Positions 1 to 64,000 of a stretch of DNA of 64,000 nt are shown piece by piece. The first letter of the stretch is position 1, and each line of letters opens with the position of its first letter. Both the position numbers and the translations under genes were made by a program. Location of the stretch: NCBI GenBank assembly GCA_963751275.1, contig CAVVTZ010000007.1, forward strand, positions 512,001 through 576,000, written 5' to 3'. The notes under the pieces were generated by a model. It did not search any database. It worked only from the letters and a program-made list of their open reading frames with translations, and had not been told where the DNA came from. The stretch is from an uncultured Gemmatimonadaceae bacterium (lineage in GTDB: Bacteria > Gemmatimonadota > Gemmatimonadetes > Gemmatimonadales > Gemmatimonadaceae).

Positions 1-22
1 GTCGTATGCGTTTGGATGGATC

Positions 23-56
23 AAAACGGGGGCGCCGCGAAAGCGGCGCCCCCGTT
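23..56 (-). terminator. Probable intrinsic terminator (GC-rich hairpin)
   Basis: 14-bp perfect stem aacgggggcgccgc / gcggcgcccccgtt with a 4-nt loop. On the minus strand the stem ends in TTTT. Lies downstream of the minus-strand lpt-mla operon. Confidence 0.6.
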
Positions 57-90
57 GATCTGCGGCCTGGCGGATCTGGTGGATCGGTCC

Positions 91-242
91 GTGGGAACTG
101 CCTTTGACAGGATTCACATGATGAACGTGATGACGACCTGACGTTGCTGGGAACCCCATGGCGCCTCGCGTCCTTCGAGCGCCCGCAGTCCCGCAGTTCA
201 CATCATGTCCGTCATGTTCATCATGTCAAATGCAGTTCCTAC
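91..242. repeat. Palindromic element copy 1 (degenerate, about 68-nt spacer)
   Basis: Arms 91-132 (gtgggaactgcctttgacaggattcacatgatgaacgtgatg) and 201-242 are imperfect reverse complements and carry the ACTGC(N)TTTGACAKGAT motif of copies 2-4. Confidence 0.8.
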
Positions 243-293
243 TCCCCACGAACCTACCACGGACACGATTCTCGCGACGGACACGAGGCTTCG

Positions 294-1271
294 CTAGAAC
301 ACCTTCACGTTGATGTATTTCTTCGGATTCGCCTTGATGTCGGCCGTCAGTGAATCCAGCCGCGCCAGCAACGCACGCAGATTATTGTAGACCCCCGGGT
401 CGTTCATCAGCAGGCCGATGGTGCCTTTGCCGCTGTCGGCCTTCGCGAGGAGCGCGTTCACGCGCACGCTGGACGAATCCAGATTGCGCGTGAGCGAGGC
501 GAGGTTCTTCGACGCGGCCGAGAGGCTGTGCATCGTCGAGTCCACCGTGGCGGAGTCGATCGCGTTGAGGCTGCGCCGCAGGGAGGCCAACGTGGCGGTG
601 AGCGCCTTGGACTGCGTGTTCGCCACGTCGTTGAGGTTGGTCACGAGCGTGTTCGTGGACGCGATCGTCTTGCGCAGCTCGGCGATGCCGCCGTTCGTGA
701 CGAATTCGATCTTCACGGTGCGCGCGACATCGTTCAGCGACCCCGTGATGGTGTCCATCTTGAAGAGGATGTCGTCGATCGACGGCGCGCCGTGTCCTGC
801 GGGGATGGTGTCGTTCGCCGCCATGAACGCGCCGGGCCGGCACACCGGACCCTGGTCGCCGGCGGGTGCCGCGGCCGGCGGAGCCGGCGCGGCGCCGCGC
901 GCCGGCTCGGTGGCTCCCACCGGCGGCTGGTAGCGCCGGCACGGCTTGATCGCCACCGACTTGTCGCCGAAGATCCCTTCCGAGATCACGGTCACGGTGC
1001 TCCCCTCGGGGACCTTCCGGCCGCGGTCGATCGCCATCTTCACATCGAGATACCCCTCGGGATCGAGGTCCACGTTCTGCACGTATCCGATCTGCACACC
1101 GGCGAGATAGACGGGCTGCCCGACTTTCAGCTGCTGCCCCCAGTCGAAGCGCGCGAACATCGGATACGACTTGGTCCAGCCGCGCCGCGCGAGATAGAGC
1201 GTGCCGACGATCCCCACAACCACCGCGATCGTGACGAAGATGCCGACGATGACTTCGTCCTTACGTTTCAT
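294..1271 (-). CDS. mlaD: MlaD/MCE-domain protein
   Basis: N-terminal TM, MCE motif (LKVGQPVYLAGVQIGYV...GIFGDKSVAI), helical C-terminus ending IKANPKKYINVKVF. ATG overlaps the mlaE stop (ATGA). Confidence 0.88.
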   Translation of the reverse strand: MKRKDEVIVGIFVTIAVVVGIVGTLYLARRGWTKSYPMFARFDWGQQLKVGQPVYLAGVQIGYVQNVDLDPEGYLDVKMAIDRGRKVPEGSTVTVISEGIFGDKSVAIKPCRRYQPPVGATEPARGAAPAPPAAAPAGDQGPVCRPGAFMAANDTIPAGHGAPSIDDILFKMDTITGSLNDVARTVKIEFVTNGGIAELRKTIASTNTLVTNLNDVANTQSKALTATLASLRRSLNAIDSATVDSTMHSLSAASKNLASLTRNLDSSSVRVNALLAKADSGKGTIGLLMNDPGVYNNLRALLARLDSLTADIKANPKKYINVKVF

Positions 1272-2113
1272 GGCTTCAGGAGGGGCGCGAGATAGAGAGC
1301 GGTGAGCGCGTCGAGCAGGAGGATGATCACGGACGAGATGACGACGGTGCGGGCCGTGGACTTGCCCACGCCCTCGGCGCCGGCCTCGGCGGTGTAGCCC
1401 TCGTACGATCCGATGAGCGAGATCGCGCCGCCGAACAGCACCGCCTTGATGATCGCATAGTATACCTGGAACGGGATGAACGTGAGGTGCAGCCCGGTCG
1501 TGAAATCGTGCATCGTGACCTGGGTGAACGCGATGACCATCGCACCGCCCGCGGCGATGCCGGTCCCGATCGCCAGGATCGTGACGAGGGGCACCATCGT
1601 GATGCCGGCGATGAAACGCGGCACCACGAGATACGCCACCGGATCGTACGCGAGCGTCTCGAGCGCATCGATCTGCTCGGTCACGCGCATCGTGCCGATC
1701 TCCGCGGTCATGCGCGCGCCCACGCGGCCGGCGAGCACGAGCGCGGTGATCAGCGGGCCCAGCTCGAGCACGATCGACTGGCGCACGATCCAGCCCACCG
1801 CCGAGAGTTGCGCGCCGGGGAAGAGCTGGTACACCGTCTGGTAGCCGGTGACGGCGCCGATGAACGCGGCCACGGTGCCGGCGAGCGGCATCGAGTCCAC
1901 ACCCACGTTCTTCATCTGCTTCACGGTGAGCGGCAGCCAGGTGCGCGGCTCCGTGAATAGCCCGCGCAGCATCTCCACCGCGAAGAGCACGCGGCTGCCG
2001 ATCTGCCCGAACAGCAGCGCCGCCCAATGCGACATCTGCCGGAAGAAGACGATCGCCGCGCGCTGGGGCACGGGGAACGTGTGCGTCGGGCGCCGCGTGG
2101 CCGCGTCGGTCAC
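1268..2113 (-). CDS. mlaE: MlaE-family ABC permease
   Basis: ELGPLITALVLAGRVGARMTAEIGTMRVTEQIDALETL motif and GAEGVGKST. GTG start overlaps the lptG stop. Confidence 0.92.
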   Translation of the reverse strand: MTDAATRRPTHTFPVPQRAAIVFFRQMSHWAALLFGQIGSRVLFAVEMLRGLFTEPRTWLPLTVKQMKNVGVDSMPLAGTVAAFIGAVTGYQTVYQLFPGAQLSAVGWIVRQSIVLELGPLITALVLAGRVGARMTAEIGTMRVTEQIDALETLAYDPVAYLVVPRFIAGITMVPLVTILAIGTGIAAGGAMVIAFTQVTMHDFTTGLHLTFIPFQVYYAIIKAVLFGGAISLIGSYEGYTAEAGAEGVGKSTARTVVISSVIILLLDALTALYLAPLLKP

Positions 2114-3204
2114 GTGCGCACCTTGCTGAGCAGTACCGCGCCCACGATGCCGAAGAGCAGGCTCGGGAGCCATGCGGCGAGATACGGCGGGATCACGCCC
2201 CCCTGGCCCACGGCCTTCATGATCTGGATCAGGATCAGGAAGATGATCGTGGTCGCGAGGCTGATGCCGATCCCCATCGCGAAGCCGCCGCGCTGCGTGC
2301 TCGTCGCGAGCGGCGCGCCGAAGAGCGCGATGATGAGGCACGTCACCGGCAGCGCGAGCTTGAGCGAGAGCTCCACCTTCAGCTCGTTCACATTCGCACC
2401 GGAGCGCTCGCCGGAAATGATGTAACGGCGCAGTTCGCCGAAGCGCATGTCGTCGGGGCTGCGCGGGAGCGCCGTCAGCTCCACCGGCGCCTCCACGAAC
2501 TTCGCGTCACGGAGGCTGTCGAACGCGAACGCGAGATCGCGCGACGAGTCCGGCACGATGTGCATCGTGCCGCCCAGGAGCGTCCAGCGCTTCGCGGTGG
2601 AGTCCCACACCGCGGTGCGGGCGGCGATCAGGATGGTCGGATAGTCGATGCTCACGCCCTTCCGTTCGATCTCCAGCATGTCGATCTGGTGCTGCTCGAT
2701 CGTGAGGTTCCCGATCTTGTAGACGCGCCCCTCGGTGGCGGCGTACGCGAAGTTGAAGCGGTTCTGCCCGGGACGGTACTTGTGCTCCTCGAGGATCTCG
2801 TCGCGCCGCGCGTTGGTCACCGGCACCAGCTCGCCCAGCCCGAAGGCGAGCGCCATCACGCCCACCGCCGCCACGAAGATCGGCGCCACCATGCGGTGGA
2901 AGCTGATCCCGTTCGCCTTCGCCGCCGAGATCTCCCAATGGCGCGTGAACCCCCCGATGGAGAAGACGGTGCCGAAGAGCACCGCCACCGGGAGCACGAG
3001 GAACATCGAGTCGGGGATCCAATAGATGTAGCTGAGCGCGATCTGCTTGAGCGTCAGATGGCGGTTCAGGTACTTCTCCATGTGGTCCACGAGATCGATG
3101 ATGATCACGAGGAGCGGGAATCCCAGCGCGAGGCGAATGAAGATCTTCCAGAACTCGGCCATGACGTACCGGTCGAGCGGGCCAATGCGCGAGAGGAGCT
3201 TCAC
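2110..3204 (-). CDS. lptG: LptF/LptG-family LPS export permease (LptG-like)
   Basis: LDRYV N-terminus, EISAAKANGISFHR coupling helix, LAAWLPSLLFG C-terminus. GTG start overlaps the lptF stop. Confidence 0.85.
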   Translation of the reverse strand: MKLLSRIGPLDRYVMAEFWKIFIRLALGFPLLVIIIDLVDHMEKYLNRHLTLKQIALSYIYWIPDSMFLVLPVAVLFGTVFSIGGFTRHWEISAAKANGISFHRMVAPIFVAAVGVMALAFGLGELVPVTNARRDEILEEHKYRPGQNRFNFAYAATEGRVYKIGNLTIEQHQIDMLEIERKGVSIDYPTILIAARTAVWDSTAKRWTLLGGTMHIVPDSSRDLAFAFDSLRDAKFVEAPVELTALPRSPDDMRFGELRRYIISGERSGANVNELKVELSLKLALPVTCLIIALFGAPLATSTQRGGFAMGIGISLATTIIFLILIQIMKAVGQGGVIPPYLAAWLPSLLFGIVGAVLLSKVRT

Positions 3205-4967
3205 GTCGTGGGGCCCACGGCGGGCCGTGCGCCGAGTCGCCGCGCGGCGATCCAGTTCTTCGCGGTCTCGAGCAGCTCGCTGAAGTCGCCGCCGCGCGCG
3301 GTGGATCCGGAGCGCTGCACCTTGTACATGAAGTACACCCCGGCCGCCGTGAAGATGACGTTCGCCATCCACATCCCCCAGAACGGCGTGAGCTTCAGGC
3401 GGTTCGCCGTGGCCTCGCCGGCGACGAGGCCAATGTAGTATATGGCGAAGACGACGATGCTGATCCCGAGCACCATCCCGATCCCGCCGCGCGGGAAACG
3501 CAGCCCCACTGGCGCGCCGAAGAGCACGAACACCGCGCAGGCCGCCGCGAGCGCGAACTTCTTCTGGATCTCCACGGCGTAGCGGCTGGCGGTGGTCCGC
3601 GAATCGCTCACGCGCGCCTTCGCGATCTGGAGCCGCGCGAGCGTCTGCACGAACGACTGCGCGCCGGCGGTGCCAGTGGCCGCCGGCCCCTGCGGATCGA
3701 GCACCACGAGCGGCGCATTGCCGGCAGCGGGGCGCGGAGGCATCGGGCGCTGCGCCGGCACCACCGGCCGGCCGAAGGGCGCCAATGCCGGACCGCCCGC
3801 CGAGGGCGGGACGTGTGGCGACGCTCCCAGCATCGCACGGGGCCCGACGGGTGACCTGGTCACCGGCACGGGCCTCCGGACGGCCGGCGTCGCACTCACG
3901 ACGGCCGGCGGCGTCGATGCGGGGGGCGGCAGGGCCGGTGGCACCGGCGGCGGCGGTGGCACGGGCTCCGATGCTTCGCTCGTGTCGGGCGCGGGCGAGA
4001 TCCGCTTCACGAGACGGCAGTACAGCGATCCCAGCGTCCGCAGTTCCGTGCGCGGCGGCGTCGGCTCCATCCGCGGATGCTCGCCGGTCGCGGCGAAGTG
4101 CACCGCCATGAGCATCGTCCCCGCGACCTCGGAGCGCGCCACCGCCTCGTCGTGGCGCGCCTTCTGGTACATCGAATCCATCTCGCACACCGACATCTCG
4201 CGCTCGGACTTGTACGTGTCCTTCGACGTCTCCTCGAACTTGTTGCCCACATTGCGCACGCGCACGAGGTCGGTCTTGAAGTACAGGCGCTCCAGCTCGC
4301 CCATGTTGAGCTGCGGGATCTGCTGCATGTAGCCGTCGTGCAGCGTCAGCACGAGGTCGCGCTGGTCGGGCGTGAGTCCCATCGAGCCGCTGTCGGCGTA
4401 GATCGTCTTCCGGCGCGTGGGGTCATCGAAGTTGAAGATCGTGACCTCGGTCATCGCGTTCGACGCTTCGTCCAGCCGCCCCGCCCGCAGGAAGAGGCGC
4501 CCCGGCATCACCTCGTTGATCACCTGCGCGCGCAGCGCGAACGTCGGCTTCTTGCGCGCGATGTCCGTCTGCAGCGAGCGCAGCCGGTGGTTCGCGCGCG
4601 GGAGCACCTGGTCGTTGAACAGCAGGTTCGCGAGGGCGAGGATGATCCCCGCCACGAGCACCGGCTGCACGAAGCGGATCATCGACACGCCGCTCGCGCG
4701 CATCGCGGTCACCTCGTTCTCCGCCGAGAGCCGGCTGAACGCGTACAGCACGGCGACGAGCACCGCCATCGGCAGCGTCATCGCCACGATGAACGGCAGC
4801 GTGAGCAGGAAGAACTCGCCGATCACTCCCCACGACAGTCCTTTCCCCACCAGGTTGCCGAACTGCTTGGCCACCTGGTTGAGCAGCAGGAGCGTCGTGA
4901 GCGCGGACAGCGCGAACACGAGCGGCCCGAGGTGCTCTTTGAGGACGTAACGGGTGAGGATGCGCAT
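3201..4967 (-). CDS. lptF: LptF/LptG-family permease (LptF-like) with long Pro/Ala-rich insertion
   Basis: MRILTRYVLKE, RLSAENEVTAMRASGVS, EIQKKFALAAAC, WMANVIF motifs. Confidence 0.87.
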   Translation of the reverse strand: MRILTRYVLKEHLGPLVFALSALTTLLLLNQVAKQFGNLVGKGLSWGVIGEFFLLTLPFIVAMTLPMAVLVAVLYAFSRLSAENEVTAMRASGVSMIRFVQPVLVAGIILALANLLFNDQVLPRANHRLRSLQTDIARKKPTFALRAQVINEVMPGRLFLRAGRLDEASNAMTEVTIFNFDDPTRRKTIYADSGSMGLTPDQRDLVLTLHDGYMQQIPQLNMGELERLYFKTDLVRVRNVGNKFEETSKDTYKSEREMSVCEMDSMYQKARHDEAVARSEVAGTMLMAVHFAATGEHPRMEPTPPRTELRTLGSLYCRLVKRISPAPDTSEASEPVPPPPPVPPALPPPASTPPAVVSATPAVRRPVPVTRSPVGPRAMLGASPHVPPSAGGPALAPFGRPVVPAQRPMPPRPAAGNAPLVVLDPQGPAATGTAGAQSFVQTLARLQIAKARVSDSRTTASRYAVEIQKKFALAAACAVFVLFGAPVGLRFPRGGIGMVLGISIVVFAIYYIGLVAGEATANRLKLTPFWGMWMANVIFTAAGVYFMYKVQRSGSTARGGDFSELLETAKNWIAARRLGARPAVGPTT

Positions 4968-5115
4968 GGACGTTGCGGAATCTATGGCTTGCCGAGCCAG
5001 GGAGCTAATCAAAGGGGCGTGAGGCGTGAGCCGTGCGTCGTGAATTGCATAACAAATAATGAACGGCGCCTGCTGAACGATTACATTCCCTCGAACCTCC
5101 ACGGAGTTCCAATCG

Positions 5116-6009
5116 GTGCGGCGTTACGCGATCCTCCTCTTGAGTCTGGCCTTGGCGTGCAGGAACGACGCCCCCCGCACCCCGTTCAACGGCGCGGCCG
5201 CGCTCGGCTACGTGAAGACCCAGCTCGACTTCGGCCCGCGCATTCCCGGCTCGCCCGGGCACAAGCAGACCGGCGACTGGATCGTCGAACGCATGCGCCC
5301 GCTCGCCGACACGGTGATCGAACAGCGCTGGACCCACGTCACGGTGAAGGGCGACACGCTCCCCCTGCGCAACATTCTCGCACGCTTCCGCCCGCATGAA
5401 TCGCAGCGCGTGCTCTTCATCACGCACTGGGACACGCGCCCCGTCTCCGACCAGGCGGCCGACCCCGCGCAGCGCACGCTCCCGATGCCCGGCGCGAACG
5501 ACGGCGCCTCCGGCGTCGCGATGTTCATCGCGCTCGCCGAGGCCCTCAAGAAGACGCCCCCCGATGTCGGCGTCGACCTGCTCTTCGTGGACGGCGAGGA
5601 CTACGGCTCCTTCGAGGACGGCAAGGACGTGCTCCTCGGCTCGAAGTACTTCGCCAAGCACCTCCCCGACTCGGGCTACGCGCCGCTCTACGGCGTGCTC
5701 TGGGACATGATCGGCAAGAAGAACACGCGCTTCCCTGAGGAGGCGTTCTCGGTGCAGCGCGCGCCCGAGGTGGTCGCGCTCGTGTGGAAGCGCGCCGCCG
5801 ACCTCGGCTACAAGGGCACCTTCGTGCCCGTTGGCGGCGGCGCCGTCACCGACGACCACCTGCCGCTCCAGGAGGCCGGCCTGCACGTGATCGATGTGCT
5901 CGACATGGACTACCCGGAGCACCACACGCCGCAGGACACCTTCGACAAGGTGTCGCAGCGAAGTCTGCAGATCTCAGGCGACGTCGCCTACTCCCTGGTG
6001 CACGAGTAG
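5116..6009 (+). CDS. M28-family peptidase / glutaminyl-cyclase-like lipoprotein
   Basis: Lipobox LALAC. Zinc-ligand motifs HWDTRP, GANDGASG, DGEDYG, DMIG, TDDH, HHT. Confidence 0.85.
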   Translation: MRRYAILLLSLALACRNDAPRTPFNGAAALGYVKTQLDFGPRIPGSPGHKQTGDWIVERMRPLADTVIEQRWTHVTVKGDTLPLRNILARFRPHESQRVLFITHWDTRPVSDQAADPAQRTLPMPGANDGASGVAMFIALAEALKKTPPDVGVDLLFVDGEDYGSFEDGKDVLLGSKYFAKHLPDSGYAPLYGVLWDMIGKKNTRFPEEAFSVQRAPEVVALVWKRAADLGYKGTFVPVGGGAVTDDHLPLQEAGLHVIDVLDMDYPEHHTPQDTFDKVSQRSLQISGDVAYSLVHE

Positions 6010-6078
6010 CGCGACGGTTCAATGCGGCGTGTGATGTTCCGGTGATGGTCCGCGGCGCGGCGCGTGTCATGTTCGCCC

Positions 6079-6729
6079 ATGCCGACCCCCACCGAGAAAC
6101 GCGCCCTCACCTTCTTCGCCGGAGTCATCCTCCTTGGCGCCGCCGCGCGGGTGCTCGGCGCCTCCGGCAACGCTCCGCCGCCTGACTCCGCGTCGCGGCT
6201 GGAGCTCCACCGCCAGATCGAAGCCGTGGACAGTGCGCGGAAGAGCGGGGGCGGCAAGCGAAACCGCCGCCGGCGCGCCGGCGCCGACACCGCCGGTCCG
6301 CGCCCCGTGTCCGGCGGGAGCGTCTGGACCGCGGAGAGCACGCCGCCGCGGGTCTACTACGCGCGGGTGCGCCCGCGGCGCGGCGCCGGCCGTCCGGCGT
6401 CGGACAGCCTCGGCGCCGGTCTTGCCCCGGCCGATCCCATTCCGCCCGTCCGAGTGGACATGGACGTCGCATCGGCCGCCGAGATCGAGGGGCTGCCGCG
6501 CATCGGACCCACCCTCGCCCAGCGGATCGTCGCCGATCGCGCGGCGAACGGGCCCTTCGGCACACTCGAGGAACTCGGCCGGGTGAAGGGGATCGGTCCG
6601 GCCATCGCGCGTACCATAGCGCCGTACGTGACCTTCACCCTCACACCGCGTCCATCCAACGAGAGCGAAGGGGCCTCCGGCGCAGCCGGCGGCCGCGGTC
6701 GGCGCTTGCGCAAGCCGCGCTCTCCATGA
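6079..6729 (+). CDS. comEA: ComEA-like helix-hairpin-helix DNA-binding protein
   Basis: N-terminal TM and C-terminal HhH pair (LPRIGPTLAQRIV...VKGIGPAIA). Confidence 0.75.
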   Translation: MPTPTEKRALTFFAGVILLGAAARVLGASGNAPPPDSASRLELHRQIEAVDSARKSGGGKRNRRRRAGADTAGPRPVSGGSVWTAESTPPRVYYARVRPRRGAGRPASDSLGAGLAPADPIPPVRVDMDVASAAEIEGLPRIGPTLAQRIVADRAANGPFGTLEELGRVKGIGPAIARTIAPYVTFTLTPRPSNESEGASGAAGGRGRRLRKPRSP

Positions 6730-6808
6730 CAGAATATCGGCCTGCACGCAGCCCGGTCCTTGGCCGGGGGGCGACCAGCGACCCGCCGTTCCACTCTTCC
6801 GAGCACCA

Positions 6809-8652
<1,844 letters not shown>

Positions 8653-8840
8653 CGACCACCGGGCTGGTGCGCGGTACCCGGCAATGTCCGTGCCCGGGCC
8701 GGCGGACGAATCGATTCCGACGCGGACGGGCGACGTAGGCGTCGCTCCTACCAGGCGCCCTCGATTGTCGTGCCGTGATCCCGCGCCCGTCCCGAATACC
8801 GGTCTAACGCCGTGCACGGAGCTCCAACTGATCTCGCCTC

Positions 8841-10024
8841 ATGACTGCTCCAACTACTCCCGCGCCCACCGCAGCTCCGGCGCCAATCTCCGGCCAGCTG
8901 CTCGAGGAAATGATCGAGCGGGACGCCTCCGACCTGCACATCACGGCCGGCGAGCGCCCCAAGCTGCGCGTCGATGGCGACATCACCAATTCGACCAACG
9001 AGCAGGTGCTCACGCCCAAGGACACGCTGCAGCTCGCGTACTCGGTCCTCACCGAGAACCAGAAGAAGCGCTTCGAGATCGAGGACGAGCTCGACTTCTC
9101 GTTCGGCATCCAGAACCTGGCGCGCTTCCGCGGCAACTGCTTCAAGCAGCGCGGCTGCGTGTCGCTGGTGATCCGGCAGATCCCGTTCAACGATCAAGAC
9201 CTTCGAGCGAGCTGGGGCTCTCCCCGGCGGTGGCGAAGCTGGCCGAGAAGCCGCGCGGCCTGGTGCTGGTGACCGGTCCCACCGGCTCGGGCAAGTCGCA
9301 CGACGCTGGCCGCGATGATCGACAAGATCAACCGCGAGCGCAAGGGGCACATCATCACGGTGGAGGACCCGATCGAGTTCATCCACCGCCACCAGAGCTG
9401 CATCGTCAACCAGCGCGAGGTCGGCACCGACACGAAGTGCTTCGCCAGCGCGCTCAAGTACGCGCTGCGCGAGGACCCCGACGTGATGCTGATCGGCGAA
9501 ATGCGCGACCTGGAGACGATCTCAGGCCGCGCTGACGATCGCGGAGACCGGCCACCTCGCCTTCGCGACGCTGCACACGAACTCGGCGGCCGAGGCGATC
9601 AACCGCATGATCGACGTCTTCCCGGCGCACCAGCAGTCGCAGGTGCGGCCGCAGCTCGCGTTCGTGCTCGAGGGGATCGTCACGCAGACGCTGCTGCCGC
9701 GACGCCAAGGGGCGCGGCCGCGTGATGGCGGCCGAGATCCTCGTCGTCACGCCGGCGATCCGCGCGCTGATCCGCGACGACAAGGTCCACCAGATCTATT
9801 CCTCGATGCAGTCGGGGAAGAAGTACGGCATGCAGACGCTGAACGACGCGCTGTACCAGCTGTACATGGCGCGCGAGGTCGTGCGGGAGGAATGCCTGCG
9901 CGTGTCGAGCGACCCGAACGAGTTCCTCCGCATGATCGGTGAAGGCCCGATGGATGAGAGCACGGACCCGCTGCAGGCGCCCAGCCGTGAATCACGGATG
10001 GCCGGCGCCGGCGGCAAGCGCTAA
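8841..10024 (+). CDS. pilT: Retraction ATPase PilT (frameshifted in this assembly)
   Basis: [53 protein letters not shown] across frames. Confidence 0.88.
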
Positions 10025-10046
10025 CGCCCGGGACTGAGGAAATAGA

Positions 10047-11242
10047 ATGCCGACCTTCACTTACACCGCGCGCACGCTCAGTGGCGAGCTCAAGACCGCG
10101 ACCATCGACGGGACCTCGCGCGACGACGTCGTCGCGCAGCTCCGCCGCCAGCAGCTGATCGTCGTCAAGGTCGACGAGGAGCCGAAGAAGAAACCGGGGC
10201 GGCGAAGATCAAGACGCGGGACATCGTCATCTTCACGCGCCAGTTCTCGACGATGATCAACTCGGGCCTGCCGCTCGTGCAGGCGCTCGACATCCTGGGC
10301 AAGCAGAGCGAGAACAAGGCGCTGCAGGAAGTGACCAAGCAGGTGGTGTACGACGTGGAGTCGGGGCACACCGTGGCCGATGCGCTGCGGAAGCATCCCA
10401 AGGCGTTCACCGATCTGTACGTCAACATGGTCGCGGCCGGCGAGGCCGGCGGTATTCTCGACACCATCCTGATGCGTCTCGCGACGTTCATGGAGAAGAA
10501 CGACGCCCTGATCCGCAAGGTGAAGGGCGCCATGATCTACTCCGCCGTCATCATGAGCGTCGCGGCGATCGCGATCGTCGTGCTGCTCGATCTTCGTCAT
10601 CCCGGTGTTCGAGAACATGTTCGCGACCGTGAACCTGGCGCTGCCGCTCCCGACGCGCGTCGTGATCGGGCTCTCGGGATTCCTGAAGGGCTACTGGTGG
10701 GCGTTCTGATCGGCGGCTTACGGACTCGTCTGGGCCGTGCGGCGCTGGTACAACGACGCCCGGTCGGACAGCTCAAGCTCGACACGGTGCTGCTCCACAT
10801 GCCGGTGCTCGGCGACGTGCTGCGCAAGTCGGCCGTGTCGCGCTTCACGCGCACGCTCGGCACGCTGATCAGCTCGGGCGTCAGCATCCTGGACGGCCTC
10901 GAGATCACGGCCAAGACGGCCGGCAACCGCGTCATTCACGACGCGATCATGTCGAGCCGCGCGTCGATCGCCGGCGGCGATACGATCTCCGCGCCGCTCC
11001 AGAAGTCGAAGGTCTTCCCGCCGATGGTGATCTCGATGATCGCCGTCGGTGAGCAGACCGGCGGACTGGACGAAATGCTCACGAAGATCGCCGACTTCTA
11101 CGACGAGGAAGTCGACGCCGCCGTCGGTGGCCTGCTCTCCCTGATGGAGCCGGTCATGATCGTGTTCCTCGGCGTGGTCGTCGGCGGCATGGTCGTCGCC
11201 ATGTACCTGCCGATCTTCGACATGATCAACGCGGTGCAGTAA
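10047..11242 (+). CDS. pilC: Type IV pilus platform protein PilC (frameshifted in this assembly)
   Basis: MINSGLPLVQAL, AGEAGGILD, VGEQTGGLDEML, AMYLPIF. SD GAGG upstream. Confidence 0.88.
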
Positions 11243-11247
11243 CCACT

Positions 11248-11270
11248 CGGGAGTCGGGAGTCGGGAATCG
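11248..11270. repeat. Short tandem heptamer repeat (CGGGAGT/CGGGAAT x3)
   Basis: tcgggagtcgggagtcgggaatcg immediately after the pilC stop. Confidence 0.65.
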
Positions 11271-11302
11271 AGAGCGCGCGGGGCGAGAGCCTCGCGCGCT
11301 CT
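11271..11302 (+). terminator. Hairpin after pilC (terminator or RNA-stabilising stem)
   Basis: agagcgcgcggggc-GAGA-gcctcgcgcgctct, a 14-bp stem with a GNRA loop. U-tail is weak. Confidence 0.5.
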
Positions 11303-11508
11303 TCGCATCTGGCACCATGACCTGCGACTGGGCATCATTGGGGGATGCACCGCAACGTTCGGTCGACGTCCGCGTATATCCGGAAGGATTCCCGGAGCCG
11401 CGCCACGAGACGTGGGTGGCAGTACAACCCAATGTCTCGGAGCGACACGTCCCGTTGGACCCTTCTGCGACCGACCACCTACGCCGTGCCGCCACGGCGC
11501 CCGCAGCG

Positions 11509-12747
11509 GTGACCCGATCCCTTCGCACGCTGACCGGCGCGGCGCTCATCGCGCTCGCCGCCATCCGTTCCCCCGCGCAGGCCGCCGACACGGCGCTCCG
11601 CCCCGTCTCCCGCTCGGATGCGGTGGCCGAAGCGTTGGCCAACGGCACGCGCTATAAGCTGGCGCTCGCCGACACCACGGCCGCGCGGGGCGCCGTCGAC
11701 GCCGCGGCGGCGTACCCGAACCCGGCGCTCGCGGCCGGATACTCGAAGGCCACGCCGCAGTACCACGTCTCGCTCGACCAGCCCATTGAGTACCCGGGAC
11801 TGCGCAGCGCGCGCGAGGACGCCGCGCGCGAGCTGCAGCGCGGCGCGCACTATCGCTTCGTGCTGGAGCGCGCGTCGCTCCAGGTGGAGGCCGACACGAT
11901 GTACACCACCGCGCTCGCGGCCCTCGGCCACGCGCGCCTTTCGGCGGTGACCGCCCGCGCGGCCGACAGTCTGTTCACGCTCGCGAAGGTCCGCCGGGAC
12001 GCGGGCGACGCGAGCGATCTCGAAGTGGAGCTCGCGTCGGTGAACGCACTGCAGGCGGCGAATGCGAGCACGAACGACTCGATCGCCGCCGTCGCCGCCA
12101 CACTCGAATTGCAGCGCGTCATGGGGATCGCCGCCGAGCGCGAGCGCATCGCGCTCACCGACTCGCTCCTGCCGGTCGTGCCGCCGCCTCCCGCGGCCCC
12201 GCTCCCCGGCGCCGGCGCCGCGCCGCCGCTCGTGGTGGCCGCCGCCGAGGCGAACGCGCTGGCGGCCTCGCACGTGCTGTCGGTGGAGCAGAACAGCGTG
12301 TTCAGCACGCCGTCGGTCACGCTCGGCATCGACACGCACGATCCGAGCGGCGCCGAGCCCGGCCTGCTGCCGGTGTTCGGCATCTCGCTGCCGCTGCCCC
12401 TCTGGAGCCGCCGCACGGGGGAGATCGGGCTCGCGCAGGCCGGCGTCTATCGTGCGCAAGCCGAGCTCGCCGAGGCGCGGCGCGAGAGCAATGCCGCCAT
12501 CGCCCGCGCGCGGCGCGATCTCGCGGCCGCCATCGCGCGCGTCGCGCGCGATGGCAACGTACTGGCGAGTGCGCGGCGCGTGGCGAGCATGTCGCTCACC
12601 GCGTACGCGGAGGGCGCGGCCGGCATCCCCACCGTGCTCGAAGCGCAGCGCACCGCGCGCGACGCCGTGGCACATTACCTGGACGATCTCGCGGCCGCGC
12701 AGATCGCGTTCGAGCTGCTCACCCTGCACACGATGCCCGCCCAGTGA
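11509..12747 (+). CDS. TolC/CzcC-family outer-membrane efflux protein
   Basis: Signal-like N-terminus, YPNPAL, two helical repeats, GISLPLPLW, AYAEGAAGIPTVLEAQR. Start codon uncertain. Confidence 0.82.
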   Translation: MTRSLRTLTGAALIALAAIRSPAQAADTALRPVSRSDAVAEALANGTRYKLALADTTAARGAVDAAAAYPNPALAAGYSKATPQYHVSLDQPIEYPGLRSAREDAARELQRGAHYRFVLERASLQVEADTMYTTALAALGHARLSAVTARAADSLFTLAKVRRDAGDASDLEVELASVNALQAANASTNDSIAAVAATLELQRVMGIAAERERIALTDSLLPVVPPPPAAPLPGAGAAPPLVVAAAEANALAASHVLSVEQNSVFSTPSVTLGIDTHDPSGAEPGLLPVFGISLPLPLWSRRTGEIGLAQAGVYRAQAELAEARRESNAAIARARRDLAAAIARVARDGNVLASARRVASMSLTAYAEGAAGIPTVLEAQRTARDAVAHYLDDLAAAQIAFELLTLHTMPAQ

Positions 12748-13793
12748 ACCTTCGCGCACTGCCTCTCTTGCTCGCGGCCGCGGCCGCCGGGTGCTCGCAC
12801 GCCGACGAGGCGCAACATGCGCCGGTGGTGGCCGTGCACACCGCCGCCGCCGTGTCGGCGCCCTTCGCGCACGTCATCGGCTCGCTCGGCACGGTGGCGC
12901 CGCGCGCCGGACGCTACGCGGAACTCTCGGCGCCGGCGCCCACGCGCGTGGCGCAGATCTTCGTCGCCGCCGGCCAGCCGGTGGCCGCCGGCGCACCGCT
13001 CGTCGAATTCGAGCGCGCACCCTTCGACGCCGCCGCGCAGAGCGCCCAGAGCCGCCGCTGACGCGCCCAGAACGGCTACGACCGCGCGGTGCGGCTCACC
13101 GGGGCCGGCGTTCTCCCGAGGAAGGATGTGGATCACGCCGCCGCCGACCTCGCGCAGGCGCAGGCGGCGCTGGTGAGCGCGCCGCGCGCGCTCGAGCTGG
13201 CCACGCTCCGCGCGCCGATCGCCGGCGTCGTCACGCGCATGACCGCGGTGCTCGGCGCGCCGGTGGACGCGGCGCAGGTCGTGGTCGCGGTGGCCGATCC
13301 GTCGGCGCTCGATCTGCTCTTCGCCGTGTCGCCGGCCGACGCCGCGGTGATCCGCCCCGGCGCGGCGGTGCAGCTCTTCGCGGGCGAGGACTCGCGCGGC
13401 GAGCCGCTGGGCGCCGCGCAGGTGACCGACGTCGGCGCGACCGTCGATTCCGCGGCGCGCTCCGTGACCGTGCGCGCGCGCGCGACCGGCACGCACCGCG
13501 CGCTGCGCATCGGCGAGACGGTGTTCGGGCGCATCACCACCAGCGTCCAGTCGGGCGCCGTGGTGATCCCCGCCGAGGCGCTCGTGCCCGAGGGCGAGGG
13601 CTACCGCGTGTTCGTCGTGGACGCCGGCAACGTCGCGCACGCGCGCGCGGTGACGGTGGGCGGCCGCGATGAGGGGCGCGGAGATCCTCTCGGGGCTCAC
13701 GGCCGGCGAGATGGTCGTGACCGACGGCGCGTACGGCGTCGAGGACAGCGCGCACGTGGTGCCCGCCCGCGACAGCGCGCCGGCCCGCCGTGA
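12744..13793 (+). CDS. RND efflux membrane-fusion protein (lipoprotein; frameshifted)
   Basis: Lipobox AAGC, LRAPIAGVV, VIPAEAL, EILSGLTAGEMVVTDG across frames. Confidence 0.82.
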
Positions 13794-16700
13794 ACCTGTT
13801 CGACGTGCTGTCCGCCCAGCGGCGGTTCGTCTATCTCGTGGTGGCGACTGCCAGCGCGGCCGGCATCTGGTCGGCCACGCAGCTGCCGTCGGCGATCTAC
13901 CCGGAGCTGACGTTCCCGCGCGTCACGATCGTGGCGCAGGGCTCGGCGCTCGGCGCGCGCCAGGTGGTGTTCGCGTCACGCGGCCGATCGAGGAGGCGGT
14001 GAGCGTCGTGCCGGGCGTCGATCCGCGTGCACTCGCGCTCGATCCGCGGCTCGAGCGAGATCTCGGTCTACGTTCTCGCCGAACACCGACATGGTCTACG
14101 CGCTGCAGCAGGTGCAGGCGCGCGTCAACCAGGTCGCGGCCCGATCTCCCGCCTGGGCCTCGACGATCGAGGTCGAGCGCCTGACGCCGTCGCTCTTCCC
14201 GATCCTCTCGTACAATCTCGAAGGCGGCGACCCGGCGACGCTGTACGACATCGCGCGCTACCAGATCAAGCCCGTGCTCGTCGCGCGTGCCCGGCGTGGG
14301 GCGCGTCGACGTGCAGGGCACCGACGTGCGGGAGATCGAGGTCATCGCCGACCCGGCGCGGCTCGCCGTCGCTCGGGCTGACCTACGACGACCTCGCCAG
14401 CGGCGATCCAGCAGGCGATCGCGGTCGACGCCGTCGGGCGGGTCGCCGCAGGACTACAAGCAGTATCTGATCGTGACCGACCAGGAAGCGCACACCCCCG
14501 AGGACATCGGCGAACGTCGTCATCGCCAACGGCGCGTGCGCGTGCGCGACCTGGCCACGCGTCATGCTCGGCACCGAGGACCACGTGCGCATCATCGCCG
14601 GCGACGGCAAGCCGGCCGCGCTGCTCAACATCACGCGCCAGATCGGCGGCAACACGGTCGCGATCGCCGACAGCGTCGCAGCGCGATGGCGGCGCTGGCG
14701 CCGACGCTGCCGCCGGGCGTGCACCTCAAGCCGCTCTACGACCAGGCGTCGCTGGTGCGCGACGCGGTGCAGTCGGTGCGCGACGCGATGCTCATCGGCG
14801 CGGTGCTCGCGGTCATCATCCTGCTTGCTCTTCCTGCGCCATGCGCCGCATCACCGCGATCAGCGCGACGTCGATCCCGCTCACGCTCGTGATCACCGTG
14901 CTTCGTGATGCGCCTGGTCGGCCAGACGTTCAATCTGATGACGCTCGGCGCGATGGCCATCGCGATCGGGCTGGTGATCGACGACGCCGTCGTGATCACC
15001 GAGAACATCGCGCGCCACCTTCGCCTCACGCGCGATCGCCACGCGGCGATCCGCGAGGCGGTGCAGGAGCTGATCTGGCCGGTGACGACCTCGACGATCA
15101 CGACGGTGGTGGTCTTCCTGCCGCTCGGCCTGCTCGAGGGGGTCGTGGGCCAGTTCTTCACCGCCCTCGTCGCTCACGCTCACGATCGCCGTGCTGGTGT
15201 CGCTGGTGCTCGCGCTCACGATCATCCCGCTGCTCAGCGCGCAGTTCGTCTCCGACGCACGACGCGGAGGCGAGCGGGCCGCAGGCGCGGCGTGCTCGCC
15301 GCGTCGGGCGCGCGCTCGATGGACTGTCCGCGACGCTACGAGCGAGCGCTCGCTGGACGCGGTGCTGCACCACCCGCGCCGCGTCGTCGGCGGCCGCGCT
15401 CGGCTGGTGGCTGGGTGGCGTGCGTCGCCTACCGGTTCGTGGGCACCGGCGTTCCTGCCGGAGATGGACGAGGGGGCGTTCGTGCTCGACTACTGGAGCG
15501 CCGGGCGGCACGTCGCTCGCCGAGACGCGACCGCGAGGTGCACACCGTCGGAGCAGATCCTCGCGGCGACCCCGGAGATCGACCGGCACGTCGCGGCGCA
15601 CGGGCGCCGAGCTCGGCCTGTTCGCGACCGAGCAGAATCGCGGCGACATGGTGGCGCGCCTCAAGCCGCGAGCCGAGCGCGACCGCGTCCATCTTCGAGG
15701 TGATCGACGACGTGCGCGCGAAGGTCGACGGCGGCGGTGCCGCGCCTGCACGTCGAGTTCGTGCAGATCCTCTCGGACGTGATCAACGACCTCGCCGGCG
15801 CGGCGAAGCCGGTCGAGATCAAGCTGTTCGGCGCCAGATCTCGACGCGCTCGAGGCGTACGCCGGGCGCTGGTGCGCCGACGCTCGGCAAGGTGGACGGC
15901 GCTGGAGGATCTCTACGACGGCGTCAGCGAGCCGGCGGCGGAGATGCTGCTGCAAGGTCGACGCGCGCGGAGGCGGCCGGATCGGGCTGACGCCGGAGCA
16001 GGTGAGCGGCGAGGTGAGCGGCGCGCTGCTCGGCGTCGAACGCCGGCGAGGTTCGCCTCGACGATCGCGTCGATCGACGTGCGCGTGCGCGCGCCGGATT
16101 CCGTGCGCTTCGACCCGCTGCGGCTCGGCGCGCTGCCCGTGTTCTGCCGCGCATCGCGGCAGTGCCACGCTCTCGGCGCTCGCGACCTTCAGCCGGTGGA
16201 GACGCGTGCCGAGCTGACACGCGAGAACCAGCAGCAGATGATCGCCATGACGGCCGACGTCGAGCGGCCGCTCGCTGGGCGCAGCGTGATGGACGACGTG
16301 AAGCGCGGTGCTGGCCGCGAATCCGCCGCCGACGGGCATCCGCCTCGAGCTCGGCGGGCAGTACGCGAGCCAGCAGGATGCGTTCCGCGGCGCTGCTGAT
16401 GGTGCTCGCGCTCGCCGCGGTGAGCGTCATGGCGGTGATGGTGCTGCAGTTCGAGTCGTTCGTCGAGCCGCTGGTCGTGCTGCTCGCCGCGCCGCGTCTC
16501 GTTCGTCGGGGCGGTGGTGCTGCTGCTCGTGACCGGCACGCGCGCTCAACGTCTCCAGTCGTTCATGGGGCTGATCCTGCTGGTGGGGCTGATCGTCAAG
16601 AACGGCATCATCCTGCTCGACTTCACGCGACGGCGCATGCGGTTCGACGGGGTGCCGCTCGAGCACGGCGATCCGCGAGGCGGCGCGCGTGCGGCTCCGG

Positions 16701-16908
16701 CCGATCCTGATGACGACGCTGTGCACGCTGTTCGGGCTGCTGCCGCTCGCGCTCGGCCTGGGCGCCGGGCAGCGAGCTGCAGCGGCCGCTCGCGCTGGCG
16801 GTGATCGGCGGGCTCGCGCTCTCGACGCCGATCACGTTGTTCGTCGTGCCCACCCTGCTCGTGGCGATCCGCGGGCGGGATTTCACTCTCAGCAGGAGCT
16901 CCAGATGA
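13790..16908 (+). CDS. RND efflux permease (CusA/CzcA/AcrB family; heavily frameshifted)
   Basis: IGLVIDDAVVITENI, FLPEMDEGAFVLDY, GLIVKNGIILLD, RLRPILMTTL, PLALAVIGGL in successive frames. Stop overlaps the yncE-like ATG. Confidence 0.85.
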
Positions 16909-17915
16909 AGACTTTCCTGGCCCTGGCGGCCGTTGCGGCGATCGCTCTCGCGTCGCCGAACTACCACGTGGTGCGCAAGCTGGCCGTGGGCGGCGACGGC
17001 GGATGGGATTATCTCACCGTCGACACCGTGAACCACAAGCTGTACGTATCGCGCGGCACGCACGTGATGATCATCGACACCGACAACGAGAAGGTCGTCG
17101 GCGACATCCCCGATACGATGGGCGTGCACGGCATCGCGATCGCGAACGACCTGAACCGCGGCTACACGAGCAACGGACGTGACTCGAGCGTCACGATCTT
17201 CGACCTCAAGACGTTCTCGGTGATCGCGAACGTGAAGGTCGGGCAGCGCAACCCCGACGCGATCCTGTACGAGCCCACCACGAAGCGCGTGTTCACCTTC
17301 AACGGCGGCAGCTCGAACGCCACCGCGCTCGACGCGGTGACGGGCGCCGTGATCGGCACCGTGCCGCTCACGGGGAAGCCCGAGTTCGCGCAGCATGATG
17401 GCAAGGGCACCGTGTTCGTGAACATCGAGAACAAGGATGGCGCGGTCACGGCCATCAACGCGAAGACGCTCGTCGCGCAGGCACCCTGGATGATGGCCGG
17501 CTGCGAGGAGCCGAGCGGCCTCGCGATCGACCGCGGCCACGGCGTGCTCTTCTCGACGTGCGGCAACAAGGTGATGGCGATCACGGACGACAAGACCGGG
17601 AAGCAGATCGCGACCGTCCCGATCGGCCAGGGCGTGGATGCCGGCGCGTTCGATGCGGGCACGCAGCTCGCGTTCGCGTCGAACGGTGAGGGCACGATCA
17701 CGGTCGTGAAGTCCACGGGCCCGGGCGCCTACGCCGTGGCCGCCACGGTGCCGACGCAGGCCCGCGCCCGCACCATGGCGCTCGATGAACGCACGCACCG
17801 GATCTACACGGTGACGGCTGATTTCGGGGCGGCGCCGGCGCCCACGGCGGATAACCCGCGCCCGCGGCCGCCAATAATGCCCGGGTCCTTCGTCGTGCTC
17901 GTGCTGGAGCCGTAG
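16905..17915 (+). CDS. YncE-family beta-propeller protein (secreted)
   Basis: Signal peptide, GGDGGWDYLTVD, GVHGIAIA, GCEEPSGLAID, ARTMALD. SD AGGAG. Confidence 0.82.
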   Translation: MKTFLALAAVAAIALASPNYHVVRKLAVGGDGGWDYLTVDTVNHKLYVSRGTHVMIIDTDNEKVVGDIPDTMGVHGIAIANDLNRGYTSNGRDSSVTIFDLKTFSVIANVKVGQRNPDAILYEPTTKRVFTFNGGSSNATALDAVTGAVIGTVPLTGKPEFAQHDGKGTVFVNIENKDGAVTAINAKTLVAQAPWMMAGCEEPSGLAIDRGHGVLFSTCGNKVMAITDDKTGKQIATVPIGQGVDAGAFDAGTQLAFASNGEGTITVVKSTGPGAYAVAATVPTQARARTMALDERTHRIYTVTADFGAAPAPTADNPRPRPPIMPGSFVVLVLEP

Positions 17916-17935
17916 ATCGCGGGTGACCGTGGTTC

Positions 17936-18077
17936 AGCAACGGCAACAAACTGCTTTGACAGGATTACAGGATTACGGGACCACAACGGGATGAACGGCC
18001 TGAGAATTCTCAGGCCGTTCATCCCGTTGTGGTCCCGTAATCCTGTAATCCTGTCAAAGCAGTTTGTCGCCGTTGCT
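17936..18077. repeat. Palindromic element copy 2 (142 bp, no loop, 1 mismatch)
   Basis: Centre TGAGAA|TTCTCA at 18006/18007. The only mismatch is A17945/C18068. Confidence 0.95.
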
Positions 18078-18085
18078 CTACCCGC

Positions 18086-21065
18086 TCATTGCAACGTGAA
18101 TACCGCCCGCGCGCCATCCATCTTGATCGATCCCTCCGTCAGAAAGACTCTCTCGGATTCGATCTTGTTCGCCGGCACGCTCAGCAGGTAGTCCAGGCAT
18201 GCCTTGGCGCGCGCGGTCGCGAGGAGAATGCAGGTCGTCGGGCGAGATCACGATCGTCGCCAAGAGCCGCCGCTCCATCTCGGCGGCGGGGTAGGGCGGC
18301 GCGGCGCTCTTCGACTTCTTCGCGGCGGCCACTGCGCTGTCGGCCGGGAACGCGGCGTCGAACGCGGCGGTGAGCATCTTCGCGCGCTCGTCCACGGTGA
18401 GCATCACGCTGTCCACCGGCGGGGTGTTCGGGTCCTTCGCCTTGAGCGCGGTCCACTTCTTGAGCCGGAACTGCGCCTCCAGCTTCGCCGCCTTGAGCGC
18501 CGCCGGGTCGGCCACGGTGTCCACCGCGCCCGCGATCTCCAGTTTCAGCGCCGGCCGCTCATAGAGCGATTTCGCGAGCACGTCCATCTTCTTCACTTCC
18601 GACGCCGACAGCGTGGAACTTCCCTCGGCGAACTCGGCGTAACTCAAGTCCACGTTCGCGCCCGCGCCGAACATCCCGCCCAGCAGCTTGAAGGGCGACG
18701 TGATCAGCTTGGTCAGCACGTTCAGGATCGCCCGTCCGATCACGCGGCCGAAATGGAAATCCGGATCGTCCAGATTCCCCTCGATCGGCACGTCGAACAC
18801 GATCTGCCCGTTGCGGTCGCGCATGATCGCGAAGCCGAGCTTCACCGGCATCTTCGTCGCCTCGGGACTGTTCGTTTGGTCGCCGAAGGTGAACTCGTCG
18901 AGGGTAAGCTTGTTCTCGGACTTGAGCTGGCGGCCCACCACCCGGTACTTCATCTCGACCTTCATCTTGCCCTTCGAGATCAGATAGCCGAGGTATTTCC
19001 CGGAATACGGGCCCACGGGGATCAGCTCCATCCCCTGCAGGTCCACCGTGAGGTCGCTGCCCTCCTTGTCGCTGAGCGGATTGAAGCTCCCGGTGATCTT
19101 CACGGGCGCCACGTTGTCGACGGACGCGGTCAGGTCGAGCGTGCCGGTGCCGAGCGAGTCGGAGGAGAGCCTGCCGGTCACGGCATTGATCTTGGTGACG
19201 CTGAAGGCCACCGCTGGCTGCAGCGACTTGTCGTCGAGCGCGATCGAGCCGTTCGTGATCTTGATGCGGCCGATGGAGGTCTTGGCGGCGGAACTGACTT
19301 GACTGCGTGAGCCGGCGCCGGACGCAGGGTGTGCGGCGACAGTCTTCGGTGGCGGCGGCGCCGAGTCGTGCGCCACGGTCGAATCCGCTCTCGCGCTGTC
19401 GCCGCCGGAGCGCGGGAAGATCGTGCTCATCGACGACCGGCCGTCCTCGGCGATCCGGAAGACGACCGACGGATCGTCGAGACGGATCTCCTTCATCGTG
19501 AGCTTGTTCGCCTTGTAGGCGTAGTCCACGCCGGTGAAACGGAGCGCCGAGAAGCTCAGGAAGGGCAGGCGGTCCTTGCCATCCACCGTCGCGAAGCGTT
19601 CGATGCGAAGATCGCCCTTGTACGTGAAATCCGGATGGAGCGAGTCGGCGATGTTGTACGTGATGCGCGCGTCGGTGGCGAGCCGGCCGTCGCTGATCAC
19701 GAGGTTCATCGCCGGCTTGCCGTAGGGGTCGAACGGCCGCAGCGACACCGCGCGCGCGGACACCGCGAGGTCGCCCGTGTGCTTCCAGATCGCGATGCTG
19801 CCGTCGGCCTTGAGAGCGCCGTTCGGCGCCCACGTCGCGGTCGCGTGCAACGGCGACACGCGCGCCGAGTCGTTCGCGATGCTGTCGAACGTCACCGAGG
19901 CGTTCGTGATCGCGATGACCGCGGGCTTCGCCGTGGAGGAGTCGATGAAATTCACGGCGTAACTGTCCGCCGCGACGTGCGCGATGAGCCAGCGCCAGGG
20001 CGCGGGCGTTTTCGCGGGCGCTGACGCCTTCGCGAGCGCGGCGCCGGAGTCGCTGCGCATCACCATCAATCGCATCACGTTGATCGTGCTGTCCTTGTTC
20101 CGCAGCGCATTCAGCACACCGGCGCGCGACGTGATCTCGCCCACGTACGCCTTCCGCGCCAGCGCATCCACGCTCACGCGTCCCACCACCAGTTCGCGCA
20201 CGCGCACCGCGGTGTCGGTGCGCCCGCGCTCCACGATCGCGAGGTCACCCACGCGCAGCTCGCCGCCGCTCATCTGCATCTTGCGCGCCTGTGGCGTGAA
20301 GTCGACGTCGTATTTCGCCTTGATCCCTGCGATGCCGCGCACGACATTGAATGCGACGGTCCGCTCGTAGAAGGGCCCGTACTTGGGCAGCTTGAGGCTG
20401 TCGAGCGAGAACTCGCCGGCGGAGCGCAGCGGGTCCGTCCCGAGAGTGCCCGCCCACGCGAACGACTCGCCGCTCTCGGTGCGCCCCGAGAACGAGTAGC
20501 GGCTGTTGTTGTCGCGGCGCGTCGCGAACGCCGCCAGGTCGATGCGCCAGGGGCCGATCGTCGTGGCGAAGGGCCGCCCGGTGGCGCTGTCCACCACGTC
20601 GAGCCGGGCGTCCACGATGTGCAGGGCGTCGATCGACACCACCGGCGCCGGCCCCGAGCTGGGCGCCGCCTTCATCGAGTCCACGATGTCCGTCACGTTC
20701 AGCGAGCCGTCGCGCCGGATCACCATGCGCCCATACGGCCGCACCAGCCGGACCTCCTTGAAATCGGCTTCGCGGCGCAGCACTGAGATCAGCTCGAAAT
20801 TGATGTAGAACTCATCCCACGCGAACAGCATCGCGCCGTCCTTGTCCGCCACGCGCAGGCTGTCCACCGTCACCGAAAGCGAGAACGGATTCACTCTCAC
20901 CGGCCCCACCGCGGCTGGGCGGTGCAGCGTGGCCGACACCTGGCGCGCCAGCTTCCCGCGCACGATCCCCGGGGCGATGAAGAAACCGGCGATGGCGTAC
21001 ACTGCCACGAGCGCGACGATGATGCCGATGATCCACGTGAGCCGCGGCGAGAGATTGATTCTCAT
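18086..21065 (-). CDS. DUF748-domain (AsmA-like) envelope protein
   Basis: N-terminal TM, VRVNPFSLSV, repeated beta-rich segments, IVFDVPIEGNLDDPDF, KLITSPFKLLG, LYERPALKLEI. Probable frameshift near 18220; the as-given ORF ends at 18078. Confidence 0.8.
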
Positions 21066-21072
21066 CAGACAG

Positions 21073-21078
21073 AGTCTA
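21073..21078 (-). promoter_or_regulatory. -10-like hexamer TAGACT 7 nt before the DUF748 ATG (leaderless candidate)
   Basis: TAGACT-ctgtctg-ATG with no SD. Confidence 0.5.
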
Positions 21079-21102
21079 TTCGGAGCACCCGCCCGCGGCC
21101 AG

Positions 21103-21257
21103 CGGGAGCAACGGCAACACACTGCATTTGACAGGATGACAGGATGAACAGGATAACTGCTGATGACCGCTTGAGGCGGCCCCGCCTCAAGCGGTCATCA
21201 GCAGTTATCCTGTTCATCCTGTCATCCTGTCAAAGCAGTGTGTTGCCGTTGCTCCCG
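21103..21257. repeat. Palindromic element copy 3 (155 bp, 2-nt spacer, 1-nt bulge)
   Basis: cgggagcaacggcaacacactgcatttgacaggat...ttgaggcgg-cc-ccgcctcaa...atcctgtcaaagcagtgtgttgccgttgctcccg. Confidence 0.95.
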
Positions 21258-21284
21258 AGCCAGCCATGGGCCTCAGCAATGGAG

Positions 21285-21290
21285 TAACTT
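21285..21290 (+). promoter_or_regulatory. -10-like hexamer TAACTT 7 nt before the queC ATG (leaderless candidate)
   Basis: TAACTT-tccggac-ATG. Confidence 0.5.
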
Positions 21291-21297
21291 TCCGGAC

Positions 21298-21991
21298 ATG
21301 CCCCCCAAGCGCGCTGTCGTTCTCCTCTCCGGCGGACTCGATTCCGCCACGACGCTCGCCATCGCACGCGCCGAAGGCTATGAGACCGCACGCGCTCTCC
21401 TTCCGCTACGGCCAGCGGCACGCCGGCGAGCTCGAGTTCGCGGCGCGCCTCGCGAAGGTGCTTGGCGCCAAGCGGCACGTCGTCACCGAGATCGACCTGC
21501 GCGCCTTCGGCGGCTCCGCGCTCACCGCGGAGATCGCGGTGCCGAAGCACGAGCGCGCCGAGGAGATCGGCGGCGGGATCCCGGTCACCTACGTTCCAGC
21601 CCGAAACACGATCTTCCTGAGCTTCGCACTCGCCTTCGCGGAGGTGTCGGGCGCCGAGGACATCTTCATTGGCGTGAACGCGCTGGATTACTCGGGCTAT
21701 CCCGATTGCCGGCCGGAGTACCTCGCGAGCTTCGAGCAGATGGCGAACCTCGCAACGCGCGCCGGCGTGGAGGGCGGCCACCTGCGCATCCACGCGCCGC
21801 TGCTCGATCTCACGAAATCGGAGATCATCAAGCGCGGGCTCGCGCTGGGCGTGGACTATTCGCTCACACGGAGCTGCTACGATCCGCGCGCCGATGGCGC
21901 GAGCTGCGGCCGATGCGACGCATGCCTGCTGCGGCTGCGCGGCTTCGAGCAGGCGGGCGCGAAGGACCCGATCCCGTACGCGAAGCCGTGA
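21298..21991 (+). CDS. queC: 7-cyano-7-deazaguanine synthase QueC (one frameshift near 21388)
   Basis: [11 protein letters not shown], then in the next frame [40 protein letters not shown]. Confidence 0.93.
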
Positions 21992-22623
21992 CGTACACGG
22001 TGAAGGAGATCTACTGCACGCTGCAGGGCGAAGGCGCACAGACGGGCCACGCCGCCGTCTTCCTGCGCTTCGCGGGCTGCAATCTGTGGACCGGACGCGA
22101 AGCCGACCGTGCGGGCGCGGTGTGCACCTTCTGCGACACCGACTTCGTGGGCACGGACGGTCCGAACGGCGGGAAGTTCGAAAGCGGCGAGGCGCTCGCG
22201 GCGGCGGTGGAGGCGCAGTGGCCCGCGTCGTCGCCGGCAAACCGGCTGGTGGTGTGCACCGGCGGCGAGCCCACGCTGCAGCTCGACGCGCCGGCGGTGG
22301 ACGCGCTGCACGCGCGCGGGTTCCGAGTGGCGATCGAGACCAACGGCACGCAGCCGCTGAAGGCGCCGGTGGATTGGGTGTGCGTGAGCCCCAAGGCGCA
22401 GGCGGCGCTCGTGCTGCGCGCGGGCGACGAGCTCAAGTTGGTCTATCCGCAGGAGACCGCGCCGCCGGATCGCTTCGAGAAACTGGACTTCGCGCATTTC
22501 TTCCTGCAGCCCATGGATGGGCCCGACCGCGAGCGGAACACGGCGCTCGCGATCCAGTATTGCCTGCAGCACCCGCGCTGGCGGCTGAGTGTCCAGACGC
22601 ATAAACTGCTCGGTCTTCCCTAG
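21988..22623 (+). CDS. queE: 7-carboxy-7-deazaguanine synthase QueE (short radical SAM, CX14CX2C type)
   Basis: TLQGEG, RFAGC-X14-CTFCDT, TGGEP, IETNGT, VSPK, LSVQTHK. Confidence 0.93.
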
Positions 22624-22633
22624 CCGACCGCCG

Positions 22634-22993
22634 ATGGAGATATTCAGAGAGTTCAGTTTCGAGGCGGCCCACCGGCTGCCGAACGTCCCCGACGGCCACA
22701 AGTGCGCGCGGCTCCACGGGCACTCGTTCTACGTGATCGTGCACGTGACGGGCCCGCTCGACGCGCGGCTCGGCTGGGTCATGGATTTCGCGGAAGTGAA
22801 AGCGGCCGCCGCGCCGCTGATCGATATGCTCGATCATCGTTACTTGAACGAGATCGACGGGCTCGACAATCCCACCAGCGAGCAGGTCGCGCGCTGGATC
22901 TGGGAGCGCCTCGCGCCGAAGCTGGCGGGCCTTTCCGCCATCACCGTGAAGGAGACGTGCACCTCGGGATGCACCTATCGCGGCGAACCATGA
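22634..22993 (+). CDS. queD: 6-carboxy-5,6,7,8-tetrahydropterin synthase QueD
   Basis: [33 protein letters not shown]. Confidence 0.93.
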
Positions 22994-23016
22994 TCCACCA
23001 GACGGGGAGAGCAGAC

Positions 23017-23613
23017 ATGCGGATCGTTCCTGTACGAACAGCGGGCGTGCTGGCGCGGGCGTTCTCGGTGGCGGCGGTGGCCGCGGTGATGGGCTGCAGT
23101 TCGCTCACCGTGAACACCGACTGGAACACCACCATCGACTTCACGCAGTACAAGACCTGGAACTTCAAGATCGACACCCTGCCGTACTCGACGTTCACGC
23201 AGGACCGGATCCGCAACGCGATCGCGGGCCAGATGATGAAGCACGGCGTGACCCGCGATACGCTCAACCCGCAGCTGCTCGTCATCTACCGGATTAATCT
23301 CAGCAGCCAGACGCAGGTGCAGACGGTGGGCTACGGCGGCTACGGCTACGGCCCGGCATGGGGCGGCTACGGCGGCTACTGGGGCGGTTACGGCGGGGGC
23401 GTGTCGACCACCACGGTGTCGCAGATCCCCCTGGGCGCGCTCACGCTCGCGATGGTGGACACGAAGCTCAACCAGCTCGTGTGGCGCGGGGAGGCGAACG
23501 CGCAGCTCAACGACAACCAGTCGAACGCGCAGCTCGTGCAGGACGCGATGACGCAGTTGTTCGCGCAATTCCCGCCGAAAGCGGGCGTGATGCCGAGCAG
23601 CACCCAGTTCTAG
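23017..23613 (+). CDS. DUF4136-like lipoprotein (Gly/Tyr-rich loop)
   Basis: Lipobox VMGC, IDFTQYKTW, GYGG-rich segment, LVWRG, FPP. Alternative ATG at 22990. Confidence 0.75.
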   Translation: MRIVPVRTAGVLARAFSVAAVAAVMGCSSLTVNTDWNTTIDFTQYKTWNFKIDTLPYSTFTQDRIRNAIAGQMMKHGVTRDTLNPQLLVIYRINLSSQTQVQTVGYGGYGYGPAWGGYGGYWGGYGGGVSTTTVSQIPLGALTLAMVDTKLNQLVWRGEANAQLNDNQSNAQLVQDAMTQLFAQFPPKAGVMPSSTQF

Positions 23614-23635
23614 CGCCGGATCGGATGTGAACGGA

Positions 23636-23670
23636 GCGCGGCGGACTGGCCACACGGCGGTCCGCCGCGC
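23636..23670 (+). terminator. Intergenic hairpin between the two DUF4136 genes
   Basis: gcgcggcggac...gtccgccgcgc 11-bp stem followed by acgttt. Confidence 0.4.
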
Positions 23671-23774
23671 ACGTTTCATCGGCAACGGCGGGAACTAATC
23701 CCCCCGTCGGGCCGTATCTTCTTCAGCCTGCCGCACGACGCGGCCGCGCTCACCCCGTACAAGGATCGCCGATC

Positions 23775-24395
23775 GTGAATCTCACCACCCGCCGCACCCT
23801 CACCGCGCTGGCCACCGTGGCCACGTTCGCCGCGCTCGGCGCCTGCGCGAACTCGGTGGATGTGAACACCGACTGGAATCCGAACATCGATTTCAGCCAG
23901 TACAAGACGTTCGCTTTCCTCCCCGACACGGTGGACAAGGCGCTGCCGCCATTCGCGAATGACCGGCTGAAGGCGGCGATCGATTCGGCGCTCAAGAAGC
24001 GCGGCCTCGTCGAGGTGACGTCGGATCCGCAGCTCTACGCCACCTTCCGTGCGAACACGCACAAGGAGACGCAGTACACCACCGTGAGCACGGGCTACGG
24101 CTACGGCGCGGGCTGGGGCGGCTGGGGCGGCTACGGCTACGGCGGCTACTACGGCGGCATGGGCTACGGCGGCGTCGGCGTCTCGACCACCACGCAGCAG
24201 CAGATCCCCATGGGCAACCTCATCGTCGTGCTCGTGGACACGAAGCTCAACCAGATGGTGTGGCGCGGCAACGCGAAGGCCGAGATCGCGGAGGACATGC
24301 AGGGACGCGCGCAGCAGCTCGAGAGCGCGATGAACCAGATGTTCTACGCCTTCCCGCCCAAGAAGGGGCAGCAGCCGGGGGCCTCGGAGTATTAG
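23775..24395 (+). CDS. DUF4136-like lipoprotein (paralogue)
   Basis: Lipobox LGAC, IDFSQYKTFAF, GYG-rich loop, MVWRG, FPPK. Confidence 0.78.
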   Translation: MNLTTRRTLTALATVATFAALGACANSVDVNTDWNPNIDFSQYKTFAFLPDTVDKALPPFANDRLKAAIDSALKKRGLVEVTSDPQLYATFRANTHKETQYTTVSTGYGYGAGWGGWGGYGYGGYYGGMGYGGVGVSTTTQQQIPMGNLIVVLVDTKLNQMVWRGNAKAEIAEDMQGRAQQLESAMNQMFYAFPPKKGQQPGASEY

Positions 24396-24405
24396 CGTCG
24401 ACCTG

Positions 24406-24529
24406 AACTGCTTTTGACAGGATGAGCGGGATGAGAACAGCATAAGAGCGGATGAACGGCCTGATGATCATCAGGCCGTTCATCCGCTCTTATGCTGTTC
24501 TCATCCCGTTCATCCTGTCAAAAGCAGTT
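24406..24529. repeat. Palindromic element copy 4 (124 bp, no loop, 1 G:T mismatch)
   Basis: Centre CTGATGA|TCATCAG at 24467/24468. Arms aactgcttttgacaggat... / ...atcctgtcaaaagcagtt. Confidence 0.95.
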
Positions 24530-24544
24530 GTTCTCGGTAACAAA

Positions 24545-24575
24545 GGCGCCCCGCCAGGTCTCCGGGCGGGGCGTC
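24545..24575 (+). terminator. Small GC hairpin downstream of copy 4
   Basis: ggcgccccgcc-N9-ggcggggcgtc followed by cttcatt. Confidence 0.35.
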
Positions 24576-24617
24576 CTTCATTAGAGACGCCAGCGCGCCC
24601 CGGGTCGTCCTAGGAAC

Positions 24618-25307
24618 ATGACCGAGACCACCACCGGACCGTCCAGGCGGTTCCTCAAGACGCGGCAGCGGGCATGGGCGGGCGACCTCGCGCGCCGGCT
24701 CGCGCACATGGGCGCGACGCCGAACATGGTGTCCGTGGCCGGCATGGTGTTCGCGGCGCTCGCCGGCCTCGCATTCATGAACGTCACTCCCGATACCGCG
24801 CACCCCGCTCGATTCTGGATCCTGGGCGCCGCGTTCGTGCAGCTCCGCCTGCTCTGCAACATGCTCGACGGACTGCTCGCGATCGAAGGCGGCATGAAGG
24901 GGAAGCTCGGCGAACTCTGGAACGACATCCCCGACCGTCTCTCCGACTCGCTCATCCTCGTGGGCGCCGGCTACTCCGTGGAGTGGCTCGTGCCCGGCGG
25001 TTCGGCGCTCGGCTGGTGCGCCGCGCTCTTCGCCATGATGACCGCGTACGTGCGCACGCTCGGTGGCGCGCTCGGCACGCCGCAGTATTTCACCGGCCCC
25101 ATGGCCAAGCAGCACCGGATGTTCGTCATCACCCTCGGCGCGCTCTTCGCGGCCTTTCAGACGTCCTCGTTCCAGGCGACGAGCTGGGCGATGGAGTCCT
25201 TCCGGCCCGGCTGGGCGATGGCGCCCGCGCTCATCGTCATCGTGCTCGGCTCGGCGGTGACCGTCGTGCGGCGCATCCAGCTGGTCGCCCGCGATCTCTC
25301 GGCGTGA
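24618..25307 (+). CDS. CDP-alcohol phosphatidyltransferase (YnbA-like)
   Basis: TPNMVS, CNMLDGLLAIE...GELWNDIPDRLSD, GPMAKQHRM. Confidence 0.87.
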   Translation: MTETTTGPSRRFLKTRQRAWAGDLARRLAHMGATPNMVSVAGMVFAALAGLAFMNVTPDTAHPARFWILGAAFVQLRLLCNMLDGLLAIEGGMKGKLGELWNDIPDRLSDSLILVGAGYSVEWLVPGGSALGWCAALFAMMTAYVRTLGGALGTPQYFTGPMAKQHRMFVITLGALFAAFQTSSFQATSWAMESFRPGWAMAPALIVIVLGSAVTVVRRIQLVARDLSA

Positions 25308-25936
25308 TCGCCACGTGGGTCCTCGTCGCGCTGACGAAATTGCTGAGCAGCGCGCGAGTGCAGTGGGTGGGCGTCGCGCCGTCGGAGCGGCAGCGGGTGT
25401 ACGTCGCGAACCACTCGAGCCATCTCGATTTCATCGTGCTCTGGAGCTCGCTGCCGGCGGCGCTGCGCGAGCGCACGCGGCCCGTGGCCGGCCGTGATTA
25501 CTGGGAGCGCGGCGCGATCCGGCGTTACCTCGCCGCGCGCGTGTTCAAGGCCGTGCTCATCGATCGCCCCCCGCCGGCGGACGCCGCCGACGGCTCGCGG
25601 GCCATGGCGGCGCGCGCGGCCATCGACACCATGGCCGCCGCGCTCACTGTTGGCAGCTCACTCATCCTGTTCCCGGAGGGCACGCGCGGCACAGGCGCCG
25701 AGATCGCGCCCTTCCGTGCCGGACTCTATCACCTCGCGCTGCGCCAACCCGAAGCGGAGATCGTCCCCGTGTATCTCGCGAACCTGAACCGCATTCTGCC
25801 GAAGGGCGAGCTGCTCCCCGCGCCGCTGCTGAGCCGCGTGACCTTCGGCCCCGCGCTCACGCTCGCGCCGGAGGAATCGAAGGACGCGTTCCTCGCGCGC
25901 GCGCGCGCCGCCCTCGTGCGGCTGAGGGACGCATGA
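25304..25936 (+). CDS. Lysophospholipid acyltransferase (PlsC family)
   Basis: NHSSHLD, FPEGTRG, PFRAGLY. GTGA overlap with the upstream gene. Confidence 0.9.
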   Translation: MIATWVLVALTKLLSSARVQWVGVAPSERQRVYVANHSSHLDFIVLWSSLPAALRERTRPVAGRDYWERGAIRRYLAARVFKAVLIDRPPPADAADGSRAMAARAAIDTMAAALTVGSSLILFPEGTRGTGAEIAPFRAGLYHLALRQPEAEIVPVYLANLNRILPKGELLPAPLLSRVTFGPALTLAPEESKDAFLARARAALVRLRDA

Positions 25937-26877
25937 CGCCCTGGCACGATGCGGCGCTGCGCGAGCTGCTCGAAGGCATCTTCGGGCTGCTGATCGTGGC
26001 CTCCATCGCCGGCTTCGTGCTCTCGCGCACGGCGAAGAGCGAGAAGGGGCGCGCCACGGTGAGCAACATGAACGCGCGCATCCGCGCGTGGTGGGTGATG
26101 TGCGCCGTGTTCGGCGTCGCGATCATGACCGGCGGCGCCGGCTCGCTCGTGATGTTCACCTTCCTCTCGCTGCTCGCCTTGCGCGAGTACATGACCATCG
26201 CCCCCACGCGGCCCGGCGACGCGCACATCATCTTCTGGAGCTTCTTCCTCTTCACGCCGCTCCAGTACTATTTCATTTGGATCGACTGGTACGGGCTGTA
26301 CTCGATCTTCCTGCCGGTGTACGCGCTCATCTTCATCGCGGTGGTCGCCGCGACGTCGGGTGACACGAAGGATTTCCTCGAGCGCACCGGCGTGATCACC
26401 TGGGGGCTCATGGCCTGCGTCTACTGCCTGAGCTACGCGCCGGCGCTGCTCTTCCTGCCGATCAAGGGCTACGTGGGCGACGCGAAGCTGCTGCTCTTCC
26501 TCGTGCTCGTGGGGCAGATCAGCGATGTCTTCCAGTACATCTTCGGCAAGACGCTCGGCAAGCATCCCATCGCGCCCAAGGTGAGCCCGAACAAGACGTG
26601 GGAGGGATTCATCGGCGGCGTGGCCACCGCGACGCTCGTGGGCGCGGCGATCTGGTGGGCGACGCCCTTCACGCCGCTCATCGCCGGCGCCATGGCGCTC
26701 GCGATCGCGCTGCTCGGCTTCGCGGGCGGGCTCATCATGAGCGCCATCAAGCGCGACCGCGGCGTGAAGGACTTCGGGGCGATCATCGAGGGGCACGGCG
26801 GCGTGCTCGACCGCATCGATTCCCTCTGCTTCTCGGCGCCGGTGTTCTTCCACCTCACGCGGTACTTCTATGCCTGA
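25933..26877 (+). CDS. Phosphatidate cytidylyltransferase (YnbB/CdsA family)
   Basis: SDVFQYIFGK, SPNKTWEG, SAIKRDRGVKD, GHGGVLDRIDS. Confidence 0.9.
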   Translation: MTPWHDAALRELLEGIFGLLIVASIAGFVLSRTAKSEKGRATVSNMNARIRAWWVMCAVFGVAIMTGGAGSLVMFTFLSLLALREYMTIAPTRPGDAHIIFWSFFLFTPLQYYFIWIDWYGLYSIFLPVYALIFIAVVAATSGDTKDFLERTGVITWGLMACVYCLSYAPALLFLPIKGYVGDAKLLLFLVLVGQISDVFQYIFGKTLGKHPIAPKVSPNKTWEGFIGGVATATLVGAAIWWATPFTPLIAGAMALAIALLGFAGGLIMSAIKRDRGVKDFGAIIEGHGGVLDRIDSLCFSAPVFFHLTRYFYA

Positions 26878-28138
26878 CCAGCCCACCGCGATCGCGCGTG
26901 CGCCGTGGATGCCGGCCACGCTCTTCGCGCTCGCCGCGGGCGCGTGCCTGCTGCTCGGGAGCCGAGACGTCGCGCATTGGCAGCCGCCCTTCTTCGAGGC
27001 GGCGGTTCTGCTCGGTGTGATCTCGGGCGGCCTCGCGGTGCGGTCGCGAGTCGCGCGGTGGATGGCAGCACTCGTCAGTTGGGCGATGATCGTGCTGATG
27101 GCCGTGGTCGTCATCGCGATCGCGCGCGAGCTCGCCCACGACATGCACTCCAGCAATGGACTCGAGGCGCTCCTGGCGAAGGTGGGGTGGCTGTTACTGA
27201 TCGTGCCCATCGCGGTCGGCGCCGGTTTCGGCCTCTTCGCCGCTGCGATGTTCGGCGCGACGGCGAAGGCGGCGTTCAACGAGCCTCGCTGGGATGCGTT
27301 CGTGGTGGGTGGCGTGTTAGTCGCGGGCTTCCTCGGCGCGCAGTGGTACCGCCGCGCCGATTATTACGGCGATCCCTGCCGCCACGGCGACCAGTACGCG
27401 TGCACCGAGTTCGCGAAGCTCGTGCCCGATCGCGCGGCGACCGTGCCGCGGGCCGAAGCGTTTTGCGACCGCGGCGACAGCGTGAGCGCGCCCGAAGCGT
27501 GCGCCGCGCTCGGATTCGCTGCGTGGAAGCGCCACGATTCGGCCGCGGCGATGACGTTGTTCGTGCAAGCGTGTGCCGCGCGACCGAGCGGCTATTGCTA
27601 CCGGGTCGCGCACGACCCGAACATCGGCCTGACGCCGGAACAGTCGGGTCGCTTGTACGCCATCGCGTGCCAGAGCGGCCAGCGCGCGAGCTGCGAAGGG
27701 CTCGGCAAGTCGCTGCGCGCCACCGGTGACATCGCCGGGGCGGAGGTGGCGCTCGACACGGCGTGCGCGCACGGCGAATTCTCCGCGTGCGAAACGCTCG
27801 GCGATCTGCGGCTCAAGAAGGGCGACACCGTGAACGCACTGGGCTCGCTCAAGACCGCGTGCGAATACAACGGCATGGGCTGCCGCAGCATCGCGTTCAT
27901 CGAGCGCGTACAAGGCAGCGCCGACGCCGATCGCTGGTACACGGAGGAGTGCCAGGGCAGTCCGCCCGGCGCGACGCGTGAGCACTGCTTGGCTGGCGGC
28001 GACCGCTACCTCGCGCAGGGAGATTCAGCGGCGGCGCGGCGCTACTTCCTGCGCGCGTGCACGTGGGGACTGCAGCCGGCGTGCGCGAAGCTCAAGCCCG
28101 TGCGCGAGAGCTACGACGTGCCGCGTCCCGGCCGCTAG
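26870..28138 (+). CDS. Membrane protein with C-terminal Cys-rich Sel1/Hcp-like repeats
   Basis: About 5 N-terminal TM segments, then repeated AC-x(6-7)-C-xxLG units. Confidence 0.65.
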   Translation: MPDQPTAIARAPWMPATLFALAAGACLLLGSRDVAHWQPPFFEAAVLLGVISGGLAVRSRVARWMAALVSWAMIVLMAVVVIAIARELAHDMHSSNGLEALLAKVGWLLLIVPIAVGAGFGLFAAAMFGATAKAAFNEPRWDAFVVGGVLVAGFLGAQWYRRADYYGDPCRHGDQYACTEFAKLVPDRAATVPRAEAFCDRGDSVSAPEACAALGFAAWKRHDSAAAMTLFVQACAARPSGYCYRVAHDPNIGLTPEQSGRLYAIACQSGQRASCEGLGKSLRATGDIAGAEVALDTACAHGEFSACETLGDLRLKKGDTVNALGSLKTACEYNGMGCRSIAFIERVQGSADADRWYTEECQGSPPGATREHCLAGGDRYLAQGDSAAARRYFLRACTWGLQPACAKLKPVRESYDVPRPGR

Positions 28139-28788
28139 AACGTCACGGCGACGCCGAGCGTGACGATCGAACTCTGGATCGGCACGTCGCTCGTGATGCC
28201 GCCCGACGTTGTCTGGCGGTCGAGGCGGTCGAAGGAGAAATCGGCCGTGAACCGCAGGCGCCCCGCGTTCGGCGCATAGTAGGTGCTGAGGCCCAATTCG
28301 AGGGAGAACGGCGCCGAGCCGCCGCCCGAGAACTTCGCCGCCGCGAGATAATCCACGCGCGCCGCGATGCTCGCGCCGGGCGCGAGCGCGAACGCGATGC
28401 GCCCGCCAACCGGGATCACGCTCATCCCCTGCGCCGCGGTCGTCGGCGTGACGGTGCGCTGCAGGTATCCTGCTTCCACGCTCCACATGTCGCTGATGTA
28501 CCAGCGCGCGCGGCCGTCGAACTGTGTCATGTCGAAGGGCTCCGCGCCCGCCGACGACGCGGTGGGCGAGAAGGAGATGCGCATCAGACCGAGGTCGATG
28601 CCGTAGCTCCTCCACTTGCCTCCGAGCGAGATGGCGGGACCCCAGCCGGTGAATTCGAGACCCGGCCCCTGCTCCTGGTACGTGCCTCCCGCGGCCTGCA
28701 CGCCGGCGACGATCGCCTGTGCGCTCGCGGTGCCGGCGCTCAGACAGCCGAGCGCGATCGCGATGCGAACTGCGCGCGCGCTGCTCAC
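28135..28788 (-). CDS. Secreted, probable outer-membrane beta-barrel protein
   Basis: Signal peptide ending ASA-Q, alternating hydrophobic strands, C-terminal LGVAVTF (BAM-type terminal Phe). Confidence 0.65.
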   Translation of the reverse strand: MSSARAVRIAIALGCLSAGTASAQAIVAGVQAAGGTYQEQGPGLEFTGWGPAISLGGKWRSYGIDLGLMRISFSPTASSAGAEPFDMTQFDGRARWYISDMWSVEAGYLQRTVTPTTAAQGMSVIPVGGRIAFALAPGASIAARVDYLAAAKFSGGGSAPFSLELGLSTYYAPNAGRLRFTADFSFDRLDRQTTSGGITSDVPIQSSIVTLGVAVTF

Positions 28789-29822
28789 GGCCCGCCCGGC
28801 GTTTCGGCGAGCTCGGCGATCGTGAGCCGTACCTCGGTGCGGCGCCGTGCGTTCTCCTTCGCGATCTCCAAGTTCTGCTTCGCCAATTGCTCCTTCACCA
28901 AGTTGTTGTAGCGGATGTTCGCGGTGTTCGGCACGGGTGCGGGCTTCTGCGCCACGGCGAGTCCGCCCACGAGCAGCGCGCTGCCGCTTACGACTAGCAG
29001 CGGCGTCTGGGAGCCCGTGCCCAGCTTCGAGTCGTTGAGCGCGAGCGTCGCGCCGGCCACGCCGGCGGTGACGAGCGCGGCGATGCCGAGAGGCCGCCAA
29101 CTGCGCGGCGGCGCGACCATCTCCGGCAGGAATTCATAGCCGGGGAGCGACGTGAGATGCGGCAACGTGTCCACCGGCGACGCGACGATGCGCACGGAGA
29201 GCGTGCGCGAATAACTGTCCTGGCCGGTCGCCGCGTCCACCAGGATCCGATAGACGCCGGATGGCGGCGGCTTGCCGTCGCTCAGCAGCCCCTGCCAGTT
29301 GACGGTCGTGGTTCCCGAGATCACCGATGAATCGATGAGCGCCGCGCCGCCCGGCCCGGCGATCCGCACGCGCACGTGCGCCGGCACGGTGATGGTGAAG
29401 TCCACCGGGAGCGAACCGCTGCCGACGACGAACGACGTGCTATCCACGTGGAGGTGCCGCACGAGGAGGATCTGGCCGAGCGCGAGATTGAAGACGACGG
29501 TGATCTTCGGCGAGATGCGCCCCGGATCGAGGTCGCGGTCCGGATCCAGGAAGAGGAGCTTCTTGAACGCGTCGGAAGCCGGTTTCGTGCTGTCGAGCGC
29601 GGCGTACGAGAAGCCCAGCACTTCGTACGCGCGCGCGCGATCGCGAACGGACAGCGTCTCGCCCAGCGCGCGGTCGGCGAGCCGGATGGCTTGCGCGGGG
29701 TCCAGGTCATCGTACGCGGCGATCGCCTGCCTCAGCGTGACGTTGTCCTGTGCGTGCAGCGCCGTCGAAAGGGCCGCCAGCGCAACGAGGATCGCCGCCG
29801 CGATCGTGGCGGCGTGCTTCAT
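28785..29822 (-). CDS. Secreted TPR-like + FlgD/Ig-like protein
   Basis: Signal peptide ALHA-Q, helical TPR-like N-terminus, WQGLLSDGKPPPSGVYRI (FlgD-Ig-like), C-terminal hydrophobic hairpin. Confidence 0.6.
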   Translation of the reverse strand: MKHAATIAAAILVALAALSTALHAQDNVTLRQAIAAYDDLDPAQAIRLADRALGETLSVRDRARAYEVLGFSYAALDSTKPASDAFKKLLFLDPDRDLDPGRISPKITVVFNLALGQILLVRHLHVDSTSFVVGSGSLPVDFTITVPAHVRVRIAGPGGAALIDSSVISGTTTVNWQGLLSDGKPPPSGVYRILVDAATGQDSYSRTLSVRIVASPVDTLPHLTSLPGYEFLPEMVAPPRSWRPLGIAALVTAGVAGATLALNDSKLGTGSQTPLLVVSGSALLVGGLAVAQKPAPVPNTANIRYNNLVKEQLAKQNLEIAKENARRRTEVRLTIAELAETPGGP

Positions 29823-31288
29823 GGGAGCGCGTCGAGGTGGGGGATCTTCCGGATCACGTTCGGGCCGTCCGGCTTGATCGTCTCGCGATACGTCTTGTAG
29901 CCATCGCGCTCGATGCGCAGATCGTAGCTGCGACCGACCTCGAGTTTGATGCCGAGCAGCGGCGTGACGCCCATCTCCTGGTTGTCGAGATAGACGGTGC
30001 CGTACGGCGTTGAGCCCACGTTGAGAGTGGCGAGTTCGGGCGCGGGGGCGGCGGCGGGGGTGGGCCGAGGCCGCGCCGGCCTCACGAGGGGAACGGCCGC
30101 CGGCGCGGGCGGCGGCGAAGGCGGCGCGATGGTGCCGCGCGCGCTGTCCGACGAAGCGGCCACATTCGTGACCGGCGGCGCGCTGTCGTGCTGGACGGCC
30201 CCCGGCACGGGCACGGCCGCGGCGGGCGCGGTCTGCCGCCGTGCGATCATCGCGCCGGCGAACGCCACGATCGCGAGCGCGCCCGCCCATCGTGCGATGC
30301 GCCAACGCCGGCTGCGCGCCAGGCTTCGCTCGTACTCGAGCGTCGCCGAGTGGCCCAACGGACCAGTGGCCGCCTCTGCCGCCACGGTCCGCGCGATCGA
30401 GCGGGCGCGCGTGCCGCTGCGCGACGAGCGCCCGCCGCGCGAGATGGCCGTCGAATGCTCGATCCCTTCGAGCGCCGCCGCGAATTCCTCCATCGTCGCG
30501 TAGCGCGCGCCGGGTTCCTTCGACATCGCGCGCGTGATCGCCTGCACCATCGCGCGCGGCGCGTCGGCGCGGCGCGGCGCGAGCGGCTTCGCCTCCTCGT
30601 AGATGTGACGGTGCAGCACCGAGTGCGCCACGTCGCCGGGGAAGGGCAGCTCGCCGGTGAGCATGTGGTAGCCCACGCACGCGAGCGCGTACTGGTCGGC
30701 GCGGCCGTCCACGGCGCTCCCCATCGCCTGCTCGGGCGCCATGTAATGCGGCGTGCCCACGATGATGCCGGTCTTCGTGATGCCGCTCGCCGTCTCCATC
30801 GCCTTGGAGATGCCGAAGTCGGTGAGGATCACGCGCTCGTCCGTGTCGATCATGATGTTCGCGGGCTTCACATCGCGATGCACCACGCCGCGCTGGTGCG
30901 CATGGCCCAGCGCCGCCGCGGCGTCCAGCAGCACGCGGAGCGTGAACTCCACATCGAGCGGCCGGCCATTCGCGAGCAGCGCATCGAGCGACTTCCCCGG
31001 CACGAACTTCATCACGAAGTAGTGCAGCCCGTTCTCGCTCTCGACGCGGTAGATCGGGATGATGTTCGGGTGATCGAGCTTGGCCGCGAGCTTCGCCTCC
31101 TGCTCGAAGCGCGAGATGAGCTTGTCGTCGGGCTCGAGGTCCGGCGGCAATACCTTGATGGCCACGGTGCGCTCCAGCGCCACGTCGCGCGCACGATAGA
31201 CCGACGCCATGCCGCCGGCGCCGAGCAGTTCGATGCCGGTGTAGCGGCCCGCGAGCGTGGCCGTGAGACGATCGAGCAGCGGGCTCAC
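29819..31288 (-). CDS. Hanks-type Ser/Thr protein kinase with TM and C-terminal PEGA-like domain
   Basis: GAGGMASVY, VAIK, HRDVKPAN, DFG, GTPHYMAPE, then TM, Pro-rich linker and STPYGTVYLD...GVTP...ERDGY. Confidence 0.9.
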   Translation of the reverse strand: MSPLLDRLTATLAGRYTGIELLGAGGMASVYRARDVALERTVAIKVLPPDLEPDDKLISRFEQEAKLAAKLDHPNIIPIYRVESENGLHYFVMKFVPGKSLDALLANGRPLDVEFTLRVLLDAAAALGHAHQRGVVHRDVKPANIMIDTDERVILTDFGISKAMETASGITKTGIIVGTPHYMAPEQAMGSAVDGRADQYALACVGYHMLTGELPFPGDVAHSVLHRHIYEEAKPLAPRRADAPRAMVQAITRAMSKEPGARYATMEEFAAALEGIEHSTAISRGGRSSRSGTRARSIARTVAAEAATGPLGHSATLEYERSLARSRRWRIARWAGALAIVAFAGAMIARRQTAPAAAVPVPGAVQHDSAPPVTNVAASSDSARGTIAPPSPPPAPAAVPLVRPARPRPTPAAAPAPELATLNVGSTPYGTVYLDNQEMGVTPLLGIKLEVGRSYDLRIERDGYKTYRETIKPDGPNVIRKIPHLDALP

Positions 31289-32949
31289 TTGCGGTGGCGC
31301 CGCTTTCGGGCGGCCGCGAACAGCGAATCGAAGTTCGTATACGGGCTGAACGAGCGGCGGCTCATGCTCGGCACCGGCGCGGAAGCAACGTCGGGAAGCG
31401 GCGTGAGCGCGCAGCTCGCGGATATCGTCATGCAAAGCGAATAGCGCGCCGGGACGCCCACCGAATCGTGAGCGACGAGATAATAATCGCCGGGCGCGAG
31501 CGACACCGAGAGCGACTTGTTCACGCCGCCGCCGGTCGCGCTCTGCAGGATCGAGAGCGGCACCGAAACGGTCGGAACGTTCAGGACATACAGATTGACC
31601 GAGGGGATCCCCGCCGTCGCGCTGGCGAAGAGCCGCGACGCCATTCGCACGGTCACGGTCTGCGCCGACGCGCCCGGCACATGGAATCGCAGCCAGTCCA
31701 GCCCGTACGCGTTGTCGATCGTGAGCGTGTCGCTGAACGTGGAGGTCAGATCGATCTTGAGCGCCGGACTTACGAAATTCGAATCGGCAATGTCGCAGGT
31801 GTTATCGCCGGCGAAGCGGTCGGGGTGCGTACCGTTCACTCCCGCGTACGCGCGGACGACGGCGAGTTCGTAGTTGCCGCGATCGACGAACAGCGAGACG
31901 AGGTCCGCGCCGCCCGGCGGCATCTTCGTGAACGCCACCTGGAATCCCGTGTTGATCTCCTCGCCCGGCGTGAACCCGTAGCCTTTGCAATTGTAATGCC
32001 CGCTGCCGTAGGTCCAGTCGGGAGTCGCGATCGTCGAGGCGGTGGCGGGCGCACCCAGGAACGTCGCCTCGCGCGCGAAGAGCGAGGGCGCGATGTATAC
32101 GAACGTGACCGCGGAATCGGGATGCGCGGTGGTGAAACGGAACCAGTCGTCGCGGAAGGGCAGCGTCTTCGGCTCCTCGGCGTACAGCGCAGGATTGAGG
32201 AACGCGATGAAATCCGCGAACGAGCCGCGATTGGCCGGCGTGCTGAACGGCCGCTGGTCGATGTCGATCACCGCGGGCGTGGTGCTGTTCGGGTCGTACA
32301 GGTCCATCGTGTCGTTCACCACGATCCGGTGCCGGAGGCCCGTGACGATCCCGTTGCCGATCGCGGTGATCGTGTCCGAGGTGCGCGCGGGGAACGCCAC
32401 CCAGAAACTGCTCGTGCCCGTGCCGGCCGTATCGTTCTTCGTGCTCGCGAAGCTGTTCACCTGGAGCGCCTGCGAGCCGAGGAAGAGCACGTCGACATTG
32501 TCCGCGCCCGGCCCCGTCACGGTGAGCTGCTGCCCGTACTTCACGGAATCGGGGGCGATGCCATCCAGCGCGAGCGGATCCGAGACACGGAACTGCAGCG
32601 TCGATTCCTTCGCGCTCTGCAGCGTGGGCGCTGCGGCGGTGATGGTCACGAAGCCCGGATTCACCCCGGTCACGCGCGCCGTGCGGCTCGAGAGCGGCGT
32701 GATCGTGGCGAGCGTCGGATCGCCCGTGGTCCACACCACCTCGACGTTCTTCACTTCCACCGTGTCCTTCCCATGTTCCAGCAGGTACACGTGCGCCGTG
32801 AACACCGTATCCGCGCCGCGGATGATCAGCGGCGGCGCCTGGATCGTCACCCATGCTCCCGCGCTGTTGTCCGTGGGGTACGAGCACGCCGCCGCGACGA
32901 GCGACAGCGCGACGGCCGCGCGGCATGAGGCATGGAACGCTCGGCGCAT
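31285..32949 (-). CDS. Lipoprotein with Ig-like (Big_2/IPT) and PPC-like beta-sandwich domains
   Basis: Lipobox AAAC, VVWTTGDPTLATI...VTGVNPGFVTITA, DWFRF/DWLRF and LAPGDYYL motifs. Confidence 0.65.
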   Translation of the reverse strand: MRRAFHASCRAAVALSLVAAACSYPTDNSAGAWVTIQAPPLIIRGADTVFTAHVYLLEHGKDTVEVKNVEVVWTTGDPTLATITPLSSRTARVTGVNPGFVTITAAAPTLQSAKESTLQFRVSDPLALDGIAPDSVKYGQQLTVTGPGADNVDVLFLGSQALQVNSFASTKNDTAGTGTSSFWVAFPARTSDTITAIGNGIVTGLRHRIVVNDTMDLYDPNSTTPAVIDIDQRPFSTPANRGSFADFIAFLNPALYAEEPKTLPFRDDWFRFTTAHPDSAVTFVYIAPSLFAREATFLGAPATASTIATPDWTYGSGHYNCKGYGFTPGEEINTGFQVAFTKMPPGGADLVSLFVDRGNYELAVVRAYAGVNGTHPDRFAGDNTCDIADSNFVSPALKIDLTSTFSDTLTIDNAYGLDWLRFHVPGASAQTVTVRMASRLFASATAGIPSVNLYVLNVPTVSVPLSILQSATGGGVNKSLSVSLAPGDYYLVAHDSVGVPARYSLCMTISASCALTPLPDVASAPVPSMSRRSFSPYTNFDSLFAAARKRRHRK

Positions 32950-33056
32950 GGACTCAGGTGAGGGGAGAAGATGTCCCGAAGGTGATGCCCGACGCATCTC
33001 TAGGCAAGACGCCGCCCCCGGAGGCCGGGAAACAGGCGCCGAGCCATATTGAAAGC

Positions 33057-34058
33057 ATGGCATCCTACACCATGCGCGCTGTGGTGATCGCCGGCGCCGG
33101 TGGTCCCGATGTGTTGAATGTGCAGGAGGTGCCGCGGCCCGAGCCGGGCGCGGGCGAGGTGTTGGTGCGCGTGCACGCGGCGGCGCTCAATCGCGCGGAC
33201 ATCCATCAACGCGAGGGACGCTATCCGGCGCCGCCGGGATGGCCGAAGGACATTCCGGGAATGGAATTCGCCGGCGAGATCTCGGCGTTGGGCGCGGGCT
33301 CGCAACGATGGCGTGAAGGCGACCGCGTGTTCGGCATCGTGGGCGGCGGCGCGTACGCGGAGTATCTCGTCACGCACGAGGATACAGTCGCGCGCGTGCC
33401 CGACGGCCTGAGTTGGACCGATGCGGCCGCCGTGCCCGAGGCATTCATTACCGCGCAGGACGCGCTGCGGCAGGCCGAGATGCGCACTGGCGACCGCGTG
33501 CTCATTCACGCGGTGGGGAGCGGCGTGGGACTCGCGGCCGTGCAGCTCGTGCGCGCGCTGGGCGGCTCGTCGTACGGCACTGCGCGGCACCAGGCGAAGC
33601 TCGACGCCGCTCGCGCACTCGGGATGGAGAACGGCGCGGTCGTCGGCGCTCAAGCCGCGGATCTCGCCGGCGCCCTCCCCGCGCTCGCCGCCGCAGGCGG
33701 CGCCAACATCGTGCTCGATCTCCTCGGCGGCGCGTACACCGGCGCGAGCATCCCGCTCATGGCGCCGCGCGGCCGGCTCATGCTGCTCGGCACGCTCGCC
33801 GGCGCGCGCACCGACCTCCCGCTCGGCCCCGTGTTGCGCGGACGCCTGAGCATCCGCGGTACCGTGCTGCGCAGCCGGTCACTGGAGGAAAAGATCGCCG
33901 CCACGCGCGACTTCGAGGCGGTCATCGTGCCGATGCTCGAGCGCGGCGAGGTCAGGGCGGCAGTGGACAGAGTGCTCGCACTCGGCGAAGTTCGGGCGGC
34001 GCATGAGCGCATGGCCTCCAATGCGGGCGCTGGAAAGGTGGTCCTGCGGGTCATTTGA
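33057..34058 (+). CDS. NAD(P)H:quinone oxidoreductase (MDR/PIG3 family)
   Basis: ALNRADIHQREGRYP, PGMEFAG, GGAYAEY, HAVGSGVGLAAVQL, GKVVL. Confidence 0.9.
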   Translation: MASYTMRAVVIAGAGGPDVLNVQEVPRPEPGAGEVLVRVHAAALNRADIHQREGRYPAPPGWPKDIPGMEFAGEISALGAGSQRWREGDRVFGIVGGGAYAEYLVTHEDTVARVPDGLSWTDAAAVPEAFITAQDALRQAEMRTGDRVLIHAVGSGVGLAAVQLVRALGGSSYGTARHQAKLDAARALGMENGAVVGAQAADLAGALPALAAAGGANIVLDLLGGAYTGASIPLMAPRGRLMLLGTLAGARTDLPLGPVLRGRLSIRGTVLRSRSLEEKIAATRDFEAVIVPMLERGEVRAAVDRVLALGEVRAAHERMASNAGAGKVVLRVI

Positions 34059-34136
34059 CCAAGGGCGTCATCCGGACCAGCTTCCCGCGGTGGCGGCATC
34101 CCGGCCGCCGGGATCCGGCTCACCCTCCACCCTCTT

Positions 34137-34817
34137 GTGAAGATGCGCGTACTGCTCGTCGAGGATGATCTGACGATCGCCGCATTCGTGCGGACGGGAC
34201 TCACGGACAATGGGTTCGCCGTGGACTGTGCGACCGACGGTGAGGAAGCGCTGAAGATGGCGCTCTCCGGACCGTATCGGGCCGCGGTGATCGACATCAT
34301 GCTCCCGTCGCGCGATGGCCTGTCGATCATCACGGAGATGCGGCGTCACAGGGTGGCCACGCCGGTGATCGTGCTCAGCGCCAGGCGGAGCGTGGATGAG
34401 CGCGTACGAGGATTACAGGCGGGCGGCGATGATTATCTCGTCAAGCCGTTCGCCCTCTCCGAACTGCTCGCGCGCCTCCATGCGCTGACGCGCCGGGGAA
34501 CCGGCGTCGTGGAACCGACCATCCTCGTGGCGGGCGATATGCGGATGGACCTGCTCAAGCGGGAGGTCTGGCGCCAGGACCGGAAGATCGATCTGCCGCC
34601 GCGAGAATTCGCGCTGCTGGAGTATCTCATGCGCAATCCCGCGCGCGTTATTTCGAAGGCGACGATCCAGGAGCACGTCTGGGGCTCCGACCTCGAGCCG
34701 CAGACCAACATTGTCGATGTCCTCGTCTGCCGCCTCCGGCAACGGCTCCAGCATGCTCCAGCGGAGAAGTTGATCCATACCGTGCGGGGGGCGGGGTATG
34801 TACTCAGGGCGCTTTAG
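34137..34817 (+). CDS. OmpR-family response regulator (CusR/CzcR-like)
   Basis: LLVEDD, DIMLP, GGDDYLVKPF, REFALLEYLMRN, NIVDVLVCRLR, TVRGAGY. Confidence 0.9.
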   Translation: MKMRVLLVEDDLTIAAFVRTGLTDNGFAVDCATDGEEALKMALSGPYRAAVIDIMLPSRDGLSIITEMRRHRVATPVIVLSARRSVDERVRGLQAGGDDYLVKPFALSELLARLHALTRRGTGVVEPTILVAGDMRMDLLKREVWRQDRKIDLPPREFALLEYLMRNPARVISKATIQEHVWGSDLEPQTNIVDVLVCRLRQRLQHAPAEKLIHTVRGAGYVLRAL

Positions 34818-36210
34818 AGGGATCTGGCGGACGGCCACTTTCCGCGTGATCCTCTGGTCGTCCGCGATCTTCATCGTGAGTTCGGCCCTGCTGTTCGTGC
34901 TGTCCTATCTCCTGCTCGTCGGGTCGCTCGAAACGAAGGACCGCCTCGCGATCCAGTTCCTGCAGAGCGCCTACGACGAGGAATTCTCCGAGGGTGGCAG
35001 CGCGGCCCTCCGGGCGAGAGTCGAGGCCGACCGCGCGAGCGGCAAGTTGCGTGACGCCGTGGTGCGGTTGCTGGATGCCGGCGGTTCGCAAGTCTGGGTG
35101 AGCGCACCCGCGGGAGGTCCGGCGTTCGATCTCTCGCTCCCCGCCGCCTCCGATTCGACTGCAGGCGGCTGGGCGAGCCGCCACGCCCCGGGCACGGACA
35201 CGGAGATGGACCTGCTCAGCACGCGGCTCGCCAACGGCTGGACGATCCAGGTCGGATTGAGCCGTGAACAGCGCGACGACGTCCTGCGCCGGTATCGCGA
35301 CACGATCATCGTGCTGCTCGTGGTGATCATTGCGGTCGGCTTCGCCGGCGGCGTGGTGCTCGCCTACAGGGCGCTGCGTCCCGCGCGGGCGCTCATGAGC
35401 TCGCTGCAGCCGATCATCGAGACCGGCGAGCTGCGGGCGCGCGTGCCGGTCGAGCCCACCGGCGACGAGTTCGAAGAATTGAGCGTATTGCTCAATCGCG
35501 CGCTCGAACGGATCGACCACGTGGTGGCGAGCATGCGCGGCTCCCTCGACAACGTCGCCCATGACTTGCGCACGCCGATGACCAGGCTGCGCGGGATCGC
35601 GGAACTCGCACTCGCATCCGGCGCGACCGAGGCCGACCACCGCGAAGCGCTCTCGAATTGCCTCGAGGAATCGGCCAACATGCTCATCATGCTCGACACA
35701 CTGCTGGAGATCTCCGAGGTCGAGGCGGGGTCCATCGATCTCGCGCTCGCACCGCTGGACCTCGCGCCGGTCCTGTCCCGCATCGCCGACATGTACGGGA
35801 TGCTCGCGGAGCACGCTGGGATCACGCTCGAACTCGCATCGTGCGAACCGCTCGTCATCGTGGCCGACCGCAGCCGGATGACGCAGGCGGTCGCGAACCT
35901 GGTGGACAACGCGGTCAAGTACACGCCGCCCGGCGGCCAGGTGTGTTTGGAGGCCCATCGCGAAGACGGCGATGCCGTGATCGTCGTGCGCGACAGCGGG
36001 ATCGGGATTCCGGCGCACGAGGCCGAACGGATCTGGGACCGGTCCTTCCGCGGGGATGCCAGCCGCTCGAAGCACGGGCTCGGGCTCGGCCTCAGTGTCG
36101 TGCGGGCGGTCGCGCGCGCACACGGCGGCAGCGTCACGATGCTCTCGAGCCCCGGCGCCGGCGCGCGGTTCACCCTGCGTCTCCCGCTCGCGCCGCGGCC
36201 ACGGGACTGA
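34798..36210 (+). CDS. HAMP sensor histidine kinase
   Basis: Two TMs, HAMP, VAHDLRTPMTRL, NLVDNAVKY, DSGIGI, GLGLGLS. Confidence 0.9.
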   Translation: MYSGRFRGIWRTATFRVILWSSAIFIVSSALLFVLSYLLLVGSLETKDRLAIQFLQSAYDEEFSEGGSAALRARVEADRASGKLRDAVVRLLDAGGSQVWVSAPAGGPAFDLSLPAASDSTAGGWASRHAPGTDTEMDLLSTRLANGWTIQVGLSREQRDDVLRRYRDTIIVLLVVIIAVGFAGGVVLAYRALRPARALMSSLQPIIETGELRARVPVEPTGDEFEELSVLLNRALERIDHVVASMRGSLDNVAHDLRTPMTRLRGIAELALASGATEADHREALSNCLEESANMLIMLDTLLEISEVEAGSIDLALAPLDLAPVLSRIADMYGMLAEHAGITLELASCEPLVIVADRSRMTQAVANLVDNAVKYTPPGGQVCLEAHREDGDAVIVVRDSGIGIPAHEAERIWDRSFRGDASRSKHGLGLGLSVVRAVARAHGGSVTMLSSPGAGARFTLRLPLAPRPRD

Positions 36211-36222
36211 CACCGCCCCGCA

Positions 36223-36252
36223 TTGACGGCACGACCGCCGCCCGATCAGACT
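36223..36252 (+). promoter_or_regulatory. Candidate sigma70 promoter TTGACG-N18-CAGACT, 6 nt before the ATG
   Basis: Direct reading of the sequence. Spacing is compatible with a leaderless transcript. Confidence 0.45.
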
Positions 36253-36258
36253 TCCGCC

Positions 36259-36930
36259 ATGATCCGCGAACATCATCTCCCCGTCACGCGCACCGCGCGC
36301 TACCACACGCTCGGCCCCTCCGCCGGCGCGCCGAAGCAGCTCTGGATCGTGTGCCACGGCTACGGCCAGCTCGCGGCGCGCTTCCTGCGGCACTTCGAAG
36401 TGATCGACGACGGCACGCGGCTCATCGTCGCGCCCGAAGCGCTGTCGCGGTTCTACATGACGAGCGATGACGCGGCGCATGCCGATTCGAAGATCGGCGC
36501 CAGCTGGATGACCCGCGAGGACCGGCTGAGCGAGATCGACGACTACATCGGGTATCTCGACGCGCTCTACGCCCAGCTCGCGCAGGACTACGATCTTTCC
36601 GCCACCCGCGTGATCGCGCTCGGATTCTCGCAGGGGGTCGCGACGGTGTGCCGCTGGGTGGAGCGCGGCCGGTCGCCCGTGAACGAAGTGGTCCTCTGGG
36701 CCGGCGCGGTGCCCCCCGACATGGACCTCTCCAAGCCGGCGCATCCGCTGCGCGAACTCCAGCCCGTGATCGTGCTGGGCGACAGCGACCACTTCGCCCC
36801 GCCGTCCGCCATCGCGGCGCACGAAGCGCGCCTGCGCGAGCGCGGCGTGCGCTTCGAGATCGTGCGCTTCGCCGGCGGCCACCGCCTCGACTACGACACC
36901 CTCAGCGCGCTCGCCGCGCGCTGGGGGTGA
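36259..36930 (+). CDS. Alpha/beta hydrolase (phospholipase/carboxylesterase-like)
   Basis: HGYGQLA, GASWMTREDR, GFSQG nucleophile motif, GGH. Confidence 0.85.
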   Translation: MIREHHLPVTRTARYHTLGPSAGAPKQLWIVCHGYGQLAARFLRHFEVIDDGTRLIVAPEALSRFYMTSDDAAHADSKIGASWMTREDRLSEIDDYIGYLDALYAQLAQDYDLSATRVIALGFSQGVATVCRWVERGRSPVNEVVLWAGAVPPDMDLSKPAHPLRELQPVIVLGDSDHFAPPSAIAAHEARLRERGVRFEIVRFAGGHRLDYDTLSALAARWG

Positions 36931-36936
36931 GCGCGG

Positions 36937-38896
36937 CTACTGCTTGTTGAGGACGATGACCTTGATGTCGTCCTTCGTGATCTCGCGCAGGAAGTCGAGC
37001 AGGGCCGGGTAGTCGCTCGCCGGGAAGACGCCCGTCGTGCCCGAGCGGCGCCGCACGATCCGCAGTTCGCGCCCCACCTGCGTGTAGGTCGCCTCGTACT
37101 CGCCGAACACGCTCTTCGCGTGCACGCCGGCGGGGAGCGCCGCCTTCCAGCCCACCGGCAGCGTGAGACGGAATTCCTGCACGGTCTCATCGGGCCCCCA
37201 CACCGCGTCGCTCGAGATCGGGTACTTCCGCGGGCCCCGCGCTTCGAGCGACGCGAGGGTCTTCGTCTGCGTGAAGTTCGCGATCGGCAACTCGAGGATC
37301 ATCACGCCGCCCGCGTCGGTGATCATCTTGCCGCCGCGGATCACCACGGAGTAGCGCGGTACCGCGTTCAGGTCGCGCCCCTCGAACAGCTGCAGGCTGT
37401 CCCCGGTGGACCCATCCACCACCGAGTTCGCCACGGACAGCGTCATTCGCGCGCGCGCCGCCGAGTCCGGCTTCGTGGTGCTCGACATCTGCTCGCGCAT
37501 CCCGAACTGGTTGTTGCCGGTGGCCGTCGCGGTCCACTTGCCGTTGAACGCGCCCTCCGGCGTCAGCTCACCCGCGATGAGCACGCTGGAACGGTTCTCG
37601 CTCGCGGGCGATTCCGGGAAGATCACTCCCTGCGCCGCGCCGTCATCCTTCACGAGCAGGCCGAACTCGCCCTGCTCGTCGGGCGGCAGGTCGCCGTACG
37701 GCACGATCTCGGCGGTGAGATCCAGGAACTGGTAGCCGCCCGCCCGGCTTCGCGACCGCCGCGATCATGTGGTCGAACTGGTGCGCCGTGGGCACGAGCG
37801 TGTCCACGCCGCCGTCGGCGCTGAGCAGCACCGGGTACGCCTGGTAGCCGTACTTGCGCGCGATCGCCACGAAGAACGTCGCCTTGTCCTTGCAGTCGCC
37901 GTACTTGTTGTCGAACACCATCGACGGCGGATGCGGCTGATAGCCGTCGATGCCCAGCGAGAGCGACACGTAGCGGAAGTCCTGCGCCACCCAGCGGTAG
38001 AGCGCGCGCAGGGTGTCCTCTCCCGTCTTGGCGCCGGCGACGATCTCGGCGGCCTTCGCCTCTATCGCTGGATCGAGCGCGTAGCGGTCCTTCGCGAGCC
38101 CCGCGTACCATTTGCCCACGTCGCCCCACGTGAGGCGCGCCGTGAGGCTGATCGACTCGCCGTACACGCTGTCCGGCGCGTACGGCTCGCGCTCGGGCTT
38201 CTTCACGTCCTGCGTCGCCCAGGTGTACGTGCGGCGCCCTTTTGCGACCGTCTCCTTGCGCGCGAACGTGAGATGCCGCTCGGTGATCCGCGGCTCGACG
38301 TTGTCGGGCACGTCCACGATGAAGCGCGAGCGCTGCGTCTGCGTGCCGGTCAGCACGCTCCAGCTCGTGTAGTAGTCGCCCGGGATCAACGGCTTCTGCA
38401 CTTCGACCGTGTAGCTGTAGTCCACGATCGTGCCCGGCGCGACGCCGCCGAGCGACACGCGGTGGATCATCTCGTCCGAATACACCGGCGCCGACATCGC
38501 CACCGGCGCGAGCGACTCCTGCTCGTGCACCGGCTTCGAGCTGATCACGTTGCCCTTGAGGTCGAGCACGCGCACCCAGTTGATCGTGAGCTTCTCGCGT
38601 CCCTTGGAGTAGGCGAACGACCGCTCGCCCCACAGCTCGGCGCCCTCCGGCGTGAGCACCTGCGCCACCTGCCGGTACGTGCGTGTGCCCGAGCCGTCGG
38701 CCTCGAGCCGCTCCACGCCGTCGTCGAGGAGGAAGACGTAGCGCTCGTCCGCGTACAATTTGGGGTCCACGGCCAGCTTGTAGATCGTGTCGTCCTTCAC
38801 CGACGGGTCGCCCTTCGGTGTGATCTTCGGCGCCTGCGCGGCCGCGAGCGACGCGGCGGCGGCGAGCAGGGCGGCGGTGAGTGTCAGGCGGCGCAT
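36937..38896 (-). CDS. DUF3857 + transglutaminase-like secreted protein (frameshift near 37740)
   Basis: Signal peptide, RYVSLSLG, GDCKDKA (Cys), FDHMIA (His), and the D-containing motif at the frameshift. The C-terminal part continues in ORF 36937..37704. Confidence 0.82.
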
Positions 38897-38948
38897 GGTG
38901 GATCCGGGAAGAGTGGGATTCGGAAGATCGGAGTGGGTACGGCCCGGG

Positions 38949-39794
38949 TCAATCGGTGTGCTCTGCCGAGCCGTCGGTCTGCTCGGCCGCTTCGTTTTCT
39001 GTGCGGTCCCGAATGACACGCTGCTGCCGCCACGCGACCACCGCGACCGTGGCGGAGATGGCCATGATGGCGGCCATCCGCATTGATCCCTCCGTGCCCG
39101 CGCTGAGTGCGGGAAATGCATCCGGGGAAGGAAAGTAGTGGTCCACGACGAAGAGCGAGGCGTTGAACGTCATGTGGATGAGCACGCCGGACCAGATCGA
39201 CCGCGTGAGATACACCGAGTACCCGCACGCGAGGCCGAGTGGGAACATGAATCCTACCCCCCACGGGTCGAGATGTGCGACGGCGAACAGGGCGGCCGTG
39301 TTGACGATGGCGCTCTCGGGCCCGAACTCACGGGAGAGCCGCCCCTGGATCCAGCCGCGCATGATCACTTCCTCGATGAGCGGGCCAACGAGGACGGCGC
39401 CGACGATGATCGGGATCATGCCGAATCGCAGCGCGGCGTACTGCTCGGTCGTGTCGCCCGGGGTGTCCGGCTGCGGCACGAGGCGCATGTACACGCTGAG
39501 GTACGCGAGCAGGAAGCCGGTGACCGCGATGGCCGTGACCACCGTCCACCGCCACTGGTCGCCAAGGGGCCGGGCGCGCGACCGGGCGCGCCGTTCGATC
39601 TGTGCGGCGCCGCCGGCCGGCGCGAGGTAGCGCTGGGTGAACAGGAGCGCGATGAGGACCAGCACGCCGGTGGCCGCGAGGGGCGGCAGGTACGTGCCGT
39701 CGGGCGTGATGACGAAGCATGCCGACTGCGCCAGCGCGCACAGGAAGAGCAGCGCGAGCGAGTTGGTGAGATCGAGGAAAAGGGGGCGCTGCAT
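38949..39794 (-). CDS. CPBP/CAAX-family intramembrane metalloprotease
   Basis: EEVIMRG, FAVAH, HMTFN motifs and multiple TMs. Confidence 0.88.
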   Translation of the reverse strand: MQRPLFLDLTNSLALLFLCALAQSACFVITPDGTYLPPLAATGVLVLIALLFTQRYLAPAGGAAQIERRARSRARPLGDQWRWTVVTAIAVTGFLLAYLSVYMRLVPQPDTPGDTTEQYAALRFGMIPIIVGAVLVGPLIEEVIMRGWIQGRLSREFGPESAIVNTAALFAVAHLDPWGVGFMFPLGLACGYSVYLTRSIWSGVLIHMTFNASLFVVDHYFPSPDAFPALSAGTEGSMRMAAIMAISATVAVVAWRQQRVIRDRTENEAAEQTDGSAEHTD

Positions 39795-39892
39795 TCCGGT
39801 TCGAAAGGATGCGATTGGGGAGGGGGAAGTCCAGTGCGCCGCGAATCCGGCGGGCCCCTTCGGTCGTCCTCCTGCTACGGAGGATCACCCGC

Positions 39893-40195
39893 ATGCCGAA
39901 CATTCCCTGTCCGCATTGCAACCGTCAGATCTCGGACCAGTCGAAGCGCTGCCTCTATTGCGCCAAGCCGCTGGACGGCGGCGCATCCGGCGACGTGGAG
40001 AAACGCGCGCAGATGCTGAGCGCGATGTACAAGGCGGGCGTGGGCCTGCCGGTGCGCCCGAAGGAGAGCCGCCTCGCGAAGGTGCGCGACGAACCGATGC
40101 CCGTGAAGGTGATCGTCGCGCTGCTGTTGCTCCCTCTCGTGCTGATCTGGCCGCCGTGGTGGTGGAACGGGGTCAAGACCATCTTCCGTCCTTAG
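39893..40195 (+). CDS. Small zinc-ribbon membrane protein
   Basis: CPHC-X10-CLYC, C-terminal hydrophobic helix, SD GGAGG. Confidence 0.65.
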   Translation: MPNIPCPHCNRQISDQSKRCLYCAKPLDGGASGDVEKRAQMLSAMYKAGVGLPVRPKESRLAKVRDEPMPVKVIVALLLLPLVLIWPPWWWNGVKTIFRP

Positions 40196-40198
40196 CTG

Positions 40199-40260
40199 CG
40201 ACGGCGCGTGTAGTCGTTGACGTGTGGTAACAACGACGGCGCGTGTAGTCGCCACACGTC
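40199..40260. repeat. 18-bp direct repeat nested with a 9-bp inverted repeat
   Basis: cgacggcgcgtgtagtcg at 40199-40216 and 40234-40251. gacgtgtgg 40219-40227 pairs with ccacacgtc 40252-40260. Confidence 0.7.
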
Positions 40261-40371
40261 TCACACGTCACAGGCGCCGTCAGCGGCGCCACCCTCGCCG
40301 TCAGCGGTGCCAGTGCCGCCCCTGATGCGTCGTCAACTGGACGTTTCCCCGCGCCCATGGGACATTAGGTA

Positions 40372-41868
40372 ATGCCGTCCGTTGACGTCGTCCGCGATCT
40401 CGAGCTCCTCGTCCGTTCCCGTTACGCCCTCATCATCCTCGACACCATTGAGGATGACCGCGCGACCACCGTCGTGGAGTACGTCGCCGCCGGACTCGGG
40501 CTTCCGCTCTTCAATTGGTCGGTGGAGCAGGGCCTCCGCCGTGCGGGCGCCGATGTCGCCTCGTACGACACGGGCACGCCCGCCAAGGCGCTCGCCTTCA
40601 TCGCGGCGTCGCCCATTGGCGCGCTCTATCACCTCGAGGGTTTCGGCGAGTACCTCTCGGACGCCGCCATCGTCTCCCGCCTCAAGACCGCCGCGATGCA
40701 CTTCGGCCAGAGCACCGGCGCGCTCGTGATCTCCGGCGGCGGCATCACGATCCCCGACGCGATCTCGGCGATCGCCACGCGCGTCGCGCTCCCGGCGCTC
40801 GAGCTCGCGGATTACAAACGCCTCCTCGATCAGGTGGTGCGCGACACCAGGGCCCGCATGACGGTGGAGGTCTCGCTCACCCCGGATGAGACCAACCAGC
40901 TGCTCGGCAACCTGCGCGGCGTCACGCTCATGGAAGCGGAGCGGATCCTGACGCGCGCGATCGTCGAAGATGGCAAGCTCGACGCGTCCGACATCGAGCG
41001 CGTCGTCGCGTCCAAGCGCGAGCGCGTCGCGAACGATGGCGTGCTGCAGTACGTCCCCGCCGACACGGGAATGAGCGATGTGGTCGGCCTCGCCGGCCTC
41101 AAGACGTGGCTCGCGAAACGGCGGCTCATCCTCACCGACACCACGCGCGCATTGAACTTCGGCCTCAGCTTCCCGAAAGGCATGCTCCTGCTCGGCGTGC
41201 CGGGCTGCGGCAAGAGCCTCTGCGCGAAGGCCGTCGCGAAGGAGTGGTCGCTGCCGCTGCTCAAGCTCGACGCGGGTTCGTCTGTACGACAAGTTCATCG
41301 GCGAGACAGAGAAGAATTTCCGCAAGGCGATGGACACCGCCGAGCGCGTCGCGCCGGACATTCTCTGGATCGACGAGATCGAGAAGGCCTTCGCCGCGGG
41401 CGGCGGCGACGCCGACGGCGGCCTCTCCACGCGCCTCCTCGGCAGCTTCCTCACCTGGCTGCAGGACCGGCACGGGGATGTCTTCATGGTCGCGACCGCG
41501 AACGACATCGACAAGCTCCCGCCCGGAGCTCCTGCGCAAGGGACGCTTCGACGAGATCTTCTTCGTGGACCTGCCCGACGGCGGCCGCCCGCGCGCAGAT
41601 CTTCTCCGTGCATCTCAAGAAGCGGAACCAGAAGCCCGAGCGCTTCGACCTCGACGCCCTCGCCGCGGCCTCCGATGGATTCAGCGGATCGGAGATCGAG
41701 CAGGTGGTCGTGTCATTGCTCTACAGCGCGTTCGCGGACCATTCCGATCTCACCACCGCGATGATGCTCGCCGAGATCAAGGCGACGAGCCCGCTCAGCC
41801 GCACGATGGCGGCCAAGATCGACGCGCTCCGCGAGTGGGCACAGGACAAGACCGTGAGCGCCGAATGA
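40372..41868 (+). CDS. Ycf46-like AAA+ ATPase (compensating frameshifts at about 41283-41580)
   Basis: DLELLVRSRY, GVPGCGKSL. Walker B ILWIDEIEK and LLRKGRFDEIFFVDLP in neighbouring frames. GFSGSEIEQ, LREWA. Confidence 0.85.
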   Translation: MPSVDVVRDLELLVRSRYALIILDTIEDDRATTVVEYVAAGLGLPLFNWSVEQGLRRAGADVASYDTGTPAKALAFIAASPIGALYHLEGFGEYLSDAAIVSRLKTAAMHFGQSTGALVISGGGITIPDAISAIATRVALPALELADYKRLLDQVVRDTRARMTVEVSLTPDETNQLLGNLRGVTLMEAERILTRAIVEDGKLDASDIERVVASKRERVANDGVLQYVPADTGMSDVVGLAGLKTWLAKRRLILTDTTRALNFGLSFPKGMLLLGVPGCGKSLCAKAVAKEWSLPLLKLDAGSSVRQVHRRDREEFPQGDGHRRARRAGHSLDRRDREGLRRGRRRRRRRPLHAPPRQLPHLAAGPARGCLHGRDRERHRQAPARSSCARDASTRSSSWTCPTAAARAQIFSVHLKKRNQKPERFDLDALAAASDGFSGSEIEQVVVSLLYSAFADHSDLTTAMMLAEIKATSPLSRTMAAKIDALREWAQDKTVSAE

Positions 41869-43724
41869 CTCCCGCGGCGCCTGTGGCCGGATCCTTCGAG
41901 CAGCAGATCGACATCGAGACGCCGGAACAGGTGGTCTTCTCGTACACCGTGGCCGGCGTCGGCTCGCGCGCCGCCGCGGCGATCCTCGACTATCTGCTCA
42001 TGTTCGCCGGCTTCGCGATGCTCGCGATCCTCTGGTCGGTCATCGAGCCGCTGCTGCACATTGGCAATGACGCTGTCTCGAAGATGGTCGGCGCCTGGGC
42101 GACCGCCATCCTGATCCTTCTGCTCTTCGCCGTGCAGGTCGGCTACTTCATCGTGTTCGAGGCGATCTGGGATGGGCAGACGCCGGGCAAGCGCCGGCTC
42201 GGCATCCGCGTGGTGCAGGACGGCGGATTCTCGGTGAGCATGGGCGCGTCGGCGGTGCGGAACGTCGCGCGCATCCTCGACATGCAGCCCGGTCTCGTGT
42301 ACGCCGTGGGGATCGCGAGTGCCGCGCTCTCGAAGTCCGGCAAGCGGCTCGGCGACTATCTCGCGGGCACGATCGTGGTGCAGGAGAAGCTCGTCCACAT
42401 CGCGCCCGTGACCACGAACCTCACGGCGGCCGGCCAGGCGGCGCCGCTCGTGACGGCGGCGCTCACCGACCAGGAATACGAAGTGCTGGAGCGCTACCTC
42501 GCGCGGCGCGGCGCGCTGGCGCCCGAGCGGCGGCGGGCGATCGCCGAGCAGCTCATGACGCGCTTCAAGGCGCACCTCGATCCCGCCGACGGCTCGCCCT
42601 TCGCCCAGCTGAATCACCTCTTCGAGAACGAGCGCGCGGCGCGGGCGCGCGGCGTGGCGGCGCGCGGGGCCACGGGCGCCGCGCGCGAGCGCCACGCGAT
42701 CGTCGCGCGCAACGCCGAGCGGTGGAGCGCCTTCGCGTCCAAGCTCGCCGAGGCGCAGCGCGCGGGACTGCGCTCCATGAGCGAGAACGACGTGAGTGCC
42801 TTCGTCGCGTCGTACCGCGAGGTCGCCACTGATCTGGCGCGCCTGCGCACGGCGTCGGCGGGGCAGGACACCGACGCGCTCTTCTACGTGAGCCGGCTCG
42901 TGGGCGCCGGCCACAATCTCATCTATCGGCAGCGGCGCCTCTCCACGCAGAATGCCGCGCGCTATCTCTTCGTGACCGTGCCGCGCGAGGTGCGCCGGTC
43001 ATGGCGCCCCATCTTCCTCGCGGCCTTCCTGTTCTTCGCGCCGATGGCTGCCACCGCGTTCATCGTCATCGATCATCCGGCGGTCGCGGAGGACCTGCTG
43101 CCGCCGGGGATGCTCGACCGCGCGGCCGAGGGCGAGGCGCGCGAACGCGCGGGGCATCACGAATACGTGAAGGTGAAGGACTTCGAGCGGCCGATCATGG
43201 CGAGCGCGATCATCGCGAACAACGTCCAGGTGACGCTCATGGTGTGGGCGGCCGGGATCTCCGCCGGCATCCTCACGATCTTCATGCTGCTGACGAACGG
43301 CGTCAGCATCGGCGCGGTGATCGGCCTGTACGCCAATCACGGGATCCTGCGGCAGCTCGCGCTCTTCGTGATCCCGCACAGCGTGCTGGAGCTCTCGGCG
43401 ATCTGCATCGCGGCCGGCGGCGGCTTCCTCATCGCATCGGCGATCGTTCTGCCCGGCCCCTACACGCGGCGCGAGGCCTTCGTGATCAAAGGGCGGCGCG
43501 CGATCCGCCTGCTCGCCGCGACGACGATGATGCTCATGGTCGCCGGCACGCTCGAAGGGCTGCTCTCGCCGCGCGTGGATGTCCCCGACTGGACGAAGTT
43601 CGCGGCCGCCAGCGCGAGCGCCATCCTGATGCTCTACTATTTCAGCCGCGGCACGGGCGACGAGCAGGAAGCGCCGCGCGAGGAGAACGCCTACAGCGAG
43701 GCGCGCGCCTTGATCTCGAGGTAG
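41865..43724 (+). CDS. RDD-domain + SpoIIM (DUF95) fusion membrane protein
   Basis: IETPEQV, GQTPGKR, KRLGDYLAGTIVV (RDD). YREVATDLA, IIANN, IPHSVLEL, AGTLEG (SpoIIM). All in one frame. Confidence 0.85.
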   Translation: MTPAAPVAGSFEQQIDIETPEQVVFSYTVAGVGSRAAAAILDYLLMFAGFAMLAILWSVIEPLLHIGNDAVSKMVGAWATAILILLLFAVQVGYFIVFEAIWDGQTPGKRRLGIRVVQDGGFSVSMGASAVRNVARILDMQPGLVYAVGIASAALSKSGKRLGDYLAGTIVVQEKLVHIAPVTTNLTAAGQAAPLVTAALTDQEYEVLERYLARRGALAPERRRAIAEQLMTRFKAHLDPADGSPFAQLNHLFENERAARARGVAARGATGAARERHAIVARNAERWSAFASKLAEAQRAGLRSMSENDVSAFVASYREVATDLARLRTASAGQDTDALFYVSRLVGAGHNLIYRQRRLSTQNAARYLFVTVPREVRRSWRPIFLAAFLFFAPMAATAFIVIDHPAVAEDLLPPGMLDRAAEGEARERAGHHEYVKVKDFERPIMASAIIANNVQVTLMVWAAGISAGILTIFMLLTNGVSIGAVIGLYANHGILRQLALFVIPHSVLELSAICIAAGGGFLIASAIVLPGPYTRREAFVIKGRRAIRLLAATTMMLMVAGTLEGLLSPRVDVPDWTKFAAASASAILMLYYFSRGTGDEQEAPREENAYSEARALISR

Positions 43725-45055
43725 CGGTTGATCACCGCCGCGGCCATCAGCCGCGGCGACACGTCGATCACCGTGACGCCGGCGTGCCGCATCCGCGCGA
43801 GCGCCTCCTCGCGTGCCATTACCAGCTCCTCCGCGGCCGCGCTCTCGTAGAGCTCGTCGCTCGTGCTCTCGCGGCTCGGCACCGCCGCCGCCATCAGCGC
43901 GTCGTTCCGGAGCGCCACCACCACCAGCACGTGCCGCATCGCGCTGCGCGCCGTGAGCGCGATGAGCGACTGCGACGCGCGCGGGTCGATCACGTCGGTG
44001 TACAGCACGATCAGCGAACGCTTCCGGTGGCGCGCCGAGAGCATGCGGAACGCCGCGGCGTAGTCGGGCTCGGTCATCGTCGCGCGCACGGGAACGAAGG
44101 CATCGCGCAGGCGCTGCAGCGCCGGGTGCCCGCGCGCCGCGGGCACGAAGGCGCGCACCTCGTCGTCGAACACGATGCCGCCGACCTGGTCGCCGCTCTG
44201 CGTCGCGACGTCGGCCAGCAGCGTCGCCGACGACAGCGCGTGCTCGAACCGCGAGAGCGGCCCCGCGAGCTGCGTCATCATCCGTCCCGCGTCCACGGCC
44301 ACCAGCACGGTCTGTCCTTGCTCCACCGTGTACTCGCGCGTGATCAGCTTCTCGCGCCGCGCGGTGGCCTTCCAGTCGATGCGGCGCGGATCGTCGCCCA
44401 CCACGTATTCGCGCAGGCTCGCGAAGTTGGTGCCGTCGCCGCGCCGGCGGATCGCGCGCACGCCGGCGTCCTGCAGCCGGTGCTGCAGCGCCAGCAGCCG
44501 GTAGCGCCGCACACCGGTCATCGACGGCGTCACGCGCGCCGTGTCCGCGGGCGCGTAGCGGATCGTGCGCCGCACGAGGCCCAGCGCGCCCTCCACCCGC
44601 GCGACCACCGGACCCAACTCCCAACTCCCGCGCTCCCGCCCCGCCAGCGTGAACGGGATCACCCGCACGCCGTGCGCCGCCACGGCGTCCTTGCCCGCGC
44701 CCTTGCCCAGCCGCTGGATCCCGCGCGGCAACTGGTCGTAGAGCGCGAACTTCAATCTGCGTCCCGCGCGCGATTGGAGTTCGTACTCCCCCTCCGCCTC
44801 ATCGCCGATCCCGATGCTCTCCGGCACGTGGCGCTCCACGCTGAGCTGCCACTTGGCGGGCAGCGTCACCAGATCGATCGCGATCGCCGCCGCGAACAGC
44901 GCGAGCACGAGGCCGATCCACGTCTCCCCCGCGGGATCGAGCCCCAGCAGCCAGACGGGCGAGAGCAGCGCCGCGACGAGCGCGAGCCGCGGCGTCGGCA
45001 GGAACGCCGACACCCAGTCGAACGCGCCGCGGATCCGCTCGCGCACGGTGCTCAC
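43691..45055 (-). CDS. DUF58 protein (MoxR partner)
   Basis: [39 protein letters not shown]. Confidence 0.9.
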
Positions 45056-46011
45056 TTCGGCGCCACCACCCGCAGCAGCAGCGCCTGCAGCACCTCGTCG
45101 CTCGACCGCCCTTCCACCTCCACCTCCGGCGCGACCGTGATCCGGTGCCGGAGCACCGGGAAGGCGAAGCCCTTCACGTCGTCCGGCGTCACGAACTCGC
45201 GCCCCGCGAGCAGCGCCGCACCGCGTGCCACCCGGAACAGCGACACGCTCGCGCGCGGGCTGCCCCCCAGCGTCAGCGCCGGATCCTCGCGTGTCGCGCG
45301 CACGATGTTCGCGATGTACTCGCGCACTTCGGGCGCCACCTTCACGGCGTCCACCGCGCTGCGCAGCTCGCGGCACGTCTGCTCGTTCAGCACCGGCGGC
45401 GGGATCACATCGGCCGCGCGCTCCGCGTCGAATCCGCCCTCGTAATTCGCGAGCATCTGCAGCTCCGCCTCGCGCGCGGGATACGGAACGCGGATCTTGA
45501 GCAGGAAGCGGTCGAGCTGCGCTTCGGGCAGCGGGTACGTGCCCTCGTACTCCACGGGATTCTGCGTCGCGAACACGGTGAAGAGGTCGCCGAGCGGCCG
45601 CGCGACGCCGTCGACGGTCACTTGCCGCTCCTGCATCGCCTCGAGCAGCGCCGACTGCGTCTTCGCCGGCGCGCGGTTGATCTCGTCCGCGAGCAGCAGG
45701 TCGGTGAAGATCGGGCCGCCGCGGAACTCGGAGCTGCGCCCGCCGTCGCGCAGCAGATTGATGCCCGTGATGTCGGACGGCATCAGGTCCGGCGTGAACT
45801 GGATGCGCCCGAACTTGGTGTTCAGCGCGCCCGCCAGCGCGCGCACGAGCAGCGTCTTCGCCGTGCCCGGCACGCCTTCGAGCAGCACGTGCCCGCGCGC
45901 GAGGAAGGCGACGAGCGCCTGGTCGATCACCTCGTCCTGTCCCACCACGCGCTGCGACACCGCCGCGCGCACTCTCGCCATGGCCTCGGCCACCTGCTGT
46001 GTTGTCATCAC
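45052..46011 (-). CDS. MoxR-family AAA+ ATPase
   Basis: [62 protein letters not shown]. Confidence 0.95.
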
Positions 46012-47267
46012 GACGTCAGCGTCCTCTCGATGTTGTCGATCGCGGCGCCGGCGCGCACGAACTCGCCGGCGGGGAGTGGTTCTCGGATCGCGCGCGCCAG
46101 GAGCGCCGCGTCCTCCTTCACAGCGGGGGCGCGCTCACGGATGAGCGCGAGATAACCATCGTCGGTGAGCGCACCGGTGGCGCCGAGCGGATGCCGGCGC
46201 CGGAGACCGCGCACCAGCCGGCGCGCGGCCAGCCGCGTGGCGCCGATGCGTTCGTACGCGCGCGAGAGCGCGCCCACGTGCTCCAGCGGCGAGCGGCGCT
46301 CCACGATCGTGCGCGACACCGGCGCGATCGGCCGCACCGAGAGCGCGAGCAGCAGGATGAGCGCCGCCGTCGCGGCCTGCAGCACACCGCGGCCGTATGG
46401 ACTGTCGTTCAGCGCGTCGCCGATCGTGCCGATCATGTCGCTGTGCCGGCCGTGACCGTGGTGGTATTCGTCGAAGATCACCGGCGTCACGCGGCCGCGG
46501 TCGGCCCATTCGATGAGCCGCACCATCAGCACGGCGGCATCGCCCCGCCGCAGCACCACGTTCCGGAGGAAATCCGGATCGGCGATGATCACCATGCGCC
46601 CCTCGCCCAGCGTACGCCCGAGGATCACCGGCTTGTCCACGCTGTCGGTGTGGACGGCGAGCAGCGTCACGGTGTCGGATGGGATCGTGCTGCGAACGCT
46701 GTCCGAGTCTTCGCGCATGGGCGGCACGAGGAACTGGTGGAAGGCGATCGCCGAGTCATCCGACGATCCGCTGAAGACGTTCGCCAGGCGCCGCCGTCCC
46801 GACCCCGAATGCTGGCGCCGCCGTTCGGCGCTCCCGAAGAGCGTATCGGTCACGGGCTCGAGCGGGTGCAGCTCGTAGTCGCCGCGCTCCACGCCGAGCG
46901 ATTCCGCGATGAACCCGCCCTCCGGCGCGGAGATGACGAGCCCGGCGCCGCGCCGCACCGCGTCGAGCAGCGCGCTGGTCTCGCGCGCGGAGAGCGGGAT
47001 CGGCGGATCGAGCACGGCGTACACGCCGGCGGTGTCGAGCGGCTGCCGCATGGGACTCAGCCGCCGCTTCGCGGTCCGGCCCATCAGGTTCAGCGCGTCG
47101 TAGATGCCGCGCGCGCCCCACACTTCGCGGTCGTAACTCGAGAGCACGCTCTTCTCGTCGTTCGATGGCACGTCGGGCGACGTGACCACCGCGAGCACGA
47201 GCAGCACGCCGAGCGCGGCGAACACCCAGGCCGGACGCAGCCGGCGTTCCGTCGCGGGCTCAGCCAT
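46008..47267 (-). CDS. DUF4350-like membrane-anchored protein
   Basis: N-terminal [21 protein letters not shown], second [13 protein letters not shown]. Position in the MoxR operon. Confidence 0.75.
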
Positions 47268-47884
47268 TGGTGCGGAGCATGGGCACGGCGAGCGTGAAGA
47301 GCCGGTCGTACCGGTCGCGGTCGCACATTCTGATCGCCGTAGATCACGACTTCGTAGTGGTCGGCGAAATCGCGGAAGTCGCGGAAGAGTTGCGAGCGCC
47401 GCGCGCGCATCTCGCGCGCGTAGTCGCCGGCGGTCTTGGAGGGATGCAGCCGCACCTGCTGCCCGCGCGCGGCCGACTCGAGCAGCGCGGCATAGAGCGC
47501 GTGCGCCGCGGCCGTGTAGTCGCCCGTCGCGGCGAGCGACTGCGCGAGCGTCCATGGATCCTCGCCGCGCCGGAGGCCGCGAAGCCCCCAGCCGCCGGCG
47601 GGCAGGCCGACGCGCGTCCGCGCCTGCCAGAGCCAGATCACCCGCCCGAGGATCACCAGCAGCGCCGCGATGCCGAGCACGACGATGAGCTTGCCGACCG
47701 GTCCACCCATGCCGGCGTGGTTGAAGGCGTCAGCGAGCATGCGAAGGAAATGCGTGAGCTGCTCGTTGACCCAGATCCAGAACCGGTCCCACGGCGTCAG
47801 CCGCCCGAACGAGGTGGAGCGGAACGCCTGGTCCACGGCGCGCCGGATCTGCTCTTCGGGAATGGGTGTGGCGGACTGGAGCAT
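47260..47884 (-). CDS. DUF4129-like protein (frameshift near 47330)
   Basis: TM followed by GDYTAAAHALY...SKTAGDY...YEVVIYG. Confidence 0.7.
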
Positions 47885-47933
47885 GCGGGCCGGTGACGGG
47901 TGCCGCTTAAGATAGGGAGAGGTGCGGGTGCCG

Positions 47934-48620
47934 CTAGGAGCGGAGCTTCTTCCTCGCGCCGGTGGCGCAGGCGGCGCGCACGGGGCAACGGCCGCAGTGC
48001 GCGACGCGCGCCGTGCACACGAGCGCGCCCAGTTCCATGATCGCCTGGTTGTGATCGTACGACGCCTTGCCGGTGCGCGGCAGGAGTTCCTCGGCGAGGC
48101 GCCAGAGTTTCTTCCGTCCGGCCGCGCTGCGCGGGTCGAGGCGCGGCGCGAACGCGCGGCGGATCACGCGCGCGACGTTGGTGTCCACGAGCGCCGCGCG
48201 CCGCTCGTGCGCGAAGCTCGCGACCGCGCCCGCCGTGTACGCGCCGATCCCCGGGAGGGCGCGCAGCGCCTCGGGATGCTCCGGCAGCGCGCCACCGTCG
48301 CGTGTCACCTGGCGCGCGAGCGCGTGGAGATTGCGCGCCCGCGCATAGTAGCCGAGCCCCGCCCACGCCTCCATGACCCGCGCGCGCGGCGCGCTCGCGA
48401 TCGCCGCGAGCGTCGGGAATCGCAGCAGGAAGCGCGGATAGTACTCGGTGACTCGCGCTACCTGGGTCTGCTGGAGCATCAGTTCCGAGACGAGGATGGA
48501 GTACGGATCCCGCGTGTGGCGCCAAGGGAGGTCGCGTTTATTCGTGCGGTACCAGCGTCTCAGCCGGCGGCTGAAGTCGAGCCGCCGGGGACCGGGAATG
48601 AGCGCGCGCGCTTCGAGCAT
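47934..48620 (-). CDS. mutY: A/G-specific adenine glycosylase, catalytic domain only
   Basis: RDLPWR, VSELMLQQTQV, WAGLGYYARARNLH, LPGIGAYTAGA, VDTNV, C-X6-C-X2-C-X5-C. Confidence 0.85.
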   Translation of the reverse strand: MLEARALIPGPRRLDFSRRLRRWYRTNKRDLPWRHTRDPYSILVSELMLQQTQVARVTEYYPRFLLRFPTLAAIASAPRARVMEAWAGLGYYARARNLHALARQVTRDGGALPEHPEALRALPGIGAYTAGAVASFAHERRAALVDTNVARVIRRAFAPRLDPRSAAGRKKLWRLAEELLPRTGKASYDHNQAIMELGALVCTARVAHCGRCPVRAACATGARKKLRS

Positions 48621-48626
48621 GGACGG

Positions 48627-48632
48627 AACGTA
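48627..48632 (-). promoter_or_regulatory. -10-like hexamer TACGTT 6 nt before the mutY ATG
   Basis: TACGTT-ccgtcc-ATG with no SD. Confidence 0.5.
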
Positions 48633-48811
48633 CGCAGGAACGGTGAGACTGGAACCACCGGGGGCGTGTATGACCGCTGTCGGCGCCCGGCGTCGGCCGG
48701 TGCCCGCGTTATGAGAGGGGCGCGCCGCGCGTCTGGGGACGGGGACGATGCGCGCGCAACTTCCCCGGCGACCTCCGAGCTCGCGCGCTACGATCCCGGG
48801 AGCACTACCGC

Positions 48812-50380
48812 ATGACGCCGTCCTCCACCCGCCGTGCCGCGCCCTGGCTCGCGCTCGCCATGCTCGCCGCGGTGGCGCTGTGCTGCTACGCGCCCTATCG
48901 CGCGCGCCCGTTCGACATCATCGACTTCTCCGACATCCTCCCGCGGCTCGTCGCGGGTCACGGCGCCGCCGACCGGTTCGCGCGGCTCGCGCAGTACTAC
49001 GGCGATCAACAGGGGCGGTTCAATGTCCTGAGCTATGCCGGCATGGTGTTGAAGTGGCAGCTGTTCGGCGCGAACACCTTCGCGTGGCAAATGGTGCGCG
49101 CCGTCGAGATGCTGCTCGCCATGGCGGGCACCTACCTGCTCTGCCGGCGTCTCGCGGCCGGTGCATGGGGCGCCACGCTCGGCGCCGCGCTCGTGCTCTT
49201 CGCATTCCCGGCGACCCACGGCTGGGTGCGGCTCACGGTGCCCGAACCGCTCGGACTGATCTGCGTGCTCGGCGCCGCGCTGCTCGCCACTCGCGTGCGC
49301 GGTGCGCGCCGGTGGCGCGCGATGGCGGTGGGGAGCGCAGTGCTGGTGGCGCTCGCGATCCTCGCCAAGGAGATGTTCGTGGCGTGGGTGCCGGTGGTTG
49401 CCTACCTGGGCTGCTTCACGGATCCGGGAGGGCGCCTCGAGCGCGTCCAATGGCCCGACGCGCGCGGACGCTGGCTGACGGTCGCGCTGGCGGCGTGCAC
49501 CGCAGTGGCGTCGGTGCCCGTGCTCCTCACCATGCGCAACATGCGCGCGCAAGGCTACGCGGCGGGCTTCGGGAGCGGTGCGCTGTCGCTCGACCGCGCT
49601 GCCGATATTCTGCAGCGAATGATCCTGCCGTGGCCCGCGGGGATCGGAAATGAAGGGTTGTCGATGATGATCCCGGCATTGCTCTTCCTGATCACGATCG
49701 CGATCGGTTACCTCGCCGCGGGCGACGACGCCGATTGGGCGCCGCACGCACGCCGCGTGATGCTGCTGGGGCTCGCGCTGCCGCTCATCGGCACGCTGCT
49801 CTACCTGCCGTGGCCGGTATTCTGGCCCGCTTACGGGATCGCTTTCGCCGCGGGACCGGCGCTGATGCTGGCCATCGCGATCACCAGCGTCGAGCGCTTC
49901 TCGGCACGGGCAGGATGGGCGGCGCGCATCGCGGCCGCAGTCTGTGTGGCGTTGGCGGCTGCGTCGTCCGTGCATCTCGCCGCGCGGATGGCCGCGCGCC
50001 AGGCGGTCGATGCGGGGATGGCGATGGCGCTCCTCTCGCATACGGCCGCGGACTCGGTCGTCGTCGCGCTGGTGGTGCCGCCGCGGACGCTGCCGGGCGC
50101 GATCGGCCCGGCGATGCGGGACTATGCCTTGAACGCCCAGCCAAGCGCGGTGCTGCCGCCCGCGATCGATGCGCAATGCGCCGACGCGCTCGCGCGCGGC
50201 CGGCGGCCGGGCGGACTCGGCCGCACCGTGATCATCTCGTACAGCGACCAGTGCGGGCCGGTCACGAGCGCGACGCTCACCTTGCGGCAGACTTTCCGCT
50301 ACTTCGACCTGAGCGACCTGCGCCTCGCTCCGGACTCGATCCGCGCGGACCTGTTCGATCCCAGCATGCGTGCGCCGTGA
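48812..50380 (+). CDS. Polytopic membrane protein, probable GT-C-fold glycosyltransferase
   Basis: About 11 TMs, acidic first loop (FDIIDFSD), GRF, LAKE. Co-transcribed with a GtrB-like gene. Confidence 0.5.
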   Translation: MTPSSTRRAAPWLALAMLAAVALCCYAPYRARPFDIIDFSDILPRLVAGHGAADRFARLAQYYGDQQGRFNVLSYAGMVLKWQLFGANTFAWQMVRAVEMLLAMAGTYLLCRRLAAGAWGATLGAALVLFAFPATHGWVRLTVPEPLGLICVLGAALLATRVRGARRWRAMAVGSAVLVALAILAKEMFVAWVPVVAYLGCFTDPGGRLERVQWPDARGRWLTVALAACTAVASVPVLLTMRNMRAQGYAAGFGSGALSLDRAADILQRMILPWPAGIGNEGLSMMIPALLFLITIAIGYLAAGDDADWAPHARRVMLLGLALPLIGTLLYLPWPVFWPAYGIAFAAGPALMLAIAITSVERFSARAGWAARIAAAVCVALAAASSVHLAARMAARQAVDAGMAMALLSHTAADSVVVALVVPPRTLPGAIGPAMRDYALNAQPSAVLPPAIDAQCADALARGRRPGGLGRTVIISYSDQCGPVTSATLTLRQTFRYFDLSDLRLAPDSIRADLFDPSMRAP

Positions 50381-51216
50381 TCGCGGTGTGCCCCCTCTGC
50401 GGCCGCTCCGGAGCGCCGGAAATGCTCTATCCGCGGCTCGCGATCGTGCGCTGCCCCGAGTGCGGCCTGGTGCGGTTCGACGGCACCGTGGTTCCCGAGA
50501 CGCTCTACACCGGAGAGTACTTCCGGGGCGGGGAATACGCGGACTACGTGGCGGACAAGCCGATGCTCACGCGCAATTTCAGCGCGCGGATCGCCGAGCT
50601 CCGCGCGCTGGTGCCGCGCGGGGATCTGTTGGAGATCGGCTCGGCATATGGCTTCTTCTTGGAGTTGGCGCGGGAGCACTGGACCGTGAGCGGGGTGGAG
50701 ATCGCGCCGGAGGGAGCGGCGCACGCGCGCGGTCTTGGGCTCGACGTGACGCGCGGCGATCTCCTGGAATTGGCGGACCGGCCGGGCGCGTACGACGTGA
50801 TCTGCATGTGGGACACGATCGAGCATTTCGCGCGCCCGGTCGAAACCGTGGAGCGGATCGCGCGCTGGTTGCGTCCCGGCGGGATCGTCGCCATCACCAC
50901 GGGGAACATCACGAGCGGCGTCGCGCGTCTGCGCGGCGCCCGCTGGCGGCTGATCCACCCGCCGACGCACGTGACGTACTTCTCGCGCGCCACGCTCACG
51001 CGGACCGTGGAGCGTGCGGGGCTGCGCGTGCGAAAGCTGAGATCCGTAGGGCACTGGCGGAGCTGGCGTTCCATGATGCACGCCCTGCTCCTCGCCGGCG
51101 CGCGGCCGCACCCGGCACTCTATGACATTGCGACGATCGGTGGTAGTTTGGACCTCCCCATTTATCTCGACCTCGGCGACCTCATGTTGATGATCGCCCA
51201 GAAGCCCGAGGGCTGA
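50377..51216 (+). CDS. Class I SAM-dependent methyltransferase with N-terminal zinc ribbon
   Basis: CPLC...CPECG, LLEIGSAYGFFL, WDTIEHF, PTHVTYFS. Confidence 0.85.
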   Translation: MIAVCPLCGRSGAPEMLYPRLAIVRCPECGLVRFDGTVVPETLYTGEYFRGGEYADYVADKPMLTRNFSARIAELRALVPRGDLLEIGSAYGFFLELAREHWTVSGVEIAPEGAAHARGLGLDVTRGDLLELADRPGAYDVICMWDTIEHFARPVETVERIARWLRPGGIVAITTGNITSGVARLRGARWRLIHPPTHVTYFSRATLTRTVERAGLRVRKLRSVGHWRSWRSMMHALLLAGARPHPALYDIATIGGSLDLPIYLDLGDLMLMIAQKPEG

Positions 51217-51220
51217 CGGC

Positions 51221-52216
51221 ATGACATCCGGCGCGCAGCGTACGCTCGGCATCGTGGTCCCGGTCTTCAACGAGGAGCGCGGGCTCGCGGCCTTCCACCA
51301 CCAGCTCGCGGCGGCGGTGGACTCGCTGCCGGTGGACGCGCGCATCTGTTACGTCAATGATGGTTCCACCAATGCCACCGACGCCGCGCTCGACACGATC
51401 GCGCGCGCCGACCCGCGCGTGATGGTGGTGACGCTCACCCGCAACTTCGGCCACCAGGCGGCACTCAGCGCCGGCCTCGCTATCGTTGCCGGCGATGCCG
51501 TGGTGACGCTTGACGGCGACGGACAGCATCCGCCCGAACTCATCGCCGAGATGCTGGCGCTGCACGACGCGGGCTACGACGTGGTGCTCGCGCAACGCAG
51601 CTCGGCGCGCGACGCGTCCGCGACCAAGCGGTTCACGTCGGGCGCCTTCTACTGGCTGCTCAGCCGCATCGGCGACACGCCGATACAGCCGGGAGTGGCG
51701 GACTACCGGCTCACGTCGCGCGCGGTGGTGGACGCGCTCGGGCAGATGCCCGAGTATCACCGCTACCTGCGCGGCATGGTGGCGTGGCTCGGCTACAAGA
51801 CGGTGATCATCCCCTATCCCGAACGCGGACGCGCCAGCGGCTCCTCCAAGTACTCGCTGCGGAAGATGCTGCGACTCGCATCCGACGCGATCTCGAGCTT
51901 CTCGCTGGTGCCCCTGCGTCTCGGGATCGCGCTGGGACTCAGCTTTCTCCTGTTCGCGGCGGCCGAGGTCGGCTACGTCGCGTGGATCTGGCTGCGCGGC
52001 GAGACGAGCAGGTTGGTGCCGGGATGGAGTTCGCTGATGTTCGCCATCCTCATGGCGGGCGGGTTGGTGATGATCCTTCTCGGCCTCGTCGGATCATACG
52101 TGGGCTACATCTTCCAGGAAGTGAAGCGGCGCCCGGTGTATGTCGTGCGGGCGCCGCGGGCGAGGGACGGGGCAGAGGGCGCTGGCCCGCCGCGGTCGAA
52201 GGGTGAGGACGAGTAG
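51221..52216 (+). CDS. GT2 polyprenyl-phosphate glycosyltransferase (GtrB/ArnC-like)
   Basis: VVPVFNEE, VNDGS, RNFGHQAALSAG, LDGDGQHPPE, two C-terminal TMs, EVKRRPVY. Confidence 0.9.
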   Translation: MTSGAQRTLGIVVPVFNEERGLAAFHHQLAAAVDSLPVDARICYVNDGSTNATDAALDTIARADPRVMVVTLTRNFGHQAALSAGLAIVAGDAVVTLDGDGQHPPELIAEMLALHDAGYDVVLAQRSSARDASATKRFTSGAFYWLLSRIGDTPIQPGVADYRLTSRAVVDALGQMPEYHRYLRGMVAWLGYKTVIIPYPERGRASGSSKYSLRKMLRLASDAISSFSLVPLRLGIALGLSFLLFAAAEVGYVAWIWLRGETSRLVPGWSSLMFAILMAGGLVMILLGLVGSYVGYIFQEVKRRPVYVVRAPRARDGAEGAGPPRSKGEDE

Positions 52217-52268
52217 TCGCGGCGCGGCTGCCCACTCTGCGCCGCCCGACATCAGTGCATATTGAAGC

Positions 52269-53054
52269 ATGCGCTCACGCCTCGTAGCTCTCTCGCTCCT
52301 GGTGGCACTCCGTCCGGGCACTGACGGCCCCGCCTACTCCCCCGGCACGTACAAGTATTCCCTCCTGACGGTCATCAAGCGCAGCCAGTCCGTCGCCAAC
52401 ACCGAACTCTCGAGCACCCTCACCGCCGACCAGCGCATGACGCTGTCCCTGACCGCGCGCGGCACTGACTCGCTCGCCCTCCAGCTCACGCTCACCGACT
52501 ACAGCGTGCGCTCCGACCTGCCGACACAGCTCCCCAATGTCTCGAAGATGAAAGGCACGGTCGTCATGGGCACGATGAGCACCCGCGGCCGCCTCGCGTC
52601 GTTCTCGCACTTCTCGCCCGTCACCGGCGGCGCCGACGTCCTCTCGCTCGCCCAGAAGATGTCGCGCTTCCTCCCCGCCCTGGCGCCGGACACCGGCGAC
52701 GCGACAGCGTTCACCGACACCACCACCGACAAGCAGAACAGCCCGTCGGGCGACCTCACCGAGCGCATCATCACCGCCACCACGCTCGACGGGGACACGA
52801 CCTTCGACGGTGCGCGCGCGGTCCGCGTGCGGCATGCGACCACGGACCTGCTCGACGGTACGATCGTGCAGAGCGGACAGACGCTCCCGATCAACTCGGA
52901 GGGCACCGGCGAGGGCACCTTCTACATTAGCGCACGCGGCGTCTACCTCGGCGCCCGCGTCACGAGCACCTCCACGTCGCGGATCAAACTCCCCGACGGG
53001 ACGATCGTGACGCTCACGCAGGATGCGACCTCCACGGTCACGCTCCTGAAGTAG
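52269..53054 (+). CDS. Hypothetical secreted beta-rich protein
   Basis: Signal-like N-terminus, Thr-rich beta strands, coding-type codon pattern. Confidence 0.65.
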   Translation: MRSRLVALSLLVALRPGTDGPAYSPGTYKYSLLTVIKRSQSVANTELSSTLTADQRMTLSLTARGTDSLALQLTLTDYSVRSDLPTQLPNVSKMKGTVVMGTMSTRGRLASFSHFSPVTGGADVLSLAQKMSRFLPALAPDTGDATAFTDTTTDKQNSPSGDLTERIITATTLDGDTTFDGARAVRVRHATTDLLDGTIVQSGQTLPINSEGTGEGTFYISARGVYLGARVTSTSTSRIKLPDGTIVTLTQDATSTVTLLK

Positions 53055-53063
53055 GGAGGCGCG

Positions 53064-53492
53064 CTACTCGTCGCCCGCGGCGCCTCGTCCGCGCTTCCGC
53101 TCCGCGCGCCGCCGCTTCTCGCTCAATCGCCGCTCCACCGATCCGCGCGTCGGCTTCGTCGCCACGCGGCGCTTCGGCACCGCGAGCGCGCGCCGCACCA
53201 GCTCCGCCAGCCGCGACTCCGCGGCCTCGAGGTTCTGCCGCTGGCTCCGCCGCGCCGAACTCACTACTCTCAGGTTGCCGCCGCCGTCAAGCCGGGATCC
53301 GAGCTTGAGCAGCACACGCGCGCGCTGGTCGGCGTCCAGGGCGCGACTCTCAGCCACACCCCACACCACCTCGATGCGCGTGCTCGACGTGTTCACGTGC
53401 TGCCCGCCCGCGCCGCCCGCGCGCGAGGCGCGCACGGCGAGTTCATCGCGCGGGATCGACACCGCATCGGTCACTCGCACCGCGCCGCTCAC
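53064..53492 (-). CDS. arfB: Alternative ribosome rescue factor ArfB (YaeJ)
   Basis: GGAGGQHVN, RSQRQN, basic tail KRRVATKPTRGSVERRLSEKRRR. Confidence 0.92.
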   Translation of the reverse strand: MSGAVRVTDAVSIPRDELAVRASRAGGAGGQHVNTSSTRIEVVWGVAESRALDADQRARVLLKLGSRLDGGGNLRVVSSARRSQRQNLEAAESRLAELVRRALAVPKRRVATKPTRGSVERRLSEKRRRAERKRGRGAAGDE

Positions 53493-54868
53493 GGGCGCTT
53501 CGCCTTGCCGCCCGCGCGCCCGTCCTTCGGCGCCGCCGCCACGGCGGGCGGCGCCCGCATCACGCGCACCGCCGCCACCCGCTTCCGGTCCATCGCCACC
53601 ACTTCCAGCTCGCCGCCGGGGAAGGGCACCCGCTCACCCACCCGCGGCACGCGCCCGAGCCGCGTGAACACATAACCGCCGAGCGTCGTCCAGCTCCCCT
53701 CGGGGATCTCCACCTGATAATCCTGCCGCACGTCGATCAGCGACATCGAACCCTGCAGTTCCAGCATCCCGCCGCTCGTCGTCGCCATGCGCTCGGCGCC
53801 GTCGTACTCATCGGCGATGTCGCCGATCAATTCCTCCACGAGATCCTCGAGCGTCAGCACGCCCTGCATGCCGCCGTGCTCATCGAGCACGATCGCCATG
53901 TGCGCGCGCGTCTTCCGCAATTCGTTCAGCACCAGCTCCGCGGCGCGCCCCTCCGGCACGAACATCGCCGGCCGCACGTACGAGCGCAGCACGAACTCCT
54001 CGCCGCGCTCGTGCATCCAGAGGTCCTTCGCGAGGAAGACGCCCACCACGTCGTCCGGCGACTCGTCGTACACCGGGTACCGCGAGTAGCCCTCGGCGCG
54101 CAGCGTCTTCCAGACCTCCTCCTCCGTCTCGCCGATCCACAGCGAAGAGACCTTCGTCCGCGGCCGCATCACGTCGCGCGCCTTCTTCTTCTGGAAGACG
54201 AACACGCCCTGCAGCACTTCGCGGTCGGTCTCGCTGAACTTCCCCTCGTCCAGCGATTGCCGCACGATCAGCTCCAGTTCCTCCGGCGAGTGCACCCTGG
54301 AGTGCCCGGTCGCCGGCTTCACGTGCAACACGCGCAGGATGCTGTTCGCCGACCCGTTGAGCACCACCGTGAACGGGCTCGCGAGCCAGGCGAACGCGCG
54401 CAGCGGGTACACGATGCGGCGCGCCATGCGCTCCGGATCGCTCAGCGCGATGGCCTTCGGCGTGAGCTCGCCGAGCACGATGTGAAGGATCGTGATGATG
54501 ATGAACGCCGTGGTCACCGCCGCGGCCGCGTGCGTCACGCCGCTCGGCGCGTCGATGCCCACGCGGACGAGCAGCCGCCGCAGCAGCGTGGCGATCGTCG
54601 CCTCGCCCACCCAGCCGAGCGCCAGCGACGCGCACGTGATCCCCAGCTGCGTCGCGGAGATGTACCGGTAGAGATTCTGCAGCACGCGCTGCACCGCGCG
54701 CGCGCGCACATCCCCGCGCTTCGCGAGCGCATCGATCTTGCTCCGCCGCGCGCTCACCAGCGCGAATTCCGCCATCACGAAGAACGCGTTGGCGCCCACG
54801 ATCAGCAGAACGGCGAACAGCCGCCAGCCGATCCCGCTCGCCGTCAGCTCGTCGGTCCCCACTTGCAC
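53489..54868 (-). CDS. CNNM/DUF21-CBS-CorC (hemolysin-family) Mg2+ transporter
   Basis: NAFFVMAEFALV, TQLGIT, GELTPK, YSRYPVY, LDEHGG, LEDLVEELIGDIADEYD. SD AAGGAG. Confidence 0.9.
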   Translation of the reverse strand: MQVGTDELTASGIGWRLFAVLLIVGANAFFVMAEFALVSARRSKIDALAKRGDVRARAVQRVLQNLYRYISATQLGITCASLALGWVGEATIATLLRRLLVRVGIDAPSGVTHAAAAVTTAFIIITILHIVLGELTPKAIALSDPERMARRIVYPLRAFAWLASPFTVVLNGSANSILRVLHVKPATGHSRVHSPEELELIVRQSLDEGKFSETDREVLQGVFVFQKKKARDVMRPRTKVSSLWIGETEEEVWKTLRAEGYSRYPVYDESPDDVVGVFLAKDLWMHERGEEFVLRSYVRPAMFVPEGRAAELVLNELRKTRAHMAIVLDEHGGMQGVLTLEDLVEELIGDIADEYDGAERMATTSGGMLELQGSMSLIDVRQDYQVEIPEGSWTTLGGYVFTRLGRVPRVGERVPFPGGELEVVAMDRKRVAAVRVMRAPPAVAAAPKDGRAGGKAKRP

Positions 54869-54966
54869 GTAACTCCTTGTCGTATGTGCTCGTCCAAGAT
54901 ATAGCAAAACGCCACGATTCACGACGTCCGCGGTTCGGGCGCTCTGCAAGACCACGCCCCTTACTA

Positions 54967-54972
54967 TACTAT
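54967..54972 (+). promoter_or_regulatory. -10-like hexamer TACTAT 6 nt before the pilS-like ATG
   Basis: TACTAT-cacggc-ATG, overlapping TATACT. Confidence 0.5.
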
Positions 54973-54978
54973 CACGGC

Positions 54979-56612
54979 ATGTTCGATCCGCGACGCGTAC
55001 TCCGCTGGATCTATATCGGGCGTCTCTCGCTCGCCGCCGCGATCTTCGTCGCCGCGCTCGTCCAATGGCGGCTCGCCAATGCCGGCGACACGCTCATCGC
55101 GACGCTCGCGCTCCTGAGCACGATCCTCTTCACCTTCTGGTCGCTCTGGCACGTCGGCGCCGCCGGCACGATCTCGCGCACCTTCTGCTATTTGCAGGCG
55201 CTGTTCGACGTCGCGCTCGTCACGGTGGTCGTGCACGTCACCGGCGGCGCCCTCTCGCTCTTCGCGCCGCTCTACATCCTCGTCACGGTCGGCGCGTCGC
55301 TCCTCCTCCCCGTGGGCGGCGTGCTCCTGATCGCCGCGCTCGGCAACGCCGCCTACTTCGCCGACGTCCTGCTCGGCCACCGCACGCCCGTCTCGCTGGC
55401 GCTCATCCTCCAGCTCGTCGTGTTCGCGCTCGTCGCCCTCGCGGTCGCCTATCTCGCCGCGCGCCTGCAGGAAGCCGGCGTCAACCGCGAAGAGCTCGAA
55501 GCGCGCCTCAACATCGCCAAGCTGCAGGCCGAGGACATCCTCAAGAACATCCGCAGCGGCATCGTCACCATCGATTCGCGCGGCCGCATGCTCTTCGCGA
55601 ACCCGATGAGTGGCACGCTGCTCGGCTTCGATTCCGAGAGCGTGCGCGGCCGGCCGGTGCGCGAGGTCTTCGCCAGCACCGCGCCCGCCCTCGTCGCCGC
55701 GCTCGAGCGCGCCGTGCAGGCGCGCGAACGCGTCACGCGCGGCGAGGCCGCGATCACGGTGCACGGCCGCACCTTCCCGATCGGGCTCACCACCACCACG
55801 ATCGACGCCGACGGCACGCCCGAAGGCATCTCCGCCACCGCGATCTTCCAGGACATCTCGGACAACAAACGCCTCGAGGAACTCCGCCTCCGCGCCGAAC
55901 GCCTCGAGGCCGTCGCCGAGCTCAGCGCCTCGCTGGCGCACGAGATCAAGAACCCGCTCGCCTCCATTCGCAGCGCCACCGAGCAGCTCGCCCGGCGTCC
56001 AAAGGCCGACGACGACGAACGCACGCTCGGCCGCCTCATCGTTCGCGAGTCCGACCGCCTCTCGCGCCTCCTCTCGGAATTCCTCGACTTCGCGCGCGTG
56101 CGCGTCACCCGCGGCGAGCGCGTGGACATGACCGCCATCGCGCGCACCGCCGCCGGCCTCGCCACCGCGCACCCCGACCGGAAGAAGGGCGTGAGCGTGC
56201 TCTGTATCGCGCCCACCGGCCCGCTCTTCGTCGAGGGCGACGAGGACCTCCTCCACCGCGCGGTGTTCAACATCGCCCTCAACGCGGTGCAGGCATCGCG
56301 CGAGAACGGCGAGGTGCGCATCGAGATCGGCACGATGGCGGTGGACCAGATCCCCACCGGCGTGCCCTTCACCATGCACGCCGTCTCGCTGCGCGTCACC
56401 GACGACGGCCCCGGCATCCCCGTCGAGATCCGCGACCGCGTCTTCGATCCCTTCTTCACCACCAAGCCGGGCGGCAGCGGACTCGGTCTCCCGATCGTCC
56501 ACCGCGCCATCGAGGCGCACCGCGGCTTCGTCTTCCTCGACAGCTCGAGCAAGGGAACGAAGTTCACCGTGCTGCTTCCCCTCGCGCGCCCGCCCGTCAG
56601 CGGAGACCTCAC

Positions 56613-56616
<4 letters not shown>
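54979..56616 (+). CDS. PilS-like sensor histidine kinase (about 6 TM + PAS)
   Basis: VVHVTGGALSLF PilS-type membrane domain, PAS, LAHEIKNPL, DPFFTTKPGGSGLGL. Confidence 0.85.
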
Positions 56617-57990
<1,374 letters not shown>

Positions 57991-57994
<4 letters not shown>

Positions 57995-59670
57995 CCGCTC
58001 CCGCCGGCGAGGCGGCCGCGCCGCTCTCCATCACCGTCTCCCGATTCTTCCCCTCGCGCGCGCGGCTGCACCGCTGGGCCCCGCTCGTCGTCGCGCTCGT
58101 CGCGATGGCGGTGTACGCGAACGCCCTCGAGAACGGCTACGTGCTCGACGACCGCGGCATCCTGCTGAAGAATCCGCTCGTCTCGAGCGTAAGCGGCATC
58201 TGGCGCGCCTTCGCGAATCCCTACTGGCCGGCGGCGCTGGGCGGCGGGCAGTACCGCCCGCTCGCGATCGCCAGCTTCTCGCTGGACTGGTGGCTCTCGG
58301 GCGGCGATCCGATGTGGCTGCACGCGGTGAACATCCTCTGGCACGCGGCGGCGTCGGTGCTGGTATGGTTCCTCGCCGCCGAGCTGCTCGCGCCGGCGGC
58401 CGCGCTGGGCGCCGCGCTGCTCTTCGCCGCGCACCCGGTGCACGTGGAGGCGGTGTCGAACGTGGTGGGCCGCTCGGAGTGCATGGCCGCGGCGTTCGTG
58501 CTCGCCGCATTGCTCGCGCACCGGCGCAATTCCTGGCTCGCGATCGTGTTCCTTCCGCTCGCACTCTTGTCCAAAGAGAGCGCCGCAGTCTTCCTCGGGC
58601 TTGCGGTGCTCCACGACCTCACCGTGGCCGGCCCCGCGCACGCCGCGCTGCGCGCGCGGTGGCCGCTCTACCTCGGCTACGTTCTGATCGGAGTCGTCTA
58701 CGCCGGCGTGTTCCTGAGCGTGTTCTGGCGCGTGCCGCCGGTCGCCCCAGCTCCCGTATTCATCGGCGCTTCCACCGCCGACCGCCTCCTCACCATGACG
58801 TCGGTCATCCCGGAGTACGCGCGGCTGCTCTTCGTGCCCGCGCGGCTCTCCGCCGAGTACGTGCCGGCGGTGATCGACCTCGCCACGTCGGTGACGTGGG
58901 GGGTGGTGATGGGCGTCCTTCTGGCGGCGGTGCTCGTGGCGGCGATATTCCTCGCGTGGCGCCGGGCGCCGGAAGCGGCCTTCGCGCTGGCGTGGGTGCC
59001 CGTGACCCTGACCCCCGTCTCGAACGTCCTAGTCGTGACGGGCGTGGTGCTCGCCGAGCGAACGCTGTATCTGCCCAGCGTCGGCGCCATGCTCGCGGTG
59101 GGATGGGCGATCGAGCGGTATGGCTGGCGCGCGCCGCGAGGGGTCGGCGCGGCGGTGGCGGCGGTGCTCGTCCTGTTCGCGGTGCGCACCTGGACGCGCA
59201 CCGACATCTGGCACGATCCGAAGACGTTCATGCTCACGAACCTCGAAGAGAATCCCGAGTCGTACAAGGCGCACTGGAGCATCGGACGGGTGGATGCGGT
59301 GTCGGGCCGGCTGGCTGACGCGGAACAGGAGTACGCGACGGCGCGTGAATTGTTCGGGCGCGACGCGGTGCTCTGGCGGGAGAGCGGGGAATTGAAGTTG
59401 AAGACGGAGGACTGGGCGGGCGCGGCGGCAATGTTCGCGCGCGCGTTCGCCGTGGCGCCTCACGATACGATGATCGCCGATTCGACGTGGGCGCGGGCGG
59501 TGCTCGTCAAGCCGGATGTCTGGCAGCTGCAGGCGGGCTACGCGGACTTCTTGCTGGAAAGAGGGGATACGACGTCGGCGCGCGCTCACGCGGATCGCGC
59601 CGTCGAACTCAGTGCAGGAGCGCCCCCCGCTCTGGCGGTGCGGGCCCGAGCCAAGGGCATGATACCATGA
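57991..59670 (+). CDS. TMTC-like GT-C membrane glycosyltransferase with C-terminal TPR repeats
   Basis: YVLDD, YRPL, HAVNILWH, HPVHVEAVSNVVGRSE, LLSKE, AERTLYLPS, then TPR-like helices. Confidence 0.75.
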
Positions 59671-60922
59671 CGGATCCGCTTCGCAGAGAGTCCACGAGCG
59701 TGCCGCAGGACCTGGGCAAGTTCCAGCTGTTCACCTCGCTGAAGACCGAGATGATGCTCAATCTCGCCGTCCTCGGCACCGCGGCCCTCTCGCTGGCCGC
59801 GCTCAACGTGGTGGTGCTCGAGAGCATCATCATGACGAGGAACGGGGCGATCTACCTGGGCCTGCTCTTCATCGCGGACATCGTCCTCTTCGTCGCCTTC
59901 GGCGCGTACAAGATCCAGGGCCTCGTGCTCGACCCGCTCGACGAGATCGTGGATACCACGGAAGCGATCGCGAACGGCGACCTGTCGCGGCGCGCCCCCA
60001 GGGGGAACAACCGCGAGTTCGCGCGCCTCTCGCGCAGCGTCAACCGCATGACGGCCCGCATCCTCGAGGAGCAGGCGCAGCGCACCCACCTCGAGAAGGT
60101 CGCGAGCGTGGGCCGGCTCGCCGCCGGCGTCGCGCACGAGATCGGCAATCCGCTCGGCGCGATCAATGGCTACACGCATCTCCTCCAGGCCTCGGCCGTG
60201 CCCGGCACCGAAGCGGCCGACGCGCTCAAAGGGATCGAACGGGAGAGCGCGCGCATCGACCGCATCATGCGCGGCATGCTCGAATACGCGCGCCCGCGCC
60301 GCCGCACGAGCGGCGCCGTGGACGTGAGCGCCGTGGCCAAGCGGGCCGCCGAGATGCTGCGCGACCAGGGCGCGCTCCGCGCCACACAGCTGCACACGAC
60401 GCTCGGTGAGAATCTCCCCACCATCAGCGGCGACCGCCACGAGATGGAACAGGTGTTCGTCAACTTGATGCTGAACGGCGTGGATGCGCTCGGCGGGAAG
60501 GGCGAGATGTGGCTCGTCGTCCAGTGCGTCCCCTTCGACGAGATCTTCGGCAGCCACGCGCGCCGCGCCGAGGACCCGGGCGGCGTGCTCATGGTGCGCG
60601 AGCACAGCGCGCGCGTGCGCGCGTGGCTCAATACCGTGGGCGAGCCCACGCGCATCATCAAGGTCATCGTCTCGGACAACGGGCCGGGCGTCCCGATCAC
60701 CGACAGCGAGCGCGTCTTCGACCCGTTCTTCACCACCAAGGACCCGAACAAGGGCACCGGGCTCGGGTTGGCGATCGTGTCGCGGATCATCGAAGGCATG
60801 GGCGGCACGATCTGGGTGCGGCAGGCGCGCGAGGGCGGCGCCGCCTTCATGATCTACTTGCCGGTGCCCGAGGGCGGCGCCGGCGATCCCACTCCCGCGA
60901 CCTTGGCCGCGATCGAGCGCAC

Positions 60923-60926
<4 letters not shown>
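59667..60926 (+). CDS. HAMP sensor histidine kinase (NtrB-like)
   Basis: Two TMs, HAMP, GRLAAGVAHEIGNPL, DPFFTTKDPNKGTGLGL. Confidence 0.9.
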
Positions 60927-62272
<1,346 letters not shown>

Positions 62273-62367
62273 TCCGGCGCGGTGTTCCGCGCCGTCGTGC
62301 AATGGTCGGGTGACACGGTCCGGCGCGTTCCGCCACACATTGGCGGCCCCTTCACCGCCAGGCCGCC

Positions 62368-62736
62368 GTGCCGCGCTCGCTCCGCTCGTCCACCATCCCC
62401 GCGGGATTCACCCTCGCCGAGTGCCTCGTCGCGATCACGCTCTTCGCGGTGGGCCTGCTCGGACTCACGGGCACCGAGCTCGCCGTGGAGCGCATCGGCG
62501 CGGCCGGAGAACAGCGTGCCCGCGGCGCGGCCACCGCCTGGGCCCGGCTCGAATTGATCCGGAGCGCGCCGTGCGCCGCGCGCGCGTCCGGCGCCGCGGT
62601 CACGAGCGGAACGGCCGAGCGCTGGACCGTGGTCTCCGCCAGCGGCGCCACCACCGTGAGCGACAGCGTGACCCTCCCGTCGGCCGCCGGACGCGCGCCG
62701 GTCATCTTCGCCCTCGAGAGCGCCATGCCATGCTGA
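62368..62736 (+). CDS. Type IV minor pilin (PilV-like)
   Basis: Prepilin site G|FTLAE followed by a hydrophobic helix. Confidence 0.75.
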   Translation: MPRSLRSSTIPAGFTLAECLVAITLFAVGLLGLTGTELAVERIGAAGEQRARGAATAWARLELIRSAPCAARASGAAVTSGTAERWTVVSASGATTVSDSVTLPSAAGRAPVIFALESAMPC

Positions 62737-63602
62737 CCGCGCCGCGCGGATTCTCCCTCGCCGAACTGCTCGTCGCCGTGGTGCTCGCCTGCGCGATCGG
62801 CGCCGCCGTGATGGACTCCGCCGTCCGCCAGCAGCGCTTCTTCGCGGCCGACGCGCGCGCCGCCGTCGCGCACGCCGCTGTGCGCCAGGCCGTGGATGTG
62901 CTCTCCGCGGATCTCCGCGCGCTCACCCCCGCCGACGGCGATCTGTACGTGACCGCGCCGGACCACGTCGATTTCCGCATGCTCCTCGGCGCCTCCGTCC
63001 TCTGCACCATCGCGGCGTCGCGCGACGCCGCGGTGCTCCCGCCGCTGCGCACGGCGTCCGCGCTCGGTCTCACCAGCTGGGTCGCGGCGCCTGCCGCCGG
63101 CGACACGCTGCTCGTGCTCGATGCCGGCGGTCCCGGCGCGGCCGACGACCGCTGGGCGCGTCATGTGCTCGCCGCCGATCCCGCGCCCGGCGGTGTGTGC
63201 CCCGTGTCGAGCGGATTCACCGCCAGCGCGGCGGAAGCGGCCGCCGGTTGGAACGTGCGATTCTCCCCGCCGCTCGCCGCGACGGTGATGCCCGGCGCCG
63301 CCGTCCGCTTCGTGCGCCGCGCGCGCTTCGAGCTGTATCGCGCCGCCGACGCCAAATGGTATCTCGGTTTCTCCGACTGCCTCGCCACGCGCACGACGCC
63401 GTGCGCCGTCGTGCAGCCGGTGAGCGGGCCGTACGATGCCTCGGGCATCGGCTTCTCCTATCTCGATTCGCTCGGCGCCGCGGCCGCGCCGCCCGCCGTG
63501 GCTGGCATCATGGTGAGCGTGCGGGCGTCGGCCGCGGGCGCGGCGCCGGCCGGCGCGCGGTCGCGCGATTCCGCGCGCGCCGTGATCGCGCCGCGCAACT
63601 AG
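62730..63602 (+). CDS. Type IV minor pilin (PilW-like)
   Basis: RG|FSLAELLVAVVL, QAVDVLSADLR, C-terminal PRN. Confidence 0.78.
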   Translation: MLTAPRGFSLAELLVAVVLACAIGAAVMDSAVRQQRFFAADARAAVAHAAVRQAVDVLSADLRALTPADGDLYVTAPDHVDFRMLLGASVLCTIAASRDAAVLPPLRTASALGLTSWVAAPAAGDTLLVLDAGGPGAADDRWARHVLAADPAPGGVCPVSSGFTASAAEAAAGWNVRFSPPLAATVMPGAAVRFVRRARFELYRAADAKWYLGFSDCLATRTTPCAVVQPVSGPYDASGIGFSYLDSLGAAAAPPAVAGIMVSVRASAAGAAPAGARSRDSARAVIAPRN

Positions 63603-63605
63603 CGC

Positions 63606-64000
63606 ATGGCGCGCCGCCGCGGAGTCGCGCTCGCCATCGTGCTCGCCGCGCTCGTCGTGGCGGGTGCCCTCGCCGCCGGAGCGGTCATGGCCGCCGGCCA
63701 GGCGATCCGCGACGCCGCCGGCGCGGTCGCGCGCGCCGCCGTGCTGGCGCGGGCCGAGCGGGCGCTCGCGCTCGCGATCACCGGCCCGGAATGGGACAGC
63801 GCGTGGTCGGCGCCCGGCGCACCCGGACTCCTGGCCGTCCGGTCGCACGTGAGCGGCGCGATCACCGACTCCTTGATGATCGTGCGACTCACCGACGAGA
63901 ATTACCTCCTCCTCTCCGAGGCGCGCGCCGCCGGCCCGCCCGCCCTTGCCGCGCGCGCCCGCCTCTCCCTGCTCGTCGTGCTGGACGCGGCGCGGCGTCC
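63606..64000 (+). CDS. PilX-like minor pilin (runs off the window end)
   Basis: MARRRG|VALAIVLAALVVAGALA, lacking Glu5 as is typical of PilX/GspK. Follows the pilV/pilW-like genes. Confidence 0.65.
   Translation, partial: MARRRGVALAIVLAALVVAGALAAGAVMAAGQAIRDAAGAVARAAVLARAERALALAITGPEWDSAWSAPGAPGLLAVRSHVSGAITDSLMIVRLTDENYLLLSEARAAGPPALAARARLSLLVVLDAARR

Follow-up and report, generated by a model that had tools for sequence, protein, structure and literature searches.

What are the four long palindromes that occupy intergenic gaps near the start of the window (the whole stretch of analysed DNA, 64,000 nucleotides from a Gemmatimonadaceae genome), and what brought them there? The first-pass annotation had taken them for a non-autonomous palindrome family, mobile or selfish, whose enzyme lies elsewhere, with GxxExxY genes as first candidate mobiliser.

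Four palindromes and their genome-wide family

The four elements were confirmed in the sequence and are referred to as E1 to E4:

E1, 91..242, no strand assigned: gene-less inward doublet of type-1 arms (GACAGGAT..ACATGAT words), decayed
E2, 17936..18077, no strand assigned: gene-less inward doublet of type-2 arms, near-perfect palindrome, loop absent
E3, 21103..21257, no strand assigned: gene-less inward doublet of type-2 arms, left head with one extra base
E4, 24406..24529, no strand assigned: gene-less inward doublet of type-2 arms, one mismatch

As had been claimed, the motif ACTGC(N)TTTGACAKGAT is present in eight of eight arms, and the elements occur in convergent, divergent and tandem gene contexts. 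All of them sit between protein genes, none in an rRNA gene. E1 has convergent genes on either side and adjoins a GC-rich hairpin (at about 26-55), which is retained in relatives. E2 lies between a beta-propeller gene (+) and a DUF748 gene (-), E3 between DUF748 (-) and queC (+), and E4 begins 11 nt past the stop of a DUF4136 gene, with another GC-rich hairpin kept by relatives downstream of it. The description as mirrored palindromes fits copies 2-4, which are near-perfect, with arms of 76 nt at 96% identity in E2, 62 nt at 98% in E4 and 53 nt at 100% in E3, the latter plus an outer stem shifted by one base. Copy 1, in contrast, is paired over its outer arms only, namely for 29 nt inward from the head pair with six mismatches, followed by a 68-nt unpaired core. 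Folding z-scores were -28.6 (E2), -26.5 (E3), -23.2 (E4) and -6.4 (E1). A scan of positions 1-26000 against Rfam yielded 18 matches at E<=1, all below the gathering score, those on the elements being generic miRNA hairpins; the elements match none of the families already described there. Neither an intrinsic terminator (GC-rich stem plus U-tract) nor a sigma-70 promoter was found at E2-E4 in a scan of 17000-25000.

An arm comprises about 45-55 nt and starts with the head AACT(G/A)C(N)TTTGACAGGAT, which is followed by two to three further words of 8-10 nt. There are two arm subtypes, copy 1 belonging to type 1 and copies 2-4 to type 2; type-2 arms close with a second ACNRC-like pentamer. In the 3.1-Mb genome the strict motif was found 79 times, vs 0 times in a Markov control, and about 75 loci of these arms were counted, four of which are E1-E4. 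The tally amounts to 150 arms at 79 called loci, with 60 clean doublets (35 inward, 25 outward), 4 clusters and 15 single calls (two false, three part of cassettes, ten with a decayed partner). The repeat is extragenic, multi-copy and mostly arranged in inverted doublets. Near-perfect pairing was seen in 17 of 20 type-2 but only 5 of 15 type-1 inward doublets, and the partner arms of inward doublets change in step. The cores, which had been regarded as copy-specific, are sub-lineage-specific instead, with the E3 core recurring at C7:488038 and the E2/E4 core at C9:320082, although their variety is considerable (33 of 35 inward doublets differ in the first 35 nt). No target-site duplication became apparent across the 35 inward doublets (mean flanking repeat 2.9 nt vs 2.7 in cross-pairs). 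The 6-nt repeat flanking E3 was dismissed as such a duplication, as it is the sole one reaching 6 nt, which fits chance over 35 tests. No GTAG/CGTC tag at a fixed position was seen by eye in the 70 outer flanks listed.

Assembly did not create these palindromes. Library or long-read artefacts can make perfect palindromes with 0-6-nt loops. Among the sequencing runs listed, there was no RNA run with the sequence and none that contained more than 0.09 of the words; four runs analysed further yielded contigs of relatives only. That the palindromes arose as fold-back artefacts of sequencing or assembly, or by chance, is nevertheless extremely improbable, given family-specific heads fixed at about 75 loci, the lack of strict matches in the Markov control and the recurrence of these elements in assemblies made separately. 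On metagenome contig L208, which was assembled separately, an orthologous copy of another family member is a full palindrome; three inner positions of its arm differ, and every one of these changes is matched in the opposite arm. As this orthologous copy exists in a separate assembly, the artefact explanation is refuted. Long-read error (strand bias) was also rejected as the source of the extra head base, since a separate assembly shows the same extra base.

GxxExxY cassettes and their matching arms

When genes enclosed by arm pairs were listed, GxxExxY was returned twice, which agrees with the first-pass suggestion that similar 9-periodic ACAGGAT arms flank GxxExxY genes. Both full cassettes, i.e., inverted arm pairs around such a gene, are located on the same contig as the elements, outside the window (G000 denotes this genome):

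Type-1 cassette, G000 C7:943.2k: GxxExxY gene within inward type-1 arms
Type-2 cassette, G000 C7:952.0k: GxxExxY gene within inward type-2 arms

The likely start codon of the cassette gene falls within the last words of the left arm, and of the three PF13366 genes in G000, two lie inside such inward arm pairs. Both cassette proteins exceed curated cut-offs (TIGR04256: 133-134 bits, cut-off 35), and the residues E39, D78, E88, K90, Q102 and Y106 are conserved in at least 90% of 90 sequences. The structure model (pLDDT 89) has Cas4, lambda-type exonucleases, Hjc and restriction enzymes as nearest folds (best Z 8.2). As modelled, the cassette protein has a PD-(D/E)XK fold with its catalytic residues intact; fold matches at a Z of about 8 indicate the superfamily, not the function. 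A sequence-level search of solved structures gave no match to the protein, and an atlas search returned GxxExxY clusters only. Evidence for a dimer was set aside: about 19 of the best 150 matches were long with two matched stretches, of which a motif check confirmed two. The GxxExxY family is large (16,009 cluster representatives at E<=0.001), and its function is given as unknown in PMC3424549. Our literature searches found neither a flanking repeat described for this family (TIGR04256, PF13366) nor a description of these arm-gene-arm repeats. Genes for RAYT/Y1 (PF01797), DUF559 or a reverse transcriptase were not found in the 83% complete G000 assembly.

With about 75 loci, two GxxExxY cassettes and no RAYT/Y1 found, the proposed non-autonomous palindrome family with an enzyme elsewhere is supported. 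On balance it appears probable that E1-E4 are copies without a gene from a dispersed repeat family, in whose full-length form the arms enclose a small GxxExxY gene, and that this nuclease binds the arms and drives their spread. The best reading is a non-autonomous, REPIN-like repeat for which a PD-(D/E)XK nuclease takes the place of an HUH transposase. The case for GxxExxY as first candidate mobiliser is strengthened by its enclosure in the same arms; binding, cutting and mobilisation by the nuclease are inferred. The GxxExxY protein would bind the word array and nick or cut there, and host repair would then copy arms into new intergenic sites, possibly favouring sites already bearing a hairpin. 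Intramolecular conversion or fold-back could keep the arms mirrored, and the cassettes would stay put at syntenic places and act in trans in the manner of RAYT genes.

Arm word and arm subtype follow nuclease clade and paralogue. Type-2 arms number 55 in G000 vs 4, 1 and 2 in the relatives G002, G004 and G005, and no type-2 gene is present among the PF13366 matches of these three genomes. A metagenome search conducted blind with the type-2 arm pattern gave six loci, one of which is a cassette whose protein shares 80% identity with the type-2 protein and 63% with the type-1 protein. Across phyla (Verrucomicrobiota, one Alcaligenaceae), 17 loci at 54-67% identity could be scored, and 14 of them have inward ACAGGAT words on both sides of the gene; at <49% identity this holds for only 1 of 48 loci. 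On a quick tree with few columns and many open forks, from which L174, L195 and L197-L200 were left out, the ACAGGAT-flank label needs 3 changes vs 14.5 in shuffles. Throughout the 401 genomes of the bacterial family, at least five word doublets were present in 13 of 21 with a match at the pre-set cut of E<=1e-29 vs 7 of 380 without; the cut at E<=1.5e-35 (12/13 arm-rich genomes) was picked after viewing the list. Of the five exceptions examined, G483 not being among them, four hold an ACAGGAT-flanked GxxExxY gene or fragment, and over all 401 genomes a GxxExxY gene or fragment stands next to such arms in 16 of the 20 arm-rich ones. As the genomes are related and incomplete, these association statistics overstate the link. 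Searching 400 other genomes of the phylum with the strict head pattern gave 0 matches, which was misleading, since the family turns up in 13 genera when a looser word pattern is used; the backwards control of the looser pattern reached at least five in 6 of 401 genomes and is not a clean zero. G004 (76% complete) contains 43 word doublets, although neither a cassette at its syntenic site nor any gene from the nuclease clade was found, G455 (73% complete) contains 23 with no flanked gene found, and the clade gene of G424 has no words within 250 nt. As each gene is accompanied by its own matching arm variant, it seems likely that the nuclease recognises and spreads the repeats.

Turnover of sites and rival explanations

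The elements are not fixed in relatives, where the orthologous sites are empty or filled by other repeats. The E1 site is empty in G002, G004 and G005 (40-57 nt vs 237-238), as is the E4 site (43-44 nt vs 166). The gap orthologous to that of E2 contains unrelated palindrome families in these three genomes. At the E3 site they have a type-1 outward doublet and G003 has a different repeat family, while one relative contig (run X1) lacks the element. Of the 26 G000 sites with an orthologue in G005, 11 have no element there and 4 have one from another family; at the other 11 the family is shared, in 3 cases with opposite orientation. Inversion of one element was rejected as the source of such inward/outward differences and replacement is preferred, because the occupants differ in subtype. 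Gene-less copies are gained or lost between sister genomes, often where the relative has a different palindrome, and counted by eye, unrelated families were swapped in 18 of 46 doubly occupied G000/G005 gaps. The cassettes are syntenic in relatives.

The arm-gene-arm layout is not confined to GxxExxY genes. It also surrounds six four-helix-bundle (PF05635) genes with six other arm families; to our knowledge, no nuclease activity is known for that protein family. An inward AAC(T/G)(G/A)C motif is present at 153 of 470 ends of other palindrome families (background 3.8%). Given the common layout and this common outer motif, one shared machine (host recombination or repair, or an enzyme missing from the assembly) may move all palindrome families. 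GxxExxY and four-helix-bundle genes would then be carried along; their products would bind their own words, to regulate themselves or to shield the hairpin, but would not cut for mobility. The swapping of unrelated families at the same sites and the arms of G004 and G455, where the cognate gene was not found, point in the same direction. This explanation nevertheless appears rather unlikely, as type-2 arms are seen in a burst only alongside the type-2 gene, the catalytic residues of GxxExxY are conserved and the search of G000 (83% complete) for a Y1 transposase, DUF559 or a reverse transcriptase came back empty.

A benefit to the host would be another explanation: the elements might be retained because, as RNA hairpins that can replace one another, they protect mRNA 3' ends or aid termination, or because they serve as scattered binding sites for a regulator, their turnover being drift among equivalent hairpins. 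Similar paired sites in Geobacter were taken as regulator-binding by Aklujkar et al. (PMC2700814). The RNA folds are extremely stable, and long palindromes are most frequent in convergent gaps (96/239, compared with 161/1033 tandem and 49/336 divergent ones). Occupancy of a site also persists through a change of family (24 of 51 vs 7 of 261 in a crude G005 count). Yet E1 and E4 are missing in three sister genomes that keep the adjoining GC-rich hairpins, E3 lies between divergent genes, and nothing terminator-like or promoter-like was found at E2-E4. As a role for the host would also leave the match between words and nuclease clade across phyla unexplained, it is considered improbable.

Spread by the nuclease remains the preferred reading, and a wider version of it can be proposed tentatively, with more doubt than confidence. 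The elements might represent a selfish class in which a PD-(D/E)XK nuclease of 130-150 residues knows its own three-word arm at the level of paralogues and sends gene-less palindromes into intergenic slots, often ousting rival families, so that more than ten hairpin families compete without transposase, recombinase or reverse transcriptase. Of the 1608 intergenic gaps, 306, about one fifth, are filled by long palindromes from families of this sort, which thus shape much of the non-coding genome.

Relation to known repeats

MITEs are short non-coding derivatives that share inverted ends with a gene-bearing parent IS and vary in presence between relatives. The elements resemble them in sharing ends with a longer gene-bearing form and in being present or absent between relatives, but differ in lacking a general target-site duplication and a transposase; their gene-bearing form is confined to one locus, and the whole element is a mirrored palindrome. 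Here the common ends are those of GxxExxY cassettes, which stay syntenic in relatives and whose nuclease is no more than a putative mobiliser. ORF-bearing intervening sequences of 23S rRNA, which are excised from the RNA, consist of a long stem with a small four-helix-bundle ORF in the loop. Their layout is shared by the six PF05635 genes with other arm families; unlike them, the elements described here occupy protein-gene spacers, and the ACAGGAT family carries GxxExxY instead of a four-helix bundle.

The elements also resemble REP/REPIN-RAYT systems (REPtrons; TIRtrons/TIRYT; PMC3116915, PMC3733652). Both have intergenic inverted doublets that form hairpins and are sometimes clustered in tandem, and in both the cognate nuclease gene is sedentary and lies between copies of its repeat; paralogues specific to different repeats can share a genome, and there are signs of lateral transfer between distant taxa. 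However, their cognate is an HUH Y1 transposase rather than a PD-(D/E)XK nuclease, their unit is a 20-40-bp palindrome rather than an array of tandem 8-10-nt words, and they have a GTAG/CGTC terminal tag where no fixed tag exists here; both inward (35) and outward (25) doublets are common in the present family. If the nuclease does spread the repeats, this would constitute a second, non-HUH route to REP-like DNA. For the large GxxExxY family of unknown function, this genome supplies a defined candidate DNA target, and it offers a built-in specificity control, with two paralogues, two arm variants and one burst only with its own paralogue.

In Geobacter metallireducens, the Class 1-3 'putative global regulator binding sites' are opposite-strand pairs of three to five tandem 7-9-nt repeats, dozens per genome and reported missing from a sister species (PMC2700814). 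The paired arrays and their numbers are alike, whereas the words differ and the passages on these sites read them as IHF/HU sites, with no link to a nuclease gene or to mobility. The reading favoured here, if true, may explain such paired tandem-repeat sites annotated as regulator-binding.

Anatomy and dispersal of the palindromic elements

The palindromic elements are real and dispersed, they are mobile at genus scale, and they are closely linked to a single clade of GxxExxY nucleases (PF13366/TIGR04256, a PD-(D/E)XK family). The four gene-less copies in the window lie where the first-pass annotation had placed them:

E1, 91-242; neighbour: MCE/MlaD operon
E2, 17936-18077; neighbours: beta-propeller gene and DUF748
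E3, 21103-21257; neighbours: DUF748 and queC
E4, 24406-24529; neighbours: DUF4136 and a phosphatidyltransferase-like gene

The motif ACTGC(N)TTTGACAKGAT, claimed for every arm, was found in 8/8. Mirrored cores, also claimed for all copies, could be recovered for E2-E4, which are near-complete inverted repeats (96-100%) and the three longest in the window (76 nt, 96%; 53 nt, 100%; 62 nt, 98%), with folding z-scores of -23 to -29; E1 pairs in its outer part alone (z-score -6.4). Elsewhere in the window, genes between 6000 and 17000 (type IV pilus ATPase-like and efflux, judged by repeats and Pfam matches) are split into short frames, which are probably long-read frameshifts of the assembly, and a short GGGAGTC-word repeat with a hairpin past a stop codon (11247-11300) belongs to another palindrome family.

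A search of the window's own genome (G000) yielded 79 strict motifs (0 in a Markov control) and, with a wider finder, 150 arms at 79 loci (control: 1 match per 1.5 Mb). These loci comprise 35 inward doublets (inverted arms facing each other), 25 outward doublets (facing apart), 4 clusters and 15 single calls, the latter being 2 false calls, 3 parts of gene cassettes and 10 arms with a decayed partner. Heads of inward doublets are 75-125 nt apart and their partner arms are 93.5% alike across 40 nt (n = 35); 21/35 are closest to their own partner, 6 are ties and 8 are not. Outward doublets have heads 22-35 nt apart and partners that are 79.5% alike, with some other arm being nearer in 20/25. Their head spacings fall into groups of 22-25 and 27-35 nt (31-33 in most cases) that differ by about one helical turn, and sister genomes contain, in addition, fused outward doublets whose heads are separated by 5-8 nt. 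Tandem arrays of 2-4 inward doublets, resembling BIME clusters, occur at C2:51723-52257, C6:36701-36946 and C14:58863-59072. At C7:875203-876548 and C7:898204-899214 outward doublets flank ordinary genes on both sides in a cassette-like manner, namely a ROK-like sugar kinase (by sequence) and a secreted protein; the sister genomes G004 and G005 lack the two doublets that surround the kinase.

Two arm subtypes could be distinguished in G000: 60 arms carry ACATGAT words (type 1) and 55 carry ACAGGAT or ACGGGAT words (type 2). An ACNRC-like terminal pentamer is carried by 54/59 type-2 arms vs 24/80 type-1 arms. As near-perfect inward doublets account for 17/20 in type 2 and only 5/15 in type 1, type 2 looks like the young subtype.

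Arm subtypes and nuclease genes

The first-pass annotation had pointed to similar arms flanking GxxExxY genes. Inward arms do bracket two of the three PF13366 genes in G000, C7:943262 with type-1 and C7:952096 with type-2 arms, and in both cassettes the left arm's final words contain the gene's likely start codon. The third gene belongs to another clade and is without such arms. An AlphaFold model of the nuclease (pLDDT 89) resembles Cas4, lambda-type exonucleases, Hjc and restriction enzymes (best fold match: Z 8.2, rmsd 2.8, 95 aligned), and E39, D78, E88, K90, Q102 and Y106 are conserved across 90 sequences (each in at least 90%); the predicted structure and these residues show an intact PD-(D/E)XK fold, not a function.

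G000 has 55 type-2 arms, against 4 in G002, 1 in G004 and 2 in G005, and the general arm pattern has 56, 27 and 40 matches in these three sister genomes, almost all of type 1. The type-1 cassette lies in the same gene neighbourhood in G002 (frameshifted) and G005 and was not found at the corresponding neighbourhood of G004; the type-2 gene was found in none of the three (completeness 63-89%). Neither arms nor such a gene were found in the fragmented genomes G001 and G003. A metagenome search with the type-2 arm pattern gave 6 loci, one of which is a cassette with matching flanks whose protein is 80% identical to the type-2 protein.

Among 43 loci drawn from genome contigs across phyla, the 18 closest (54-67% identity) are from Verrucomicrobiota plus one Alcaligenaceae. 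Inward ACAGGAT words stand on both sides of 14/17 scorable close loci, the other 3 having a related word, and flank 1/48 more distant loci. On a quick tree (16 labelled rows) the word label changes 3 times vs 14.5 when shuffled. At three loci in Bacteroidota and Poribacteria (L180, L184, L194), more distant GxxExxY genes are accompanied by similar words, CAGGAT preceded by a TCTGAAC/TCAGA head, which face outward at two of them.

Within the family, 20/401 genomes in 13 genera contain at least 5 word doublets, namely 13/21 with a nuclease match at E<=1e-29 vs 7/380 without, an association among kin rather than independent genomes in which nominal P values carry no weight. Five of these 7 were examined, and 4/5 contain an ACAGGAT-flanked gene or fragment, as do 16/20 arm-rich genomes overall (G483 left out of examination), a pattern which survives removal of the unpublished genome G427. 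The clade gene of G424 is without flanking words. Outside this genus it is often whole palindromes, or one arm only, that border the gene. A reversed control word occurs 5-33 times in G104, G105, G554, G643, G699 and G007, where it may represent another repeat family.

Turnover at orthologous sites

E1 and E4 are absent from G002, G004 and G005, where the adjoining GC-rich hairpins are kept. The gap of E2 holds unrelated palindromes in all three and that of E3 a type-1 outward doublet. A single contig of run X1 (depth 5.6) lacks E3, with 21066 joined to 21259 via 31 other letters.

The site comparison drew on parts of the genomes of G005 (1.08 Mb) and G004 (0.84 Mb). Of 26 G000 sites with a G005 orthologue, 11 are empty, 4 hold another family and 11 the same family, 3/11 in opposite orientation. 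For type-2 sites (n = 15) the outcome was one conserved type-2 element, a type-1 or mixed element at 6, another family at 3 and no element at 5. With all families pooled, a differently labelled palindrome was found in G005 at 24/51 palindrome-bearing G000 gaps vs 7/261 without, and in G004 at 31/44 vs 12/155, with crude family labels and a by-eye count of unrelated families at 18/46 doubly occupied gaps. Some of this replacement could be due to tolerant gaps being limited in number.

The C7:972399 element and its orthologous copy differ at 3 positions of the inner arm, all of them mirrored, a pattern compatible with conversion between the two arms but also with selection for pairing. Past gene index 820 on C7, orthologous hairpins of G000 and G005 share their central sequence and differ in both arms by the word GACTGAC vs GGCTGTC, which suggests concerted word replacement.

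Candidate mechanisms and other palindrome families

We lean slightly towards a reading in which the nuclease would bind its own word array and cut, after which host repair would copy and mirror the arms. A shared machine that moves the palindromes, with the genes as passengers, appears unlikely but deserves weight. Long palindromes of more than 10 families occupy 306/1608 G000 gaps (>=40 nt), and six four-helix-bundle (PF05635) genes, 2 of them above cut-off, likewise sit in inverted arms, each of a different family that also occurs gene-less:

C9:82568-83131, PF05635 gene
C9:147210-147726, PF05635 gene
C9:285195-285829, PF05635 gene
C9:570890-571642, PF05635 gene
C9:573418-574101, PF05635 gene
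C10:15346-16007, PF05635 gene

One of these families occupies the gap of E2 in G005. An outer motif is common to 153/470 palindrome ends (background 3.8%; read outward 22/470), and in G004 and G455 arms are present and no flanked gene was found. It is chiefly the PF05635 layout, the shared motif and these two genomes that speak against a GxxExxY-specific mobiliser. In the 83%-complete G000 assembly, searches for a Y1 transposase, DUF559 or reverse transcriptase found none. Hairpins or regulator sites kept by the host are a still less probable explanation; PMC2700814 describes paired tandem-repeat sites like these arms as regulator-binding. That the elements are an artefact is hardly credible.

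REPIN-RAYT systems, according to PMC3116915 and PMC3733652, work similarly, but the present family fails their defining tests. Judged on target sites, the family is not a MITE, no general target-site duplication having been found at the elements. PF13366 is listed as unknown in PMC3424549, and 10.1101/2021.01.26.428298 refers to GxxExxY a single time, on a different matter. No account of this linkage turned up in the searched literature (mostly outside subscription papers) on GxxExxY/PDDEXK_3, four-helix bundles with repeats, Gemmatimonad REP and tandem-repeat nucleases. Our own tests add the coupling of two paralogues to two subtypes, the association seen across 401 genomes and counts of replacement at individual sites.

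At C12:51958-52166 of G000, and at locus L003, the third GxxExxY gene adjoins a CACGCGGAT palindrome whose centre is a TTGTTGTTAACAACAA core; that core is found again in a CCGGAT family, both at other sites and among relatives.
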